From positions 62,001 through 126,000 of the forward strand of contig QPGO01000124.1 of assembly GCA_008632985.1 (NCBI GenBank): a stretch of DNA of 64,000 bases, written 5' to 3'. The notes under the pieces are model-generated. The model saw nothing but the letters and a program-made list of their open reading frames with translations. It did not search any database and was not told where the DNA came from. Every line of letters begins with the position of its first letter. Positions within the stretch are counted from its first letter, which is position 1. Made by a program: the position numbers and the translations under genes. Origin of the DNA: Psammoneis japonica (taxonomy: Eukaryota). This document shows positions 1-64,000 of the stretch, piece by piece.

Positions 1-213
1 AGATGGGATGCTGCCATCTCGAATTTCAAGTACTTCGATAGGATGGTCGATTGGGCGGTTATCTCTCATGCCGCCACGGAAGAACAAAGTGATTGCTTGT
101 GCGATTGCTACGAGTGCAACTACGAGTGCCACCTCAAAGGAACCTCCAATCATTGCCAGAAATGCCACAGAAGCCGGGAACATAATGAAAAAGAGCTGAT
201 CGGAATTCATCAT
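1..213 (-). CDS. 5' end of an unknown protein with an N-terminal hydrophobic segment; runs off the left window edge
   Basis: Manual minus-strand translation from ATG at 213 is open to position 1: MMNSDQLFFIMFPASVAFLAMIGGSFEVALVVALVAIAQAITLFFRGGMRDNRPIDHPIEVLEIRDGSIPS. Normal TpA content. Confidence 0.45.
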   Translation of the reverse strand, partial: MMNSDQLFFIMFPASVAFLAMIGGSFEVALVVALVAIAQAITLFFRGGMRDNRPIDHPIEVLEIRDGSIPS

Positions 214-1331
214 CGCTGCAGTCAAGAGCTTCTTGAGTTCGTCAACGGTTGTTCCAAAACAAAGACCAACAAAATCGTTACATGAGAAGGGAGTCACGGA
301 AAAGAGAGAACAGGATTGGCAGACATAAAAGGCGCACCGTTTGTTGTAAAAATCGAGGACGTTGGTCAACAATGGGATCACGTCAAAAGTTTGTGAGACA
401 ATGTTGCTTGAAAAATGCGCGCAAATCTAACGGTCAAAATCTCGTGACCCCGATCTCGAAACGGCTGATCTCACCGCTGTTTTCGTACCTTCAGACGTCC
501 CCGGTAACTGACGTTCGACATTCTAACAGTTTCAGCCGACGACATCGACAATGTTTCCGATGCATTACAACCGTCCCGTTCTCCAGATTTGAGTGAATAT
601 CCCGGGCTTCCCGTCTTTCTTCTAGGACGACGGTGCTATTCGGATTCGGCAAGGGCAATTCTCTTCTATCCTCAACACCAGCACACGTGTTGACGCTTCC
701 ATGTATTCGTTGATACTTCATGATCCTGTGATTGGTAGAGCGATTCGTTTCGAAAAAACGTGACAACTGTTCTACGTGAAGGACGACGCTCGGGTTTTGA
801 CGCGACGACATCATCGTGGCTCGCCCAGCAGACGACTGTGCGGCACCCTGCACCGCGTGCGGGCAGCTTGCTCAAAACGCGCGAAGGAAAACACGCAAGA
901 CATCACTTCTACAACAAGCAACAAAAGCAAATGATGTAACCAGCACTACAGACTTCCAATAATTTGTCTCTAAAAGTCGCTGGCTTGAACCTTGATTCCT
1001 CTTGATCGCTGCCCTGCGTTTCGCCACTTTGGAGAATCTTTCTGCCTTCATATTGTTGTTAGGCTTTGTCTTGTTTGGATTTTTCCAAGTGATCGCATGC
1101 TAGAAAGTGATGAGATTGCAAATAAGAAGAAGGAAGCACCGCGATGTGGCTTGGTTTCAACACGTCACGGACTACATCTAGTGCTGTACTGTAGTCAAGT
1201 AAAATATCTTCAAGCTGCAAGGAGTAGATTTCTTCAATCACGTTTCGGCAAACTGAAAACACCAAGTTAGAAGACTTGGAACAAAGAGGGGAACTTGGAG
1301 GTCGCCACGCAGAGGCTGCGCCATTCCATGC

Positions 1332-2187
1332 TCAAAGTTCCTCAAGAAGATTGGGGCGGCTACGATCATAGATATGGTCAAGAAAGAGTGTGTAACGCGG
1401 CCCACCTTTGTGGGCCGTTACACCATGGACAATGTTAGAACCATGAAGAAAGGCCGATCCGGGGACAGCCGTGGGTGCGACATGTGTGCCTCGGCCGTTC
1501 ACGCAAATCAGCTCCGCGCCGCTGTAGCCGTCATTGAGGTTCACCAACATCTTTTGTTTTTTGAGATCCTTGTGGTAGTCCACATTAAAATCACCCTCGC
1601 TTTGGCGGCGAAGAAGCACGCGAGACACTGGAGTATCTCTACCGAAGACTTCAAGGAAAATCTTGAGCAAACCTTGGACAGCATCATTGCCGATAATGCC
1701 AGCGAGATCCACCATGGAAATCGACTTGAAGCAGTCAAAATGAGGATCTTGTGTGCCATTCAACAATTCCTGCTCAAAGGCATCTTCAATGAAGGTTGTC
1801 AAAGATTCACACTTTTCTTTCGAGAGCACATTGTCTTCATGATGAAAGGATGCGTGAAGGGTGCCATCATGTCAGCAACAAAACCAGCTAGAAGCTCTTT
1901 GGATGATGGAGCTTCTTCGACAAGATTCCTTCCACCTGCTAAAGCCCGCGTGTACGGTCTATCAGCGCAGGCCAAACAGTCAGCCAAAATACCAAGGACG
2001 GGAATGGGATGCAATGCTCCTTGCATTGGCCGTGTTTTGCAGAACTCATGACTCTTCCGAAACCCGTTAAACCACATGGCTGACTGTCGCTACAACGACG
2101 TAAGCCGTGCACATTGGGTGACCAAAGAAGCAAAGACATCGCCACTAGGTTGATGGCCTTCGCAAAGCTCTGAATCTTCATCATCAT
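1332..2187 (-). CDS. Secreted-type 2OG-Fe(II) oxygenase domain protein, split over three frames
   Basis: Signal-peptide-like start MMMKIQSFAKAINLVAMSLLLWSPNVHG. The C-terminal ORF 1332..1829 has HxD (YHKD), distal His (HGVT) and the 2OG-binding Arg (GGPRYTL). Two frameshifts are needed near 2055 and 1830. Coding-like sequence may continue toward ~1060. Confidence 0.65.
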
Positions 2188-3699
2188 CACGTAGCGTCTC
2201 GGCTCTCTTCCTGAAGCGTTGCGACAAAAGAAATATCAGAATGCGTTCCATAAGTTCACTACAGAAAGACGCACAGAGCTACTCTAGCTGTAGAACTGTA
2301 GAATCCTGAGTCCTCTTTGGTCAGACGTACCTGGTGTCCCGGTTCACGAGTGTTGAGGAGGGTGGGTCCAAGCTGCAGCGAGTGACAACCCAAGACAATG
2401 GTTCGACCACTACGAAGATGCGAGACGTCGAGGTGTGGCTTGTCGATGTAAACAGGAACCAGCGTCCGATGCCAATTCCAAGACAGGGCTAAGAAATCCA
2501 GACCTGAAAAACTTCAATGTTCCATTTTCCCGCCCTTTTGACGCGCGCAAATCGAAAGATCTCCATAATTCTATGTCATGTTGTTGTCATTTATTTCCTC
2601 ATGACACTCTAGAAACAATGCTGACTTCTACGCAGGACACCACCAAAATTTGGTGCCTCATTTCTCTTTCAGAGATCGACAAAATGCAGGAAGATGCAAA
2701 AAAAGCAAAGCTTTCTTTTGTGACTTACTCACCCTCACAAAAAAAAACATTGTGGTGTCATCCAAAGAAGAAGAAAGAAAGTTCGCAAAGGGTGCTGCTG
2801 CCAAGCAGAGTCGACGAGGCATTTTCTGCTCCCGAGACGACAAAGAACCGGTCTGCCAAGAAAACTGCTGCAGCCAAGAACAATGAAGACAAGAAGAGCA
2901 AGGCATCAACAGATGGTGGCAAGAGTGATGGGTCCATTGCACAGCAAACAAACCAAGGAAGATTGGTCTGAGGCGCCTCATCTGTCAATCATGATGGGCA
3001 CAGTGAACGAGTGGCTTGGGAAGAAGGGCTGGTGTCATGACAGCAATGGAGAAGCTTGTTCAATGGAAGCATTGGCTGGTTCAGTTAAAAGTGGTCAGTG
3101 TTGTCAAAAATGTTTTTGTCCTTCATTCTGTTGTCAATGAGCCTGGTGTGCGCAACTTGCCAGCTCTGAGAAGATTTTTGAACAAAACAAAAATCCACAA
3201 TTCTTGACAACACACAAAGGGACCAACCCAGTTTGATGCATCATGCATTCCTCCCAACATTGAAAAAAGAAAGGGAAATCGGCGCAAGCACCGCTGAGAC
3301 ATCACGCCCCAAAAGTGGGACACCGGCTGCGTGCATCATTGTGCTGTGCAGTTTGTTGTGTGCAACTTGGAAACACATGTTGTGCAATGATGAATGTTGA
3401 CAATGCAAGTTGCGAATTTACACATTTGGTGCAAACACCATGCCACAAAGAGATCTGGCTTCCGTTGACAAACATTGGCGCCACATTGAAGACACTGAAA
3501 AAGCTTCAAATTCAACTCAAATTCAAGGACAAATGAAAGTGCACTGCACATCATGATGCAGCACCTCGCGAAACTTCATTGGAGCTTGCAGCTCATGAGG
3601 GGCCAATGCAAGCATGTCTTAATTTGCACCATGCTTCAAATTGCATCAGACTCTGCTGCACTTCTGTTTTGGCAATTGTCCAGCCATGCAGGTGGCTCT

Positions 3700-4930
3700 T
3701 TACAAAACCTGTGGGGTTCACACTGGAGCTCATGCAGAATTTGACAAGGGTGCAACTCCATTTTGAGAATGACAAGTGGAAATGCAGAGTCTGTTTGGGC
3801 ACATGTTTGACGAGGATGCCTGAGGAGGAATCCTCTCAATTTCCTTCATTCCACTCAAACACCCCCGGTTTGGCATGCCGCGCTGCAAGAAATGGCCACG
3901 CACATTGTGCTTTGATGCGCCTTGGCATGGCAAACATGATGGTGGGGCAGACACATTTTTCATATGTGATCTCTTTCCATTGCTGCGCAAAGAGAAGGTT
4001 GACACACTGGTTTGGCTTCCTGGGGGGCTTTGGTTGCAACATGTGGTGCAAACGGTTGCATGCATTGACTCGTGCCTCAATTGCCGTGCTGCACGGGTGA
4101 TGTCTGAATGGTCAAAAACATTGCCGAGGCAAGCTCTTTCTGTGTTTTCTTGTTTTGCATCATTTTCCCATTTGCTGAAGATCATTGTTGCTTTTTGTCA
4201 CAGCTCACAAGGTGGGTTGATCATCTCACATGGTTGATCATGGCATCTTTTTTTTGGCATGTTTTTCAAGTCATTGGCGCTGCCAGAGCTCATCCGTTTA
4301 GGAGCTTCATGCTTCACCCCACTCCACATCCTTTTGCTCACTTGTTGTGCACATTAAGACGGACTTGTGATGCTCTTGATGTCCTTCTTGGGGTCTTGGT
4401 CAGCACATGATGATGGCATGTCACATTTCAGGTGTGTCAATTTCTCAAAAAGAGCATGCAGCGGAAACAAAACAACGCGATGGAGCCTCGGGGATGCTTG
4501 TGATGGTGGCATTTGCCTGACAGACTTCACATGCTCCAAAGAGAACAATCATGTGAGCACATTGTCATTGATTGAGTTTTAGAGTTGTTTTGACAAAAGT
4601 CGCACACCCTCACGAGCCTTTTTTTCGTCTCGTTCATGCGTGCAGGTGTCTGGTCTGTGATGAGCCTTTCTTCCCACTCTGCAATCTATTCTCTTCATTG
4701 TCCAAGACACAATGTCATCCATGTCATGTGGGAAGATCTCAGCAGTGCACCGATGAGTCCAGGCTTTGCACCAGGTGAAATGGAGAAGTGGAGGCCTGCC
4801 CTGACGGGCTCCTTGCCTCCTCTTGGATGCTCGGATGCCACGAACTGCCGGCAGCACTTGGGTCCTTAAAACCAGGTGGGGTGTCTCAGAGCTGCCTCTG
4901 GAAGCTGTCTCAGTGAGCACACTGTGATGC
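3700..4930 (+). repeat. Dispersed repeat family R1, copy 1 (unclassified TE relic)
   Basis: Aligns by eye with the reverse complement of ~11400-12640 and directly with ~54930-55920 (e.g. tggtttggcttcctggggggctttgg). TpA and CpG are both strongly depleted. Confidence 0.8.
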
Positions 4931-6333
4931 AAAGTTGTGCACAAAAATGTTGAAAGATCTGGCATGACAGGCTTTTTTGGGGGGCTGTGGGGACCAACAA
5001 GGAACAGTGTCAGAAACAATGTTTTGCCTTTTGTTTTGATGAAAAACATTTTTCAAAGGATGCCAAGGCATTGACATGCACTGCAACATTGGAGTTTGTT
5101 TTTCCAAGTCAAAAATGCGGCAAGTGAATCATCGCAGTGCCGGCACTGTCTTCATGTCATCACAGCGACACACGTCATCATGCCAACATGGATTTTGTGC
5201 AGCACCGGTGCCATTTGAGCAATTGCTCAAACTCAAGCAAGTTTGAGCAATCTTGAAAGTTTTGGCATTTGCTTGAACTTGTGCAAGCTTGAAGAACTCA
5301 GTTTGGAAAAAAGAAGACGATTGGTCACAACCCTCAAGTGGTGGTGCTCCTCATGCGGTGTTCACTCATGTCCGTTGTGATTGCACATGTGCCCACATTT
5401 GAGCAGTTTTCCCACATGGCACTGCTGCTGTGTCTCCAGCCATGGATGCCCTGCTTCTCATGCACTGGTGTGTGCACCTGCTGCCAACTGTTGGCACCAA
5501 GAAACATGGAAGCCTTTTTCTCCACTGGCCACTGGAGACAACTGTTCAATGGGCTGTCTGCACTCTTGAAAACAGCATCAGGAGAGTCAGAATGAAGTGG
5601 AGCAACTTGAGCATTGCACAACTCCATGTGACAAACTCTTCTGTCCACTTCAGGAAGAACATCAAAATCAACATCCTGACCTTCTTTTGAAGCTCCTCCT
5701 TTGAAAACTGCAAAGAAAAAAACACAGCAGTTGTTCAGAGTGTTGTTGCAGTGCAGTGCTGTCTGCCGTTGTGTGCCCTCTCATGAAGAATGTGGTGGAG
5801 ATTGACTTGTTTTTGACCTTCACTTGATGCCCCTTTTGCGTGTGAGGCACACTCTGTTCTCTGGCAAAGTTGTGTTTTGGGGGCTGGAGCAACGGGCTCA
5901 CCGCAATTTGGCCGAAAGCAAAAGTCGCTGTTGCTTGCAGGTGTTGCCACCACTGGCTGGGAAGCCCTGCACACTGTCATTCTTTTGTGCTTGTTGATGT
6001 TTGTTTCTTGCGAAAGTTTTGTGGCTTGCAGCAAAAAAGAAGAGGAACAGTGGATACAAACTGCAACGCAAGTGCTGATCTAATCTATCTGGCTGAGACA
6101 CATGTCACACTGTACACGACATCCAATCAATCGCATTCGTCACTCACCTGTCCGTCAAACGTTGCCTGTGTGTCAGCTGACACACGCACGCACGCACGTC
6201 TGACTGATTTTGTGAGCTGTTCGTCGTCGCTGTTCGTAATTTTTTGTCCTTGATGTTGTTCTCATGATTCTCGCAGTGCATCACAATCCTGGCTCACGCA
6301 TCCCCCATATCAACAGAAAACAACTCAGACAAG

Positions 6334-6963
6334 ATGAAGATCCTATCAAGAAGTTCGCGGTTTTTGCTGCCGTGTTTGCATGCATCATCATTGTGTCATG
6401 CGGATACTCCTCCTTCGGAATCACTACAAGGCGATCCACCATGACTATGAAACGACGTGCCGGGGGATTTAGCAAGAAACAACAAAGCAGTCCAATGGGC
6501 AATAGTGGCGGATCGGTGCTGCTGCAGCACCGTCCGGTCGTTGGGTCACGGTTGCCGGTTTACAGTCGGCCGCAGATCTCCCCACCCAAGAGGGCAAGGT
6601 GCAATTGGTGGACACCATGGCGGACGTGCTGATGAATGCCGCCACCAATCCTACCGGAGCGTATCCGTGGTAAAATATGGTGACAATACCTACTGCTTTA
6701 GTTCTTCGTGTCCGTCTTGCAAAATTCCACTCACCAAGGCCAAAGTGGTAGAGGCCAACGAGGAATCCAACGGAAGTCCCCGCGTCGTTTGTGACTTTTG
6801 TAGCGCAACCTATAATGTTCAAACGGGAGAAAATTGACGAGCGCCAAGGGTGGCGGACTATTGGGTGGAATTACCAAGGCTGTCTTTTCGTCTCAATCGA
6901 CGGGAATTTGCCAACTATGGATTGGGAGAAAAGGACGGCAAAGTGTTGATTAATCTTGGATAA
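6334..6963 (+). CDS. Rieske-like domain protein, probably plastid-targeted, with several 1-bp frameshifts
   Basis: Frames stitch to signal/transit-like N-terminus ...RRSTMTMKRR...WVTVAGLQSAADLP...YCFSSSCPSCKIPLTKAKV...RVVCDFCSATYNVQTGE...YGLGEKDGKVLINLG*, which has Rieske-fold spacing. Confidence 0.65.
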
Positions 6964-7223
6964 AACAGAAAAGCGTGCCTAGGCATATGCTCGGACAGAG
7001 AGACGGATCTGGAGTGGCGCTCTACTCAAGACAAAGAAAACAACAAATAACTCAAACGGCTACACAAATTACAGTAAGACTGTATTTAATTTTTAAACGT
7101 ATTCAACAACCACCTTGGTCCCTCGTTGTTCCCTCTAGAACACCACATTCAAATTCGCAATTACACATTTTCACACACATTGTTTCCCAGTCACACACAC
7201 ACACACACACCCTCTCTTTTCTT

Positions 7224-8877
7224 TTAATCAAATCCAAGAGATTCCAAAAAGGCCACAAACGCAATACTGGCTGGAAACATGGCCAACACCATGGCGGCAC
7301 GTGCCGTTGTCATTTTGGAATCTTGCACCAAATACCCAATAATAAATTCGACGGTCACAATCGTGATGGTTTCCGCCGTGTATTGCCATGCCAATCCTCT
7401 CCAAAAGATCAATCCCATAAAGATGGACAAACAAAAGGTATTGTTCATGCTGGCCGCGCCTTCGAGTGCTGTGAGAGATACGGAAATGGTTTTGCGTGTC
7501 TTTTTGGCGGCATAGTATTGACTCGCCAAGACTTCACTGGCATTGGAGGCGAGCGGAGCAAGAATGAACGAGACATAAAAGGGTGACAGTCCCATGCGGT
7601 TGGCTGTTTCTTGTAACACATCCACCATGGGATCCGAAAACATAACTACCAGACCCGTTCCGATAAAGAGCATGACAAAGGCACGACGCTTGATGATCGC
7701 CTGCTGTTGATCCGGAGAAAGGTGAGAAATGTCTTGAGGAATTTCTTCTTCCTCCTCTTCTTCATCAGCATCACCACCACCGGCTTCTATGGACAAGACA
7801 CCCGTGGCACCACGCTCTTCTTCTTCTTGTTCTTTTGGAGCAGACGCCGTTTGCTTTTTCGTTTTAATCAACATGTAGCACGCCTTGATGAATTCTTCAA
7901 AGGAAACAATACCATCACCATCTAAATCGATTGTATTGTACATTTCATCAAAGCGCTCATCCTTGACGTCTTCATGGAATTCATTGAAAAACATTTGCAC
8001 TTCGGTTTTATCCAACGTATTGGTCCGATCCTTGTCAAACCGTACAAAGGCATCGCGTAGTACCAAAGCAGATAATCATAGACGGGTTGCGACGGCGCAT
8101 CCGCATCCGCCGAAACGGACTGATAGCCTTGTCCAAAACGCGTCGATAGTTCTGATTCGACCGCTTCCAGTGTCGCACTCAGTGCTCCACTCACGACACC
8201 TTTCCTTCACTGAGCAGCTTCTTCATGACGTTGGTACGTCGCAATTGATCCATACCCTTGCGGAGGCTTGCAATTGCATGTACAGTACGAAATGAAACCC
8301 ACCAAACACACAATGAGTCCCGCCAAACTCCACCATGTTCGCCTTGAGCTATTTCTTGCGAGGGACCGTGCAAGAAAAAGGCGGGGCCTTGAATGATAAA
8401 TACGGTAAGGAGGAAATCACCATGACGATCCCACCGTGTTTGACTTGTTGTGTAATGCTCACACCCGTGCCATGTAATTCTTCTTTGAAGAACTCTTTTT
8501 CGATACTTTGGGTTTACCTAAATAATTGGGATTGCCGTTTGGTCTAAATCGACGCGTCCACCATACACACTCAAGGCCCACGGGACGGTCAAGAGCATGA
8601 TGGTCGATCCCGCCAGTGCACCGACCCGACCGACAGTGTTTCTTGTGCTTTATTGATATTCCCAATCCACTAAAAGCATAATGGCTCCATCGGGAACGGC
8701 ACCCAACAGTGGTAACACGACACTGCCCACCAAACCCGCCATGCTGGGTACCAACAACAACAAATCCGACCCTTGAGCAATGAGATTGGAAGCAAAGTAA
8801 AGGAGATAACCATAGGAGAGGAGCAGCCATAGTAAGCCCGTCAAACCCACTTCACTGGGTTCAATGGATGGAATCAT
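7224..8877 (-). CDS. EF-hand-containing Ca2+/cation exchanger (NCL/EFCAX-like, CaCA superfamily)
   Basis: N-terminal alpha-1 region GSDLLLLVPSMAGLVGSVVLPLLGAVPDGAIM. Two EF hands (FDKDRTNTLDKTE, IDLDGDGIVSFEE), an acidic linker and alpha-2 region FILAPLASNASE...GAASMNNTFCL. The middle part needs several frameshifts. Confidence 0.85.
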
Positions 8878-11229
8878 AATGTAATAATAATGATGATATA
8901 GAGATTATAACAGCAGCAACTGATGTGTGGTTGATGTTGTTGCTGATTATTGATGACTTGATGATGTCAACACGAGATACTATCCTGAGATCCTTCGCTT
9001 TCATCTTTGTGGTCATCATCAATCGCGCGATTTTGATGAGCCATCCGCACTATCGTCGCTGTCTTCGATCTCAACCGGTCATTTTGTGGACGGACAATGG
9101 CAAGACTCCCGACATTCTATCGTGCCTAGCTAGAAGTAGCTTGCACCCCCCCCCCCCACCCACACACACACACACACTGCATGTTGCCAAGTCCATTGTT
9201 CAAAAAATCACCAACATGGACTGACAAATAATGTCAACCCAAACAAAGCTGTGCTGTGGAGAAAAGTTGGGGTGCCAGACTGACACACCAACCTTGCCAG
9301 CTGCAGAGCTTTCCCCATGAAAAAAAGAGAGGGCGCACTTTTTCTTTGTGTTTTTGTTCACTCCCACCCTTGGCCGTGCGTGGTGGCCACACAGTGCTCA
9401 CCCCTGCTGCCCCAGAGTTGTGTGCAGAAACCCTGAGCAACAAAATTGAAGGAGCAAAGAATGGGTGCCTTCCACATGGTCCAGCGACAGTTGTCCAATG
9501 ATGCTGTGCTGGTGGTGTGATGAGGAGACGTCTGGTGAGCACAACACAGCCAGGCGGTGGTGTGGCGACACATGCAAAAATCACACACAGAGGGTTGCTT
9601 TGTTTGTTCTTGAGTTGCTCCACACCCACACCAGACACACTCTGTGAGATCCCAAGAAGCCCCCCCCTGGCAATGTGGAGCCAACTCCAGCACTTCTGAC
9701 TGCCAAAGGGTGTTGGGAAAGAAGAGTCTGTGATCACAGCCACTTGGTTGACATGTGGGTGTGGGCACTCTCCACAGCTTTTGTTTTTGTGCAGTGGAGG
9801 GAACTTGCTCAAAGTCTGTCAGACCACACTGTGTCACACCATGTTGTGTCCACATGCGCCGCAAGTGTGTTGGAACATCCAAATCATGGGAAATGTGAAG
9901 AACCCAGATGCGTTGAAGAAAAGATGCTGCAGCTCCTCACAAGGTTTTGCCATCACCAATCTCTCAACCTGTGGTCTCATCTCACTCTTTGGAGCAAATC
10001 ATTTGGTTTGTTTGGGGTTTGTTGACTGGCATCACCAGGCACCCATTGTCTCACAAGTTTGAAGTTTGTGCTGACAACGTCTTGGCAACCCATGGCCGCT
10101 GCAATTGACTGCTGGCCAAGGCAAGTGTGCCAAGTGGCACAGGAAGCCTGACAGGGCTCTTTTTTGGTGGCATGCTGGTTTGACATGAGCATGCCAGCAG
10201 GATCAGCATTGGAAAACCAAGGGGGCAGTGTGAGTCAAGTGCAGCTCATCCAAATTTTGTCTTGACGGCTCCCCACGTTGCAGCCACAATTCCACACAGA
10301 TTTGTTGCAAGCACAGGTGGATGAAAGCATTGAGAGGGCTTTTCAAAGGAAACAAAAAGAGATGTTTGTCATGATCATTTTCTCTGTGAAACAAAAAGAG
10401 GTGTTTGTCATGATCATTTTCTCTGCCCTTCTGAGGCCACACACTTTTCTTCTCTTTCACAACAAACTGACTCCATCAGCTGCAATGCTGCTCTCTTTTG
10501 TCAAAATTGAAATGCCGTTGGTGCTGCTGTGCATGCTGCCATGCAACTTTTTCAACTCTCCACCCATGATTTTTTGCATTGCAGTGCTCTGCCCACAAAT
10601 CTGCTGGCATCCTGTTGATTGTGAGCCCCAGAGCCTGCAAACAGCCCGTGCATGTGTTTTGATGCAAGAGATTTTCAGACACCAGACATGACAGGTTTTT
10701 GCACTCTGGCACTCAGGGAGCTTTGCAGGTGGGTTGGGAAGGCAGGTGTGGGTTGCAGCACCAAAAGCCAAGGAATTTCAAGAAGCCGCGAGCTTCATTG
10801 TCAAGTCACTTGGTGTGCGACCGCTGCTGCAAAGAACAAAAAAAACTGTGTCAGGTCATGCAGGCAGCTCCAAGTTCATGAAAAGAAGAAGAGGAAAAGG
10901 AGGAGGAACAAAGGAGAGAGTGACACTTCAAAATGCGCGCGCACAATGCCCAGAAGATCAGGCTTCCGATTCACACAGCTGGCCATCTAGTCACGGCTCT
11001 CTGCTCTAGAGCAAACACTCTAAAGAAGAACAACATTCCACGATCTATCCAAATGCATTGTCTGCTGGTTCATTGCTCACAAAAATGCAGAAAAAGCACG
11101 CACCCATGGCTGACTAACTCCACAATCAACACACAACAGCACACTCACCAAACATTTTTTCATCACTTTTCTTCAACCAGTTCCACACTGTTCTGTCCAT
11201 TCCCTCTCAGACCACCCAACCAGATGCAG

Positions 11230-12640
11230 AAAGTTCCAGGATCTGATTTCCCCACATGAACAAAGAACATCAAAGACACTTGTCATTTAGAACATGGGCC
11301 TGGAAATGCCGCTGCAAGCTTTGACAGTCAACAACATTCACACTGGAAAATGACAGGCAAAATGAAAATGTGAGTGGAACAACGCACACAGTGACAAACC
11401 ATTGGGGTCTCATGTCACAGCACACTCACCTGGGCACCTTTTGGAGGCAGAGCTGAGTGGCCTCACCAATTTTTATGCCCCCATGTGCCATCAGCGGTTT
11501 GTGGCATCTGTGCATTAAAGAGGAGGCAATGAGCCCACCAACACAAGCCTCAACCTCCCCATTTTACCCGGCGCAAAGCCTGGACTCATCGGCACACTGC
11601 CAAGATCTCCCAAAATGACATGGACAGCATTGTGTCTTAGACAATGAAGAGAGTCAATTGCAGAACAGGAAAAAGGCCTGTCATAGACCAGATGCCTGCA
11701 TGCGTGAACGAGACGCACAAGAAAAGGCTCGTGAGGCATGCAAGTTTCATCAAAACGAGTCCAACACTCAAACAATTAGAGCACACTCACAGGATTGCCT
11801 TTCTTGGACTGTGACAAGACTGTCTGACAATTGCCAACATCGCAAGTGTCCTCCAGGCTCCATCATGTTGTTTTGTTCCAGCGTGCACTTTCCAAAAATT
11901 GTGATGGCCGAAACACGACATGCCATGATTGTGTGCCAACCAAGCCCCCAAGAAGGATGTCAAGCATCACAAATCCACATTGACACACACAGTGGGTGCA
12001 CCAAAGAATGCAGAGTGGGGCAAAGCATGAAGATCCCAAACAGGTGCGCACTTTGGTGGCACCAATGACTTGAAAAACATGCCGACATGACAGACACCAC
12101 AATCGACTGTGCGAGACAATCCATCCACTTTTCAAGCTGCAACAAAATGCAACAATGATCTTTGGTGACCAGGAAAATGACACAAAATGAGAAAACATGG
12201 AAAGAACTTACCTCGACAGCATTGTCGACCAGTCAGATGTCACCCGCACTGCACAGCGATCAAGGCACGAGTCGATGCACGCAACTGTTTGCACCGTGTG
12301 TCGCAGCCAAAGCCCCCCAGGAAGCCAGCCAAGCCAGTGTGTCAAACTCTTTGCAACAGTGACAGAAAGAGATCACGCATGAAAAATGCATCTGCCCCGT
12401 GATGTTTGCCATGCCGAGACACATCAAAGTGCAGCACACATGGCCATTTCTTGTGGTGCCATGTGCCAAATCGGGGTCATTTGATTGGAATGAAGTAAAT
12501 GAAGAGGATTCCCCATCAGGCGTCCTTGTCAAATTTGAGCCAAAATGGGCCGTTGCTTTCTGCTTGTCCTCGTCAAAATGGAATTGCGTCCTCATCAAAT
12601 TCTGCACAAGCTCCAGCACATTTCCCACCGCACACAGTTT
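11230..12640 (-). repeat. Dispersed repeat family R1, copy 2 (inverted), absent from duplication copy B
   Basis: Reverse complement matches 3700-4930 and 54930-56100. Confidence 0.8.
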
Positions 12641-12659
12641 GTGAAGAGCCTTTTTATCT

Positions 12660-12983
12660 CAGTGTCAACTGGTTGATGGGATCGATTGCAATCAGCCTCA
12701 CTTTGATTGCAATCGCAATTGCAAACTCGATTGCAGTGACCTGATTGTCGGGAAAGAGCCGAGGTCGCAATCACAATCGACTGTTGCAATCGATTGCAAT
12801 CAAAATTCGAGCTCTTTTTTTAGCTAAAATCAGTGAAACAGCTCGATTTCTCCTGCGCGCCTGGCCGGCGGGGCGACTGCAATCAGGACTGCAATCTGTT
12901 CGTCAGACCGCGCAATCCACAGCGATGCAATCGACTGGCTGCAATCTGATTGCTGCAGAAAACTTTGCAATTGGTTGACCCTG
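12660..12983. mobile_element. hAT-like MITE (324 bp)
   Basis: Imperfect TIRs cagtgtcaac...gttgaccctg, 8-bp TSD ttttatct (12652-12659) / tttcatct (12984-12991), and many internal gattgcaatc-like subterminal motifs. Confidence 0.75.
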
Positions 12984-14004
12984 TTTCATCTTGCTCTTGC
13001 TTCGCGCGTCGGGCATCGGCATCGACATCTGTCACTCGCTCGCCACAGCACTGACAGCAAAGTGCCCGTGCAGGATTGAGCTTCTGCAAAGAAACTGCTG
13101 GGTCGCGGGTCAGTTGAAGCTGGCTGATTGGACACAGAACAGTGCATCTTCTTCAAGATCTGCCGGAAGAAGCTGGAAGACACAATGCATCAAGGAAGAA
13201 GGAAATGGGCCGCCAGAGCAGATTGAGTCACAGCTGCAATCTCATCTGTGAACGAGCTGTGCCATGAGAACGTAAGTGCTGATGCTCCTTGCCGCAGAAG
13301 AATGGGATTGTTCGTATGAGTGAGGTCTTGCTTTTTGTCAATTGAGCTCGAAGAGCCTTTCACGTTTTGCTCATCATTTGCTCCGCATCTTGTCCTTCTT
13401 CATCCTCCTCTTCGTTCATTTTCGTCAACTTCAGAATTGCGCTTGCCTTTGCCTTGCAATTTGCAAGTGTCTTGGCCACCGATTGCCCTTTTCTGAAGAA
13501 AAAGAAGGAAGATGCTGTGAAGAACACGGCTCATGTTGTCAACCAGAAAAATCGTAAGCTCAACCTGCCGTTGTCCGAGCGTACGGGACCCTGTTTATTT
13601 TTCTATCCTATCCTGCCTTTTTTCTATCCCACCTTTTTTCTATCCTAACTGGCGATATTTTCTATCCATAATTGAAAGCATGTGTATCACTTCCATACGT
13701 AGAATTAATACCAGTGCATACGGCATTCTTAACGGTGCAGATAGATAATTAACATAATGACATGTAGATCATATACAAAAATTGCTGACTCCCGCGACTG
13801 CAGCGACCGCAGCCGCGACCAGAGCACTCAGACGAACGCAGCTGTGGGTGGGGACGCCGTATAAATCACGTAGAGACGAATTTTCTTGGATCGAAACGAG
13901 AGTTACCTTAGTCGATAGAGGGTGTTATGGCGGTCTTAAAATGGGGGGTAACTTTTTCATTTGCCCTGTGTTCGTCGATAACGAGATCGATGAAGTGACC
14001 GCCA

Positions 14005-14427
14005 TTTTCCCGTGCTTTCCCGTGTAATAATCAGCAATCACGACTGAAATTTTCGATTGGCTCGTTTGTAGAGTTTTGGAACGTTATTATGGCTATTATG
14101 ATACCAAAAGTGACTGATGTCAATAAGAGAAGCTCTCGCGTCTCTATGCATGTATCTACCATGCCAACTGACTCTCCAGTTGTAGAGAACGATTAATGGT
14201 ATCTTTTTCACTTTTCCCGTACTTCACCGTGCAATCACGACTGAAAATACTCGATGACTCGTTTCTAGTTTTGGAATATTATTGCGGCTATTATGATACC
14301 TAAATGACCGGAATCAATGATAGAATCTCTCACGTCTCTAATAATGTATCTACCACTGCAGCTGTTGCTCCAGTTGTAAAGAACGATTAATAGTATCTTT
14401 CTTGGTTTTCCCATACTTCACCGTGTA
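14005..14427 (+). repeat. Tandem duplication, ~197-bp unit, ~2.1 copies
   Basis: gcaatcacgactgaaa at 14034 and 14231; a ttttccc...ccgtg motif at ~14005, ~14212 and ~14406. Confidence 0.85.
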
Positions 14428-14721
14428 AAAAACATCTGCCGAGTGCCAACGCACGCCCATCTCAGGGTGAAACTAAGCTCTCATTTCAAAGAACAATGAG
14501 CTCTATCCTTTTATTCTTTCGACTTGTCTATAGTATGTCTAGGATTCCCTGTCACCCTTGGGAGCAATAATCGGATTCGTCCCATTCATTATCTTCTAGG
14601 TGCGACTCCGCATCACTCTCCTCAGCGTCACCGGTCGCGCTCTCCTGCGTTTCATCAAGATCCATTTGAATCATCTGTGACAATGCACCAGGTACCACAA
14701 AAAGAAGAACCAATATTTTTC

Positions 14722-14790
14722 TGAATTGGTAATGAACTTCTCGAAATGTTTGAATATTTATCTGAAGTGGTAATGAACTTCTCGAAATGT
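14722..14790 (+). repeat. Short tandem duplication, ~41-bp period
   Basis: tggtaatgaacttctcgaaatgttt occurs twice. Confidence 0.85.
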
Positions 14791-15091
14791 TTATTGAAAT
14801 AATGCTGATCAAAAATGGACACGCGATTGAATCCATCACGAACAGTTGTTATACTTGAAAATTCCTTCTCAGAGAGATGGCAATCATTGTAGAAGAACAG
14901 ATGTTAGCCCCCATCAAAATTGATCATCCTCCTTCAAGATACGCCTTGTTAATATCTGGGATGATTTGAGGCGGGACAACACGCCAATCGATCCGACATT
15001 GTCGTGTATACGTGACCTCGCATGACATAAATCGGAGCCATGGTTGCATTATTCAGATTTGCAGTAGCAGCAGTAGTAGGAGTTCCAACTT

Positions 15092-15425
15092 TCGAATCGA
15101 CATTTATGTCAATTACGTTCGCCCCATCCTCGACTTGCTTCTTCGATGTGTCCGTGGCTGTTCCATAGTCACCCGCCATCATGAGCTTTTAGATACGAGT
15201 CGATCCGGAAATATTGTAACTCTCAGTCACGTTCAAAAATGGTAAGCCAAGCGGTTATGAATATCAAAACAAAACCAAATCCTTGACACCAGAAAGCCAA
15301 ATCTTAGCGAGGACAATGTCTGGCAGCTTTCTTGGCTTGTCCTGCTCCCACATTTCGTGAATGGCCTTGATGTGGGGTGGAGTGGATCCACAGCAACCAC
15401 CAACCATGTTCAACCACCCATTGCT
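15092..15425 (-). pseudogene. METH: Internal fragment of cobalamin-dependent methionine synthase (Hcy-binding/pterin-binding junction)
   Basis: Manual translation NGWLNMVGGCCGSTPPHIKAI...KPRKLPD...WLSG...LGLPFLNVTESYNISGS..*KLMMAGDYGTATDTSKKQVEDGANVIDINVD contains the GGCCG Zn motif and the QVE.GA.VIDINVD motif, with in-frame stops. Confidence 0.85.
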
Positions 15426-15704
15426 CTCCACAATATGCCTCTCTGTGGAGCTCTTTCTATTATTATGGCCGAAGACACAGTGTTGGAATACTTGTTGCTT
15501 GTTGTGAACACGGAATTGACAGCTCTCAAAATCTCAGAGTCTCACAGCCCAAAAATCCTTTCCTCAGAGCTTTCACCATATTTTCAAGTTGTTTGCTGAT
15601 AGATAATAAAGTCTCTGTGGTCTTTATTTCCAGAATACGACAAGCCTCTTTCTCGTGAAGGTGCCATTTGTATCGGCATGTTGTTCAGACGAGCGCTGAG
15701 GACA

Positions 15705-16030
15705 TTCTCAGACATTTCAAAATTGTTCGATGCGATTGCTGCCAAAAGTTATACTTCGGTGCACCCCGCCTAACTTGATGACGGCGGACACGATGGTGTC
15801 AAAAGTACAATATTTTATGATGATCCTGAGGGTAGGAGAGCGATTTAGTACGAAACGGGTATGCATGTTGGTCAGGCGTCGACGTTTCAAAATTATTCGA
15901 TGAGATTGCCGTCAAAAGTTGTACATCGGTGCACCCCGCCTAATTCGATGACGGCGGACACGATGGTATCAAAAGTACAACTTTTTATGAGGATCCTGAG
16001 GGTACGAGAGCGCTTTGGTAAGAAACGGTG
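15705..16030 (+). repeat. Tandem duplication, ~170-bp unit, 2 copies
   Basis: gcaccccgcctaa at 15761 and 15931, with matching flanks (gacggcggacacgatgg...gatcctgagggta). Confidence 0.85.
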
Positions 16031-19000
16031 GGTTGATTTGGCTGTCGCTTAGCGAAGGCTGTGGAGGGAGTTGGAAGCTCGGCCTTGACACTTTTTTTTT
16101 TCTCACGACGTTGACGACCGCCAAGGTCCATTTGGGCAACGAGGTTGATTTTTCTAAAAAAATAGCACCTACGTGATTTCTACGGCGTCCCCACCCATAG
16201 CAGCACAATGGCGTGTTTTCACGGCGCCGCACTACGCCGTTACGACAAAGATTTGGCTCACGACAAGTTGGGAATGTGTTATATATAATACGACGTATGT
16301 GACCATTGCTTGAAATGTTGCCATATGGTTGACAACCATCACGAGTAGCGCAGTCAACAATGATGTGCTCTGCCGGTGTGATTGAAGGTCCACATTTCTG
16401 CTTGCACGCCACATTGCTTCAATCGAAGTTGTTGCAGCTCGGTTTGAGCGATACATTGTCGAGTAAAATCTTTAGTCATTGACGAACTCAAGCTCAATTC
16501 ATTGTTGATGCCTTTGTTTGGCTTGTGGCAGCAAGCACTTGTCATTGAATGCACTGTCTGTTTTGAGTTGATTGTCTCAACTAGATCAAGGAGTTCCTGA
16601 TGGTGGATGTGAGGCGGCAATGGAGGATCTGCTGAGTTCCCATCAGTTGGCCTCCTCCTGCCGGCATGTGTTCGTCCTTTTAGGTGCAATCTTTTGATCC
16701 GACTGATTGTTTCTTCTTGTGTTTTGTTTTCGCACAGTTGGCCCTCATGCGCACCTCACAAGACTTCTTCCCCGCGGACTTCACTCCTCCCTCTTATGCT
16801 GGACTGTTCATCCGTTTGGCATGGCATTGCTCCGGATCCTGCCGCAACTCCAACGGTCGTGGCGGATGCGACGGTGGTCGCATTCGCTTCGACCCCGAGT
16901 TAACGTGGGAAGATGACGCAAACCTCAATCAAGCTCTCAAGCTCCTCGAACCCATTGAGGAGGAGTGCGGATCAACTCTTTCATGGGGCGACCTCATCAT
17001 TCTATCTGGCAACGCTGCCTTTCAGTCCACTGGGGCAACTCTGCTTGGTTTCTGTGGGGGGCGCATCGATGACGAAAATGGCAATGCCAGTTTGACTCTT
17101 GGACCGTCTGCGGAACAAGAGGCTGTGGGTCCCTGCCAGAACTTGTCGCCGTCCCGCCAGGGCGTTTGTCTGAGTGTAGACGACACGGCTCTAGGGCCCA
17201 CCACTGTGGGGTTGATCTGCGTCAACCCAGAAGGTCCAATGGGAGCCAAGGGAGATGCTGCTGCCAGTGCTGCAGACACTCGCCAAGCCTTCGGTCGCAT
17301 GGGATTTAGCGACAGTGAGACTGTGTCGCTTGTCGGTGGAGGCCACGCCATTGGCAAGTGTCATGGTGCATGTGCCGAGCCGCCCTGTGGAGCAGGAACT
17401 CCTGCCAAGGGCATTGGCAACAACACCTTTGCATCTGGTTTCGAGGGTGCATGGTCTACAACCCCTGCGACGTTTTCGAATCAACACTTCAACAACCTTT
17501 TTGATTTTGAATGGAGGCAGACGACGTCGCCACCAGGCAATCTGCAGTGGGAACCTTTCAACAGCGACGGTTCGCCAGGACCCGACATCATCATGTTGAC
17601 TGCCGATCTTGCGTTGACTGCCGATGATTCCTGCCGCACCATCGCCGAGAACTGTGCTGGCAATCAGTCCGCCTTGGACGAGGCCTTTGTGGCTTCGTGG
17701 CATCGCCTCACCACCGCAGACATGGGCCCGGCAACCCGTTGTCTGGGAAGTGTGGCACCCGATCCACAGCCATTTCAGAGGACATTGCCGCCCATGCCGG
17801 AAACCCTTCCAGACTGCGTTTGTCTCCGCTCCATGATTCAAGATGTCATTGACGACCATGACACTGTCTCTGACAAGTTCATCAACCTCGCATGTCGTTG
17901 TGCCTTCACGTTCCACTCCACAGATTGCCAGGGTGGATGCAATGGAGCCCGTGTTCGTTTTTCTCCAGAATCCGACTGGCCTGAGAATGAACTTCGGAAG
18001 CACTGGCGTCATTGGCGCCTGTCAATGAAATGCATCCGGAGGTTTCCTGCGCTGATTTGATTGCACTTGCTGCGCTTGCCTCCCTTGAAGATGAAAACGG
18101 AGATGTTGGATTGACGTTCTGTGGCGGATGCGTAGATGCCGAAAATGCCGATGGCAGTGAAGCCTTGGCGCCACGCCTCTACGATTTCACGCCACCAGAT
18201 GGACATGTTTTTAATCCCTGCGTCGTGGCGGTTCGTGACGACTTCCAGGTGAAGGGATTGTCGGCGAAGCAGGGCGTGGCTCTCGCGGCGCGCGAAAACC
18301 TCTCCAGTCAGCACTTCAAGGACCTGACGGCCGCATGTTCATCCGACTCAGATGACTTTTCAGACATTGAAAAGGCGCTTTGCTTGGATGAATTTGGACC
18401 CATTGTGGAGGAATTTTCAAATGACGAGGCTGCACTCAAAGAAAACTTTGTCTCTGGTTGGACCTGCATGATGACGGCTGACCGCTTCAAGAACAACGCT
18501 GAAATCTCCTGCGATGGTGTCGACACCCCCACGAAAGAGGACACTGGGACGACTCCATCACCCACGAGTGTGCCCTCAGGCGCTGCTGCTGCATCTGTTG
18601 CCATGACGTTCCTCTTTGGCATCATTGTTGCCGTGATGGAGTAAGGTTTTAACCTTTTTTGTTTGAAATTGGGTCTTTCCTGCTTAACCGACAGTTTGTT
18701 TGTGGACCATTCTTCATGAGATCATCCAACGTCAAACGTGAGATCATGCAACATTAGTTGTTTCTTTTGAATGAAACAAATTTTATGAACCTGTAGAATC
18801 AATCATGGCTTTGTGATGATGTTTTAGTTCACCCTGCGCTCTGCGCTAGAGCAGCTGTCTCTAGAAGCAGCCTGATGTCACAAGGTGTGCCTTGTGTTGC
18901 TGTGAAACCTTGCTCTGCAACCGCAAACAACAAGCCCACTTTTTTTGTTGTTGAGTGCAAGCATGTTGTCCACGCAACCTTTCACCATGTGTCTCCTTGT

Positions 19001-20542
19001 CACAACACCAAGAAACATTCTTTGCTGTCTTTACAACTCTCTTCAACAGGTCAGTGTGACTCATCTTCCTGCTCATGTGCTGCATGTCTCAGAGCTCAAG
19101 TGCCTGCTGCTTGATGTCTTTTCTTAAAATGAACAGTGATCATGTGCCGATGCTTTTGGCATGTGTCATGAATTTGTCCTCAGCAGACTCAACACTGATT
19201 GCATGACAGCACATTCGGTGCAGCAAATCCAGCACATGCGGAGCACCCACTGGAAAGCATCACAAGCAAACATTTTGTGCTGACATGCAAACATTCAACT
19301 TGTGCAAATCTTTAACATTTTTGGCAAAAATCATCCGTTGCATTGCAGCTCATTTTGCCCCAATGAAAAACATTGATGGCAAAAAACAACAACATTGCAG
19401 TGCTGCTGTGGGTCTTGCCATTGTTGCAAAATGTTGAGATTTGGATGTGTCCATGCTTTTGGCAGTGAAAACTTGGTCACAAGTCAGAGACCATGCAAAA
19501 GTTGCGCAAATGTCATTTGCATGCATGGCTTGATTCATGCACAGCTGGAACATGCCAGCTGCTTGCCTTTTCAAGTCAGCTTGCATGGAGCCCCTCTGCT
19601 CCATGAGTGGCTCCTTTTGGTGGTGCCACTCCCCTCCAGTCCATTGATGCTGCACAGAAGCATGGTGGCACAACATTTGCACAGGTGGCTGCAACCCAAG
19701 AGTGAAAAGTGTGGGAGATTTGCTCTGCTCATTGACATGGTGTGGGGTCGGAGGTCACACACACCTCTGGTGATGCAGAGACAACCTCCAGATGCAACCA
19801 GTTGATTGACATGTGGGTGGGCTTGTTTTTGTGTGTGTGGTGTGCACCACACTGAGCTCAAAGCCTGCCACCAGACCAAGAGTCTTGGTGTCAAATCAGC
19901 TGATCTGCAAGCAACAAAGGGGGCGCAATCATCACACATGTGTCCACAGACACTGCACATGTGTGTGGAGTTTGACGTGCTTTGTTTCTGTGGCACTTTT
20001 GTTGTTCAAAGCCATTTGTCAGCCAGCCCGGGGACCTTCAATCTTCAACTGAGAATGGGAGTTGCTTGTGCATGTGTTGGGCAGTGAGAGGTGAGTGCAT
20101 TGGTGTCTGAAGCATTGGCAGAAAACAACCTGTGGTCTGTGGTGCTGCAAGATGATGCCACAGAAGTGAAATGATTCAGGGCACAATGCAGCGGTGCAAG
20201 TCCAAGTGGAGTGCAGCGTTGTCCAGGCACTGCGCGCATGACAACAAGCTAGAACAATGGCACCATGGGTTGCACCTCTGCCGGCACAGGTGCTCTGGAG
20301 AGAGGGTGGGAGAGAGTCGTGCTCTCCTTGCAAAGGAGCCAACAAGGACGCGATGCTGATGATTCTGATCAACATCGATGGGGCGCAACTTCAAATCTGA
20401 CGGAGAAAATGCCAAAAACGATGCTCATGATCCTGTTCTGCATCCATTTTCCCAGTCACAAGATTTCTTTTACTGACGGAAAAGGACTCATCAGCAGTTG
20501 TTGCAAGATCTTTGGGTTGAAGAAAAAATGCAGCCGTCTTCA

Positions 20543-20938
20543 GACGTGTTCCAGCTCTAGGTGGGACCTCGTCCTACTGAACTGTGACACAATTATTTTT
20601 TATCATCCGTCGTATGTTTCGCACGTACATTTCTACGTGTTCCATTATAAAAAATTGTTCCACACTGCCTGTTTTGCGAAGCCAAAGGCTTTCTGTTATC
20701 TGCACTTATGTCAATAAAAATGCGCTGGGTATATTCTTTAATGTCTAAAGAACATACCCGGGCATACTGTAAAGAATGTACTTCAAGTGTGGAGGAGGAG
20801 ATGCGTTCGCAAAATTGCCTCTTTTTCTGTTGGCGATCATTCATATATCCATTGCTTAATAATTTTACTACGGAGCTCGCACGTAGAATTCTACGGGCCA
20901 AATGTCACAAAAAGTCCCACCTAGGACTGGAACCCGTC
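20543..20938. mobile_element. MITE family M1 (~390 bp, ~25-bp TIR starting GAC, 4-bp TSD), unmutated copy
   Basis: TIRs gacgtgttccagctctaggtgggac / gtcccacctaggactggaacccgtc and TSD ttca. The empty site is present in copy B at ~45905-45915. Confidence 0.85.
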
Positions 20939-20939
20939 T

Positions 20940-23550
20940 TCAACTGTTGGCTGCTGGCTGAAGCGCATTGTCAGCTGCGCCATCGCCTTGCTGCCTGTCT
21001 TCCGTCTGGCTGCTCAAGACAATGGGCATTGGAGGACTCTCGCAAATCAATTGCATGTCATTGGAGAGCTCACAAGCAAAAAGTTGCAAAGTGGCTTCGC
21101 TGGTGAGAATTGCGACCAATTTGTTGCCAGCTCTCTCTGTGCTTGATGATGACCTTGCATTCCACACAGTTCAAGTCAGGGTGTGCATTCGAGAGACAAA
21201 AGGCTCCAAACGAAAGCCACTCCCAAGGATGATTCTTGATGTGCTGTTCCACCGCAGCTGCAAACGCCTTGACCTTGTCCTTGTCCACGTCAATTGTGAA
21301 TCGAGTGACAAAATTCAGCAATGCCTGAGGGGAGCTGTTGTGGTTGATGATTCGAGAACCAGCCACAGCGAGCCGTTGGAGCATGTCGCTTCCTCGTTGG
21401 TCGTGCCAAAGTCCACGGTTGTCTTGCAGAGATCCAAGTCCTTCACAATCCATCCCAAGGAACCTGAGCCACTTACATTGTTCTGGACATCAGACACTGC
21501 CACACAATCCCCCATGTCGAAAGGCTTTTGGACTGGCGCGAAAAGAAGACCTTCAAAGTGCTTGGACGACACTCTGCCTGTCATGAACGCAAAGCCCACG
21601 ATGAAGCCTGCAATGCTCCCAAACAAGGCCGCCTGGTCAACACCAAGCATGCCCAGAACAATCCAACCCAAGACAAAGTGGGGCGCAATGTCCACCAATC
21701 TCTGAGAAGTGGCATTCATCCTGCTGTTTGCATTGAGGATCGATGCGTGGATGATGCGGAGCTCCTTGTGCATGGCATCAATCAACTTGATGAATTCAAG
21801 CATGGTCAATGCTCCGTCTTGTGTTGGACAAAAAATGCAAATCAGCTCCTTCAATTTCTGTTCGTCCAACTTGCCATCCTTTTTCAATGCCACCACTGCA
21901 AGAGTGTCAAACTTGATGAGTCCATCATGACCATCACTTGCATCCAAACAAAGAAATGATTTCTGTGATGAACCAACGCATGATTCCTGTTTGTCTGCAG
22001 CTCCAAAGTAGATCAAGAATGGGCAGTCATTGTCAACACATGTCACCGTGGTGCAAAACTGCACAATGGTGCTGATGGGCACAACGTCAATTTTTGCTGA
22101 TCAATGTTTGGTTCTTCCTGTTTGCCAAGAAGGTCTACAATCTTGACCCTTTGGCTGTGAGACAAACCACTTGAGCAAACATTGTTTGGATCGGTTTGAA
22201 ACAAGAAATGCAAAGATGAAACGCCATCATCATTGTCGTTGCTGTTGTCATCATCGTTGTCTTTTCCAAACTTCTTGAAATTCAACCAAAATGCTGTGCT
22301 TTCAATGCGGCGTTCTCATCCTTGGCAAGAGCCGCAACCTTGCCTGCAAGCACAGCCTTGTTTGTGATGCTTGCAAGATCTTTTCCATGCTGCCAATGCA
22401 CTCCAGTTCCATGGTGAAGGCTGCAAAAGAAGCGCTTCAGGCAGACAGACCCGCCAATCACCACAGCACTCACTGGAATCCTCTCCCACGATTGAGCATT
22501 TGTCACGTCGCCCAAGCTGTTGTTTTCATTGAACACTTCCATTGTCTTTTGGCAAAACAGCCAATGATTGGCAAATCAAGAGTTGCCGCAAAGCATGGCA
22601 AAAAATTGCAGGCAGCCCACGCCATTCTGAACATGAAAAAAGAAATGAGGAGACAGAATCCAATGTCAGAAGAACCAAAACACAACAGTGTGCCTTGTCG
22701 TTTCCTGCAGCAAATGGCAACTCTCTGTGTTGTGCACATCACTGCTTGCAGTTGAAACAGCCAACCTTTGAACTGAACAAGAATCAACGTGTTGAAGGAG
22801 CCCACCACATTTATGAAAAAGGGCGTTGAAATGCACAAAAAGTCAACAAGAACAACTTTGGTGGCCTTGGCCAAGGTCAGGGTGAGAAGATTTCGAACCA
22901 CCACAAAATTGATCCACCACGACACAGTTGCACCACTCGAGCCCATGGGGTTGCCCCACGCATGATGAAAGAGCACAGCAAAAGCAAGGCCCAGAAGAAT
23001 CAAATGGAGCAGAGTCAACTTGAGATGCAACCACAAGGAGTCCTGACGAAATGCAAGAAACCTTCTGATTTGCAAACTGAAGTGAGCAACCTTGGAGGAC
23101 ATTTTCTTCAACCTCACAGCATTGTCCACAAAAAGATCTGCCTGTGTTTTGAAATGATGCTTCTTTGTCTCTTCTTGTTTCTCATCTTGATTTGCTTGCG
23201 GTTCAGTCAGTTTGTCTTCTTCTTCAACAGCAGACATGGCATCACCATTGTGATTGTTTTGTCCTCCACCACCTTGGTTCATCATGGCATTGGTCAAGAA
23301 GCAAAGAGAATCCTCCACGGTTGAATTCTTTGTTTCTTCCGCTGTTGAGTTTCGGAGCGACGGTTGTTGAGGCATGCCAGCAAGGATGCCGGTCGAAACC
23401 CTGCCCTTTTCTTCATCATAATTTTGCTCCAAAGACTCAAAGACACGCGTTTCAAAAACATCTTCTCGAGGACCAAAGTCCAACACATCTTGCACAGCAA
23501 TGCCAGCGGTGGGGCTCTTGGGAAGATCATTTCATTTTGACGTGGTTCCC
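20940..23550 (-). pseudogene. MscS-family mechanosensitive channel with EF-hand-like motif, copy A, hypermutated
   Basis: Collinear with 45911-48476 but carries frameshifts, Y->H/C and R->C/W/Q changes, and an intron donor gtaagt->gcaagc at ~22749. Confidence 0.9.
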
Positions 23551-25070
23551 ATTTGCTTCGTTTTCTAACATGGACACAATGTGCTGGATGCACGATGATC
23601 TAAAATGTAAAACAACCCATGCAACAATCAAGAACTGCCCTTCATTGTCGTGGCATTGGTTGTTTTGCTCAGTTGCGCATGCACAGGGGGGAGGTTTGCA
23701 TTGCATGGGTTGAGCCGCCGATTTGTGGTTGGTGCTGATGGATCACGCTCATTTTCATTTTCTGGGGATTTTGCCAGCGGCCCATCTGCCCAGAACCAAT
23801 TGCTGTCAGACCGCACCCCATGGCTTCTGGTGCTTTTGCCAACGACGAGCGCACAACTTCAAAAATCACCAACGGCAAAAATGGCGTTCATCTCTGCGAC
23901 TCTCATTTCAAAGACGATCGGCTCCACATCGCCAACAACTCCCATCCTGTGACTGATGTGCACATGACATTACATCATGGTGAGAATGTTGATTGTGTTG
24001 AGTTGTGTTTGTGCATGGCATGGTGCAATGTCATGTTTTGATGTTTTTTGGGGATGTTGCCTGCCCTCATGTCTTGCTCACAGTCATTTGTTTCGTGTCA
24101 TGTTCCAGAACCAGGTGTTGATGTTTGATTGTTTGCAGCATTGAACCTTCATGAGTGATGTGGATTGAGTGTGCATTGTGGGGGTGTCCTGTGTGCGAAT
24201 CGTTTGTTGCACGTGCTTGCAGTTGAGCATGATCAATCTCAAATCTCGTCCTCATTAGAGTCGGTCATGCCAGAACAGCGTTGAGACGATTTTCACTTCA
24301 GCGCCATGTGAAACTCAACAAAATCATCTGGAATGACTTTTGCACAGCAATTGCGATCTATTTTGGCACATTTGAATCATTTCTTTGCGTGTCCTTGCAG
24401 TTGAGCATGACCAATCTCGCTTGTCATGCTGGAAGCTGGAGCCGCGTCATGTCGATTGTGCACAACAGCGTGACTTGGATCTCAACAAAAACAGTTGAAA
24501 TGATTTTTACGTGAACTGTCTGCATGCATTTGATTTGTTTCATTGCACTTTGGGCTCATTTGGCAACGCATCTTTGTGGTCTAGCAGATTTGCAACATGC
24601 CCATGGAAGCATCTGCCAGAAGAACTGCTGCATGGCAATTTGCACTGTTGCTCCACTTGGAACTCAACATCATTTGGAGTGACTTTTGTGGGCTGTTTTG
24701 AACAATTTCATGTGTTGGATTTGTGGGGCCGCACAAACTTTTTTGGTTCAAACTGGTGGAGCTGTGGTTTACGGTTGAAGCAAGTGGCTGGCTCACCATG
24801 ACATTCAGTGGTCTGTGCACACAATGGCTTCAAGGATGTAAAGCCCTGCTGGGCCAACACCACAATCATTTAAAAGCGCAGCTACAATGTTGATTGAGCG
24901 GTGATTTTATGTTGAAAATTGGACATGAAGGGTTGCATCGCACCCGCACTTTGTGCGCACTGCAGTGCATGACGGTGCATGGTGCTGGCAAAAAATCCCC
25001 AGAAAATAAAAATGAGTGTGACACGCGCTCTGGCACACCGTGAGACTCTTCATGATGTGCAGCGGCAAGA

Positions 25071-25460
25071 GACGCGTTCCAGCCCCAGGTGGGACTCCGT
25101 GTGACATTGGGCCCGCAGAATTCTGTGTGCGAGCTCCGCAGTGCGAGAATTTAATCAATGGACACATTTGTCTTCAACATCAAACAAACGGCCAAGTTTG
25201 TGGTGCAATTATGCCTCTCACCACTCGACGTTTTTGCAAATGCACCTGCCCCATGCAATTCTCAAGACATTGTAGAATCACGCTGTGACAAAAAATGTCA
25301 AAAGTTTTTGGACGGATCGCTCAACAAGTGTGCTGTAAAATGACACAAAATGTCAAAAAAATCATGTAGAAATCTGCGTGCACGACATGCGACGTGATTC
25401 AAAAAACTGTCGATGTCACCGTTCAGCAGTGCGAGGTCCCACCTGGACCTGGAACGTGTC
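25071..25460. mobile_element. MITE family M1, TpA-depleted copy, opposite orientation to the 20543 copy
   Basis: TIRs gacgcgttccagccccaggtgggac / gtcccacctggacctggaacgtgtc and TSD aaga (25067-25070, 25461-25464). Confidence 0.85.
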
Positions 25461-25649
25461 AAGACGAGATTGGAAAAGATGGAGGGATGGGGGAGCAGAC
25501 TGTCCTGAGATCCTTCAATTGCACGTTTTTCATTTTGCAGTTTCGCGCATGGTCATTCTCAACCGGTCGTCATTTTTTGCGAGCGACGGTTGGTGGCAAG
25601 ACGAGTGACATCCCATCGATTTGTTCACGCTGCCGCTGCACAGCGACGT

Positions 25650-26000
25650 GAACCCAGCTGAATGAAACAAGAGCTTTGTGTGGCAGGTGCACCACAAAGC
25701 ATGGTTTGACATCACAGTGTGCCAAGCACCATGCAAAGAGCTGTGCTGCTTCCTTTCCTTGATGTTTTGTTTCTGCTGTGCCCAGCTGCACATGCGAAAG
25801 AAGGTCTTGAATCACGTCGAGCCTGGCTCGGGTTGGTCTAACTGCGAATGTTGCCAGGGCTGCTTCGGTGGGTGCTGCTGCCTTCAGCTGGGTAGCATGG
25901 GCGAGTCGTCATGCCCTTGCCCCTGCATGTGCCTGGAGTCATGTATTTGCCCTGGGGCAGCTGGAAGTGCTACCTCTATGGTGATTCGTGAGCGACACAT
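25650..26000 (+). pseudogene. PLAC8-like Cys-rich protein fragment, 3'-truncated and TpA-mutated
   Basis: QAPCKELCCFLSLMFCFCCAQLHMRKKVLNHVEPGSGWSNCECCQGCFGGCCC...GESSCPCPCMCLESCICPG...VIRERH resembles algal PLAC8 proteins, with C/H where Tyr is expected. Similarity stops at ~26000. Confidence 0.6.
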
Positions 26001-26164
26001 GTTCGCGCGCACGCGCGCGCGCCCATCCATCCAACGGCCCAACTGGCCCAACGGTCATGGAACTCGCTGAATCTATCTGAATCCCTTTTTTTTTCTCGAT
26101 CGTTTTAATTCAATTGCTGTCTCGAGTCATACAACAGAAGCCAACAACGACATTGCCTACTAAC

Positions 26165-27598
26165 ATGGAGGACGACACCAACACAACGAAGAAGGTAGAT
26201 CTTCAAATCGACACTGGTATTCCTGAAGATTTGTCTCAGTTGAGTTTCTCCACCACCACCAGCACAACAATCGAATCCCGTTCCATATGCACGCCGACCG
26301 AAACGAGCCGCAGCGTTACTCTAACGCGTGAGGAACAGCAACAATGGCAGGATTTCTACAATCGTGTAAACAAGACCCCTCCAAAAGCCACTCGCAACAC
26401 GCGCTACAACCAAATTGTGGAACAGGTGGAACAGCTCCTCCACCTCTCGGATTCAGAGAATTTCAAAGACAAATCCTTTAACGACCTCAACGGCGATCAG
26501 CAAGCTGTCATGGTGTTCATGGTCGTGAAGAAAATGCATGAATGCTTTGGTCCTTCACAACACTTGGCAGCAAAAGCACTCATCAAAGCTCTGGACGAAG
26601 AATCGACGCACAAACGAATGTTGAGTTATGTGCGTCTCGGAGGCGACCGTAAATGCGTCAAATCCTTCCTGATGGTACAGAGCTACAACGTGTACATCAA
26701 CAAGTGTCCAGAATGGAAGGCAGAGACCGCAATCACGATCTTCAAAAAGTTTCCCAACATGAAACCTTTCACTCACCTACAGCACGAGGACTCGTATCTC
26801 TGTACGTATACCGCTTGTTCAGCACTCCTCTACTACTGCTCGCATCACGAGCGAAAGAGCAGCAATGACGACGAAAGCATTGCCGTCATCAAGATGAATG
26901 TTTCTCGATACGTACGAGATGAAGTCTCTGGAAGCGAGATTGCCAACTTTACCTTGACGGACATGAAGGGAGCCTACCTCAAGAAAGTGCTCCTCGGGTT
27001 GATCAAGAATTTCGGCACGGATGACTGCCAAGATGTTGAGAAGGTTACGACTTGGGGAGATAACGAATTGAACAACTATACCCAGCTGAAGCTGTATTTG
27101 GAGGAAGGTTTCCCTATTGTGTTGGGGATGGAAAGTGCACCAGCTTTTTCAGACTACAACAAACTACAATTTTTGGGGAAGATGTCGAACTACGTGGACA
27201 TGGGCGTTCGTCCCCAAAACCCACAAGACCGAAACTACCATGCCGTCTTGTGTGTTGGCATCAAACCACGTAATGGGAACATACCCCCGATGCTGCTTTT
27301 ACAAGACTCCTGCCATAGTCGGCCGTTCTTCTCAATCGGACTTGATCTGTTGATGAGCATGGGAATGAACGATTTAGAATTCTATACGGTTCCCGAAAAG
27401 TGGCGCTTCAACAAGAACATGGACTACGTGATGAAACCAGAAACGCAATCGCTGATCTGTGGTTCGCCCATGTCGTTTGAAAATGGTGCTCCTCGTGTTT
27501 TGGTGGCCGAGCAACCCGTGACGATTAGGCGCGATATGAGTCGATATTATGAAGTGGTGGATCCTCGTGACGGACCTTTTGTTTCTTGTACATACTAG
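26165..27598 (+). CDS. Intronless 477-aa protein with a C-terminal papain-like cysteine protease fold
   Basis: Intact ORF with normal Tyr/TpA content. Q..C motif (HLQHEDSYLCTY), His motif (YHAVLCVG) and third motif (LLLQDS) are in papain order. Confidence 0.7.
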   Translation: MEDDTNTTKKVDLQIDTGIPEDLSQLSFSTTTSTTIESRSICTPTETSRSVTLTREEQQQWQDFYNRVNKTPPKATRNTRYNQIVEQVEQLLHLSDSENFKDKSFNDLNGDQQAVMVFMVVKKMHECFGPSQHLAAKALIKALDEESTHKRMLSYVRLGGDRKCVKSFLMVQSYNVYINKCPEWKAETAITIFKKFPNMKPFTHLQHEDSYLCTYTACSALLYYCSHHERKSSNDDESIAVIKMNVSRYVRDEVSGSEIANFTLTDMKGAYLKKVLLGLIKNFGTDDCQDVEKVTTWGDNELNNYTQLKLYLEEGFPIVLGMESAPAFSDYNKLQFLGKMSNYVDMGVRPQNPQDRNYHAVLCVGIKPRNGNIPPMLLLQDSCHSRPFFSIGLDLLMSMGMNDLEFYTVPEKWRFNKNMDYVMKPETQSLICGSPMSFENGAPRVLVAEQPVTIRRDMSRYYEVVDPRDGPFVSCTY

Positions 27599-28259
27599 AA
27601 GATAAATCTCAAAGCCGTCGACTTTTTGCTTTGTTCTATCTGCATTTTATCTTATAGCTGGACTAGTACACTATATTGCCTGAAGCTGTTTCTGAGTTTC
27701 ATATGGCTGGTGCTATACGGTTGTGACCCTTTAAAAGGTGGCAGCTCATCAACCCGGTCACAGCCCCTCCACCAGCTCAGCCTTACTGGATGCCTCTGGT
27801 CCAATGGCTAACGGTCCACAAAAAGCGCAGCATGAAGAAGTGTCAAAGCTTTGGAGAAATGGGAGGGTGCAACTAGAGATAGACAATAGGAAAACGATTC
27901 TCTTTAATCTACATTAGATCTCTACAACTGTCAAAACTCAACATAGGTGTCAGACTCAATTCAGTCGCCTCGAGCGTTTGCTGCTTTCGTAGGCTTCAAA
28001 CTGACCCGCGTTTGCGCTCCGATCATGTTTGTGAAACTTGACCTTGATTGGAGCGCCTGCCCCTCAAGAATCGCAACATCGCTTTCGTACCAATTCATAA
28101 TCATGGGTGAGCTTAATTTCATTCTTGGCTTCATGTGTTTTGTGTGAAGAAATGAAGGGAGATTCTGACGTGAGTGAGGAACTAATGTGACAAGCATGTC
28201 TAGTAGAAGTAGAAAGGGAAGGAAATGTATGTTTTAAGGACAAGCTTTTCTGAGAGTCT

Positions 28260-28530
28260 AATTCACGGAAATGCACGGAATTTGCGCGCCACTCCGTGGC
28301 CAAACCAGGGGGTCACGGAATGTGACATCACGGGACAAGAAGAAAAATGGAGCTCATGTTCCGACTCATTCCCTGTCACTTCACGGAACAAGCATGTTCC
28401 GATGCCTCAATCCGCAGGTCTAAAATGGGCCTTTTTTCTTGCACTCCGATTGTCAGTCCGTTTCCTGCATTCCGTTCAACACATTCCGTGGAAGGAACGG
28501 AATTGACATTTCGCACAACACGGAATGTGC
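28260..28530. repeat. Cluster of cacggaa/ttccg motifs, probable MITE subterminal region
   Basis: Repeated cacggaa motifs with inverted ttccg(t) counterparts. Ends not resolved. Confidence 0.4.
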
Positions 28531-28676
28531 TGTGTCCCAACCAAAGCAAAGGATTGGAACGCTGCTTGGAATGTCTGCTGTGTGGAAAGCTGTCGGAGTG
28601 CTGTTGTGGCATCCACTGCTTTTGTCTGCTCTGCTCTGGCCACTGCATGTCGAGAGCGGAGTTGCTCTGCCCTCGG

Positions 28677-30482
28677 TGTTAGAAATTGAAGGGAAATGGC
28701 AAGAATTCAAACAATGGCTCCTTGCTGCTGTCTAAACAGCAGATGAGTCTCTGCTCAGAGACCGTTGCAGGAGCCGAAAGATGTGTGAGTCGGTGTGATC
28801 GGGCTGCTGTTGTTGTTCTTGTGAGCCTTGTGGCTCAAAAGCAAACTGCATCACGCGCGAATGCGCAGAACTGAAGCACACAAAACTGTGCGCGGCAAAC
28901 TAAACAGCGCGCGACATTTCGCGCGCACCCAAATCCTGTTCAAATCCTGTCACTCCCCAGTTTGCTTGAGGAGCCACAGAAACAGATTCGACTTCGGATG
29001 GAATGAAGTTCCAGAACATGAGGGGGTGGAGAAGGTCCCAGATTTGGGAGCAACCCCAATGCTTGCTGAGAATGTCAGCAGGGTTGCGGGAGCCTTCGAT
29101 GAAGTGGAACTCAAGGCAACCAGAGACAATTGCCTCACGCACACGGTGGAACGACAGTGCGGTGTGTCGCTTGTGTAACTTGGAGTGCGGGATGGTGGCA
29201 CTGTCTACAACCGACTTGTTGTCACCGAACATGCAACTGACATTACGGATCGGGACGCCAAGGTGGCGCAGGGTGATGCGCAGGTTGACAATCTGCTTGA
29301 CACAAGTCCTTGCGGCAACAAATTCAGACCTGCAGGTCGCAGTCTCCATGGTGGCTTGCTTCTCAGAGAACCAATCAGCCGGGAATTTGTTGAGGAAGTG
29401 GAGCATTCCCATGACAGAGCGTCCGGTGAGCATGCAATGGCACAAGTTTGCATCGACGTAGTGGGTGGCAGTGACGAACTTGCCAAGGGGCGGTGGAGCA
29501 TCCTTCGGGATCATCTCTTCTGCTTCGCCGCACACGGAATGCATCCATTCATGGGCCGGAGCAGGGAGATCCGAACAGTCGGGCTCTTCCGTGCGAACGC
29601 GGAGAGCGCCGTGTCGCATCTTGGAGAGACACCCACAGACACGTTTGGCACGATCCAAGTGGCCTTGACGGGGCACAGCTCGGAAGCTAGAGAGTGACAT
29701 GACAGCCGTGGTGATGTCAATTCGACCAAGGGACACTGCCCATTGGAGTGAACCAACAAGAGACTGGAACTTGTGAATGCCATCGGGCCCCAGCAGTTCG
29801 GAAGTGTCCAGTTTGGGGTGGTCACCCTTCTCCAGAGGTGACAGGGCGTTGGTGGTGGGTTTCTCCCCAAACAATCGGGTGCAGCTGTCGACCATGCGCT
29901 CGATGCACTTGCGCAGAGACAGGCACAAGGTGCCGTCGGGATCCCGGGAAAAGTTGCAGCCCAGATGGAACTCAATGGGTCCCGCACCCTTGAGCTTGAA
30001 CTTGCACTTTTCCGTGAGAGCATCGACGAAAGATTGAGGGTCCTTCACAGCAATGGCAAGGTCATCCACATGGACGGCAACGTGTTCACAGTGGTCGCCG
30101 TTCCTGCGCACCCAAATGTTGGGTTCGGCGCGGCAGGGGAAGAAGCCTTCAGCTCGCAGGCAGTCAGTGAAGCGCTCGTGCCAGCAGAGACCGGAGCTGC
30201 GCAGTCCACACAGGGCCTTGTGGATGACAAGGATGTGTCCTTCGAGTTTGCCAAATTCGGGTCCGGCCACAATGTAGAGCTTCTCCTTGGTGGTGGCTTC
30301 AAGGCAGGCATTGCCAATGTCGGTGGCCCATGTCTCCAACTCGTTGAGTTCGGCCAGGAAAATCATCAGCCAAAGGCCACGGAGGGAGACTACTCCGGAG
30401 TAGACACTGTCGATGGGTACGTCCGTGAGGTGCCCATCGGCTACGAGAGTTGTGCCTTGTGGCGACCGTCGTGTTTCACGTC
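28677..30482 (-). mobile_element. 5'-truncated Ty1/Copia copy (RT-RNase H plus 3' LTR 28677-28952), same family as 33024-39700, inverted
   Basis: ORF 28900..30549 is nearly identical to the C-terminus of 34717..39477, and PPT plus 276-bp LTR are present. Homology stops abruptly at ~30482. The RT motif reads HVDD. Confidence 0.93.
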
Positions 30483-33023
30483 CACGACGCTTTTGGGCCA
30501 CGTCCGCGCGGCCATCGCTGTGATTTTCGACAAAACGCTCATAACCCATAAAATCAATTTTTCTTCATCCAAAACGCAGACACGCGACGCAACTCAAGTC
30601 GACCATGGGATCGGTTGCGGCGGCGGCAATATTTAACACCAAGTGTAAGAAACACCTGGAGAGTATGTTAAAACCTCATTATGATGATAAGGTAAGGGTG
30701 ATAAAGCAAGGCATCTTCATTTGATGCCTTTAATCGTCATCTGAACTTTTCACTCAATTTCTTTGTTTCTTCTGCATCCGACACGACAGCAAATGTTTTG
30801 AAGGTGTAAAGTGGAAGGTATTAGGCAGGTACCCATGACTTGGACGATATATTCGATAAAGATGACATAGAAAGGCACAAGTTCTTTCTTTGGCAGTGTT
30901 TTCCGTTTCAAAAACAAAAGCAAGCGCGGAAATCCTTGCTCACAACGATCATTTGCAACATTCAAATCGACTCAATGTCTACGTTATTCCATCCAAATGA
31001 TTCATCAACGGCTAAAACACCACCCTCTATGTCTAAATGAGACGATCCTGGGCAGTTATCAGTTGTCAAAAATTTATGAGAGTTCCTGAGGAGCCGCAAG
31101 CAGTTGGACCTCGGATCCTTTGAACATGCCAGCTCCAACCAAATCGATTCGGAGCACGGCTTAAATTGTTCATATTGTCTGCAAAGAGGCGTTTTGAAGC
31201 GGTATATATTTCTAAGATCGGGATCAAACTGTAGAAAATGCTGCCAGTGATAGGTAAATGACGACAGCTGGCCGGAACCCATTTGTCGGACACCATTTTC
31301 ATCATTTTGTACAGCATGCACGGAACGATGCGCAGTTTGTCAATAATGTAGATTGAAGGCTTTAAAATAGTGCAGGAAGCATCTAACACATAGAAGGACA
31401 TTAAATATGAGCAATAGCAAGAGTCAACAAACACAATTAGTGACATTGAAGCCCGAAAGTAGGATTGATCCGGAACTTGGTGTGAGCAGGTGGTTCTCTC
31501 TGCAAGGCTCCAAGCGCTAGAAATCACTACTGCAATGATGAGAATAGAATTGTCAATGAGTAATTTTGACAAAAGTGGTATAGACTAGTGCTGTTAATGG
31601 CTAATTATGACTAGGAGCTACATGCCACGACCTCGAGGAGATGCACATGCCACGGCAGATTGAACTGGCAGACCCCAGCATGCCGAGAAAACACTCGTAT
31701 CAATGTCTATTCTCTGCTGAGCATAGTTACAGTTCGATCTTGAAGGTTTGAGGGTCTCGGCAAAGCCCCTTTGAGGGACAAACAAGGTTTACAACTGTGC
31801 TTTGCATCGATTTGGCTGCAGGTGCTAGATTCGCAGAAGTCTGAGTCCACCTGCTTGCGGGCCCTCACGTCCTTGAATTGCTCTTTTGTTACCTTGTCTT
31901 GCCCATAGTAGCTTCCTTTATTACATGAAGGGGCTCTCTAATTCCTTGAACAACCCCTCCTCATGAATTTCTTGGCATTCTGAGTCGATCAGGCGGTTGC
32001 AATAGGAAAAGGCGACGGATGCACTTGTGGATGAGCTCTTGTTTTCAGCTCAGCATCACCTCCCACAACAGTCAGGATATTTTCTCCTTCATCTCGATCA
32101 TAAATATCGACGAATGAACGTTATCTTATGCCGTACCTTCAATGTTGAACCTTGAGAACGTCGCCTGAAGTTGTCGGAAGCAGCGACATCGGGTGAAACA
32201 AGTGGGCGGCAGCAAAAGTCTTTTTTTCGCTCTGTAAGTCCCAAGATTCGCAATGTTTTTACATAGAACGACAGACATGTAAGTAAATGATGAGATACAA
32301 TTGAAACATTGCGAATGTTGACCCAAGAACGCAAGCAGTAACGTTCTTACCGATGAACGGCGACTCACCATTTTCGTTCCGTAACTTTTACGCATTTTTT
32401 GTACTGTGAATTGTGGGAGGCAGATCTGAATTTCGGCCCAAAAAAAAGAAGGAAGGAGCGGCTTTTCAGTACTGCCGTAGAATCTACGTGCAAGATGACG
32501 TCACAGTACAAAATGCCATTTCTACGCAGCGGTGGCCGCTCCGCGAGCGTCGTGCATCAATCGCGCGATTTTGATGATTACAGTCCTACGGCACACGGTA
32601 CGTCGCGGTCGCATCTTTGATCTCAACCGGTCATTTTTTGGACGGACAATGGCAAGACTCCCGACATTCCATCGTGCCGTGCTTGCACCCACACACTGCG
32701 TGTGCGCCAGTCCATTGTTTACAAAATCACCAACATGGACTGACCTAAACAAAGCTGTGATGTAGAGAGAAAGTTGGGGTGCCAGACTGACACCGACCTT
32801 GCTGGTTGCAGAGCGTTCCATGAAAAAGAGAGACTGCTTTTTTTCTTGTTTTTGCCCCCCCCCCCCCCACTGGCTCCAATCCCAGGTCGGACTCTGTGTG
32901 ACATTGGGCCCGTAGAATTCCACGTGTGAGCTCTGTGGCAAATGTTTTAAGCAATGAAAATGTGGATGATTGCCAACAGAAAAAGAGGCAATTTTACGAA
33001 CGCATCTCCTCCTTCACACTTGC

Positions 33024-33299
33024 TGACAGGATTTGAACAGGATTTGGATGCGCGCGAAGTGTCGCGCGCTGTTTAGTTTACCGCGCACAGTTTTGTGTGC
33101 TTTAGTTCCGCGCGTTCACGCGCAATGTAGTTTGCTTTCGAGCCACAAGGCTCACAAGAATGACAACAGCAGCCCGATTGCACCGACTCACACGTCTTTC
33201 GGCTCCTGCAACGGTCTCTGAGCGGAGACTCATCTGCTGTTTAGACAGCAGCAAGGAGTCATTGTTTGAATTCTTGCCATTTGCCTTCAATTTCTGTCA
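33024..33299 (+). repeat. Copia 5' LTR
   Basis: Aligns without gaps to 39425-39700. Confidence 0.97.
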
Positions 33300-33310
33300 G
33301 ATTAACAGTC
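33300..33310 (+). other. Putative primer-binding site complementary to a tRNA-Asn(GUU) anticodon arm
   Basis: gattaacagtc directly follows the LTR. Its reverse complement GACTGTTAATC contains the CTGTTAA anticodon loop. Confidence 0.45.
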
Positions 33311-34240
33311 TTGCTCATTGTCAACCCATTGAGCAACCGCCATCGTCGTCGTTGATTTACCAACGACGCTGTTTCAATTCTGCGTGGACCTCCGCATGTG
33401 TTCTACATGCATCGGCAAGTCTACGCGCATCCAACACCAGGGCATCGGCAGGAAGTTAACGTCACCGTCAAGTCTCCTTACCGCTGGATGTCTGGATTGA
33501 TCACACTACCTTTGATCGCTGAAGACATGCATTCAATGGTCATGTCCAAGTCCATCCTTGATCCTCATCCCTTGACACACCTGTTCATCGGTTGACGGTC
33601 AAGAACCCTGCATGTCCAAGGATCTTTGTCGCTGAAGACATGTGTGTATGCATGCATGTCTTCACGGCCAAGAACCTGTGCCCACCCTTCGGACTGCGGT
33701 TTTGCTGCCACTCTACAAGCACACCGAGTCCATTGCACCTGATCCACCCCGGACTGCTGGTGCTCTACAGTTCTGCTAGGTCCACGAGGACGACTGTGAG
33801 AGCAAGCAGCCGTGATTGCAGCCTACGTTGGGGCGAGGGTGCTTTCCCGCGTTTGTTCGTTCGTCCACAGCGCCTGACGCCTGCGTCAACTGGCCAGCCT
33901 GATCGGGAAATCCAACCGACATAAAATAAGAACGGTTCGGGGGTCTTGTCCACCTCTAGTCAGCTTACCTGCAGGGGTTTACAACCCGCTGCTCCGCTCG
34001 CAAGCAACCCAAAGCGCCACCAGCTGCGGGTTCGGACATGCCGGCACAACTCTATGGACCGGACAGGAAGTTTAGCACTTGACAACGAACGGGATGACAA
34101 AGCCCGGCGACTTCTGATTTTAAGACAGTTCAAGATTTCAAGTCAAGTCTGTTTCAAGTCAAGTCCATTCTCACCCAAGTTTCAAGTCTGCCTTCGCTTC
34201 CCAACCAGAATTGATTGTCCTGACACCACTTTTGTCTACC

Positions 34241-37200
34241 ATGGTTCTCACTCGTCAGCAACAAACCGATGGTTTCGAGCACGTTGTTGGAACCGTGCTT
34301 GCCCAAGGTGCTGGGAGTCCTCTTCGTTTGGCTTTGGCCCAAGACGGCACGGACTCGCATCAGGAACTGTTCACGTTCATGCCGTCCCAAATCGACTCGC
34401 TTGAGTGCGACAACGGCACTGATGCAATCCCTTTGCCCCGTGGTTATAAGAACATGTTAGCAGCACTAGTTAGCCTGTACATTGTCAAAGCACACAAAGG
34501 TCTTGACGTTGCCAATGACTCCTCTTTGTTCACGCATGACGAGTTCCTTGCCTGCCGCCTCAGCCCGGACTGCATGTCCTCTCTGTCCATCGGCAGCTCA
34601 CCCCTTGCACCTCCACATGTCACCAACCCAACCAAGGCACGCGACCCGGTGCGAGACTTCAAGCGAGGCATCAAGCGTGATCCCACCGCTTTCACGGCTC
34701 TCAAATCCGACAAGCAGTGGCACACTTGGCACACCTCACTTGTGGCACAAGCCCGTGCCCAAGACGTCGCTCCTTGTCTGAGTGCGCGCTTGCCTCCACC
34801 CGTGCATCTGTCGAGTCCTCCACCCTGCTCACGCACCTCACCACCGCACGTCTTGGTGATGGCACTTGGAAAGGTCCGACCCACGGGTTCATCCTTCATT
34901 GGCAAGATCAGTTGCGCAAGTGCGAGGCACTCATCCCCGCCAGTGACCACTTCTCTGAAGGACAGAAGCGCGTCATGCTCGAGAATGCCGTGCACCCTGT
35001 CGAGGAACTCCGTGCTGTCAAGAACCAAGCTGATCAGCATCGTACGCAGAGTGGCAAGAGCCTCACATGCAATCAATGCTGTGGCTTGCTCCTCTCTGCG
35101 GCAGCTCAGTGCGACAGCACGTTTCAACCCAAGACGACACCTCGAGCTCCCCGACGCACCACACACGCACACGACGTCTGCTCCGAGGAACCGTCCAACG
35201 ATGTGTTCTACGACATTGACAGCGACGTTGACGTCCTTCAAGCCAATGCTGCCTGCACCCGCGGTCCCAGCCTCACCGGTGTCCAATGGAGACGTCTCCC
35301 TCCCGACCACCAACGGCTCTGGGATTCGTTGCCCGATTCCTCCAAGGCGATCATCCTTGAGCACTCTCGTCCGCCTCCCCGCAACCCGAGAGCCAGCAAC
35401 TGCCATGAGTCCGTTACGGCCAACCTTCACGACCAACACCTTGGGAGTGACGGTGATGTCAACTTGTCCAACACGACTCCTGCTGACTGTGGTGACTCCG
35501 CTGCACATGTGGATGCCACTTCGGATGATCCCATCCTGGCGCACCTCACCAAGCGCAAGCCACTGCCACCCGGTGATCTGCAACGTCTGTTGTCACCTAA
35601 CCAAGCCCCCAATGCCAGTCGACCAGGGCCATCCGCCGCTTCCTCTACCCCGCCAGCTCCTGCAGATGACATGGAACTTAACGGCCGCACTTGCCGCCGC
35701 GTTGACAACCACAATGTCATTTGCTCTGCCTCTGCTCATCGCTCCACACGCACTGGCGCTCTAGTCGATCGTGGGGCCAACGGCGGCATTGCTGGCGACG
35801 ACGTTCGCGTCATTGCACGCACCTCTCGCCAAGTCGACGTTCAGGGCATTGATGATCATCAATTGGTGGACATCCCCATTGTCACCGCTGGTGCCGTCAT
35901 TGAGACCCAGCGTGGTCCCGTCATCGCCATCCTCCATCAGTGTGCATGCACGGGAAAGGGCAAGACCATCCATTCCTGCGGCCAGCTCGAATGGCACAAA
36001 CAGGATGTCAACGATCGCTCTGTCAAGGTGCCCAACGGCTTGCAACGTGTTGCCACTCCTGATGGCTATGTCATCCCCATTGACATCAAGGCTGGCCTGC
36101 CTCATGTTGCCATGCGACCTTACACTGACGCCGAATGGGACACCCTGCCCCATGTCATCCTCACCGGTGATGACACATGGGACCCTTCCGTCCTCGATCA
36201 CTCTGTCACTGACGACGACCAGTGGTACGACGCGATCTCTGACCTGCAGGACGATCCCACTGCCAACCTATTTGACGAATGCGGCAACTACCGTCACCGT
36301 GTCGTTGTCAACGAGACCATCTTGTCCGCTTCCTTGTCTGCCGATCACGCATCCGCCCTCGATGATCACCTCATTCCGAACAACGACGTGTTCTACGAGT
36401 GTCATCTGCATGCGATTGACCCCAATGGCGATGACGTTCCACCTCCGGAGCGCACTGTACAGCCCAAGGACCCCCCCTTCGAGTCTCTTCGGCCTTGCTT
36501 TGGCTTCCTACCTGTCGATGCGGTCCGTCGCACTTTTGACTGCACCACGCAGTACGCCCGCATGCCCGCCGGTACACACCTTCGCAAGGCCTGCAAATCA
36601 CCCAACCCCGCCCTTGATGTGCACCGCCGCAACGAGCCTGTCGCCACTGACACCGTTTACGCCGACACCCCGGCCGTCGACTCCGGTTGCACCAGCGCCC
36701 AACTGTTTGTTGGCACCGAGTCTACCGTCACCGACGTCTACGGCACTAAGACGGACAAAGAGTTTGTCAACACACTCGAGGATCAGATCCGTGAACGTGG
36801 TGCCCCATCCAAACTCATTAGCGACCGTGCTCAAGTTGAGATCAGCAACAAAGTGCTCGGGATCCTACGCGCCCTCTTCATCTCCAGCTGGCAAAGTGAG
36901 CCTCACCAGCAACACCAAAACTTTGCCGAGCATCGACACCAGACCGTGAAGCGCATGGCGAACACTGTCATGGACCGTTTTGGTTCGCCCGCCCACACAT
37001 GGCTGCTGGCGCTCATGTGCGTGTGCTTCACACTCAACCACACAGCGTCCCCACGTCTCCACTGGCGCACGCCCCTCGAGACTCTCACTGGATCCACCCC
37101 GGACATCAGCCCATTGCTTCGCTTTCACTGGTGGGAACCAGTGTACTTCCACCTCGATGACTCCGATTGGCCGTCCGAATCCCGTGAGTTGCGTGGACGT

Positions 37201-39477
37201 ACCTTCCTCATGCAGCCACAAGAGGACGGACAACGCCACAGAGCTTGCATCGTCAAGGCCGTCGAAGACCACGAATGGAAAGTGAACGGCAATCCCGAGC
37301 TCACTAAGTTCGTCTGCTCTGTCAACAATGACGAACATGAGGAAGTCCTTGCCTGCAATGACATCATGAATCACATTGAGCAAGAAGACGAAGACACCAC
37401 CATTTGGAAATTTCGACGCATCGCATCACACGAAGGACCTCTGAAGCCTCACGACCCAACCTGGAAAGGCTCAAGCTACAACATCATGCTTGAATGGGAA
37501 AGTGGGGAGATCACGTCCGAGCCTCTTGCCATCATCGCCAAGGACGACCCCGTCACCTGTGCCATCTATGCACGAGAGAATGGACTCCTCGACACGGATG
37601 GCTGGAAGCGGTTCCGCACTATCGCGAGGCGCCAAAAGAAGCTATTTCGCATGGCCAACCAAGCCAAGCTTCGCTCCTTCCGCACTGCACCTCGCTACAA
37701 GTGCGGATGCGAAGTTCCCCGGAACTACAAACACGCCATGTCACCAGACGAACGCAACGGCAACCGCAAGTGGGGAGACGCAACTAATCTCGAGATGGAC
37801 CAACTCGACGAATACGAAGTCTTCCATGACTGCGGGCCCTTCAAGTCTTCCACTCCTCCTGCGGGACACAAGAAGATCCGAGTGCACCTGGTGTACGACG
37901 TGAAACACGACGGTCGCCACAAGGCACGACTCGTAGCCGACGGGCACCTCACGGACGTACCCATTGACAGTGTCTACTCCGGAGCAGTCTCCCTCCGTGG
38001 CCTTCGGCTGATGATTTTCCTGGCCGAACTCAACGAGCTGGAGACATGGGCCACCGACATTGGCAATGCCTGCCTTGAAGCCACCACCAAGGAGAAGCTT
38101 TACATTGTAGCTGGACCCGAATTTGGCAAACTCGAAGGACACATCCTTGTCATCCACAAGGCACTGTATGGACTGCGCAGCTCCGGTCTCCGCTGGCACG
38201 AGTGCTTCGCCGACTGCCTGCGAGCTGAAGGCTTCTTCCCCTGCCGCGCCGAACCCGACATTTGGATGCGCAGGAACGGCGACCACTGTGAATACATTGC
38301 CGTTTATGTGGATGACCTCGCCATTGCCATGAAGGACCCCCAATCTTTCGTCGACACTCTCACGGAAAAGTGCAAGTTCAAGCTCAAGGGTGCGGGACCC
38401 ATTGAGTTCCATCTGGGTTGCGATTTTTCCCGGGACCCCGACGGAACCTTGTGCCTGTCTCCGCGCAAGTACATCGAGCGCATGGTCGACAGCTGCGCCC
38501 GACTGTTTGGGGAGAAACCTGCCACCAATGCCCTGTCACCTCTAGAGAAGGGTGACCACCCCGAACTGGACACTTCCAAACTGCTGGGACCCGATGGCAT
38601 TCACAAGTTCCAGTCTCTTGTTGGTTCACTCCAATGGGCAGTGTCCCTTGGTCGAATTGACATTGCCACGGCTGTCATGTCACTCTCTAGCTTCCGAGCT
38701 GCGCCCCGTCAAGGCCACTTGGATCGTGCCAAACGCGTGTGTGGGCACCTCTCCAAGATGCGACACGGTGCTCTCCGCGTTCGCACGGAAGAGCCTGACT
38801 GTTCGGATCTCCCTGCTCCGGCCCATGAATGGATGCATTCCGTGTATGGTGAAGCAGAAGAGATGATCCCGAAGGACGCTCCACCGCCCCTTGGCAAGTT
38901 CGTCACTGCCACCCACTACGTCGATGCAAACTTGCACCATTGCATGCTCACCGGACACTCTGTCATGGGAATGCTCCACTTCCTCAACAAATTCCCGGCT
39001 GATTGGTTCTCCAAGAAACAAGCCACCGTGGAGACTGCAACCTACGGATCTGAATTTGTTGCCGCAAGGAATTGTGTTGAGCAGATTATCGACCTGCGCA
39101 TCACCCTGCGCTGCCTTGGCGTCCCGATCCGTAATGTTAGTTACATGTTCGGTGACAACAAGTCGGTTGTAGACAATGCCACCATCCCGCACTCCAAGTT
39201 ACACAAGCGACACACCGCACTGTCGTTCCACCGTGTGCGTGAGGCAATTGCCTCTGGTTACCTTGAGTTCCACTTCATCGAAGGCTCCCGCAACCCTGCT
39301 GACATTCTCAGCAAGCATTGGGGTTGCTCCCAAATCTGGGACCTTCTCCGCCCCCTCATGTTCTGGAACTTCATTCCATCCGAAGTCGAATCTGTTTCTG
39401 TAGCTCCTCAAGCAAACTGGGGAGTGACAGGATTTGAACAGGATTTGGATGCGCGCGAAGTATCGTGCGCTGTTTAG
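34241..39477 (+). pseudogene. Copia gag-pol polyprotein, defective
   Basis: gag starts MVLTRQQ with FKRGIKRD; protease LVDRGANGG; integrase VATDTVY...ISDRAQ...SEPHQQHQNFAE; RT YVDD; RNase H YVDAN...SEF...DNKS...NPADI. Frame break at ~34770, apparent in-frame deletion at ~37198, many Y->C/H. Confidence 0.93.
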
Positions 39478-39700
39478 TTTACCGCGCACAGTTTTGTGTG
39501 CTTTAGTTCTGCGCGTTCACGCGCGATGTAGTTTGCTTTCGAGCCACAAGGCTCACAAGAACAATGACAGTAGCCCGATTATACCGACTTACACGTCTTT
39601 CGGCTCCTGCAACGGTCTCTGAGCGGAGACTCATCTGCCATTTAGACAGCAGTAAGGAGTTGTTGTTTGAATTCTTGCCATTTGCCTTCAATTTCTGTCA
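39425..39700 (+). repeat. Copia 3' LTR
   Basis: Aligns without gaps to 33024-33299. Confidence 0.97.
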
Positions 39701-42099
39701 CTTGCAGTGCATCAGCTGCAGTTTGCACGGGCATGTTCTGCAGATGTTGATGCGCCAATCGCATGAGATGCCCGTTTGTGGCCCATGTGTGAGCCGCAAT
39801 TTTTTTCAAATCTTCAATGACAGAGACAATCGATTGAGCAGACCCCACAGTCGAATTCTCCACACCCCCACGAAAACATGGGAATCGACACTTCATCTGT
39901 TCAAAAAGTCCCGCTGGTTGTTCTGGTGGCCTCTAAAATGTGTTTGCATTTTTGCACAATTTTTTTGCCGATTTCTCCCTCCACCATAAATGACAACGAG
40001 ATGAGCATCGTTTTGAGAATTCTGGCCAATTTGCGGCCCACATGTGGGTCGCAAAAATTTGCGATGAGAATTTTGTGGCCCAGATGCGGGCTGCAAAATC
40101 ACGCGTTAGGCGTCTGATGCAATTGGTGTTAAAGAATGTACCCAGCATCTTTTCATTGTCACAAATGTTGAAAATAGAAAGCCTTTGGCTTTGCAAAATG
40201 GGAAGCATGGGACAATTTCGTAAAATGTCACACACGCAGCCATCTGGGTGGGCAACATGCGGCACGATCCAAAAATCTGTTGATGTCACAGCTCAGCAGT
40301 GCAAGGTCCCACCTGTGCTTGCCCCTGCTGCCACAGAGCTGTTTGCAGAAACCCTGAGCAAAAAAATTGAAAGAGCAAATGAGTGCTGCCTTTCACATTG
40401 TCCAGTGACAATTGTTGTCCACTGATGCTGCGCTGGTGTGATGAGGAGACATCTGTCTGCCAGCTCAAAACAACACAGCCAGGTGGGTGTGGTGACACAC
40501 ACACAGCAGCGGGGTGATGTGGTGCCGACCCATGTGAAAATCACGCAGAGGGGTTGTTTGTTCTTGAGTTGCTCCACACCCACACCAGACAAACCCAAAG
40601 ACATCCCAAGAACCCCCGCCCCCTGGCAATGTGGAGCTGACCTCCACTCCTGACTGCAAAAGAAGGGTGTTTGGAAAGAAGAAGAGTCTGTGAACACAGC
40701 CAGTTGGTTGATGCCACAGGTGCGGGCACTTTCCATGGCTTTTGTGTTTTTGTGCAGTGTGGGAGACTCAAAGGCTGTCAGACAAAGTCACAGCAAAACT
40801 GGCCAATCAGCGACAAGCAGTGTGCAGAGGCTGCAATGATTGCACTGCCACATGTTGTGTCTGCCGCATGCACCGCAAGTGTGTTGGAACATCCAAACCA
40901 TGGAAAACATGAACAGCCGCATTGAAGAAAAGATGCTGTGGATCCTGACACAGTTTCACCATCACCAACCTGTGAACCTTCAGTTTTGTCTTGCTCTTTG
41001 GAGTGAATGATTTGGTTTGTTTGGTTTGTTGCTTGGCACAGCCAGGCACCCCTTGTTGTCTCACAAATTTGAAGTTTGTGCTGACAACTTCTTGGCAACC
41101 CATGGCCGCCGCAATTGACTGGCCAAGGCAAGTGTGTCAAGTGACACAGGAAGCCCAACAAAGCTCCCTTTTGGCACCATGCTGGCTCAACATGAGCATG
41201 TCAGCAGGATCAGCATTGAAAAATCAGGGGGGAAGCACACCAATGCAATCAAGCGCAGCTCATTGAAATTTTGCCTTGACAGCTCTCCACCTTGCAGCCA
41301 CAATTCCACACAAATTCTTCACTGCAAGCACCAGTGGATGAAAGCATCAACAGGGCTTTTCAAGGGAGGCAAAAAGAGGTGTTTGTCATGATCATTTTCT
41401 CTGCCCTTTTGAGGCCACACACTTTTCTTCTCTTTCACAACAAACCCATCAGCTGTGATGCTGCTCGCTGAAATGCCATTTGTGCTGCCCACCCATGCTG
41501 TCGTGCAGCTTCTTAAACTCTCCACCCATGATTTTTTGCTTTGCAATGCTCTGCCCACAGATCTGCTGGCATCCATTGATTGTGAGCACCAGAGCCTGTG
41601 GTGTGGTGTGGATTGCAGCACCAAAACCTGAGGAATTTCAAGAAGCTGCGAAGAAAACGCATTTTTCATTTTTCTTGCTCTTCACGTCGGCATCAATCAC
41701 TCTACACAGCACTTTTCAGCAGCAAAGTGCCCGTGCAGGATTGAGCTTCTGTAAAAAACTGCACACCAAGGTCGTGCATCGGTTGAAGCTGCTTGGATGC
41801 AGAACAGTGCATCTTCAAGATCTGCCGGAAGAAAGCTGGGAAGACACAATGCACCAAGGAAGAAGGAAATTAATGGACCGCCAGAGCAGATTGAGTCACA
41901 ACTGTCATCTTGTCATCATTTGTGAACGAGCTGTGCCATGAGAATGTAAGTGCTGATGCTCCTTAGAAGAATGGGATTGCTCGCATGAGTGTCGTTGTCA
42001 AGGTCTTGCTTTTTGTCAATTGAGCTCGAAGAGCCTTTCACGTTTTGCTCACTGTTTGCTCCGTGTCTTGTCCTTCTTCATCCTCCTCTTCATTCATTT

Positions 42100-44371
42100 T
42101 CGTCAATTTCAGAATTGCGCTTGCCTTTGCCTTGCAATTTGCAAGTGTCTTGGCCACCGATTGCCCTTTTCTGAAGAAACAGAAGGAAGATGTTGTCAAG
42201 AACACTGCTCATGTTGTCAACCAGAAAAATCACAAGCTCAACCTGCCGTTGTCCGAGCGTGCGGGAGATCAAGGAGTTCCTGACGGTGGACATGAGGCGG
42301 TGATGCAGGATCTGGTGAGTTCCCATCAGTCAGCCTCCTCCTGCCGGCATGTGTTCGTCCTCTCAGGCGCAGTCTTTGTTCCGAATGGTTGTTTCTTCTC
42401 GTGTTTTGTTTTCGTGTGGTTGGCCCTCATGAGCACATCACAAGACTTCTTCCCACGGACTTCACTCCTCCCTCTTGTGCTGGACTGTTCATCCGTCTAG
42501 CATGGCGCTTCTCCGGATCCCACTGCGACTCCGACGGTCGTGGCGGGTGCAATGGCGGTCGCATTTGCTTCGACCCCGAGTTGACGTGGGAAGACAACGC
42601 AAACCTCAATCAAGCTCTCAAGCTCCTCGAACCCATTGAGGAGGAGTGCGGATCAACTCTTTCATGGAGCGACCTCATCATTCTATCCGGCAATGCTGCC
42701 TTTCAGTCCACTGGGGCAACTCTGCTTGGCTTCTGTGGGGGGCGCATCAATGACGACAATGGCGATGCCAGTTTGACTCTTGGACCGTCTACGGAACAAG
42801 AGGCTGTGGGTCCCTGCCAGAACTTGTCGCCGTCCCGTCAGGGCGTTTGTCTGAGTGCAGACGACACAGCTCTAGGGCCTGCCACTGTGGGGCTGATTTA
42901 CGTCAACCCAGAAGGTCCAATGGGAGCCAAGGGAGACATTGCTGCCAGTGCTGCAGACATTCGCCAAGCCTTCGGTCGCATGGGATTTAGCGACAGTGAG
43001 ACCATGTTGCTTGTCGGTGGAGGCCACACCATTGGAAAGTGTCATGGCGCATGTGCCGAACCGCCCTGTGGAGCAGGAACTCCTGCCGAGGGTGTTGGCA
43101 ACAACACCTTTGCATCTGGTTTCGAGGGTGCATGGTCTACAACCCCTGCGACATTTTCGAATCAATGCTTCAACAACCTTTTTAATTTTGAATGGAGGCA
43201 GACAACGTCGCCACCAGGCAATCTGCAGTGGGAACCTTTCAACAGTGACGGTTCGCCAGGACCCGACATCATCATGTTGACTGCCGATCTTGCGTTGACT
43301 GCCAATGATTCCCACCGCACCATTGCCAAGAACTGTGCTGGCAATCAGTCCGCCTTGGACGAGGCCTTTGCGGCTTCGTGGCATTGCCTCACGACCGCAG
43401 ACATGGGCCCGGCGACACGTTGTCTGGGAAGCATGGCACCCGATCCACAGCCATTTCAGAGGACATTGCCACCCATGCCGGAAACCCTTCCAGACTACGT
43501 TCAACCCCGCTCCATGATTCAAGACATCATTGACGATGATGACACTGTCTCTGACAAGTTCATCAACCTCGCATGTCATTGTGCCTTCACGTTCCGCTCT
43601 GCAGATTGCCAGGGTGGATGCAATGGAGCCTGCATTCGTTTTTCTCCAGAATCCGACTGGCCTGAGAACGAAGGAACTTTGGAAGCACTGGCGTCATTGG
43701 CGCCTGTCAATGAAATGCATCCGGAGGTTTCCTGCTCTGATTTGATCGCACTTGCTGCGCTTGCCTCCCTTGAAGATGAAAACGGAGATGTTGGATTGAC
43801 GTTCTGTGGCAGATGCGTAGATGCCGAAAATGCTGATGGCAGTGAAGCCTTGGCGCCATGCCTCTACAATTTCACGCCACCAGATGGATGTGTTTTTAAT
43901 CCCTGCGTCGTGATGGTTCGTGACGACTTCCAGGTGAAGGGATTCTCGGCGAAGCAGGGCGTGGCTCTCGCTGCACGCAAAAACCTCTCCAGTCAGCACT
44001 TCAAGGACCTGATGGCCGCATGTTCATCTGACTCAGATGACTTTTCAGACATTGAAAAGGCACTTTGCTTGGATGAATTTGGACCCATTGTGGAGGAATT
44101 TTCAAATGACGAGGCTGCACTCAAAGAACACTTTGTCTCTGCTTGGACCTGCATGATGACGGCTGACCGCTTCAAAAACAACGCTGAAATCTGCTGCGAT
44201 GGTGTCGACACCCCCACGAAAGAGGACACTGGGATGACTCCATCGCCCACGAGTGCGCCCTCAGGCGCCGCTGCTGCATCCATTGCCATGACGTCCCTCA
44301 TTGGCATCATTGTTGCCGTGATGGTGCAAGGTTTTCACCTTTCTTTGTTTGAAATTGGGTCTTTCATCTAA
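42100..44371 (+). pseudogene. katG: Catalase-peroxidase (KatG-type), copy B, disrupted
   Basis: Signal-peptide exon, intron 42315-42419 with acceptor reading tgg, a 1-nt deletion at ~42453, distal His lost (RLAWR), LIYVNPEG retained, and stop TAA->CAA at 44327 giving read-through. Confidence 0.88.
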
Positions 44372-45910
44372 CGTCAATTGTGAGATCATTTAACGTCAGT
44401 TGCTTCATTTGAATTTAGCAAATTTTATGAACCTGTAAAATCATTCATGGCTTTGTGATGATGTTTTGTTTCACCCTGCGCTCTGCACTGGAGCAGCTCT
44501 CTCTAGAAGCAGCCCAGTGTCTCAAGCACATCATCCGTTTGCACTCTGTCCAGCTTTTGCCTCCACATCCAGGTGCAGCAGCTGGAGCAGAGGCTGCCAC
44601 ACAATTTGTTGACTCCATGTTCCATGATTTCAGTGCACTTGCAGGTCTGCATGTTGGAATTTCTTTGCATTTTCAATGTGTGTTTTGCACCCCATCAGCC
44701 ACCACCATGATGACTCACCACGATGACCCTCTTGCGGCAGACCGCCAATCCTCAAAATGAGCAGCGACTGTGTGCTGAAAACTTTTGGCACATGTCATGA
44801 ATTCCCAAGCAGACCCAACACTGACTGCAAAGCAGCACATTGGGTCCAACGAATCAGGTGGAGCACCCACTGGAAAGCATCACACAAACATTTTGTGTTG
44901 ACATGCAAACACTCGACTCGTGGAAATCTTCAATGTTTTTGGCGAAAATCATCCGCTGTGTTGCAGCCAATTTTGTCACAATGTCAAACATTGATGGCAA
45001 AAAGAACAACATTGTGACACTGGCGTGGGTCTTGTCAGTGTTGCAAAATGTTAAAATTTGGATAAGTTCATGCTTTCAGTGGCAAAAACTTGGTTGCCAG
45101 TCAGAGATTGCCATGTAAAAATGATGCAAATGTCATTTTTGTGCACGGCTTGGTTCACGCACAGCTGGAACATGCCAGCTGCTTGCCCTCCAAATGCAAC
45201 AAGTTGATTGACATCATGTGGGTGGGCTTGTTTTTGTGTGTGTGGTGCTCCACACTGGGCTCGAAGGCTACCACTGGACCAACAGTCTTGGTCAAACAAT
45301 CAGCTGATTTGCAAGCAACAAAGGGGCCGCAGTCATCACAAATGTGTCAGCAGGCACTGCTGTGTGAAGTTTGACGTGCTTTGTTTCTGTGGCACTGTTG
45401 TCAAAGCCACTCATTCGCTGGCCCAGGGGCCTTGAACTCAGAATTGGAGTCATGCATGTGTTGGGCATTGGGAGGTGAGTGCGTCGGTGTCTGAAGTGTT
45501 GGCAGAAAACACCTGCAGTCTGTGGTGCTGCAAGATGACGCCACACAAGTGAAATGATTCAGGACACACAGCAGTGGTGCAAGTCCAAGCAGAGTGCAGC
45601 ATTGTTCGGCACTGCACGCACGACAACAAGCTAAAACAATGGCACCACAGGTCGCACCTCTGCCAGCACAGGTGCTCTAGTAGAGAGAGGGTGGGGGAGA
45701 GTCCGGCTCTCCTCGCTAAGGAGCCAACAGGATGCAATGTTGATGATTCTCATCAACATCGACGGGGCGCAACTTCGAATCTAATAGAGAAAATGCCACA
45801 AACGATGCTCAGATCCATTATCCCAATCACAAGCTTTCTCTCACTAACGGAAAAGAACTTGTCAATAGTTGTTGCAAGACCTTCGGGTTGAAGAAAAAAC
45901 GTAGCCCTCT

Positions 45911-48476
45911 TCAACTGTTGGCCGCTAACTGAAACGCATCATTAGCTGCACCGTTGCCTTGCTGCCTATCTTCCGTCCGGCTGCTCAAGATAATGGGCAT
46001 TGGAGGACTCTCGTAAATCAATTGCATGTCGTTGGAGAGCTCATAAGCAAAAAGTTGCAAAGCGGCTTTGCTGGTGAGAATTGCGCCAATTTGTTGCCAG
46101 CTCTCTCTGTGCTTGACGATGACCTTGTATTCCACATAGTTCAAGTCAGGACATACATTCGAGAGGCGAAAGGCTCCAAACGAAAGCCACTCCCGAGGAC
46201 GATCCTTGACGTACTGCTCTACCGCAGCTGCAAACGCCTTGACCTTGTCCTTGTCCACGTCAATTGTGAATCGAACGACAAAATTCAGTGATGCCTGAGG
46301 GGAACGGTTGTGGTTGATGATTCGAGAACTAGCCAGCGAGCCATTGGAGTATGTCGCTTCCTCGTTGGTCGTGCCAAAGACCACGGTCGTCTTGTACAGA
46401 TCCAAGTCTTTCACAATCCATCCCGAGGAACCTGAGCCACTTACATCCTTCTGGACATCAGACACCGCCACGCGATCCCCTATATCGAAAGGCTTTCGGA
46501 CTAGTACGAAAAGAAGACCTTCAAAGTACTTGGACGACGCTCCGCCTATCATGAACGCAAAGCCCACGATGAAGCCTACGACGCTCCCAAACAAGGCCGC
46601 CTGGTCAACACCAAGCATGCCCAGAACAATCCAACCCAAGATAAAGTAGAACGCAACATCCACCAATCTCTGAGAAGCGGCATTCATCCTGTTCGCATTG
46701 AGGATCGACGCGTGGATGACGCGGAGCTCCTTGTACACGGCATCAATCGACTTGACGAATTCAAGCATGGTCAATTCACCGTCTCGTGTTGGACGAAAAA
46801 TACGAATCAGCTCCTTCAATTTCTGTTCGTCCAACGTGCCATCCTTTTTCAATGCCACCACTGCAAGAGTGTCAAACTTGATGAGTCCGTCATGACCATC
46901 ACTCGTATCCAAACGAAGAAATAATTTCTGCGATGAACCAATACATGATTCCCGTTTGTCTGCAACTCCAAAGTAGATCGAGAATGGGTAGTCATTGTCA
47001 ATACATGTCACGGCGGCGCGAAACTGCACAATGGCACTAATGGGTACAACGTCAATCTTTCGTTGATCAATGTTGGGTTCTTCCCATTCGCCAAGAAGGT
47101 CTACAATCTTGGCCCTTTGGCTGTGAGACAAGCCACTTGAGTAAACATCTTTTGGATCGGTTTGAAACACGAAATACGAAGATGAAACGTCGTCATCGTC
47201 GTCGGTCTCCTCATCGTTGCCTTTTCCGAGCTTCTCGAAATCCAACTCAAAATGCTGCGCTTTCGACACGGCATTCTCATCTTTGGCAAGAGCCGCGACC
47301 TTGCCAATAAGCACAGCCTTATTCATGACGCTTGCGAGATCTTTTCCGTACTGCCGATACACCCCAGTCCCGTAGTGAAGGCTGCAAAAGAAGCGCTTCA
47401 AGCAGACGGACCCACCAATCACCACGGCACTCGCTAGAATTCTCTCCCATGATTCAGCGTTCGTCACGTCACCGGAGCTGTTGTTTTCATTGAAAACCTC
47501 CATTGCTTTTTGGTAAAACAGCCAATGATTCGCAAATCGGGAATTGCCATAAAGCATGGCAAAATTATAGGCAGCCCATGCCATTCTGAACATGAAAAAG
47601 CAATAAGGAGATAGAATACAAAGTCAGAAGAATCCGAAACACACTAGTTCTTGTCTGTGTTGTGCCTCACTTACAGTTGAAACGGCCAGCCTTTGGACTG
47701 AACAAGAATCAGCGTGTTGAAGGATCCCGCCACATTCATGAAAAAGGGCGTCGAAATACAGAGAAAGTCGATAAGAACAACTTCGGTGGCCTTGGCCAAG
47801 GTCAAGGTGAGAACATTTCGAACCACCACAAAATTGATCCACCACGACACGGTTGCGCCACTCGAGCCCATGGGGTTGCCCCACGCATAGTAAAAGAGCA
47901 CAGTAAAGGCAAGCCCGGAAGAATCAAGTAGAGCAGAGTCGACTTGAGGTATAGCAACAAGGAGTCCTGACGAAACGCGAGAAATCTTCTGATTTGCAAA
48001 CTGAAGCGGGTAACTTTGGAGGACATTTTCTTCAACCTTACGGCATTGTCCACGAAAAGATCTGCCTGTGTTTTGAAATGATGTTTCTTTTTCTCTTCTT
48101 GTTTCTCATCTTGGCCTACTTGTGGCTCAGTCGGTTCTTCTTCTTCTTCAACAGCAAACATGGCATTGCCATGATTGTTGTTTTGTCCTCCACCCGCATG
48201 ACTCATCATGGCATCGGTCAAGAAGCGAAGAGAATCCTCCACGGTTGAATTTTTCGTTTCTGCTTGATACAAGTTTCTTAGCGACGGCCGTTGAGGCATA
48301 CCCGTAAGGATACCGGTCGATATCTTGCCCTTTTCTTCGTCATAATTTTGCTCCAAAGATTCAAAGACACGCGTTTCGGAAGCATCTTCCCGAGGACCGA
48401 AGTCCAATACATCTTGAACGGTAATGCTAGCAGTGGTGCTCTCGGGAGGATCGTCTCGTTTTTGCGTGGTTCCCAT
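45911..48476 (-). CDS. MscS-family mechanosensitive channel with EF-hand-like motif, near-intact copy B
   Basis: FAFMIGGASSKYFEGLLFVLVRKPFDIGDRV...WIVKDLDLYKTT...TYSNGSLASSRIINHNRSP and PTRDGELTMLEF. GT-AG intron 47586-47674. One 1-nt frameshift at ~47912 (error or real). Confidence 0.85.
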
Positions 48477-49059
48477 GTCTTTCGTTTTCTAATGGATAGT
48501 AGTATATAACACTGGAAGAATGATGATCAAAGGCCTCTAATCTCTCTAACGATACAAGCAAACATTGATGTCGTCGGCATTGGTTGTTTCGCTCATCGGT
48601 TCCGAGGTTCGTTCGAGGTTCGCGTTAGATGCGTTGAGCGGGGCCGCGGCCGCACGCGCGGAATGTTGTGACGGTGCCGTCTGACGTCACGCTCTGTCCT
48701 TCCATCGCTCGCACAACGAACAGCAGTTCACACCCCACGCACAAAGAAAGCACTTTTTTTTTCAGTTTCAGCACCTTCCAAAAAAGAGAAAAACCTGCTG
48801 TGCGCCCAAAAATGTGATGTGCAGTTGGTTCATGCCAACATTTGACACAAAAGTGCAGTGCCACGCTGGTGTGCCTTGCTCACAAGCACACTGTGCCAAG
48901 TTGTGGCGCGGCATGGTGCTCGCCTCTTTTGCAAGTCTGCTGTGCCAGAGCTTGCTGCACATTGCAGAGCAATCTTTGACCACAACACATCTTTTTACAC
49001 TGTTGTTGTTTGCAGTCATTGATGTCAACACAGATGAAAGAGCATTCCAGATGCAGGTG

Positions 49060-49423
49060 AAAATGGCCCGCAGAATTCTGCACGCAAGCTCCACCACAGC
49101 AAAATTGGTCAGGCAATGAAAATGCCAATGCTCGCCAACAGAAAAAGAGGCAATTTTGCGAACGCACAAACTCGTCCACCATTGAAGCACATGCCATTTT
49201 TTGCTTGGCTGGGTGCACTCTTCAGACATTGAAGAATGCACCTGGCGCACTGTGTTGTTCCCAAAAATTCTCTGAATGAAGCGTCTGGGGCTTCACAAAA
49301 CAGCGAGTCTGCAAAAGTTCTGTGGGAAAAAACACATGGAAATGCATGTGCAAAACATGCAATGGATGACAAAAAACATTTGTGTCACACACCAGCACTG
49401 TGAGCTCCCACCCAGGGCGTGTC
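49060..49423. mobile_element. MITE family M1, degenerate partial copy
   Basis: ggcccgcagaattctgcacgcaagctcc...gccaacagaaaaagaggcaattttgcgaacgca, ending cccacccagggcgtgtc. Confidence 0.6.
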
Positions 49424-51612
49424 AAAAAAGAGCTGAGCACGACTCTGTTCTAGCAGCAAAACACGGGACAGACAATGTCTTGCTGTGCTGGGTGCAAGAG
49501 CAGCACAGATCATTGCAAGACAAAGTTGTTGCTGAGTGCTTTTGAGTTGGGTGTTTGGTGCAAGAGCACACCCCATCAGGTGCTCCTCCTCCAAACTGTG
49601 AGAGAGTGAGTGAGTCATGCGAGGTGTGGCCAACTCTGTTTCAGTGAGACAGCACAGCAGGGCTGTCAATGTTGGTGACAGCATGTCTGTGTTGATGTGC
49701 ACAGGCAGCATGATGAACGGATGCAGAGCACATCTGACATGATTTGCTTGACACAGCATGTGCAAAAACAGGTGCAATGTGGCAGTGGCAGGAGGGCAAA
49801 CAGCAAGGCAGCATCTTTGCCAGTGCACTTGACAGAGATGGAGCCAAGCAGCAGCCCCTTTTGTGTTTCCTGTGGAGAACTGCAACAAGCAGCAGGCAGC
49901 AGAATCCAGCATTGATTGCTCTTTAATTGCAGGTGGGAGTCTTGGTGTGCCATGCTTTCTGGGGCATGTCAAGACAGCAACACTGCTCAACTCCACAAGG
50001 CACAGGGATCAATCTGAGCTTAAAAACCTTGCATTGTTTCCCATGTGATGCAACAGCATGGCTCAAATCTCAAAAGATTGTGCTGTCAAAGACTTGCCAG
50101 CAATCTCTCAAATGAGTGGAAATTAGATGGATGTTGTCAAGAGCCCTGTTCATGTCAATGACCTCCAAACAGCAAGTGCTTTCAAGAGTTTCTCATGGAC
50201 TTCACCATGTGTGGCCAGTTGCTCAAAGCATTGAACACATCTCAACTGCAAGAACAAGTGCACTGTGTGCACCCCTGCAGCAACAGTGCAGCAACTCTTG
50301 TGCAAAAAGTGCTGACAAGGAATGGTGCAAAATGGCTGTGAAGATCTTTTGTCAGTGCTCATTGGTGCACAAGAGAGGAGCTGGGTGCCTTGAAAGATTT
50401 GTGCTGCAAGGCCCACACTCACAAAAAGATGCCAGCCCAAGGTTTGGAAGGGGTGGCCACAGGTCTCACACAAACAGGACTGTCCAAAGCAGGTTCTGCA
50501 GTGAGGCAGTTTCCATTTCCTCTGGGCAGATTGAAGTCAACCTGCTGAATGAGAATGTTGGCAAAAATCTGTGAACAGCTGTCAAGCAGAAGGCACAGAC
50601 TTTTAACTCTGGAGGTCACACTTTCTTCCGCATGAATGACCCACCAAGTTGCTCCATTGTGAATGCATGGTCTTTGTTCCATTGTCACCTGAAAAAATGG
50701 CTCAGTTGCAAGTGCAGCCAAGGTCTTGTTTGACCTGCACTGGGTTGTGCCAGACCAGCTCTCACAGTGGCTGAAGAACTCTGGGGCTCCAACAATTGCG
50801 CCAACACCGTGCAGCCTTGCTCGAGACCCAGCTGCCTTGACAATCTACAACCAAAGCTTGTGTATCCTAGACTTGCTCAACTGGCTTGGTCTTGTGACCC
50901 CCCACATTGGTGCTGTCTTGTTGAACTCTCTCACAAAATTGTTGGCAACACACTCTGTTTTCTTTCTCTAAAAAACCAAGCTTGAGCAGTTGTTCTTTAG
51001 GATCAAAATCTAAATCTGATTTGTGCCCTGCAGAAAAAAGTGCTGCAACTGCCCAGCCCTGGTGGCCCAGGTGCAAAAAGCTGGGGAGCTCTGCTGCGCC
51101 AAGCACCAGCGCCCAAAGCTCGAGCTCGATTGCCCAAGTTCTGTCTCATCAAATCTTCTTGGTGGATTTTCACATCAATTTTTTTCTGCAATCTCGATGC
51201 TCTGATCTTGTTTGTGCATGATTTGCAGTGGCCCGATCATTCAATTGTGCCCGCCCGCAAGGCAGGTGGAAGAGAATTAGCATTCTGTCGCCGCCCGGCC
51301 GCGAACTCAACGGACGGTCACACATCATTGGACATGCGTTGAGCGCGTTGGATCGGATCGGTGTATGCTGTATGGCTTCTTGGGAGCGGCATGCATGCCG
51401 GCACTGGTACACTCTCTATGATGGTGTTTGTGTCGTTTATGTGTAATGATGTCCAACACTCAAAAACACATTCAAATCGCTCACATTTTTTTGTACATCA
51501 GCACCAGTTAGTTCACGTGCCGATTCTAAAGTACAGTGCCGTAGCTGCACAGGCACGCCATTGGCAATCTTTCTTGGAGTGTGTTTGTCCCCTTCGCAAC
51601 ACCCTGGACTTT

Positions 51613-52749
51613 ATGTCTACTTCCGTCAGTGTTCGTACTAGCCACTCCGCGGCCGACGAAAACCAAAATCTTATAAAATGGGCGCTGTTTTGCTTGACCA
51701 GACGAGGGTGCATCATCTTTTTTACGACTGGCGTATTGTTAGTCTTGGTGGTAAATACTCTTGTCTTTTCTTCGTTGGCTGTAATATGGGCACCGGTAGA
51801 AAGTCGCTTTGAGAGTTATGCTGGCAATGAAGGAATGTTTGAGATTAGCGCTGGAACCCGTTTTGAGCCTGGATCTTTACCTTATGATAACCGAGCAGAT
51901 GTTATTTCAAAATGCTATGTGGGTACAAGGGAAAACCCAGAACCGCGGAATCCCGGGTATGGGGTGTGCGTGTATTCTGAAAAATACGGGGTGCTGCTAA
52001 AGCTGCTTGTTAAGACTGGGACGACCACACAACGAAAAGTTTTGAGAGAATATCTTGATGCTCAAGAGGACAAATGTACTCGACTTCTAAATGATACGGA
52101 TGACACCCAAAAATTCCAAAAGATGATATTTGTTCGAGAGCCATTTGATCGCTTCATTTCGGGGTACAAGGAAGGCCTTTTTAGGAAGAGTTTCTACAAT
52201 CCAACGAAGCGTCATCGTTTACCTTCCAAGTTTGGCCCGATGTTGGACCTTGTTCAGAATTCTACCAAAGAGGAACTGGATAGAATTTTCCGTGCTGAAA
52301 CACTGGAAGGCATGCAACGCAAAATGCAGATTTTTAACACATTTGTTGACCTTATTCAAGACGAGAATTCCCTTTCGAGTTTTGATTTACACTTGTCACT
52401 CCAGACAACCAAAATGATGGAGTACAACCAGGGCAATCAAATGGATCAATATGACAAAGTAATGGATTCTTCTAACTTGACAATGGAACTTTCAGATCTC
52501 ACGCGACGCGTCGGAGCACCATCTGTATACCAAGAGAATGTTCGAATTCGGTCACGAGAGGATGACGTACTAGATCTCAGTGGTCTGTCCAATGAAACCT
52601 ACAAGAAAATATGCCGATACCTTGCGAGAGACTACTGCTGCCTCAACTACCCCTTACCCGATCATTGCCAAGGGAGCGTCTCGTGTGAATGGGTCGCCAA
52701 CCCAGATGACCAAGTAAATGAACTTTCGATCCGGGCCGTCGTCTTCTGA
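51613..52749 (+). CDS. Type II membrane (Golgi-type) sulfotransferase family protein
   Basis: Single N-terminal TM helix, 5'-PSB-like KTGTTT and 3'-PB motif FVREPFDRFISGY. Intact, normal TpA content. Confidence 0.8.
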   Translation: MSTSVSVRTSHSAADENQNLIKWALFCLTRRGCIIFFTTGVLLVLVVNTLVFSSLAVIWAPVESRFESYAGNEGMFEISAGTRFEPGSLPYDNRADVISKCYVGTRENPEPRNPGYGVCVYSEKYGVLLKLLVKTGTTTQRKVLREYLDAQEDKCTRLLNDTDDTQKFQKMIFVREPFDRFISGYKEGLFRKSFYNPTKRHRLPSKFGPMLDLVQNSTKEELDRIFRAETLEGMQRKMQIFNTFVDLIQDENSLSSFDLHLSLQTTKMMEYNQGNQMDQYDKVMDSSNLTMELSDLTRRVGAPSVYQENVRIRSREDDVLDLSGLSNETYKKICRYLARDYCCLNYPLPDHCQGSVSCEWVANPDDQVNELSIRAVVF

Positions 52750-53631
52750 AGCTGAGATGCAGCAACAAACTTCTATAAAATCAATTGTACTTTCTCTTCC
52801 TGACTTCTTGATGCACTTTTTGGTCATTGAAGCTTACATTGCGGGGCAATCACATCGTACTTGAATTGTGACATCCATGCCAGCAACGGTGTCAACAATC
52901 CTGGCAACTCCTTGACCGGACAGAGCCTGCTCTTGATGTGCCCATTCACTTTTTCTGCCTCCTTCAATCATGGCAGCATTGCATCCTAAAACCTTTTTTG
53001 TGCCACAACAAATGTGTGGCTCTGTTGTTTGTCAACTGGGTCAACCATTGGCCAACCTCATTGTCAGACACAGCAGTTGTGGAACCCAGGCCACTGTGAT
53101 CCAACACCCAATGGCACATTGGCCAGTTGTTGGTTTCCATGCCTTGCAGGAGTCACCAGCAGTGCTCTGCAATGCAAGGATCAGGCAAGATGCATGTTCT
53201 GTTGTCATGAAGCAAGAGAGAACTGTGGTTGCCAAGCAGATGTAGAGCTGCACTTGACAGACATCCGAGATGGGGAGTGCACTCCCTTGTGTCAGACAGA
53301 CTGGCACAGACAGCACAGAGAGATCTGATGATCTCTCTCTGCTCACTTTCTTTCTCATCTAGAGCACACGATTATCATCCGTCCTAGATGTCAGTTAGAT
53401 CATCCCGATGCGACAGTTCGCAAGGTTGTGAGCAGCAGCACGCTGTTTGTCTTCCTCAATGCAACCACGTTGCAACACTCACTGTGTGATTTGGCAACGT
53501 TTCTCCACTGAAATCGTCATCTTTGTCACATTTGTTTTATCACTCGATTTGTGATCTGTGATCATCACGACCACCACACACTGCATGCCAGTGTTCCACG
53601 CAGGATTTTGATTTTTTTTTTCCACGCAACC

Positions 53632-54405
53632 ATGGCACCAATGGCTGAGCAAACTTCCATTGATTTGACCAAGATCAAGTCAACACAGGTTGAATTCAGA
53701 CTGCAAAATTGCTCACCTGGTGCCCATTCTCACCTGAATGAACTTCACTCTGATGCGACACCTGCTCTTGAAGATCTTCTGGATGGATGTGCTCCTCCAG
53801 GCCTCAAGCCCGACGCAATCGCAACCATCCGTCATGAGATTTTTCATGATCCAACCACCCCTCAGGCCACCTTGACTGAGGACCTCAAATGGATTGGACC
53901 ACTCATTGACAAAGCTCCTGTCTTTGTGGCTGCCCCTCAAGACACTCCGATCCGCCTGAACCACACTGATCTTCAGAAGGCCATGACCAAAGCAATCTCA
54001 GATGATCAAGACACCACAATGACACATGTTGGGACTGTCAGTCTCTTCTTTTGTCCCAGTTTTGAAAATTGTCTGTGTTGGGATGATGTCTCTGACACTC
54101 CACACCCCAAATTCTTGTCTCCTCCAAATTCTGCATCTCAACCAGCTGTTGCTGCAGGTCTCACTCCTGAAGACTTTGCCAAGGCTTCAGCCATTCATTT
54201 GCCCCATCCAAAAGAGTGTGAGCAAGCTCTGACCAACACACTGGAGAGTGTTTCACCTCTGTCTGGGCCTCCTGCCACAACTGCTGTGACTTTGACTTTG
54301 ACCAGTGTTTCGTGCACTTCCAATCCAAAAGGACTTCCTGAGCATCAGAGGCCGCAATGTGGTGTTGTTCACTTTCCTTTGGAAAAATCAGAACATTTGA
54401 TTTGA
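53632..54405 (+). pseudogene. Tyr-free coding-like relic of unknown family, probably TE-derived
   Basis: Protein-like composition over ~250 codons with no Tyr, inside a TpA-depleted block. Confidence 0.3.
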
Positions 54406-54929
54406 CAAAAGCACGGCATTGTCAGTTGGGTTCAATTTCAAATGTTGTGGTCAACTTGAATTTGTTGTTGCCTTTTTATGTCTGCAATTGTTGCCGTTTT
54501 CTTTTGAGTTAAATTTGCCAAAGACTGTCAACGTGTCTTTTGTTGTTGAACGATGCATTTTGTGTTGATTAATTTTTCACATGTTTGTTGAAACGTTAAC
54601 TTTGACAGTGCTTTTCAATGGCTCCACCGCAGTCTTGCGTCACCACAGACAATGGCATTTCTTGCACGCCCAAGTCGGCCACGTGATCACCTGGCTCATT
54701 GTTCCCACCTGCACCCACCAGTTTTCCAGTCAACAGCTCCCCACCTGCCTTTTGGCACCCACTCTACATGCGCAATTCTCTGCCCATTTCATGACAGTGC
54801 ACCCTCTCCCCAAAAAGCATTTGACGAGAGGGTGCACTGTTGTGATTCCTGTGCATTCTACGTGAATCGGCATCTGACTGTTGGCCATGGTGTCTAACGA
54901 CTTTACCCCGTCTCACGATGCACAGATCG

Positions 54930-56100
54930 TTGGGTCGATGCATCTTTCATTTGGGATCTTTTTCTAATGTTGTTATGAAGAGGTTGATGCATTGGTTTGG
55001 TTTTCTGGGGGGCTTTGGTTTTGACACACGGTGCAAACGGTAACGTGCCTCGACTCGTGACTCGATTGCTGCAGTGTACGTGTAACATGTGAATGGTCGA
55101 CAACGTCGCGACGGTAAGTTCTCTTTGTGTTTTCTCAATTTATGTCGTTTTCCTATTCACTAAAGATCATTGTTGTTTTTTGTTACAGCATGTAAGGTCG
55201 ATTGATCGTCTCGTACGGTCGATTGTTGTATCTGTGATGTTGGTGTCTTTCTCATGGCGTTTGCACCACCACAGCATATCCGTTTGGGAGCCTTATGCTT
55301 CATCTCACTCTTTGTCCTTTGGTGCATCTATTTGTACTATTTATTTGCACTCGTGACGAGCTTGACATGTTTTTGGATGTCTTGGTCGGCTCGTAATTAC
55401 AGCATGTCGTTTTTCGGCGATAACAATTTCTTGACAGTGCATGCCTTCAGAATGAAACGATGCGAATGAGCATCGAGGACACCTGTGGCGCTGACATTTG
55501 TCATACACTCGTACCATAAACCAAAGTAGCTATGACTGTGAGCACATTGTGATTGTTTGAGTTTTGAACTCGTTTTGACGAAACTCGCGTACCTCACTAG
55601 TGTTTTTTGGTGTGTCCACTTCATGCGTGCAGGCATGTGGTCTATAACGACCCTTTCTTCCTACTCTGCAAAGGCATTGTCATCACCATCTAAGACATCA
55701 CATTGCCCACGCTATTTTGGGAGATCTTGGTAGTGTGACGACTTGTCTGGGCTTTGCAATGGGTGAAATGGGGAGGTGGAGGCTTGCATGGCCGGGCTCC
55801 TCGCCTGCTCTTGCATGCGTTGATGCAGCGAACCGCTGGTGGCACTTGGGGCCAGGAAATTTGGCAGGGCGACTCAGAACTAACCATGAAAGGTGCCCCA
55901 GTGAGTGTGCTGTGACATGTGACCCCAATGGATTGTCATTGTGTACGTTGTTCCACTCACATTTTCATTTTGCATGTCATTTTCCAGTGTGACCATCGTT
56001 GACCGTTGAAGCTTGCAGTGGCATTTCCAGGCCCACATTCTACATGATCGACATCTTTTGATGCTCTTTGCTCACATGGGGAAATCAGATCCTGGAGTGC
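54930..56100 (+). repeat. Dispersed repeat family R1, copy 3 (retains the most TpA and CpG)
   Basis: Matches 3950-4930 directly and 11230-12400 inverted. Confidence 0.8.
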
Positions 56101-56499
56101 TCAGTTCCCAGTCGGATCTAGATTAGAGATGTGTGGCTGTTCGATGAAATGTGGGATGGAGTGTAGGCGCAAGTTCTGTTGCTTCTGGATGGTGCGCACC
56201 ACATGCGTGCTGTAGAGTGTGTGTGTGCACCATTGCGAACGATGCTTGCCGATCTGCCATTCCAATGCACAGGAAAGATGTTTCTCTAGCAGAAGCAGGG
56301 AGCACGGTGCCGGCAGTGCGTGAAAAGAAATGTGGTGATGAAGACGGTGCCGGCCCAAGCGCAGAAGTCCAAAGAACATGACCATCTCAAGATCCTCATG
56401 CCATCCTTTCTGTTGTGACTTGATTTGCTCTTTCATGTCTCGATCGATTTCCTTGGATGGATGCGAGGAACAGAGAGCATTGTTGATGTGCTTTGATTC

Positions 56500-58010
56500 G
56501 GTGAGCTTGGAGCACTTTAGATGCTCATCGTCTGCACTCCAAAATTTGCATTGGCACCCGAATTCTTTCCCGACCTGATGGGTGTGCAGAAGTGACACAA
56601 TCCACAGGCACCTTCCTTCATGCGATGATCTCCAGTGCACTTCTCAGACTCTGCCTTTGGTTGGAGCAACAAGGATGCAGCACCACTCCGAAACTCAATG
56701 TTTGGGAGGATGTGGCCGCGGCTGACCATCATGGCCACCATCAGCGGTAGATTCTGTTCTGCCCATTGGAGTGTCCAGTGGTTGCGGTGAGTGTCACAGT
56801 TCTTGAGTCGCTGACGTTTGTGTGTCTCGAGTCGTTGCATCAGAATCGGAACCAACTGAGCGGTTTGTTGCATTTGCTCCAGACCAAAAGACATGAAATC
56901 GTCTGCAACCTTGACCGCACTTGCTTGCCACATCGGATTCTCACAGAGAGGACGCCTGGCCTCATGGTCAGCAGGATCAACTGGAAGGACAGGAGCAGGA
57001 GCTGTGGTCTCACTGGGCAGTTCCTTTTTTTTCACAAATGACAGGAAGGCGCCGAGCCTTGTGACATGAGTGGATGAGCTTATGAACGAGCAAAGTCGGT
57101 GGGGAATGGAACCGCCTGCCGGAGTTTTTGTCATTCTCAGATTCATCCCTTGCCTCCGCCAACATGCCCTTGTTTGTGTGAAACTTTGACGGCTTGTCTT
57201 TCATTGATCGGAAGAAGCGTGCATTCATGAATGACTGCAGCTGTGAAACGGCAAGTTTTGCGTGCATGTCGATCGATGCCTGTGCCACAATTGGTCTGTC
57301 TGACTCATCCATAACTTGAAGACTCTCGTCGCTGCTCATCATGTCCAGCATTTTAGATTCCGCTGCCACAGCTTCATCATGTGCTTTGTTGTGTGCTGCA
57401 ATTTCACGGACAAGTTTTGCCTGCTTCTTGGCCCCCAGGCGATCCTGTCGTTCCTTCCGGGCTGCCCTTTGACCAGCAGAGTTAAGAAGTTTGGCATGCT
57501 GCAGGGGTTCTTGTGAAACACCGGCATCACGCCGGTGTGTGTTCCCGGCGGGATCACGGTCCTCGGGGAACTTGAGTTCATCAAAAACCGTTTCGGGGAT
57601 GTGACCCCCGTTGTCATCCCACGCTTTCATCAAGGTGGGGAAGGATCGGAGGCAAAGATTGCATTCTTCTTGGGAGACTTGCCGTTTGACAGCAGACATG
57701 ACGGATTCAAAATCAGGACAACACAGAGTTTGCTGGTCAATGACACCAGAGACCACGAATCCCTTCAGAATCTTCTTCCGTTGCAACGACTGAGTCAGGA
57801 TTGACGGAAGCTTGGCAAGCAAGTCAACGATTGCATCCTTGTCCTTTCCAAGCTGAAGGGAGTCTTTTCCAGGGCTCTTGCAGCCTCCAACTTGTTTGTG
57901 TGAGCATGGACGTCTAACTCTGTGGTGGTGGCTTGTTTCTTCAGGACAGATTTTGCAGTGCTGAAGACATCACAGAAGCAATTGAGCGCATGCACGCCAG
58001 CACAGGCATG
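56500..58010 (-). pseudogene. Possible DNA-transposase C-terminal relic (pogo/DDE-like)
   Basis: ORF 57010..57822 (ILKGFVVSGVID...PDF...GHIPETVFDELKFPEDRD) resembles sequence downstream of DDE_1 cores. Tyr-free and frameshifted; catalytic core not seen. Confidence 0.35.
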
Positions 58011-58100
58011 TTCTCAATTCATGATGACCTGGGCTGGTTGAACAGCATTGTCAACCGTGGGACCAATGCTCATCAGCACCCGGAGCATTGGGACTGAGTC

Positions 58101-58502
58101 ATGACTCACCAAGGCAGGCAAGGAAGGATGTGCTGTGTCTGCAGCACTTGGCACGACAAAGGAGAGAAAGAGCTGAGGGATCAATTTGCAGCGGGTGCGT
58201 GTGATGACACAAAACCAGTCATTGACAGGGGAGATGTTTCGAGATTGAGACGGAATTCGAGCGTCAGCTTGCCGACCCATGGCATGGATGAGACTGGCAC
58301 TTGTGGACCGTTGGGAGAAACATCAGCGAGGGGAGGCACTTGCGGACCAGTGATGGACAAGAAGGGCATTGTTCACGATGCATTGAAGCTGGCGAAGTGG
58401 TTCCAGTGTGACATCGTGCGAGACAACCATGAAAGACTTTGGTTCTGTGAGCAAATGGAGTTCTTCAGGTTGTCTCCAGGGACAGTCAATGAATGGATGC
58501 TG
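58101..58502 (+). pseudogene. Unknown ORF interrupted by the Gypsy element; continues at 63805-64000
   Basis: Removing the element and one gctg copy restores the frame ...PGTVNEWM-L-DIIQKEDGEREKFQSRRKEK... Confidence 0.45.
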
Positions 58503-58973
58503 TGCCCCATGCATGCACTGGGCGCTGAAAAAGAAGATGTGTTGCGACTTTGTCGTTGTGAAAATTGCAAGCTAGTTTAGAGTAGAGAAAATGGGATCGT
58601 GTGAACAGGGAATCTTGCCAAATCCCTGTTCGTTCGCATTTGGATCGCATCAAATCGATCGTGTGTTCGCATCATGGATCGTGCGAATCAAGCCATCACG
58701 CGCCATGCACGAGTGATGTCATCGTGTGGAATCATGCCACCATCGTGGGCCAGACGACGGGCTAGTGTGCTTCACACGGATGCTCTCTTGGCATCCTTCT
58801 GGAATTGCCTGAGACCCAGAGCCACGCCCTCCTGTGGTCGTGCTTCCCAGGCACGTGTCAACAATGCCACGTTGCCACGCACAAGAGGCTTGTGCACGGT
58901 CTCGCCGTGTTGTCCAGTGGCAAGGCACACTGCACACTCCCCCATGATCAGGGCCGTTAAGTGACAGAATGTC

Positions 58974-61900
58974 TTGCTGGTGACAGGGTGCAATCTGCCG
59001 TAGATTGTGCGTGTCTGTCAGCGCTCCGTTCTGGACACGCAACGTGCCGTTGTCATGCACACGGACAACTCTGGCGGGTCCTGCACAGCTGTCAGAACCG
59101 CATTTAGAGGATTGTTCCTGTTTGATGAGTGCCAATTGCCCTGCGGTGCATTGATGCTCCTTGCGTTTCTGATTTTCACGCTTGTTGTTTAAGTGGACAA
59201 GCTTCTGCTTTCTGGTTTCTATGCACTTCCACTTGGCACGATGGGCAACAGACAAAACTGCATCGCGTCCGAAGACCAATTGCGTGGGACTTGCACGCGT
59301 GGTCGCATGCACCGCAGCTCCAATGGCGAAGGCTGCTGTGGAGAGGATGCCACTCCATGGGTCATCTTTGTCCAGTTCCATGTCCTGCACTGAAAAGGAA
59401 CGTGCCATGTTGCCAAGTGTCTGGTGCACACGTTCCACTGTGGCATTCGCCTGTGGATTCCGTTTGCTTGTGGGTTTCTTCAAAATCCCACAGTCATTTT
59501 TAATCATCTGGCTAAATTCTGCCATAAATTCTGTCCCACAGTCACAAACCACCTGGGTTGGCCACGGACATCTGCACAGCCACGTTTGTTCCACGACGTT
59601 TGCCACAACATCTGCACGTTTCGCAGACACTTCTTCAATCTCGAACCACCCGGTTGCTGGGTCAATCATTGTGACTGCCCACAATTGCAAAGTGTCCTTC
59701 CCGTGTCTTTGAATTTTGTGTGGCCCTGTCACATCTGTGCATGGAGTCTCCCACGGAATTATCTCTGCGACCTTTTCTGGCAGCTTCCCATGACGCTGCG
59801 TTCGGCGTTTTGTCTTCTGGCATCGATCGCACTCAACGCACGTAGAATGCACCATGGACCTCATGCCAGGCCAGCAGAAGTGCTGGGCAATGGACATTTC
59901 TGTGCGTGTCTCACCTGGATGACACAGTGTCTCGTGGCACCATTCAGTTGGCGGAACCTGCAATGACTGTGGCACTGCGATTTTGTCTTTATGACAGATT
60001 AACTGTCGTGATGACCCTCCCCCACGATGCGCGCGAATGGAGCAGTCGGACGAGTCCTCAGCTCGTGAGAGCAGGCGCTTGTCCTTTTGTTGTGCTTTTT
60101 GAACGCGCTTGAAGCTAACAGGCATAGATGGCTCATCTTGAGTGTCTGCATTAAAGGCTTCATGCAAAGGACGACTCAATGGAGTGTCTTTTACATCCGG
60201 ATTGGCCTCGGAAGGCAAGCTGGGTGCCAGCCGAAGGCGACCAAGAGCATCAGCAACTGGGTTGTGGGCACCCTTAACACAGCGTAATTCGGGACCGTGT
60301 TCTTCGCATGTCAACCGCCAGCGCATGACGCGCTCGGCATTGAACACTTTGCACGCAAGATTTTTGTGATCAGCACACATCATTGTGCGATGACCAAGGA
60401 GAATGGTTTGAAATTCTTTCAACGTCTCCACAATGGTGAGCAATTCTCTCTCCGTTGTTGCGTGATTTAATTGCGCACTGTCAAGCTTTCTGCTGTAAAA
60501 GGCGACAGGTTTGTTGTCTTGGGACACAACTGCTCCCAATTGACATTTAGAGGCATCGGCATGCATCTCAAAGGGTTCATTAAAATCAGGATGTGATGAC
60601 AAAACATCATCCAATGTCACCCGTTTGACGGTTTCGAACGCCTCGTCTTCAATGGACGTCCACTCCCACTTGACAGTCTCGCTTGCGAGTCGTGTTAGCG
60701 GAGCCAAGACTTCAGAACGTCTAATCCACGTGTCGCGGCAGCAGCTCACCATGCCAACAAATGAACGCAGGTCGTGTTTGTCGGCTGGGGTTGCAATTCG
60801 CTCAATGGCGTCGACTTCATTGGGTGTTGGTCGTGTTCCGTCCCTGTTGGCCAGACAACCCAAGCACTCTAATTGGGTTTGACAGAAATGAGATTTAGTT
60901 GCGTTAACTTTTGGTCCTGCTTTCTGGACCCTCAACAAAACTTCTTCAAGTTTGTTGAGGTGATCTTCACAGGTGCCTTTCGTCACGACGAGAAGGTCAT
61001 CCAAGTGCGTTCGAACGAACGACAGATCTTCAAACAAGCCTGACATGCGTTCTTGGAAAATGTCTGGCGAGTTGCACAATCCCATGGGCAACACCTGCAT
61101 CTCACACTTGCCCCACGGGAAGATGAGCGTGCAGAGCTTCTTGCCATCAGTGTCCAATCGGATGTGACAACAGCCCATGTTTAAATCCAGCGATGCAGCC
61201 CACACAAAGCCTTCGAGCTCAAGTGGCATGTCTGGGACATGAGGAATCGGGTGAGGCAATCGCTTGATCCGTTTGTTCAGCTCTCTGGAATCATTAATAA
61301 AGCGTGCCGTTAAATCTTTCTTCGGCATGACAAATGATGGAGCTGCCCATTGGGATCGGTTAACGCGTTTGAGAACACCAATGCGTGCTAGGCGTTCTAC
61401 TTCTTTACGTAGCGTAGCTTCGTACGCACGAGGTACTTTATACGGACGAGCGTGGTATGGTTCTACACCCTCCTTGAGTTGGATGTGGTAGGGTTCTCCC
61501 TTCCATTCTCCTAATGTCCCATCAAATAAGGACTCATGGCGTTTCAATAGTGCCAAAAGGTCGTTTTGTTGAACTATAGAAATTCTAATTGCCCCTCGCG
61601 TTATGTCCTTGAGGCAGGCCGGCGCGTACTTAGCGTCTAAAATACGCGAAATCCGGTCGGTTTTCGAAGATAAGGCTTCTGGATCTTGAAGATAGAAGGA
61701 GGTTTCTTCCGTAGCATCTACGTGCCTCATTGGTACTTCTCCATTGACTAATGGCCACTCTATCATCTGTTTAGAGAAGACAATATCAATGCCTTGTGTC
61801 TCCAGAATGTCACGTCCAATAATCATATCGCACTTGCCCAACTTTCCGTTGTGCACGTGGACGGCATGTTTAAGTTCTGCAGTTTCGGATAATTCTGGTA

Positions 61901-62099
61901 ACCGAAATTTAACGGTACAGTCGTTAGACGTGCTGAACGAGCCTGCTACCGTAGTCCAGTTTGTCTCAGCCGTTGAATGGCTTCGCAGACGTTTACAGTA
62001 TCGACTATCGAGTAGAGTGCTGCTGGCGCCACTATCTAGCAGTGCCTCAATGGTTTGAGTCTTGCCCTTGCCATGTTTAGCATTCATAGCTACAAACAA
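58974..62099 (-). pseudogene. Gypsy pol (protease, RT, RNase H, integrase)
   Basis: LLDSGAS; LDLNMG(CC)HI, PMGLCNSPDIFQ, (H)LDDLL; DASK.QLGAV, TERELL, DHKNL; H..LCHPG...C..CQ, D.GTEF, NPQANATVERVH. Probable natural stop at 58974-58976 now reads CAA, so the ORF runs into the LTR. Confidence 0.93.
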
Positions 62100-63307
62100 G
62101 ATTGGAGCAAGATGAGTCTTTTTAACTCGTTTGCGGGATTGGCCACAACACGTGTACGATGGTAATTCAGTTGTTCATTTGTACATTCATCTGATGCATT
62201 AAAACTGCCTGCATCGTGTCGGCCCCCTTCCCAGGCATCCGAATCTTCGGAATCACTTGAGTTGAGGTCGCGGAAGTGATTGAGCTCCTCCTCGCGTGCC
62301 TTGCACTTTTTCTGAGCGTTGGCAAAGAACTCCTCGACCTTCGATCCGATGAGAGCATCAATGTCTTCCTCATTCCGAGGTTTTGTGTCAGGCTTGCTGC
62401 CTCCGTTGTTGGAATGTCCAGTCTTGGCACGTTTCGCGTGGTGCTTGAGCTGACGGCAATCCTCCGCATGATGTCCACAGTTGGTCCCGTGTGGCATGCA
62501 TGACTTCTGGGTGTTCCGTTGGGTCGTGATTGACGACTCAGGATTGTCCGTTCTACGTCCCCGCTTGCGTGGAACCTCAGCATGTTGGTCCTGGTTACCT
62601 TCGGCAAGCTCGACCTGCTCGATGCGCTCGCAGAACTGTACAAATTTGGTGACAGCATGCGCCAACGGGTCAAAATTCTGTAGCGTCATGAACTTCTGCC
62701 ATGCGTTTGGCACACCGCACTCGAACATGTCGCACAGTTCGTCATTGGGCAATGGTGCCGGTGCTTCTCCATCCTCCGTCACGGGTGGAAACTGAGAGAT
62801 GTGGCCGTTAATTTCAACAGCCCTTGCGACGTAGTCACGAGTGGAAACCTCTGCGGGCTTGCGCATGAAGCGCCTCAGATGACGCTTCTGCAGTGGCACC
62901 GCCCTGTGAGGGAAGATGCTTTCCTTTAGCTTCGCGACGCATGCTGCGTGCGCAGCATTGGTTTGGGATGCCTGCTTGTCAGCGGCATCATTGAATGACG
63001 TCAGAGCATCGCCCTGTAGCAGGTCACGCACAAGGGCAAATTTTGCTGGCCCTGTCGTGATGTTTTGTCCTTCGTGCACGCGATCCACGTTGCGTAGAAA
63101 GATTGGGAGTGTCTCGCATGTAGCCGCAGAAAGGTGCAGGATGCCCATCTCGTGTGTTGGACCATCCGGATCAGTGGGGTTGTTGCGTGGCTTGAACATC
63201 TGGTGCTCGCCCTGCTGCAGCTCTTTCTTCTCCGGCCGTGCGAGCGGAATCGGCGGCTCAATCCGCTTCTTCATGGTCGTTTTGAGATTTGTCGGTCCTG
63301 CCAACAT
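62090..63307 (-). pseudogene. Gypsy gag
   Basis: PPIPLARP...QNITTGPAKF...LLQGDALTSF...QKRHLRRFMRKP...GVPNAWQ and a knuckle-like CMPHGTNCGHHAEDC, directly upstream of pol. Confidence 0.85.
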
Positions 63308-64000
63308 TTCGTAGTTTCGTTTCTGCAGATTTCGTCACCTCGCACAATGTGCGGGAGCAACATTGCTGTGCCCCATGCATGCACCAGGCGCTGAAAAAGA
63401 AGATGTGTCATGACTTTGTCATTGTGAAAATTACAAGCTAGTTTAGAGCAGAGAAAATGGGATCGTGTGAACAGGGAATCTTGCCAAATCCCCATTCGTT
63501 CGCATTTGGATCGCATCAAATCGATCGTGCGTTCGCATTGTGGATCGTGCGAATCAAGCCATCACGCACCATGCACGAGTGATGTCATCGTGTGGAATCA
63601 CGCTGCCATCGTGGGCCAGATGACGGGCTGGTGTGCTTCACACGGATGCTCTCTTGGCATCCTTCTGGAATTGCCCAAGACCTAGAGCCACGCCCTCCTG
63701 TGGTCGTGCTTCCCAGGTGCGTGTTGACAATGCTGCGTTGCCGCGCACAAGAGGCTCATGCATGGTCTCGCCGTGTTGTCCAGCAGCGAGGCATGCTGCA
63801 GCTGGACATCATCCAGAAGGAGGATGGTGAGCGGGAGAAATTTCAAAGCAGGAGAAAGGAAAAGTGTTGGGTGGAGAGACGTCGTCGCGTTGAAGTTAAC
63901 GAATTCGTGAGAATGGTCGGAGCGGAGACGAGGGCTTTCACCCACATGACTGACTGTTCCAACAGCAGGCGACACATCAGGTTTAGAGTTGCGAAGTTGG

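What the first reader, a model, noticed from the sequence alone, without database searches (positions are those of the whole stretch)
2600..64000. Repeat-targeted TpA->TpG/CpA hypermutation: a RIP-like process running opposite to fungal RIP
Seen: TE and duplicated blocks are nearly devoid of TpA and rich in TpG/CpA, while neighbouring single-copy genes have normal TpA. Polarity is fixed by invariant motifs: Copia YVDD (38305) vs HVDD (~30075), Gypsy YLDD->HLDD and GYYHI->GCCHI, KatG IYVNPEG->ICVNPEG, MscS LHYGTGVYRQYG->LHHGTGVHWQHG. Both strands are hit (TAY->TGY and TAY->CAY). Established: fungal RIP is C->T, mostly CpA->TpA, and 5mC deamination gives CpG->TpG/CpA; neither removes TpA. Inference: a genome-defence or heterochromatin-linked mutator causes A:T->G:C at TpA. 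Candidates are a TadA/ADAT-like DNA adenine deaminase (engineered TadA variants prefer TA), Pol-eta-type error-prone patch repair triggered by deaminated 5mC, or a mutagenic base modification. I know of no description of this in diatoms but cannot search the literature.
Basis: partly seen in the sequence, partly recalled or inferred. Interest (0 to 1): 0.93.

Follow-up and report, generated by a model that had tools for sequence, protein, structure and literature searches.

The report
TpA-to-TpG/CpA hypermutation of silent diatom DNA
In this diatom genome, transposons and dead gene copies have lost about nine in ten of their TA dinucleotides to TG or CA while expressed genes beside them are untouched, the mark of a targeted A:T-to-G:C mutator so far reported only once, in an unrelated alga.

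Summary
Core depleted blocks (30.6 kb) hold 167 TpA (O/E 0.086) against 686 in 17 kb of gene blocks (O/E 0.56). Thirteen diatom proteins polarise a paralogue pair. The dead MscS copy turned 65 of 76 ancestral TpA into CpA (33) or TpG (32), and 89 of 149 CpG likewise. A->G is 16.6-fold commoner after T (p 4e-38). The target extends to 5'-TAY-3': RTAY survives at 0.017 of normal density, YTAR at 0.395. All 54 differences between the LTRs of two retrotransposons are YpR transitions, with none at 325 other sites. The process therefore acts on chromosomal DNA after integration. Only one of the two MscS copies is hit, so silencing fits better than RIP-style homology pairing. Independently assembled contigs of a public run reproduce the mutated bases at single-copy depth. 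A 2026 preprint describes TpA-only hypermutation in Bigelowiella natans. This is a new member of that kind, in a diatom. It adds the TAY motif, saturation of retrotransposons and a slower CpG decay alongside. The enzyme is unknown; an adenine deaminase is my leading guess.

The parts
2601..6400 (.). TpA-depleted block (TpA O/E 0.08, CpG 0.41, TG/CA 1.75); holds one copy of a degenerate repeat (3700-4950)
   Evidence: no Pfam domain
9001..13600 (.). TpA-depleted blocks (TpA 0.09-0.10, apart from one 400-nt window at 0.25); repeat copy 11280-12640 inverted relative to 3700-4950, with 57 CA<->TG double differences
16684..18884 (+). KatG (catalase-peroxidase) pseudogene copy 1, TpA-depleted, carries ICVNPEG
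20900..23600 (-). Dead MscS-like gene copy: 87.5% identical to the live copy, 65 of 76 ancestral TpA now CpA/TpG, 89 of 149 CpG now CpA/TpG, 7 indels
   Evidence: bases reproduced in run X1 contigs
23601..26000 (.). TpA-depleted spacer plus a very high-copy repeat (24812-25613)
28676..30447 (-). Copia fragment (RVT_2, HVDD), TpA O/E 0.11; keeps 1 of 12 family-conserved Tyr (8 Cys, 3 His)
33024..39700 (+). Full-length Copia element: LTRs 33024-33299 and 39425-39700 (17 of 17 differences are YpR transitions); ORF 34717-39477 is open but keeps only 14 of 30 conserved Tyr (12 Cys, 3 His, 1 Phe)
39601..42388 (.). TpA-depleted block without a recognisable domain
42389..44526 (+). KatG pseudogene copy 2 (peroxidase domain; best PDB KatG match E 1e-74), TpA-depleted, keeps IYVNPEG
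45870..48520 (-). Live MscS-like gene (ORF 45911-47593) with normal TpA (block O/E 0.41); serves as the ancestral-state proxy
48601..51400 (.). TpA-depleted block (TpA 0.09, CpG 0.38)
52801..54800 (.). TpA-depleted block (TpA 0.10, CpG 0.35)
56201..58497 (.). TpA-depleted block upstream of the Gypsy element
58498..63800 (-). Gypsy element: LTRs 58498-58934 and 63364-63800 (37 of 37 differences are YpR transitions, 12 of them CA<->TG double sites); pol ORF 58719-62099, upstream ORF 62090-63307; TpA-depleted except for an internal island at 61295-62200
25801..28600 (+). Spared block with normal TpA (0.50) around ORF 26114-27598; control
   Evidence: (X1 contig 25965-28305, 0 differences)
51201..53000 (+). 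Spared block with normal TpA (0.56): sulfotransferase gene 51361-52749; control

Best explanation
This is a real mutational process in a diatom. It acts on chromosomal DNA and is confined to particular regions. In silent DNA (retrotransposons, dead gene duplicates, unrecognisable repeat debris) it converts the A of 5'-TAY-3' to G on either strand. Each TpA therefore becomes TpG or CpA, seemingly at random between strands, until about 90% are gone. In the same DNA, CpG decays to TpG/CpA in the usual 5-methylcytosine way, but several times more slowly. Expressed genes a few hundred bases away are spared. The change cannot create a stop codon. It removes TAA/TAG and destroys Tyr, Ile-ATA and Leu-YTA codons, so it kills proteins by missense and leaves long empty ORFs. 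SHOWN: direction, TpA/TAY context, strand symmetry, action after integration, sharp block edges, and presence of the mutated bases in independently assembled contigs. INFERRED: that silencing or heterochromatin is the targeting cue; that the process is the same kind as the TpA-only hypermutation seen in Bigelowiella natans mutation-accumulation lines; and the chemistry. For the chemistry I favour enzymatic adenine deamination to inosine by a TadA/ADAT-type deaminase recruited to silent chromatin (about 45% on its own). That preference rests on U33-A34 being the natural target context of such enzymes, which I recall rather than tested.
For: (1) Polarity. At non-synonymous differences between the two MscS copies, 13 diatom outgroup proteins favour the TpA-normal copy 84 times and the depleted copy 11 times, with 12 ties and 51 synonymous differences. 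The depleted copy also has 7 indels. (2) Fate of dinucleotides. Of 76 TpA in the normal copy, the depleted copy has CA at 33, TG at 32, TA at 5 and other states at 6. Of 149 CpG it has CA at 50, TG at 39, CG at 53 and other states at 7. In the reverse direction, 1 of the 6 TpA left in the depleted copy aligns to CA in the normal copy. (3) Context. A->G occurred at 68/152 A after T against 56/1204 after A, C or G (OR 16.6, p 4e-38). TAY 50/92 against TAR 18/60 (p 0.004). C->T 89/303 at CpG against 0.035-0.073 elsewhere. (4) An independent test of the motif on all blocks: the 167 surviving TpA are enriched in YTAR (84, against 118 of 684 in normal DNA; OR 4.85, p 2e-17). Survival relative to normal density is 0.017 for RTAY, 0.114 for mixed sites and 0.395 for YTAR. 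By 3' neighbour of A, survival is T 0.05, C 0.08, G 0.20, A 0.25. (5) Action after integration. All 54 differences between the LTR pairs (Gypsy 37, Copia 17) are transitions inside YpR dinucleotides, which make up 54% of positions (p 5e-15). There are 0 differences at 325 other sites. Per-copy TpA loss is about 0.81 against about 0.11 for CpG. (6) Independent hits in separate copies. CA<->TG double differences number 57 in one repeat pair, 18 in the KatG pair and 16 in the LTRs. (7) Protein level. At columns where at least 90% of 25 relatives have Tyr, the full Copia keeps 14/30 (12 Cys, 3 His, 1 Phe) and the fragment 1/12 (8 Cys, 3 His). Other conserved residues are kept, e.g. Leu 50/51 and Ala 36/36. 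(8) Not a property of the element lineage. The 120 closest database relatives have 3.1-4.4% Tyr against 1.70% here. In 23 of 24 related metagenome loci, TpA O/E is 0.40-0.82 over the match. (9) Reads. Logan contigs of run X1 reproduce the depleted copy: 1027 nt over 21894-22919 with 5 differences at depth 61.9, and 1711 nt over 22960-24668 with 4 differences at depth 61.3. That depth matches the flanking normal gene (2341 nt, 0 differences, depth 57.4). The normal paralogue appears as separate contigs. (10) Precedent. B. natans mutation-accumulation lines show 230 of 231 mutations in two hypermutable viral regions as A->G/T->C; the text says all of these fall on TpA dinucleotides. The rate is about 1000 times background.
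Against: The library type of X1 is not on record, and X1 may come from the sample the window was assembled from. It excludes a long-read base-calling artefact only by inference: a 31-mer depth near 60 and a mean contig length near 214 nt imply accurate short reads. Contigs also hide minority bases. I had one 64-kb window and no genome, so genome-wide association with repeats, methylation or expression is untested, and no deaminase or other candidate gene could be sought. A 905-nt in-frame part of the Gypsy element (61295-62200) keeps normal TpA, which a simple 'whole silent element' model does not explain. The strand choice shows no runs (33 observed, 33.5 expected), so there is no sign of the processive single-strand tracts typical of many deaminases, although saturation would blur them. 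The preference for a 3' pyrimidine does not match the eukaryotic ADAT2/3 tRNA substrates as I recall them (position 35 mostly G or A). The MscS pair gives only about 40 times background for TpA, less than the LTR-based bound.
Confidence: 0.75

Rival explanations
1. The targeted process is the same, but the chemistry starts at the thymine. A TET/JBP-type dioxygenase oxidises T in 5'-RTA-3' of silent chromatin to 5-hydroxymethyl- or 5-formyl-uracil. That base mispairs with G or is repaired with errors, giving T->C.
For: From sequence alone, 5'-TAY-3' read on the A strand is the same site as 5'-RTA-3' read on the T strand, so the data do not choose between them. In dinoflagellates, also in the SAR group, 5hmU is made by TET/JBP homologues, is enriched on repeats and helps silence transposons (PMC11572971, abstract and passages). 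Older work reported a TA/TC preference in Crypthecodinium (PMC11071213, passage). That 5-formyluracil mispairs with G is recalled, not checked here.
Against: Base-resolution mapping found no sequence preference for 5hmU in Breviolum (PMC11071213). My search for 5hmU in diatoms returned one dinoflagellate review and no report of it in diatoms. No TpC effect is seen here: C->T or T->C outside TpA/CpG stays at background.
Confidence: 0.2
2. This is homology-triggered, RIP-like defence. Duplicated DNA is recognised by pairing and then mutated.
For: Everything recognisably mutated is multi-copy or duplicated: Copia, Gypsy, two KatG copies, one MscS copy and three copies of an unclassified repeat. 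Many diatoms carry DNMT4 enzymes that may be related to fungal RID, with unknown function (PMC9998398, passages).
Against: The two MscS copies are 87.5% identical over 2.6 kb, yet one is saturated and the other has normal TpA. The KatG copy next to the intact MscS is mutated, so the edge follows gene activity or chromatin state and not the edge of the duplication. The direction and context are unlike RIP. The B. natans NCLDV target is single-copy according to the preprint.
Confidence: 0.1
3. Error-prone patch repair by a Pol-eta-type polymerase, triggered by T:G mismatches from 5mC deamination in methylated repeats, writes A->G at nearby WA sites.
For: CpG decay and TpA loss occupy the same blocks. 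That Pol eta errors favour WA motifs is recalled.
Against: A->G at ApA is 25/440 against 68/152 at TpA, so the motif is TA and not WA. TpA loss runs far ahead of CpG loss: about 0.81 against 0.11 per copy in the LTRs. Some blocks have TpA 0.11-0.16 with CpG 0.74-0.82, so CpG deamination events are too few to seed it. 23 of 24 related Copia loci elsewhere are mostly CpG-poor but keep TpA.
Confidence: 0.05
4. Artefact. A modified base at TpA in repeats is miscalled by a long-read base-caller, and short-read polishing failed in repeats.
For: Depleted blocks are largely repeats, where polishing is weakest. X1 may come from the same sample as the assembly, and its library type is not on record.
Against: Contigs assembled from X1 alone carry the TG/CA states in the two-copy MscS pseudogene at single-copy depth, and hold the TpA-bearing paralogue as separate contigs. 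The dead copy also has 7 indels and extra transversions, as a true old pseudogene would. CA<->TG differences between LTRs need a real sequence difference. An unrelated metagenome contig (L004) shows the same composition, starting at the edge of its Copia ORF. Illumina mutation-accumulation data show the same mutation type arising de novo in B. natans.
Confidence: 0.04
5. Editing happens before integration: ADAR-like editing of retrotransposon RNA or deamination of the cDNA, so that mutated copies are inserted ready-made.
For: The 5' U/T preference resembles ADAR, and most identified targets are retrotransposons.
Against: The two LTRs of an element should be near-identical at integration (recalled), yet differ only by this signature and on both strands. 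Non-retrotransposed host DNA, namely a KatG-MscS segmental duplication with its spacers, is mutated. Strand outcome is 33:32. A 3' G is disfavoured, unlike the ADAR preference as I recall it.
Confidence: 0.02

Closest known systems
TpA-restricted hypermutation of integrated NCLDV/virophage DNA in Bigelowiella natans (Mettrop et al., bioRxiv 10.64898/2026.01.13.699255; sections 3, 4, 12 read)
   Same: Almost exclusively A->G/T->C at TpA, giving TpG/CpA. Confined to particular non-host or silent regions, with a rate orders of magnitude above background. Low-TpA CDS there are enriched in reverse transcriptase and DDE domains. The mechanism is unknown, with an ADAT2-like deaminase proposed.
   Different: Here the organism is a diatom (Stramenopila, not Rhizaria). 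The documented targets are LTR retrotransposons and dead host-gene duplicates, not viral insertions. Depletion is near saturation (O/E 0.09, against Rho 0.45 for the B. natans NCLDV region). A 3' pyrimidine preference (TAY) and parallel CpG decay are seen here; a term search of the preprint's main text found no 'trinucleotide', 'flanking', 'context' or 'CpG'. My evidence is comparative, not from de novo mutations.
Fungal repeat-induced point mutation (RIP)
   Same: Both riddle repeated and transposon DNA with one class of context-specific transition and leave neighbouring genes intact. Both work as irreversible inactivation.
   Different: RIP is C->T, mostly CpA->TpA, and so creates TpA and stop codons. 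RIP depends on duplication and hits both copies. Here the direction is opposite, no stop codons are made, and one of two paralogues is spared.
5-methylcytosine deamination decay of methylated transposons (CpG -> TpG/CpA). Diatom TEs are methylated: DNMT5a loss demethylates and de-represses them in P. tricornutum (PMC9998398, abstract and passages).
   Same: The CpG half of the signal here fits this: C->T at 89/303 CpG cytosines, and CpG O/E 0.52 in depleted blocks. Most of the 24 related Copia loci elsewhere are also CpG-poor.
   Different: It cannot remove TpA. TpA loss here is faster than CpG loss and is absent from 23 of those 24 loci.
TadA/ADAT tRNA adenosine deaminases and TadA-derived adenine base editors
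   Same: A->I(G) chemistry with a 5' U/T next to the target. The U33-A34 context, and the YAC preference of early base editors, are recalled and were not checked here.
   Different: No natural enzyme of this family is established as a chromatin-targeted mutator of double-stranded genomic DNA. No candidate gene could be examined here.
5-hydroxymethyluracil on dinoflagellate repeats (PMC11572971; PMC11071213)
   Same: A thymine-directed mark made by TET/JBP homologues, enriched on repeats and tied to transposon silencing in another SAR lineage. There is an old report of a TA/TC preference.
   Different: It is a base modification and not a mutation. No sequence motif was found at base resolution in Breviolum. 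I found no report of it in diatoms.

Membership tests
B. natans-type TpA hypermutation | Mutations are almost only A->G/T->C and fall on TpA | tested here: met
   A->G 68/152 at TpA against 56/1204 elsewhere (OR 16.6). 65 of 76 TpA became CA/TG. The LTR differences include 16 CA<->TG and 10 TA<->CA/TG sites. Unlike the preprint's account, CpG transitions are also present.
B. natans-type TpA hypermutation | Confined to discrete foreign or silent regions, with the rest of the genome normal | tested here: met
   Blocks at TpA O/E 0.086 alternate with gene blocks at 0.56. Edges are sharp to about 50-200 nt.
B. natans-type TpA hypermutation | Rate orders of magnitude above background | tested here: met
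   In the LTRs, about 1.65 events per TpA site per copy with 0 differences at 325 non-YpR sites. That gives at least about 180 times the 95% upper bound of background per base. The old MscS pair gives about 40 times.
B. natans-type TpA hypermutation | Arises de novo in cultured lines, episodically | not testable with these tools
   Needs mutation-accumulation or pedigree sequencing of this diatom.
Fungal RIP | C:G->T:A transitions, mainly CpA->TpA, raising TpA | tested here: not met
   TpA is removed, not made. Only 1 TpA in the depleted copy aligns to CA in the normal copy, against 65 in the other direction.
Fungal RIP | Triggered by duplication, with both copies mutated | tested here: not met
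   One MscS copy is saturated; the other has normal TpA and an intact 560-aa ORF.
Fungal RIP | Needs a RID-type DNMT and acts premeiotically | not testable with these tools
   No genome is held. DNMT4/RID-like genes exist in many diatoms, with unknown function (PMC9998398).
5mC deamination decay | C->T restricted to CpG in methylated repeats | tested here: met
   89/303 at CpG against 0.035-0.073 at other contexts. This explains only the CpG part. Methylation itself was not measured.
ADAR-type or cDNA editing before integration | Mutations precede integration, affect one strand and only retro-copied sequence | tested here: not met
   The LTR pairs differ by the signature on both strands. The strand split is 33:32 with no runs. 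A host segmental duplication is mutated.
Pol-eta WA signature | A->G at both TA and AA | tested here: not met
   ApA 25/440 against TpA 68/152.
TadA/ADAT-type DNA adenine deaminase as the agent | A CDA-fold deaminase with nuclear or chromatin targeting is present, and inosine occurs in DNA | not testable with these tools
   Only the 64-kb window is available and it holds no such gene (Pfam scans). The TAY context is compatible but not diagnostic.

The most novel reading that the evidence does not exclude
Diatoms, and possibly the SAR supergroup more widely, possess a dedicated chromatin-guided DNA base-editing defence. It rewrites the A of 5'-TAY-3' to G in any silenced DNA at 100 to 1000 times the background rate. 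That would make it, rather than cytosine methylation decay, the main force degrading transposons and dead genes. The enzyme would be the first natural mutator of genomic DNA acting on adenine (or thymine).
Probability: 0.45. Interest if true: 0.9.

Novelty: new member of a known kind. Interest (0 to 1): 0.78.

Why it matters
Diatoms are a major ecological group, and how they control transposons is only partly understood. A targeted A:T->G:C mutator would be a second irreversible genome-defence principle beside fungal RIP, running in the opposite chemical direction. Its presence in both a diatom and a chlorarachniophyte suggests either an old system or a repeatedly evolved one.

There are three practical consequences:
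- LTR-divergence dating of insertions is invalid in such genomes, because all 54 LTR differences here come from this process.
- TpA-free DNA has few stop codons, so it yields long false ORFs that gene callers will annotate.
- The TAY motif gives a concrete specificity to look for in candidate deaminases or dioxygenases, which could interest base-editing research.

The window also offers clean natural experiments for follow-up: LTR pairs, and a live/dead paralogue pair.

Tried and rejected
- No whole genome is held. Genome-wide statistics and searches for deaminase, TET/JBP or DNMT genes were therefore impossible.
- Earlier-findings look-ups gave nothing relevant (only unrelated phage and organelle notes).
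- The sulfotransferase protein search gave only 2 unnamed hits at about 32% identity and no taxon. The protein atlas gave only 'Eukaryota' (after a failed try).
- Pfam found no credible domain in 34 ORFs from the strongly depleted blocks: three weak hits, all below the curated cut-offs. What those blocks once were is unknown.
- Strand-coordinated runs of TG versus CA products were sought and not found: 33 runs against 33.5 expected for TpA, 48 against 44.8 for CpG.
- No RNA holder was listed for the stretch. Run X2 (library not on record) covers ORF 26135-27612 and carries the normal MscS paralogue, but has no cover on 23609-25212 or most of 28822-30425. This looks like a transcript set, but I do not use it as evidence on expression.
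- In L004 the 26 surviving TpA are not enriched in YTAR (4 of 26), and Tyr content is only mildly reduced. L004 may be an element long adapted to TpA loss and not a freshly mutated copy. It is 1 locus of 24 and its organism is unknown.
- None of the 120 closest database relatives of the Copia protein shows Tyr loss. Independently mutated copies would rank lower among the 1675 hits, so this says little about other species.
- GC-biased gene conversion is rejected. It would protect CpG and would not be TpA-specific.
- Native TpA-poor composition of the elements is rejected by the pseudogene, LTR and relative comparisons.
- Literature searches found no other description of TpA->TpG/CpA hypermutation.

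Full report
OBSERVATION

The window as a whole has TpA O/E 0.28, CpG 0.73, TpG 1.49 and CpA 1.46. In 1-kb windows TpA O/E runs from 0.00 to 0.73. Segmentation with 400-nt windows shows alternating blocks. Taking only the block cores:
- Depleted DNA, 30,600 nt: 167 TpA, 968 CpG, 6426 TpG+CpA (O/E 0.086, 0.516, 1.68).
- Normal DNA, 17,000 nt: 686 TpA, 900 CpG, 2507 TpG+CpA (O/E 0.56, 0.989, 1.185).

Lists of TpA positions show that edges are sharp to roughly 50-200 nt. Normal blocks coincide with ordinary genes:
- a Na/Ca-exchanger/EF-hand gene at 7224-8066(-);
- ORF 26114-27598;
- an MscS-like gene at 45911-47593(-);
- a sulfotransferase at 51361-52749.

Depleted blocks hold:
- a full Copia (33024-39700) and a Copia fragment (28676-30447);
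- a Gypsy element (58498-63800);
- two KatG copies;
- a second MscS copy;
- several kilobases with no recognisable domain.

The organism is a diatom: every named relative of the intact MscS-like protein is from a diatom, and the best hit has 56% identity.

DIRECTION OF CHANGE

A segmental duplication places KatG-MscS twice, at 16.7-23.6 kb and 42.4-48.5 kb. The MscS copy at 45.9-48.5 kb has normal TpA and an open 560-aa ORF. The copy at 20.9-23.6 kb is depleted.

The two copies align over 2636 nt at 87.5% identity. The 76 TpA of the normal copy appear in the other copy as CA at 33, TG at 32, TA at 5 and other states at 6. Its 149 CpG appear as CA at 50, TG at 39, CG at 53 and other states at 7. 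In the opposite direction there is a single TA-for-CA case.

Thirteen diatom outgroup proteins favour the normal copy at 84 non-synonymous differences and the depleted copy at 11. There are 12 ties and 51 synonymous differences. The changes include invariant Tyr -> His/Cys, Ile(ATA) -> Thr/Met, Leu(CTA) -> Pro and Arg(CGN) -> Cys/Gln/Trp. The depleted copy also carries 7 indels.

The Copia elements give the same answer. At alignment columns where at least 90% of 25 relatives have Tyr, the full element keeps 14 of 30 (12 Cys, 3 His, 1 Phe). The fragment keeps 1 of 12 (8 Cys, 3 His). Other conserved residues are almost all kept.

SPECTRUM AND MOTIF

With the normal MscS copy as the ancestor:
- A->G occurred at 68 of 152 A preceded by T, against 56 of 1204 preceded by A, C or G (OR 16.6, p 4e-38).
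- C->T occurred at 89 of 303 CpG cytosines, against 3.5-7.3% in other contexts.
- TAY is hit more than TAR (50/92 against 18/60, p 0.004).

A second test is independent of that alignment. It compares the flanks of the TpA that survive in all depleted blocks with the flanks in normal blocks. YTAR makes up 84 of 167 survivors against 118 of 684 in normal DNA (OR 4.85, p 2e-17). Density relative to normal DNA is 0.017 for RTAY, 0.114 for sites with one favourable strand and 0.395 for YTAR. By 3' neighbour of the A, survival is T 0.05, C 0.08, G 0.20, A 0.25.

The target is therefore 5'-TAY-3' on either strand, which is the same site as 5'-RTA-3' read on the T strand. The choice between TG and CA products shows no runs along the sequence (33 observed, 33.5 expected).

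WHEN AND WHERE IT ACTS

The two LTRs of an element are expected to be near-identical at integration.
- The Gypsy LTRs (437 nt) differ at 37 positions and the Copia LTRs (276 nt) at 17.
- All 54 differences are transitions inside YpR dinucleotides, which cover 54% of LTR positions (p 5e-15). There are no differences at the 325 other positions, and no gaps.
- Sixteen sites are CA in one LTR and TG in the other. Both copies must have been hit independently at an ancestral TpA. CpG loss is too rare to supply these.
- From these counts, per-copy TpA loss is about 0.81 against about 0.11 for CpG. The per-base TpA rate is at least about 180 times the 95% upper bound of background.

The same CA<->TG double differences occur 57 times between two copies of an unclassified repeat and 18 times between the KatG copies. 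The much older MscS pair gives about 40 times background for TpA and about 15 times for CpG.

Together these results show a process acting on integrated chromosomal DNA, on both strands. It is much faster than CpG decay and separable from it. Some blocks have TpA 0.11-0.16 while CpG is still 0.74-0.82.

WHAT IS TARGETED

Multi-copy status is not sufficient. One MscS paralogue is saturated and the other untouched. The KatG pseudogene immediately beside the intact MscS is mutated, with the edge near 45.4-45.9 kb.

High copy number is not necessary either. The mutated MscS region has summed contig depth of only two to four copies in run X1.

The simplest reading is that silent or heterochromatic DNA is mutated and active genes are protected. 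This is an inference; expression and chromatin state were not measured.

IS IT AN ARTEFACT?

One public run (X1, 2019) holds 78% of the sampled words of 20000-29999. It may come from the same sample as the assembly, and its library type is not on record. Its Logan contigs were assembled from that run's own reads. They reproduce the depleted MscS copy:
- 1027 nt with 5 differences, depth 61.9;
- 1711 nt with 4 differences, depth 61.3.

That depth matches the adjacent normal gene (2341 nt, 0 differences, depth 57.4). The TpA-bearing paralogue is present as separate contigs with 97 and 92 differences. A 31-mer depth near 60 implies accurate reads, which argues against a nanopore-type miscall, though this is an inference. 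Among all X1 contigs laid at 85% likeness or more, 611 of 750 variant places are transitions.

Independent support comes from 24 metagenome loci encoding relatives of the Copia protein. In 23 of them TpA O/E over the match is 0.40-0.82, and most are CpG-poor. So TpA loss is not a feature of the element lineage or of methylation decay. One locus, L004, shows TpA 0.14, CpG 0.40 and TG/CA 1.72. The depletion starts about where its Copia ORF begins. L004 keeps most Tyr codons and shows no YTAR enrichment among its 26 surviving TpA, so it is a weaker parallel.

COMPARISON WITH WHAT IS KNOWN

Fungal RIP runs the other way (CpA->TpA), makes stop codons and hits both copies. It fails two tested membership criteria.

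5mC deamination explains only the CpG half. Diatom transposons are known to be methylated (PMC9998398).

The closest match is a 2026 preprint on Bigelowiella natans. In its mutation-accumulation lines, 230 of 231 mutations in two integrated viral regions were A->G/T->C. The text says all of these fall on TpA dinucleotides, at about 6e-7 per site per generation, roughly 1000 times background. Low-TpA CDS were enriched in reverse-transcriptase and DDE domains. The authors propose an ADAT2-like deaminase.

A term search of the preprint's main text found no 'trinucleotide', 'flanking', 'context' or 'CpG'. Searches aimed at diatoms found nothing comparable, and broader searches found no other description.

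I therefore file this as a new member of that kind, with these additions:
- a different supergroup lineage;
- LTR retrotransposons and dead host genes as documented targets;
- near-saturation;
- the TAY motif;
- co-occurring but slower CpG decay;
- proof from LTR pairs that the process acts after integration.

MECHANISM

Shown:
- an A:T->G:C change at TAY on both strands of chromosomal DNA;
- confinement to particular regions;
- a rate 40 to at least 180 times background.

Inferred: the agent. I rank the candidates as follows.
1. Adenine deamination by a TadA/ADAT-type enzyme, about 45%. The 5' T fits the U33-A34 context of such enzymes (recalled). However, the 3' pyrimidine preference resembles bacterial TadA's UAC and not the eukaryotic ADAT2/3 substrates (also recalled).
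2. Thymine oxidation by a TET/JBP-type enzyme, about 20%. Sequence alone cannot separate it from the first candidate. There is a SAR precedent in dinoflagellate 5hmU on repeats.
3. Pol-eta-type patch repair. Disfavoured because ApA is not hit and because TpA loss outruns CpG loss.
4. Editing before integration. Disfavoured by the LTR and pseudogene data.
5. Artefact. Disfavoured by the run contigs.

OPEN POINTS

- A 905-nt in-frame stretch of the Gypsy pol gene (61295-62200) keeps normal TpA and CpG between depleted flanks. This could be patchy action or later gene conversion.
- The library type of X1 is unknown.
- Everything rests on one 64-kb window plus one metagenome contig.

Noticed in passing
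61295-62200 (-), inside Gypsy pol ORF 58719-62099: A 905-nt in-frame stretch (protease to the start of RT) keeps TpA O/E about 0.66 and CpG about 0.99. The rest of the same element is at TpA 0.1-0.2. This is either patchy action of the mutator or later gene conversion from an unmutated copy.
   Followed up: partly
depleted blocks, e.g. 34444-35583(-), 17191-18012(-), 42872-43579(-), 21315-22082(-): TpA loss removes TAA and TAG, so depleted DNA carries long ORFs on both strands, including antisense to Copia and KatG. The 1586-aa Copia ORF is open although 16 of 30 conserved Tyr are gone. Gene callers will over-predict genes here, and an open ORF is no sign of an active element.
   Followed up: partly
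16684-23600 and 42389-48520: There is a segmental duplication of a KatG-MscS pair (offset about 25.0-25.7 kb). Both KatG copies are degraded. Only one MscS copy is alive. The spacers differ by about 670 nt.
   Followed up: partly
20471-20922: A 450-nt island with normal TpA lies inside depleted DNA. It coincides with extremely high summed contig depth in run X1 (31,000-68,000 against about 57 for single copy). It is probably a young insertion of a very abundant short element.
   Followed up: no
L004:750-3516 (metagenome contig): A Copia relative (52% aa identity) from an unrelated metagenome assembly shows the same TpA-poor, TG/CA-rich composition starting at the edge of the element. Most of its surviving TpA look like Tyr codons. 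It may be an element lineage that has adapted to the mutator.
   Followed up: partly
L001-L024: Most related Copia loci from metagenomes are strongly CpG-depleted (O/E 0.0-0.6 in the match) with normal TpA. This is ordinary methylation decay without the TpA process, so the two processes are separable across organisms.
   Followed up: yes
24812-25613 and 28421-30425: Summed X1 contig depth of 74,000-183,000 suggests on the order of a thousand or more related copies of these elements. The genome appears very repeat-rich.
   Followed up: no
NCGN contexts in depleted blocks: CpG decay is context-dependent. With A or T 5' of the C, survival is 0.52; with G it is 0.80. TCG is hit more than VCG in the paralogue pair (39/97 against 50/206, p 0.007).
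   Followed up: partly

Follow-up and report, generated by a model that had tools for sequence, protein, structure and literature searches.

Discrete blocks of chromosomal DNA in the diatom Psammoneis japonica have been altered by a DNA-level process that turns TpA into TpG or CpA on both strands, with a slower decay of CpG alongside. In the 64,000-nucleotide stretch analysed here (the window: positions 62,001 to 126,000 of contig QPGO01000124.1, assembly GCA_008632985.1), polarised substitutions place this process after a segmental duplication and after TE integration. As a sequence-only reading of the same DNA had claimed, it was not confined to transposons; it reached host-derived genes: both copies of a KatG-like gene and one copy of the neighbouring MscS-like gene were hit, while the other MscS-like copy, which is spliced, was spared.

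The signature was apparent across the whole window, with a TA O/E of 0.28 and a TG/CA O/E of 1.46-1.49. In 500-bp bins, TA O/E ranged from 0.00 to 0.91 with sharp block edges. Across the 128 bins it followed CG O/E (Spearman 0.70) and ran opposite to TG/CA O/E (Spearman -0.81), and CG O/E fell to a minimum of 0.00-0.2 in blocks. The combination of TA below 0.1 and TG/CA above 1.6 was found in 56 of 255 cases in the studied window versus 1 of 770 comparison windows. Four polarised pairs provided 166 TA sites, which now read CA (65), TG (60), TA (19) or something else (22). Changes to TG or CA made up 125 of the 147 changed sites (60 of 66 in MscS copy A), both strands were equally affected (65 CA versus 60 TG), and there was a mild preference for A followed by a pyrimidine. 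A Gypsy-type element, whose internal ORF carries RVT_1, RNase H and integrase domains, was used as a comparator. Its LTRs (58498-58934 and 63364-63800, paired by blastn) differ by 37 mismatches, all of them transitions in the TA/CG to TG/CA classes, with 0 transversions. Besides the MscS-like gene, TA loss was one-sided in three pairs of homologous stretches (22:1, 26:2 and 20:0).

The segmental duplication covers at least 8 kb and was made at the DNA level, copying a TE-derived upstream stretch, the KatG-like gene, intergenic DNA and a convergent MscS-like gene, introns and intergenic DNA included. By blastn, the KatG-like copies A and B lie in a match of 16583-18884 to 42266-44526 at 90.6% identity; 13032-13588 pairs with 41693-42266 at 86%, and the intergenic DNA of duplicate A (18645-20553) with 44751-45913 at 79-82%. 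Copy A lies on the plus strand and starts with a signal-peptide-like first part of exon 1 (13427-13588, to ...LSERTG), the translation of which agrees with copy B exon 1 and with the N-terminal consensus of the homologues. It is separated from the end of exon 1 (16583-16631) by a 3-kb insertion (13589-16582), which copy B lacks at the corresponding junction. This insertion holds fragments of a methionine-synthase-like gene (Pfam S-methyl_trans, E 6.8e-7; Pterin_bind, E 6e-4) and inverted arms of 47 nt (13838-13884 and 16158-16204), and it is not hypermutated: its TA O/E is 0.55-0.91 and its CG O/E about 1, between flanks with TA at 0.07-0.15. The predicted 106-nt intron (16632-16737), placed by aligning A with B at the DNA level and by a homologue consensus that continues across the gap, now has CTGAGT as its 5' site and retains CACAG at its 3' end. 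Exon 2 (16738-18644; Pfam peroxidase, E 4e-41) is hypermutated and pseudogenised: it shows a frameshift near 17988, a 4-nt gap relative to B and two ORFs in different frames. Beyond it lie the strongly hypermutated intergenic DNA (TA O/E 0.00-0.26, CG O/E 0.12-0.56), a small element of 347 bp with normal TA content that is present in duplicate A only (20554-20900), and MscS-like copy A (20955-23501, minus strand), a saturated pseudogene.

In duplicate B, the KatG-like gene (plus strand) consists of exon 1 (42105-42314), a 105-nt intron (42315-42419) that retains its 5' GTGAGT and has lost its 3' AG (TGTGG), and exon 2 (42420-44371; Pfam peroxidase, E 2.2e-51). This exon is hypermutated and pseudogenised and has lost 1 nt at about 42451, after which the frame differs from that of copy A and of the homologues; the deletion is masked because the new frame has no later stop codon. 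The intergenic DNA of this duplicate (44372-45913) is hypermutated, with a TA O/E of 0.03-0.14 up to 45500, and contains a repeat at about 44873-45314 at which summed contig depth, which is not the same as copy number, reached 479-847 against about 60-140 nearby. MscS-like copy B follows (45914-48428, minus strand).

The sequence-only reading had called the first gene a catalase-peroxidase. Two tandem class-I peroxidase domains are indeed present: Pfam peroxidase was found twice in copy B, and the homologues align to the N-terminal half of the gene with their C-terminal half too. Against the full name, whole-protein scores for TIGR00198 and PRK15061 were 308-343 bits for copy B and 320-354 bits for copy A, short of the curated KatG cut-offs of 770 and 981, and the intact homologue P0004 likewise scored below them (410-474 bits). 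As a two-domain haem peroxidase gene it belongs, on sequence grounds, to a KatG-related eukaryotic clade, hence the label KatG-like.

All 16 peptide strings quoted in the sequence-only reading were located, at 16605-18209 in copy A and 42288-43894 in copy B, and the Tyr sites were polarised with 44 homologues. Among these, the SGS[C/H] column has 37 Tyr and 6 Phe, the NQ[H/C]F and DS[C/H]R columns each have 39 Tyr and 5 Phe, and the GG[C/H]EA column (Cys at the end of copy A exon 1, His in copy B exon 1) has 19 Tyr, 18 Phe and 1 Trp; Cys, His or Arg was present in these four columns in 0 of the 44. The one-sided cases also fall in Tyr columns: PSYAG (39 of 40 homologues), LIYVN (44 of 44) and PDYV (28 of 44). 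A fifth reciprocal pair, DG[H/C]V, sits in a lineage-specific insertion and hence is not polarisable. With Tyr, and otherwise mostly Phe, in four reciprocal columns and Tyr in three one-sided ones, Tyr rather than Arg was ancestral, as had been proposed. The pattern exceeded chance. In columns with at least 80% agreement among homologues, Tyr was retained at 2 of 8 positions in either copy, compared with 214 of 244 non-Tyr residues in copy A and 204 of 245 in copy B (Fisher p = 1.3e-4 and 6.4e-4), and all 12 Tyr replacements were Cys or His. At 14 informative Tyr columns, Cys or His occupied 12 in copy A and 11 in copy B.

The four reciprocal Cys/His pairs show that the hits on the two copies were independent and later than the duplication, which, with the three one-sided Tyr sites, upholds what had been claimed on this point. 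The further claim that the same TpA sites were struck is correct in that 10 sites were hit in both A and B, but 9.4 would be expected if the copies were hit independently, and the coincidence is one of saturation. Same and reciprocal outcomes stood at 6:4, which fits full independence (expected same-fraction 0.61). At the DNA level, 19 reciprocal TG/CA pairs were counted in the KatG part and 26 between 9394-10637 and 40315-41598. TpA/CpG-class changes made up 81 of the 110 mismatches between the KatG copies. The remaining 29, in 1790 nt, are few and show an excess at codon position 3 (16 of 29, p = 0.013), and therefore the copies are not old neutral sequence. TA O/E is 0.11 in copy A and 0.13 in copy B, with CG O/E at 0.75-0.83, and the flanks have a CG O/E of 0.12-0.47; the loss of most TA but little CG from the gene, beside more CG-decayed flanks, may reflect the order of events. 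As a baseline, KatG-like metagenome genes (47 of 65 loci, 18 short matches being left out) had a TA O/E of 0.23-0.93 (median 0.57), and 47 of 47 lay above both copies.

The MscS-like gene, for which every hit with an organism name was a diatom, in line with a diatom origin of the window, behaved differently in its two copies. Copy B has an open main exon with a 570-codon ORF, an MS_channel_2nd domain and 56% identity to a diatom transcript; its TA O/E is 0.41 and its CG O/E 1.02. Copy B is spliced, as shown by a contig from run X2 that lacks the 89-nt intron (47586-47674): it passes directly from 47585 to 47675, the intron being bounded by GT..AG on the minus strand, and agrees with the window at every letter over 2745 nt. 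Copy A has a TA O/E of 0.03 and a CG O/E of 0.49, still contains the intron, and aligns to P0124 in four pieces of 35-47% identity, compared with 56% for the main piece of copy B. Of the 70 TA of copy B, copy A keeps 4 and reads CA at 31 and TG at 29, again equal between strands, and it keeps 49 of 141 CG; TA loss thus amounts to 94% versus 65% for CG. Tyr codons were changed in 19 of 20 cases, to 11 Cys and 8 His. Overall, TA was lost at 58 sites in copy A and at 1 in copy B (binomial p = 2e-16), and hypermutation stops within 500 bp of the ends of copy B. In codon phase 3-1, in which a change of T to C never alters the amino acid, TA stood at 0.35-0.65 of expectation in four host-like ORFs (0.35 in MscS B) and at 0.07-0.11 in the KatG copies, and the intron region of MscS B retains TA where copy A reads TG or CA. 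Because copy B keeps TA at synonymous and intronic positions, selection is not the cause of its sparing. These results provide evidence that being hit or spared is a property of the locus, not of the pair.

The sequence-only reading had attributed the damage to a homology-triggered, RIP-like defence, in which duplicated DNA is recognised and TpA mutated in each copy, the KatG-like gene being struck as a duplicate. Both KatG copies, the upstream blocks and the intergenic blocks were indeed hit independently after duplication, with the reciprocal TG/CA pairs given above, and the Gypsy-type element was hit in both LTRs; a trigger of this kind nevertheless fails to explain why two MscS twins of one duplication differ so strongly when selection does not account for the escape, or why three further pairs are one-sided. 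The 347-bp element at 20554-20900 is also untouched despite a homologue in the window: it holds 28 TA and its inverted homologue (49064-49418) holds 0, TA facing TG/CA in 20 aligned cases and the reverse in 0. MscS copy B is just the kind of duplicate without TpA loss that, by the account of that reading, would speak against it. Every hypermutated block identified is either repeated in the window or part of the duplication, an observation that agrees with a homology trigger and is a counter-point to the silencing view. Also in favour of such a trigger, many diatoms encode DNMT4, a relative of the fungal RIP protein RID (PMC9998398); diatom TE methylation depends on DNMT5 (PMC9998398). Against it, the larger hypermutated viral insertion of Bigelowiella natans is described as single-copy in the preprint on that alga. 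Taken together, we regard a homology trigger as unlikely.

Spreading from adjacent TEs or methylated DNA, which had been offered as the alternative, fits better, with CpG decay as the presumed sign of methylation. We consider it probable that silenced, TE-flanked DNA was targeted after duplication, the outcome being set by the state of the locus and not by a homologous partner. The segmental duplication came first, copying the TE-derived stretch, the KatG-like gene, the intergenic DNA and the MscS-like gene. Discrete blocks at both loci were afterwards struck by a fast, strictly context-bound process that converts A to G in the 5'-TpA-3' steps of both strands and so gives TpG or CpA. An enzyme may deaminate adenine in DNA to hypoxanthine. 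The slower change of CpG to TpG/CpA in the same blocks would be the footprint of cytosine methylation, hence of silencing, and on this sign the blocks would be methylated, silent chromatin. Both KatG-like copies lie within blocks flanked by older, more decayed TE sequence, and silencing may have spread to them from these flanks; each was hit independently to near saturation, turning Tyr into Cys or His at mostly shared places. Two insertions, 13589-16582 and 20554-20900, are untouched inside hypermutated DNA, a counter-point to regional spreading; only a very recent origin or an episodic process would reconcile them with simple ongoing spreading. At 17501-18000, TA O/E is 0.00 while CG O/E is 0.86, and the link to methylation is therefore loose.

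A genome-wide bias that removes TA and CG everywhere, with selection keeping them in genes and the KatG copies being merely old pseudogenes, would do away with targeting. Expressed-looking ORFs have lowish TA too (O/E 0.41-0.64), as has phase 3-1 of MscS B. Yet a rate yielding 37 class changes and 0 others in the LTR pair would erase the synonymous and intronic TA that persists, the non-coding 13589-16582 keeps its TA between depleted blocks, and the few, position-3-biased mismatches outside the class do not suit old pseudogenes; we hold this explanation to be very improbable. The preferred T before the altered A recalls ADAR and fungal mRNA editing (partly bioRxiv 10.64898/2026.01.13.699255, the accessible discussion of which notes a preference of ADAR for U at this place) and thereby suggests that transcripts underwent A-to-I editing at the RNA level and were then reverse-transcribed and reinserted. 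Introns are retained in both genes, however, the duplication includes intergenic DNA and two convergent genes, the strands are equal where a retrocopy would show one-strand bias, and the LTRs of one inserted element diverged after integration, so that this reading is close to refuted. Some long-read base callers systematically miscall methylated motifs, but a sequencing or assembly artefact is hardly credible when the copies show opposite outcomes (TG versus CA) in identical local contexts, changes follow codon and homologue structure, and contigs of run X1, possibly the source sample and so not independent, match copy A letters at 29 of 32 checked places.

Fungal RIP, in Neurospora and others, converts C:G to T:A, mostly CpA to TpA, creating TpA and stop codons; it is premeiotic, relies on a RID-type methyltransferase and on homology, and mutates both partners. 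The process described here likewise inactivates repeated or duplicated DNA by dense, context-bound transitions, destroys genes caught in it and leaves a dinucleotide signature, but its direction is opposite: TpA is destroyed, as the low TA of the window attests, and TAA and TAG stop codons are lost. The rule that both copies are mutated fails inside one duplication, the KatG twins being both hit and one MscS twin spared. In repeat-rich fungal genomes RIP leaks from repeats into neighbouring single-copy genes; host genes in repeat-rich, probably silenced DNA are similarly mutated alongside repeats here, with a different chemistry and lineage, and with spreading as the probable route. Decay of 5-methylcytosine in methylated transposons shares the loss of CpG to TpG/CpA in the same blocks and explains only that part, whereas TA loss is faster and can go to completion in DNA with intact CpG. 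Animals restrict retroelements and viruses by editing, through hyperediting by ADAR (A to G) and through APOBEC (C to T). These too are defences by base-deamination hypermutation, but they act with strand bias on RNA or single-stranded replication intermediates, unlike the two-stranded change of resident DNA, introns and intergenic DNA included, seen here.

Literature searches gave no report of TpA hypermutation in diatoms. The only comparable report found is a 2026 preprint on the rhizarian alga B. natans (Mettrop et al., bioRxiv 10.64898/2026.01.13.699255), the single previous account of resident DNA undergoing A:T to G:C hypermutation in a specific context. According to its accessible text, two viral insertions gathered 231 mutations in mutation-accumulation lines, 230 of them A to G or T to C and all of these at TpA; the larger insertion is single-copy and transcriptionally silent, and an ADAT2-like deaminase is proposed. 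The exclusive TpA to TpG/CpA change described there, on both strands and in discrete regions orders of magnitude above background, has its like here in predominant TpA transitions on both strands, in discrete blocks far above background. The hosts differ (a rhizarian versus a stramenopile), as do the targets (a giant-virus and a virophage insertion versus LTR retrotransposons, other repeats and three host-derived gene copies); the mutations were measured de novo there and are historical here, and the CpG decay that accompanies TA loss here is absent from the consulted part of that account.

The window extends this signature to the diatoms, which are among the major primary producers of the sea. 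The duplication supplies a natural experiment not contained in the accessible text of the B. natans preprint, with a spliced copy untouched, its twin saturated and both copies of the neighbouring gene destroyed. The MscS/KatG contrast tells duplication apart from silencing as the trigger, and the duplication allows rate, context and strand to be read from cleanly polarised changes. It also bears on annotation: because TAA and TAG stop codons are removed, dead sequence carries long open frames in all six frames, such as a 691-codon "ORF" in a frameshifted pseudogene, and gene finders will be misled. As a tentative proposal, diatoms, like Bigelowiella, could edit the adenine of TpA enzymatically in silenced chromosomal DNA, guided by chromatin or small RNAs, as part of an old SAR-wide defence. 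Erased Tyr codons, start and splice signals and promoter TA steps would make silencing irreversible, and host genes landing in a silenced block after duplication would be destroyed together with the transposons. If this is true, its occurrence in a stramenopile as well as in a rhizarian would suggest that the SAR group has long had this genome defence, with a chemistry opposite to that of fungal RIP.

In the window TA was depleted (observed/expected ratio, O/E, 0.28), TG (1.49) and CA (1.46) were in excess, and CG was mildly depleted (0.73). The depletion was not uniform: across 500-bp bins TA O/E ranged from 0.00 to 0.91, in blocks with abrupt edges, and over the 128 bins it correlated positively with CG O/E (Spearman 0.70) and negatively with TG/CA O/E (-0.81). 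Because TAA and TAG stops are lost, long frames abounded, 136 stop-to-stop frames of at least 80 codons (all six frames) overlapping the 29-kb region of the duplicated peroxidase genes, and for the same reason open frames in the window are not evidence of function. Pfam placed Copia-type elements at 34681-39477 and 28900-30564, a Gypsy-type element at 58722-62174, and host-like genes for a Na/Ca exchanger with EF hands, a sulfotransferase and an MscS-like channel.

Self-comparison aligned 16583-18884 with 42266-44526 at 90.6% identity, the gapped match running on to 23568 and 48492, and extended the duplication upstream (13032-13588 with 41693-42266, and 9394-10637 with 40315-41598). In the duplicated unit a TE-like stretch lies upstream of a plus-strand KatG-like gene (copy A, about 16583-18644, with the first part of exon 1 set apart at 13427-13588; copy B, 42105-44371), which intergenic DNA separates from a minus-strand MscS-like gene (copy A, 20955-23501; copy B, 45914-48428). 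The KatG-like gene encodes two class-I peroxidase domains; KatG models matched it at E values of 1e-92 to 1e-105, under the curated cut-offs, and since an intact homologue likewise scored under them, the peroxidase is named KatG-like only. Both copies retain exon 1, which is signal-peptide-like, and a phase-0 intron 105-106 nt long; a host gene was therefore duplicated as DNA, and the proposal of the sequence-only reading that the process reaches beyond transposons is borne out. In neither copy did the 25 codons preceding the signal-peptide-like stretch include an in-frame ATG.

Both KatG copies are dead. In copy A exon 1 is interrupted by a 3-kb insertion (13589-16582), the 5' splice site is altered and 4 nt are deleted near 17988. 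Copy B no longer has the AG of its 3' splice site, bears a 1-nt deletion at about 42451, which is masked because no stop codon follows downstream, and reads Arg in place of the His of the AWH motif, which we take to be the distal catalytic His of KatG. In sequencing run X1, contig depth summed over copy B was about 60-140, against about 57-69 for a single contig; as depth does not equal copy number, this is no firm guide to additional copies. Contigs of run X2 gave no cover over copy B and were not used as evidence of KatG expression. X1 contigs differing from copy B were considered as a third KatG copy and rejected, as they matched copy A at 29 of the 32 listed places; two of the remaining three had letters absent from both window copies and the third fell in a gap of copy A. 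One copy-A-like X1 contig differed from both window copies at 43189 and 43192 (numbered on copy B), with CG at 43189 where both read TG; these letters may be allelic differences or come from an additional copy. Between KatG B and MscS B, the stretch 44873-45314 showed a summed X1 depth of 479-847, against about 60-140 in its flanks, with many loose ends, and is probably a high-copy repeat.

The 16 peptide strings quoted in the sequence-only reading were all present. Both KatG copies were aligned with the best-scoring 44 of 120 listed homologues (2639 matches in all), and we took the 14 columns with Tyr in at least half of the 44 together with a GG[Y/F] column (19 Tyr, 18 Phe and 1 Trp among the same 44); dropping one column with Phe in both copies left 14 informative sites. 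Cys or His stood at 12 of these in copy A and at 11 in copy B: ten sites were changed in both copies, six with the same outcome and four reciprocally, three in one copy only, and one was intact in both. Across the 15 columns, none of the best-scoring 44 homologues had Arg, a single homologue had Cys (in the column with Phe in both copies) and His occurred in two columns (7/44 and 1/44); the Tyr ancestry that had been deduced for the changed sites is upheld. Where at least 80% of the homologues agreed, Tyr was retained at 2 of 8 columns in each copy, against 214 of 244 non-Tyr residues in copy A and 204 of 245 in copy B (Fisher p = 1.3e-4 and 6.4e-4).

Under independence, 9.4 doubly changed sites were expected and 10 observed, and the same outcome was expected in a fraction of 0.61 of them (Cys:His 17:6) and found in 6 of 10. 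Both values therefore fit fully independent hypermutation of the two KatG copies after the duplication and, with the four reciprocal sites, uphold the earlier claim of independent change. That claim had also held that the same TpA sites were hit in both copies; the overlap is real (10 sites) but reflects saturation, not site-specific targeting. Mismatches between the copies were of the TA/CG to TG/CA kind in 81 of 110 cases. The other 29 were enriched at codon position 3 (16 of 29, p = 0.013), a pattern suggesting that both copies were under purifying selection for some time after duplication and were then destroyed quickly; gene conversion between them is a possible alternative.

The MscS-like twins of the same duplication were affected unequally. 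Copy B had a 570-codon open exon of normal composition (TA O/E 0.41, CG O/E 1.02) and shared 56% identity with a transcript from a diatom; homologues from named organisms were all from diatoms, with a top identity of 56%. An X2 contig matched copy B with no other letters over 2745 nt and lacked precisely an 89-nt segment with minus-strand GT..AG ends, so a spliced mRNA of MscS B must once have existed, be the contig cDNA or DNA copied without the intron. Copy A, in which the intron sequence is retained, kept 4 of copy B's 70 TA (31 read CA and 29 TG) and 49 of its 141 CG, and 19 of its 20 Tyr codons were changed (11 to Cys, 8 to His). Over the MscS part, TA losses amounted to 58 in A and 1 in B, and CG losses to 85 and 10. 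Ten reciprocal TG/CA pairs in this part were considered as changes to copy B and rejected, since two steps in A alone suffice, an ordinary CA to TA transition followed by TA to TG, the estimated number being about that observed. That copy B was spared cannot be put down to selection, because synonymous and intronic TA were retained: at codon phase 3-1, where T to C never alters the amino acid, the four host-like ORFs had 0.35-0.65 of the expected TA and the KatG copies 0.07-0.11, and the intron region of MscS B kept TA steps where copy A reads TG or CA. Scanning metagenomes with the protein of MscS B gave 170 pattern matches but no relatives, and so no syntenic outgroup locus.

The sequence-only reading had proposed a homology trigger of the RIP kind, which would accord with the change of both copies of the KatG-like gene, the upstream block and the intergenic block after duplication, and with each identifiable hypermutated block being repeated or duplicated; it is not supported, however, given the 58 TA losses against 1 in the MscS twins, three further lopsided homologous pairs (22:1, 26:2 and 20:0) and, in the accessible part of a B. 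natans preprint, a hypermutated giant-virus insertion that is single-copy and silent (bioRxiv 10.64898/2026.01.13.699255). Fungal RIP itself differs from the process in the window by its chemistry and by its rule that both partners are mutated. According to excerpts of one study, diatom DNMT4, of unknown function, is related to the RIP protein RID (PMC9998398).

The Copia-type frame at 34681-39477 was open over 1598 codons with a TA O/E of 0.27, and its truncated inverted copy (28681-30482) had 22 TA losses against 1 in the full copy. An unclassified repeat family was present in three copies (3723-4898, 11444-12616 and 54925-56096; 69-74% identity), two of them saturated and one far less affected, with 38 TA against 8; between 3723-4898 and 11444-12616 there were 55 reciprocal TG/CA pairs.

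In four pairs of clear polarity, the member with fewer mutations had 166 TA sites in total. At these sites the other member read CA in 65 cases and TG in 60, so both strands are equally affected, and 19 sites were unchanged and 22 otherwise altered. A was changed at 87 of 195 strand-sites before a pyrimidine and at 38 of 137 before a purine (p = 0.002), a preference that is suggestive only, as the two strands of one site compete; it could account for Tyr codons having become Cys more often than His (28:14, p = 0.04). The LTRs of the Gypsy-type element (58498-63800) showed 37 differences, every one a TA/CG to TG/CA transition, with nothing else changed; as the pair was identical at integration, the process acts on resident DNA, far above the background rate. 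The interior of this element was mosaic within a single 1151-codon open frame, 58501-61000 being depleted (TA O/E 0.15-0.27) and 61001-62000 normal (0.56-0.86). Because TA loss outpaced CG loss in MscS A (94% against 65%), in the KatG copies (TA O/E 0.11-0.13, CG O/E 0.75-0.83) and in some bins without TA where CG was nearly intact, we read the two losses as what would be two processes on a common territory, with TA ahead.

Outside the window, TA O/E in KatG-like genes from 47 of 65 metagenome loci (18 with short matches were dropped) was 0.23-0.93, with a median of 0.57, every value exceeding both window copies. Windows of 500 bp with TA below 0.1 and TG/CA above 1.6 numbered 1 of 770 in the 65 comparison loci and 56 of 255 here; the sole comparison window came from a GC-rich multi-intron gene retaining its Tyr residues. 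Metagenome locus L065 (TA O/E 0.25, TG/CA 1.74) was considered as a second hypermutated KatG and rejected: its KatG-like gene (299-2670) is GC-rich (65%) and multi-intron, with a TG O/E of about 1.8-2.2 and Tyr residues intact, and its compositional habit is a different one, not this hypermutation. No report of the signature in diatoms was found in full-text literature searches; PMC9258296, considered for diatom hypermutation, was irrelevant, its available portion covering immune receptors and epiphytic diatoms. The only matching report found was the B. natans preprint, as far as its accessible part goes.

Two stretches inside hypermutated DNA had normal TA, the 3-kb insertion in KatG A (13589-16582) and a 347-bp element (20554-20900), and simple ongoing spreading does not fit them, unless both are of very recent origin or the process is episodic. 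Episodic behaviour between lines is described in B. natans, in the accessible part of the preprint (bioRxiv 10.64898/2026.01.13.699255). The 3-kb insertion, normal in CG as well, has inverted arms of 47 nt (13838-13884 and 16158-16204) and, internally, tandem repeats about 170-195 nt long, and it contains short pieces resembling methionine synthase, where S-methyl_trans ends and Pterin_bind begins; no target-site duplication was evident at its junctions. Possibly it is a DNA element that carries gene fragments and inserted once the hypermutation had already taken place. The 347-bp element, present in duplicate A only, has 28 TA and its inverted homologue beyond MscS B (49064-49418) none, with TA opposite TG/CA in 20 cases and the reverse in none; fresh and saturated copies of one small repeat thus lie within 29 kb.

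The flanks of the KatG copies were more decayed at CpG than the gene itself (CG O/E 0.12-0.47 against 0.75-0.83), which fits a late capture of KatG by a silenced domain. The most likely mechanism, for which we infer both the silencing and the chemistry, would be a TpA-specific A-to-G conversion in the DNA of silenced blocks, probably by adenine deamination.

Follow-up and report, generated by a model that had tools for sequence, protein, structure and literature searches.

The two LTRs of a Ty1/Copia-type retrotransposon in the 64,000-nt window (the whole stretch of DNA analysed here) differ from each other only by transitions at a few kinds of dinucleotide step. What process made these changes, when did it act, and does it extend beyond this element? 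A repeat search recovered one direct-repeat pair, 33024–33299 and 39425–39700, 276 nt long, 94% identical and gap-free. CTTGC lies immediately 5' of the 5' LTR and 3' of the 3' LTR, so the perfect cttgc target-site duplication (TSD) reported in an earlier, sequence-only reading is indeed present. The element is arranged as follows:

33019..33023, plus strand: left copy of the TSD, CTTGC, equal to the first 5 bases 3' of the 3' LTR
33024..33299, plus strand: 5' LTR, Ty1/Copia-type with TG...CA ends; 5 TA, 20 CG, 22 TG and 25 CA; the more converted LTR
33300..39424, plus strand: internal region, with a stop-to-stop frame at 34681-39477 (1598 aa, RVT_2)
39425..39700, plus strand: 3' LTR; 11 TA, 19 CG, 22 TG and 20 CA
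39701..39705, plus strand: right copy of the TSD, CTTGC

Membership in Ty1/Copia is borne out by the RVT_2 domain (E = 8e–28), the TG...CA LTR ends, the 5-bp TSD and full-length relatives. No integrase domain reached E ≤ 0.001 in a Pfam search of the frame, but full-length relatives align across that region. The polyprotein lies in two frames, split near 34770-34800, and about 85 codons are missing at about 37195; comparison with contigs of a public run found loose ends of the internal region at 34768/9 and 37194/9. A protein search with the element returned 1876 proteins at E ≤ 0.001, the best with 73% identity.

Base by base, the Copia LTRs are unlike at 17 of 276 positions, with 17 transitions and 0 indels, which confirms the length of 276 bp and the lack of indels and transversions claimed before. 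A recount of the affected steps gave the same 13 dinucleotide sites as the sequence-only reading:

6 TA versus TG/CA steps: LTR positions 37/38, 147, 156/157, 158, 166 and 229
3 CG versus TG/CA steps: LTR positions 42, 86 and 100/101
4 TG versus CA steps: LTR positions 138/9, 141/2, 215/6 and 237/8

All six TA at the sites of the first class are carried by the 3' LTR. Pyrimidine-purine (YpR) steps present in both copies cover 144 of the 276 columns, and the remaining 132 columns hold 0 differences (P = 1.6e–5 for all 17 differences falling in YpR columns; P = 1.6e–8 for all 17 also being transitions at ts:tv 2:1). We compared this pair with that of a second element:

58498..63800, minus strand: Ty3/Gypsy-type element with 437-bp LTRs at 58498-58934 and 63364-63800

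Its LTRs differ at 37 of 437 positions, all of them transitions without indels and all 37 in YpR steps, which make up 244 of the 437 columns (P = 4.3e–10). Each Gypsy LTR holds 4 TA versus 23 expected, and Cys or His codons occupy 15 of the 18 conserved Tyr positions of the polyprotein. A TSD was sought at the ends of the Gypsy element and none was found. Pooling both pairs, we counted 54 differences in YpR columns and 0 in the 325 non-YpR columns, in line with the earlier claim that the changes lie far above background.

The direction of change can be read from a duplicated host segment, one copy of which is an internal control:

45905..48492: copy A, a host segment with an MscS-like channel gene (minus strand, ORF 45911-47623), unconverted
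20934..23568: copy B, the converted counterpart of copy A

Copy A has a CpG observed/expected ratio (o/e) of about 1.0 and a TpA o/e of 0.36–0.43, and it carries Tyr at positions that are Tyr in diatom relatives. Its 70 TA appear in copy B as 5 TA, 31 TG, 32 CA and 2 CG (90% converted) and its 143 CG as 54 CG, 40 TG and 49 CA (62% converted). The reverse direction accounts for only 1 TA and 12 CG cases, and TG/CA changed to TA at 1 of 361 sites. YpR transitions make up 187 of the 305 substitutions in the pair. At the protein level, the 21 Tyr codons of copy A include 11 that became Cys and 9 that became His in copy B; at columns where Tyr is conserved among 14 relatives, Tyr is found in 8/11 for copy A and 0/11 for copy B. 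TA sites are destroyed (TA to TG or CA, A:T-to-G:C) and not created, a point that goes beyond the sequence-only reading.

The same process accounts for the sites where one LTR has TG and the other CA. The Copia LTRs have 18 shared and 3 single CG, for which about 0.05 visible double CG changes would be expected, versus 4 TG versus CA sites observed; for the Gypsy LTRs (23 shared, 9 single) the values are about 0.3 and 12. The Copia LTRs also hold only 5 to 11 TA versus 17–18 expected. Counts so far above expectation, together with the TA deficit, point to a TA origin of these sites. On this count, about 14/17 of the Copia LTR differences belong to the TpA process and 3/17 to CpG decay, while CpG changes contribute 9/37 of the Gypsy differences and A:T-to-G:C changes at TpA the remainder. 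Once the TG versus CA sites are included, the TpA process exceeds CpG decay in the LTR differences, which also was not part of the earlier reading.

A third LTR, at 28677-28952, proved to be real and to form the terminus of another copy of the family:

28677..30482, minus strand: second, truncated copy of this Copia family (its LTR plus ~1.5 kb of pol), more converted than the main copy

It matches the main element at 93.9% (28681-30482 versus 37897-39696), and YpR transitions are 85 of the 108 substitutions. Among the 33 TA of the main copy, the truncated copy keeps 11 and has TG/CA at 22; 12 of its 16 conserved Tyr codons are Cys/His. At seven Tyr codons the main copy has TAY where the truncated copy has TGY/CAY. 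At two codons whose family residue is Tyr, one copy has TGY and the other CAY, hence TA does give rise to TG versus CA sites. Aligned with the 5' LTR over 272 nt, the third LTR differs by 18 transitions and 1 transversion, and 15 of these 19 fall in YpR steps. At the six TA versus TG/CA sites it agrees with the 5' LTR in 5/6, which by simple parsimony would mean TA gain in the 3' LTR. We instead read the agreement as parallel TA loss (chance 7/64), all six sites being T-A-Y.

Within a single insertion the LTRs have diverged by changes on either strand, and a host duplication made at the DNA level carries the same spectrum. The mutations therefore date from after integration and took place in the genome, as the sequence-only reading had proposed. 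Nor are they a peculiarity of this Copia element. Across the window 1165 TA are observed versus 4098 expected (TpA o/e 0.28). Of 128 windows of 500 bp, 64 are converted (TpA o/e < 0.2), 39 normal (> 0.4) and 25 intermediate, with abrupt switches between 0–2 and 20–35 TA. Converted blocks have TpA o/e of 0.0–0.1 and CpG o/e of 0.07–0.4, versus CpG o/e of about 1.0 in gene blocks, and intact-looking genes are sited in normal blocks. The process is thus a property of about half the window, a further addition to the earlier reading, for about half of the 500-bp windows are poor in TA and CG and rich in TG/CA. The two ratios rise and fall together (Spearman 0.70) and each is inverse to TG/CA (–0.83 and –0.81 for CpG and TpA, respectively). 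There are 35 TA-free runs of at least 300 bp, among them:

9230..10987: longest TA-free run, 1758 bp
40222-41513: TA-free run, 1292 bp
4868-6054: TA-free run, 1187 bp
53539-54476 and 19314-20249: further TA-free runs

Two host-type genes in the window are affected as well:

16583..18884, plus strand: catalase-peroxidase copy 1, hypermutated
42266..44526, plus strand: catalase-peroxidase copy 2, hypermutated despite an open frame of 691 aa at 42296-44371

In copy 2, 9/11 conserved Tyr are Cys/His and 5/16 conserved Arg are Cys. The peroxidase copies differ from each other by 21 TG versus CA steps, which indicates independent changes in each after duplication.

Sequence context adds a further constraint. 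A purine follows both A's in 81 of the 168 TA steps that survive in converted windows, while normal windows have 138 such steps out of 777 (chi-square 85, P = 4e–19). The A/B pair gave a borderline result when strand choice was tested for T-A-Y (P = 0.053). All seven informative Copia Tyr codons, those with a pyrimidine before the codon, became Cys. Among the 39 conserved Tyr codons of the Copia element, 18 are still Tyr, 14 are Cys, 4 His and 3 Phe, and the excess of Cys over His (14 versus 4) is explained by the T-A-Y context. Conversion of CG favours a T before the C on the mutated strand (T-C-G; Fisher P = 0.015). Transposon hypermutation in basidiomycetes reportedly follows a T-C-G-like motif.

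We consider it likely that this diatom nuclear genome rewrites silenced DNA at palindromic TA and CG steps by two processes that act after integration. The targets include LTR retrotransposons and older repeats as well as host-gene duplicates that have died. One change turns CG into TG or CA (C:G-to-T:A) and the other TA into TG or CA (A:T-to-G:C), so that both share the end state TG/CA. Both strike chromosomal DNA, on a random strand and in blocks of ~0.5 to a few kb, and in old blocks conversion is near completion. The TA process is the faster one and favours T-A-Y, with a pyrimidine 3' of the changed A. The asymmetry of the Copia LTRs (6 versus 0 visible TA losses) would require patchy action, at which 200-bp bin counts (P = 0.16) and a runs test of Tyr codons (non-significant) hint weakly. 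The targeted DNA is presumably silenced, and two chemistries can be proposed: the CG part is probably deamination of 5-methylcytosine in methylated repeats, and in the TA part an enzyme may deaminate adenine to hypoxanthine within DNA of the same silent chromatin, as proposed for Bigelowiella natans. The presumed role of the system is to inactivate mobile and foreign DNA.

One activity could in principle do both. A dioxygenase of the TET/JBP kind would oxidise the 5-methyl group of 5-methylcytosine at CpG and of thymine at TpA in silent chromatin, and mispairing of the oxidised bases would change the 5' pyrimidine of the YpR step. Thymine oxidation products mispair with G, and 5-hydroxymethyluracil is enriched at TpA in dinoflagellate DNA. 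Such an enzyme would explain why both palindromic YpR steps are altered in the same blocks, with the correlation noted above, and why a transition of the 5' pyrimidine is the product at each. The flanking preferences are unlike, though: a purine precedes the changed T at TA and a T the changed C at CG. The extents of conversion differ too, 90% versus 62% for TA and CG in copy B and 67% versus 21% in the truncated Copia copy, and young elements lose TA while CpG remains near 0.9. Taken together, these differences suggest two separate activities, and a single dioxygenase seems to us unlikely.

Another concern is that the changes were never made. Dense modified bases (5-methylcytosine at CpG, a modified A or T at TpA) could have been misread by a long-read basecaller, so that the true LTRs would be identical and TA and CG kept. 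Both target steps are palindromic, as symmetric DNA modification would give; the only public runs that contain the stretch have no library type on record, and their comparison is at contig level; and at some positions, e.g. 33537, 36732 and 38796, the letter of the window is in no contig. A strand-majority consensus should produce long runs of the same product, but over the 152 converted sites of copy B the two products, TG and CA, alternate in random order (86 runs versus 76.7 ± 6.2 expected). Copy B also carries 47 transversions, 17 gap openings and one stop, which mark it as a truly decayed copy. Contigs of run X1, built from exact words with a depth of about 30–700 in unique flanks, equal the window without mismatch over 40176-40291, which overlaps a TA-free run, and vary between TA, TG, CA and CG among family copies. 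Of the listed transitions among family copies in contigs of the public run, possibly the source of the window itself, 36/37 are YpR. In another alga, TpA-specific mutation has been seen directly by Illumina reads. We therefore regard misreading as unlikely.

Could ordinary CpG decay driven by methylation, of the kind seen in vertebrate or plant repeats, suffice, with TA as the double change CG to TG to TA? CG-to-TG/CA changes are plentiful, occur on both strands, and in copy B yield TG and CA about equally (40 and 49), as expected for decay of this type in repeats or silent DNA. CpG-context methylation of a Copia element has been reported in another diatom species (PMC2806351), and in Phaeodactylum loss of DNMT5a de-represses young transposons (PMC9998398). 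Some metagenomic Copia relatives are strongly CpG-depleted (CpG o/e 0.16–0.24) with ordinary TpA (o/e about 0.5–0.64). But TA is lost here, not gained: 63 of the 70 TA of copy A are TG/CA in copy B, and conserved TAY codons became TGY/CAY. These losses are A:T-to-G:C changes and thus outside the reach of cytosine deamination, which likewise sets most of the LTR differences apart from methylated-CpG decay, whatever the likeness of the CG-to-TG/CA changes on both strands in transposons. As the complete explanation, refuted by the A/B pair, CpG decay retains almost no probability; it survives as one of two components. Among 70 related metagenomic Copia loci, drawn from the best 80 of 637 matches by score and hence biased toward intact copies, the Tyr-to-Cys/His signature was found in none (≤8% of conserved Tyr columns), which implies that the TA process is not general across hosts of this Copia family.

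Fungal-type repeat-induced point mutation (RIP), or a RIP-like process triggered by homology and mutating every duplicated sequence, shares with our data dense, context-specific transitions that disable repeats and duplicated genes and spoil divergence ages. The visible targets are repeats and duplicated genes, the peroxidase copies were each changed independently after duplication, and the mild T-C-G preference resembles basidiomycete transposon hypermutation (PMC3318451). RIP, however, works in the opposite direction, converting CpA to TpA and raising TpA (PMC2621366), whereas TpA is destroyed here, down to the o/e of the affected blocks given above. One duplicate can stay untouched: copy A is intact and copy B saturated, and in a short repeat family (20554-20939 / 49064-49418) one copy is TA-normal and another converted. 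Moreover, RIP belongs to fungi equipped with RID/Dim-2 machinery, and every match of the intact MscS-like gene that bears an organism name is a diatom, so the host is not a fungus. We hold this explanation to be extremely improbable.

ADAR on RNA and APOBEC on cDNA edit animal retroelements before integration and leave one-strand patterns. If element RNA underwent ADAR-like A-to-I editing, or its cDNA APOBEC-like editing, and reverse transcription then fixed the result, mobile elements would likewise be crippled by context-specific transitions, and the 5' U preference of ADAR would turn TA to TG and could favour Tyr-to-Cys over Tyr-to-His in the Copia element. We give this explanation next to no credence, since LTRs that belong to a single insertion are unlike, with changes on both strands, non-retro DNA (a segmental duplication with genes on both strands) has the same changes, and the Cys/His bias follows from T-A-Y.

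What remains is the comparison of the two-process reading with known systems. Literature searches for TpA-to-TpG/CpA hypermutation found a sole report, a 2026 preprint on B. natans. Illumina sequencing of its mutation-accumulation lines describes A/T-to-G/C hypermutation at TpA only, at about 1000x background, in integrated viral DNA (giant-virus and virophage insertions) and active only in some lines (bioRxiv 10.64898/2026.01.13.699255). As there, TpA is changed to TpG or CpA according to strand (31 TG and 32 CA in copy B), and the affected DNA is regionally confined beside normal DNA, as the sharp division into converted, normal and intermediate windows illustrates. Both genomes also have long-term TpA depletion with CpA+TpG enrichment, in B. 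natans in clusters enriched for reverse-transcriptase and transposase domains. The hosts differ, a diatom (Stramenopiles) versus a chlorarachniophyte (Rhizaria), and so do the targets: in place of viral insertions, the DNA seen to be affected here consists of LTR retrotransposons, older repeats and defunct copies of host genes; host-derived gene copies are altered along with retrotransposons. The extent is greater here, with TA-free DNA of 1–1.8 kb versus a 1.8-fold lower TpA in the NCLDV region of B. natans. The rate was measured in the B. natans lines, whereas ours is deduced from sequence. The B. natans changes are almost exclusively A-to-G/T-to-C, while here CpG changes affect 89/143 sites in copy B and 3/13 of the Copia LTR steps; either a second process is superimposed in the same blocks or the system differs from that of B. 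natans. Coincident CpG decay and the 3' pyrimidine preference are features of our data unlike that report, and the words CpG, trinucleotide, diatom, retrotransposon and LTR are absent from the main text of the preprint. Its Discussion states that ADAR and tRNA adenosine deaminases target A after U (bioRxiv 10.64898/2026.01.13.699255). More tentatively, and with less than even confidence, we suggest that diatoms have an enzymatic defence in which adenine deamination at T-A-Y in silenced, CpG-methylated chromatin turns mobile elements and dead genes into TA-free DNA. It would be the same system as in B. natans and hence an ancient analogue of RIP, shared across SAR or even more widely, whose chemistry runs the other way (A to G versus C to T). 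The enzyme, possibly a relative of tRNA adenosine deaminases that retains a U33-A34-like context, would edit adenine naturally in the double-stranded DNA of chromosomes.

Provided that the sequence is correct, TpA-to-TpG/CpA hypermutation reaches beyond one chlorarachniophyte: it also occurs in a diatom, to saturation, and affects ordinary retrotransposons and pseudogenes together with CpG decay. Diatoms include transformable model species with existing methylome and chromatin maps, which makes the agent and its targeting testable, and the T-A-Y preference narrows the enzyme search. LTR dating fails in this genome, where divergence reflects exposure to the process and not time. The naive LTR divergence is 6.2% for Copia and 8.5% for Gypsy; in the 325 non-YpR columns it is 0 (95% upper bound, about 0.9%). 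Such an excess at YpR steps makes LTR-divergence ages too high, as the sequence-only reading had warned. In canid endogenous retroviruses, LTR CpG sites may be hypermutable and inflate ages as well (12/69 LTR changes; PMC6407205).

Gene annotation would be affected too. TGA makes up 86% of stop triplets in converted windows versus 51% in normal ones. With TAA and TAG stops erased, dead genes retain long open frames and would be annotated as genes, like the 691-aa peroxidase frame in which 9/11 conserved Tyr are gone. Tyr-to-Cys/His changes are liable to be misread as protein divergence. In the alignments of the Copia and Gypsy polyproteins and of peroxidase copy 2, by comparison, 79 to 100% of the conserved columns for residues other than Tyr are unchanged.

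The broader finding is a diatom locus with saturating TpA-to-TpG/CpA hypermutation, to which CpG decay is coupled. Across the window TA occurs 1165 times versus 4098 expected (observed/expected ratio 0.28, with CG at 0.73, TG at 1.49 and CA at 1.46). There are 35 TA-free runs of at least 300 bp in otherwise complex sequence, the longest being 1758, 1292 and 1187 bp. Among 128 windows of 500 bp, the TpA ratio is below 0.2 in 64, above 0.4 in 39 and between these values in 25. CpG and TpA ratios vary together across windows (Spearman 0.70), and each is negatively correlated with TG/CA (–0.83 and –0.81). Genes that look intact (one of two copies of an MscS-like gene, a sulfotransferase and an EF-hand Na/Ca exchanger) are found in TA-normal blocks, while TA-depleted blocks contain repeats and decayed gene copies. 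Host genes assign the window to the diatoms: the named-organism matches of the intact MscS-like gene are all diatoms (Conticribra, Cylindrotheca, Odontella, Grammatophora and Mayamaea; best identity 56%), and the top named match of the catalase-peroxidase is also a diatom. The features under study are as follows.

33024–33299 and 39425–39700, plus strand: 5' and 3' LTRs of the main Copia copy, a single direct-repeat pair of 276 nt each
CTTGC directly flanking the outer ends of both Copia LTRs: target-site duplication, read from the sequence
28677–28952, minus strand: third LTR, the terminus of a truncated second Copia copy
58498–58934 and 63364–63800: LTRs of a minus-strand Gypsy element
~13032–23568 and 41693–48492: segmental duplication with, by homology, a catalase-peroxidase on the plus strand and an MscS-like channel on the minus strand

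The sequence-only reading had described the Copia LTRs, enclosed by a perfect target-site duplication, as differing without indels or transversions at 13 dinucleotide sites. Base comparison reproduced this exactly: 17 positions differ, 17/17 are transitions, there are 0 indels, and the 13 steps comprise six TA versus TG/CA, three CG versus TG/CA and four TG versus CA. Pyrimidine-purine (YpR) steps in both copies make up 144 of the 276 columns and hold all 17 differences (P = 1.6e–5), with 0 differences in the remaining 132 columns. Both comparisons proposed as checks were run. The Gypsy LTRs show the same pattern, 37 of 437 positions differing, all by transitions and all at YpR steps (P = 4.3e–10); a target-site duplication was sought at this element and not found. 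The third LTR belongs to a truncated copy that matches the main copy at 93.9% (28681–30482 versus 37897–39696), and the 108 substitutions between them include 103 transitions and 85 changes at YpR steps. The reasoning of that reading holds overall and its finding is real.

The segmental duplication (~7–10 kb, 80–91% identical in pieces, genes on both strands) gives the direction of change. In its MscS-like part, copy A (45905–48492) is TA-normal and copy B (20934–23568) is depleted. The 70 TA steps of copy A correspond in copy B to 5 TA, 31 TG, 32 CA and 2 CG, and its 143 CG steps to 54 CG, 40 TG and 49 CA; the opposite direction, from copy B to copy A, is represented by 1 TA and 12 CG. The direction is therefore loss of TA and CG to TG/CA, and it occurred in one MscS-like copy only. 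At the protein level, 21 Tyr codons of copy A became 11 Cys, 9 His and 1 Tyr in copy B. Where Tyr is conserved in 14 relatives (11 columns), copy A has it in 8 and copy B in 0, and the other conserved columns are kept to a similar degree (149/180 versus 139/180). Conserved Tyr is replaced by Cys or His in other converted sequences as well.

Copia main copy: 18 of 39 (25 relatives: 0–3 of 44 each)
Copia truncated copy: 12 of 16
Gypsy polyprotein: 15 of 18, with the only two that are still Tyr lying in its one TA-rich patch (61001–62000)
Peroxidase copy 2 (42266–44526): 9 of 11, with the 691-codon frame still open

At seven Tyr codons the main Copia copy retains the family's TAY and the truncated copy has TGY or CAY. 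Two codons that are Tyr in the family read TGY in one copy and CAY in the other, which proves directly that TA ancestry can produce a TG versus CA pair. The peroxidase copies were both hypermutated, independently, and differ at 21 such steps, whereas in the MscS-like part only one copy was affected.

Both processes depend on flanking sequence. TA steps with a purine after both A's represent 81/168 of the survivors in converted windows versus 138/777 in normal ones, and those with a pyrimidine after both A's 9/168 versus 208/777 (chi-square 85, P = 4e–19). Relative to normal windows, TA survival ranges from 3.4-fold (A,A) to 0.09-fold (T,T) according to the 3'-neighbour pair. Since TA with a pyrimidine after both A's nearly vanishes and TA with a purine there survives, the preferred target is T-A-Y. 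Strand choice at TA in the copy A/B pair follows this rule weakly (7:3 versus 7:18, P = 0.053). By our own reading of the codon list, the Copia Tyr codons preceded by a pyrimidine became Cys in 7/7 cases and His in none; the T-A-Y context thus accounts for Cys outnumbering His, and transcription need not be invoked. For CG, mutation tends to fall on the strand that reads T-C-G (13:9 versus 5:19, P = 0.015), and among surviving CG steps T-C-G is scarce and G-C-G common (P = 1e–4). The GCGCGC clusters kept in the Copia LTR are consistent with this preference. Loss is faster at TA than at CG (90% versus 62% in copy B, 67% versus 21% in truncated Copia), and young elements have CpG ratios of ~0.9 and TpA ratios of ~0.3.

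Which step was ancestral at the LTR sites can be reconsidered in this light. CG steps common to both LTRs number 18 in Copia and 23 in Gypsy, with 3 and 9 differing. Per-copy CG loss is thus low, and our own arithmetic on these losses gives ~0.05 and 0.3 expected visible double hits versus 4 and 12 TG versus CA sites observed; hence CG cannot account for them. TA is far below its expected count (5 and 11 in the Copia LTRs versus 17–18 expected, 4 and 4 in the Gypsy LTRs versus 23 expected) and CG is near expectation (19–20 versus 16–18 and 27–28 versus 31), which points to TA as the source: almost all TG versus CA sites would be former TA steps lost in both LTRs on different strands. On this reading, 14 of the 17 differences in Copia (six single sites plus four double ones) and 28 of 37 in Gypsy would stem from the TA process, with 3 and 9 left as the CpG share. 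At the six TA versus TG/CA sites the third LTR sides with the 5' LTR in five, and parsimony alone would read this as TA gain in the 3' LTR. Parallel TA loss seems more likely, because all polarised comparisons in the window show TA loss, because the six sites all lie in the susceptible context and three of five retained TA steps are T-TA-G, which is not susceptible, and because at least 5/6 agreements are expected by chance with a probability of 7/64. The best of 71 metagenome loci related to the element reaches no more than 71% identity over 2 kb, so the LTR sites are not directly polarised.

The internal region of the main Copia copy holds a stop-to-stop frame of 1598 codons with an RVT_2 reverse transcriptase. 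Its polyprotein has 1876 relatives at E ≤ 0.001 (top identity 73%), mostly ~1850–1930 aa long and mostly from environmental assemblies, and Bacillariophyta are listed in the nearest Atlas cluster. Compared with a full-length relative, the main copy is split between two frames near 34770–34800 (frame change at 34768–34801) and lacks ~85 residues at ~37195 (37189–37200). Several contigs of X1, a public sequencing run compared with the window, depart from it exactly at these two defects (loose ends at 34768/9 and 37194/9). For these reasons the main copy is a defective Ty1/Copia element whose ends are intact, and it is a member or founder of a deleted lineage despite its perfect target-site duplication. 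Conversion has reached every one of its first eight conserved Tyr codons. Patchiness within the element was not significant by a runs test of conserved Tyr codons (21 runs versus 21.0 expected) or by TA counts in 200-bp bins (P = 0.16).

Metagenome relatives of the element were drawn from the 80 best-scoring of 637 matches, a set in which decayed copies are under-sampled. Of these loci, 70 have at least 10 conserved Tyr columns each, and none of the 70 carries the Tyr-to-Cys/His signature, with Cys or His in 8% of those columns at most. In the same best-80 set the median TpA ratio is ~0.72, the minimum is 0.35, and several loci show CpG decay alone. The TA process is thus not universal across hosts of the Copia family. 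The locus with the lowest TpA ratio of the 71 (L030, a metagenome contig of 3974 nt; CpG 0.73, TG/CA 1.41) has His in only 2/25 conserved Tyr columns; it may reflect a weak form of the process in a different host, or simply ordinary variation.

On a scale of kilobases conversion is uneven. The Gypsy element is converted except for one patch of ~1 kb at 61001–62000, where TA content is nearly normal (17 versus 30.5 expected, 32 versus 37.1). A short dispersed repeat of ~385 bp is present at 20554–20939, 32869–33022, 40129–40314, 49064–49418 and 25070–25162. The copy at 20554–20939 is inserted into converted copy B at a point where copy A lacks it, and its TA content is normal (29 versus 39 expected in 20501–21000); that at 49064–49418 lies within a converted block. 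The Copia element sits at the edge of the copy at 32869–33022, and X1 contigs connect ~32984–33016 with ~40170–40179, representing copies without the Copia insertion. An older repeat family (3723–4927, 11235–12616 inverted, and 54925–56096; 69–75% identity) has TG versus CA as its largest transition class (in one pair, 108 of 212 positions with transitions), the pattern that saturating conversion of both copies would leave. Tandem duplications at 14034–14428 and 15711–16028 (units of ~194 and ~170 bp, 79–89% identical) lie in a TA-normal, apparently non-coding block, so some local repeats escape conversion.

As the sequence-only reading had argued, mutation followed integration. Two context-specific transition processes acted on either strand and on shared blocks, both ending in TG/CA, and spared neighbouring genes and one copy of the duplicate. 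The converted blocks would correspond to silenced, methylated chromatin, and the CG component would be deamination of 5-methylcytosine. For the TA component we tentatively suggest enzymatic deamination of adenine in DNA. Substrates of tRNA adenosine deaminases have an invariant U33 before A34, and the bacterial enzyme has U-A-C as its substrate; the need for a 5' T matches this context, and we take the match only as a lead. Earlier work on the diatom Phaeodactylum describes CpG-context methylation of a Copia element (PMC2806351) and silencing of young transposons via DNMT5a (PMC9998398).

An attractive alternative is a single oxidase of 5-methylpyrimidines working on both 5mC-G and T-A. It is economical, but flanking preferences and the extent of conversion are not the same at CG and TA. 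The main rival to real mutation, that a long-read basecaller misread densely modified bases, is in our view improbable. A strand-majority consensus would leave long runs of a single product, yet over 152 converted sites the order of TG and CA is random (86 runs versus 76.7 ± 6.2 expected), and converted copies also hold transversions, gaps and one stop. Contigs of X1, built from exact words, show 0 mismatches to 40176–40291, which overlaps a TA-free run; this support is at contig level, and X1 is one of four runs of unrecorded library type, all from one sample of one study that may be the window's own source. They also repeat the same variation among family copies: the top 40 supported differences from the window include 37 transitions, 36 of them at YpR steps, with TG/CA in the window and TA in the contigs in 14 and the reverse in 8. 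X1 holds 13,695 Copia family contigs, among which those of the main copy are not separable from the rest; uncovered parts of the window and contig joints were left out of the evidence. In addition, TpA-specific mutation has been measured directly, with Illumina reads, in another alga, Bigelowiella natans, according to a preprint (bioRxiv 10.64898/2026.01.13.699255). A RIP-like homology trigger is not supported, as copy A has escaped conversion and a single short repeat family includes both converted and TA-normal members. Classical RIP, CpG-only decay and pre-integration editing were each considered and rejected.

This recent preprint on a distant alga is the sole precedent for TpA hypermutation that we found. 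It reports a mutation-accumulation experiment in which 231 of 302 nuclear mutations fell within two integrated viral regions, were almost exclusively A-to-G or T-to-C, all at TpA, and arose at ~1000 times the background rate in only some lines; its authors propose an ADAT2-like DNA adenine deaminase. With its cut-offs, 24 of the 64 1-kb windows here pass. Its main text never mentions CpG, trinucleotide, diatom, retrotransposon or LTR. Judged by titles and abstract openings, literature on TpA dinucleotides and hypermutation yielded only this preprint for TpA-targeted hypermutation of integrated DNA, and full-text searches, subscription-only papers aside, returned nothing on TpA hypermutation or on repeats depleted in TpA for any diatom.

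These processes affect dating and annotation. Inflation of LTR ages by CpG sites is a recognised caveat, as noted in PMC6407205. The warning in the sequence-only reading that LTR divergence would mislead is borne out: dating is invalid here, with naive divergence of 6.2% (Copia) and 8.5% (Gypsy) and yet 0/325 differing non-YpR columns over both pairs (95% upper bound ~0.9%). TGA makes up 86% of stop triplets in converted 500-bp windows versus 51% in normal ones, with 55.5 versus 74.5 stop triplets per kb. Because TAA and TAG are erased, hypermutated DNA contains long open frames.

42296–44371: long open frame, 691-codon catalase-peroxidase
16684–18060: long open frame
58719–62174: long open frame
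34681–39477: long open frame

Open reading frames are thus unreliable gene evidence in converted blocks. The 691-codon frame would be annotated as a gene by gene finders and is seemingly intact, yet it has lost nine of 11 conserved Tyr and five of 16 conserved Arg.
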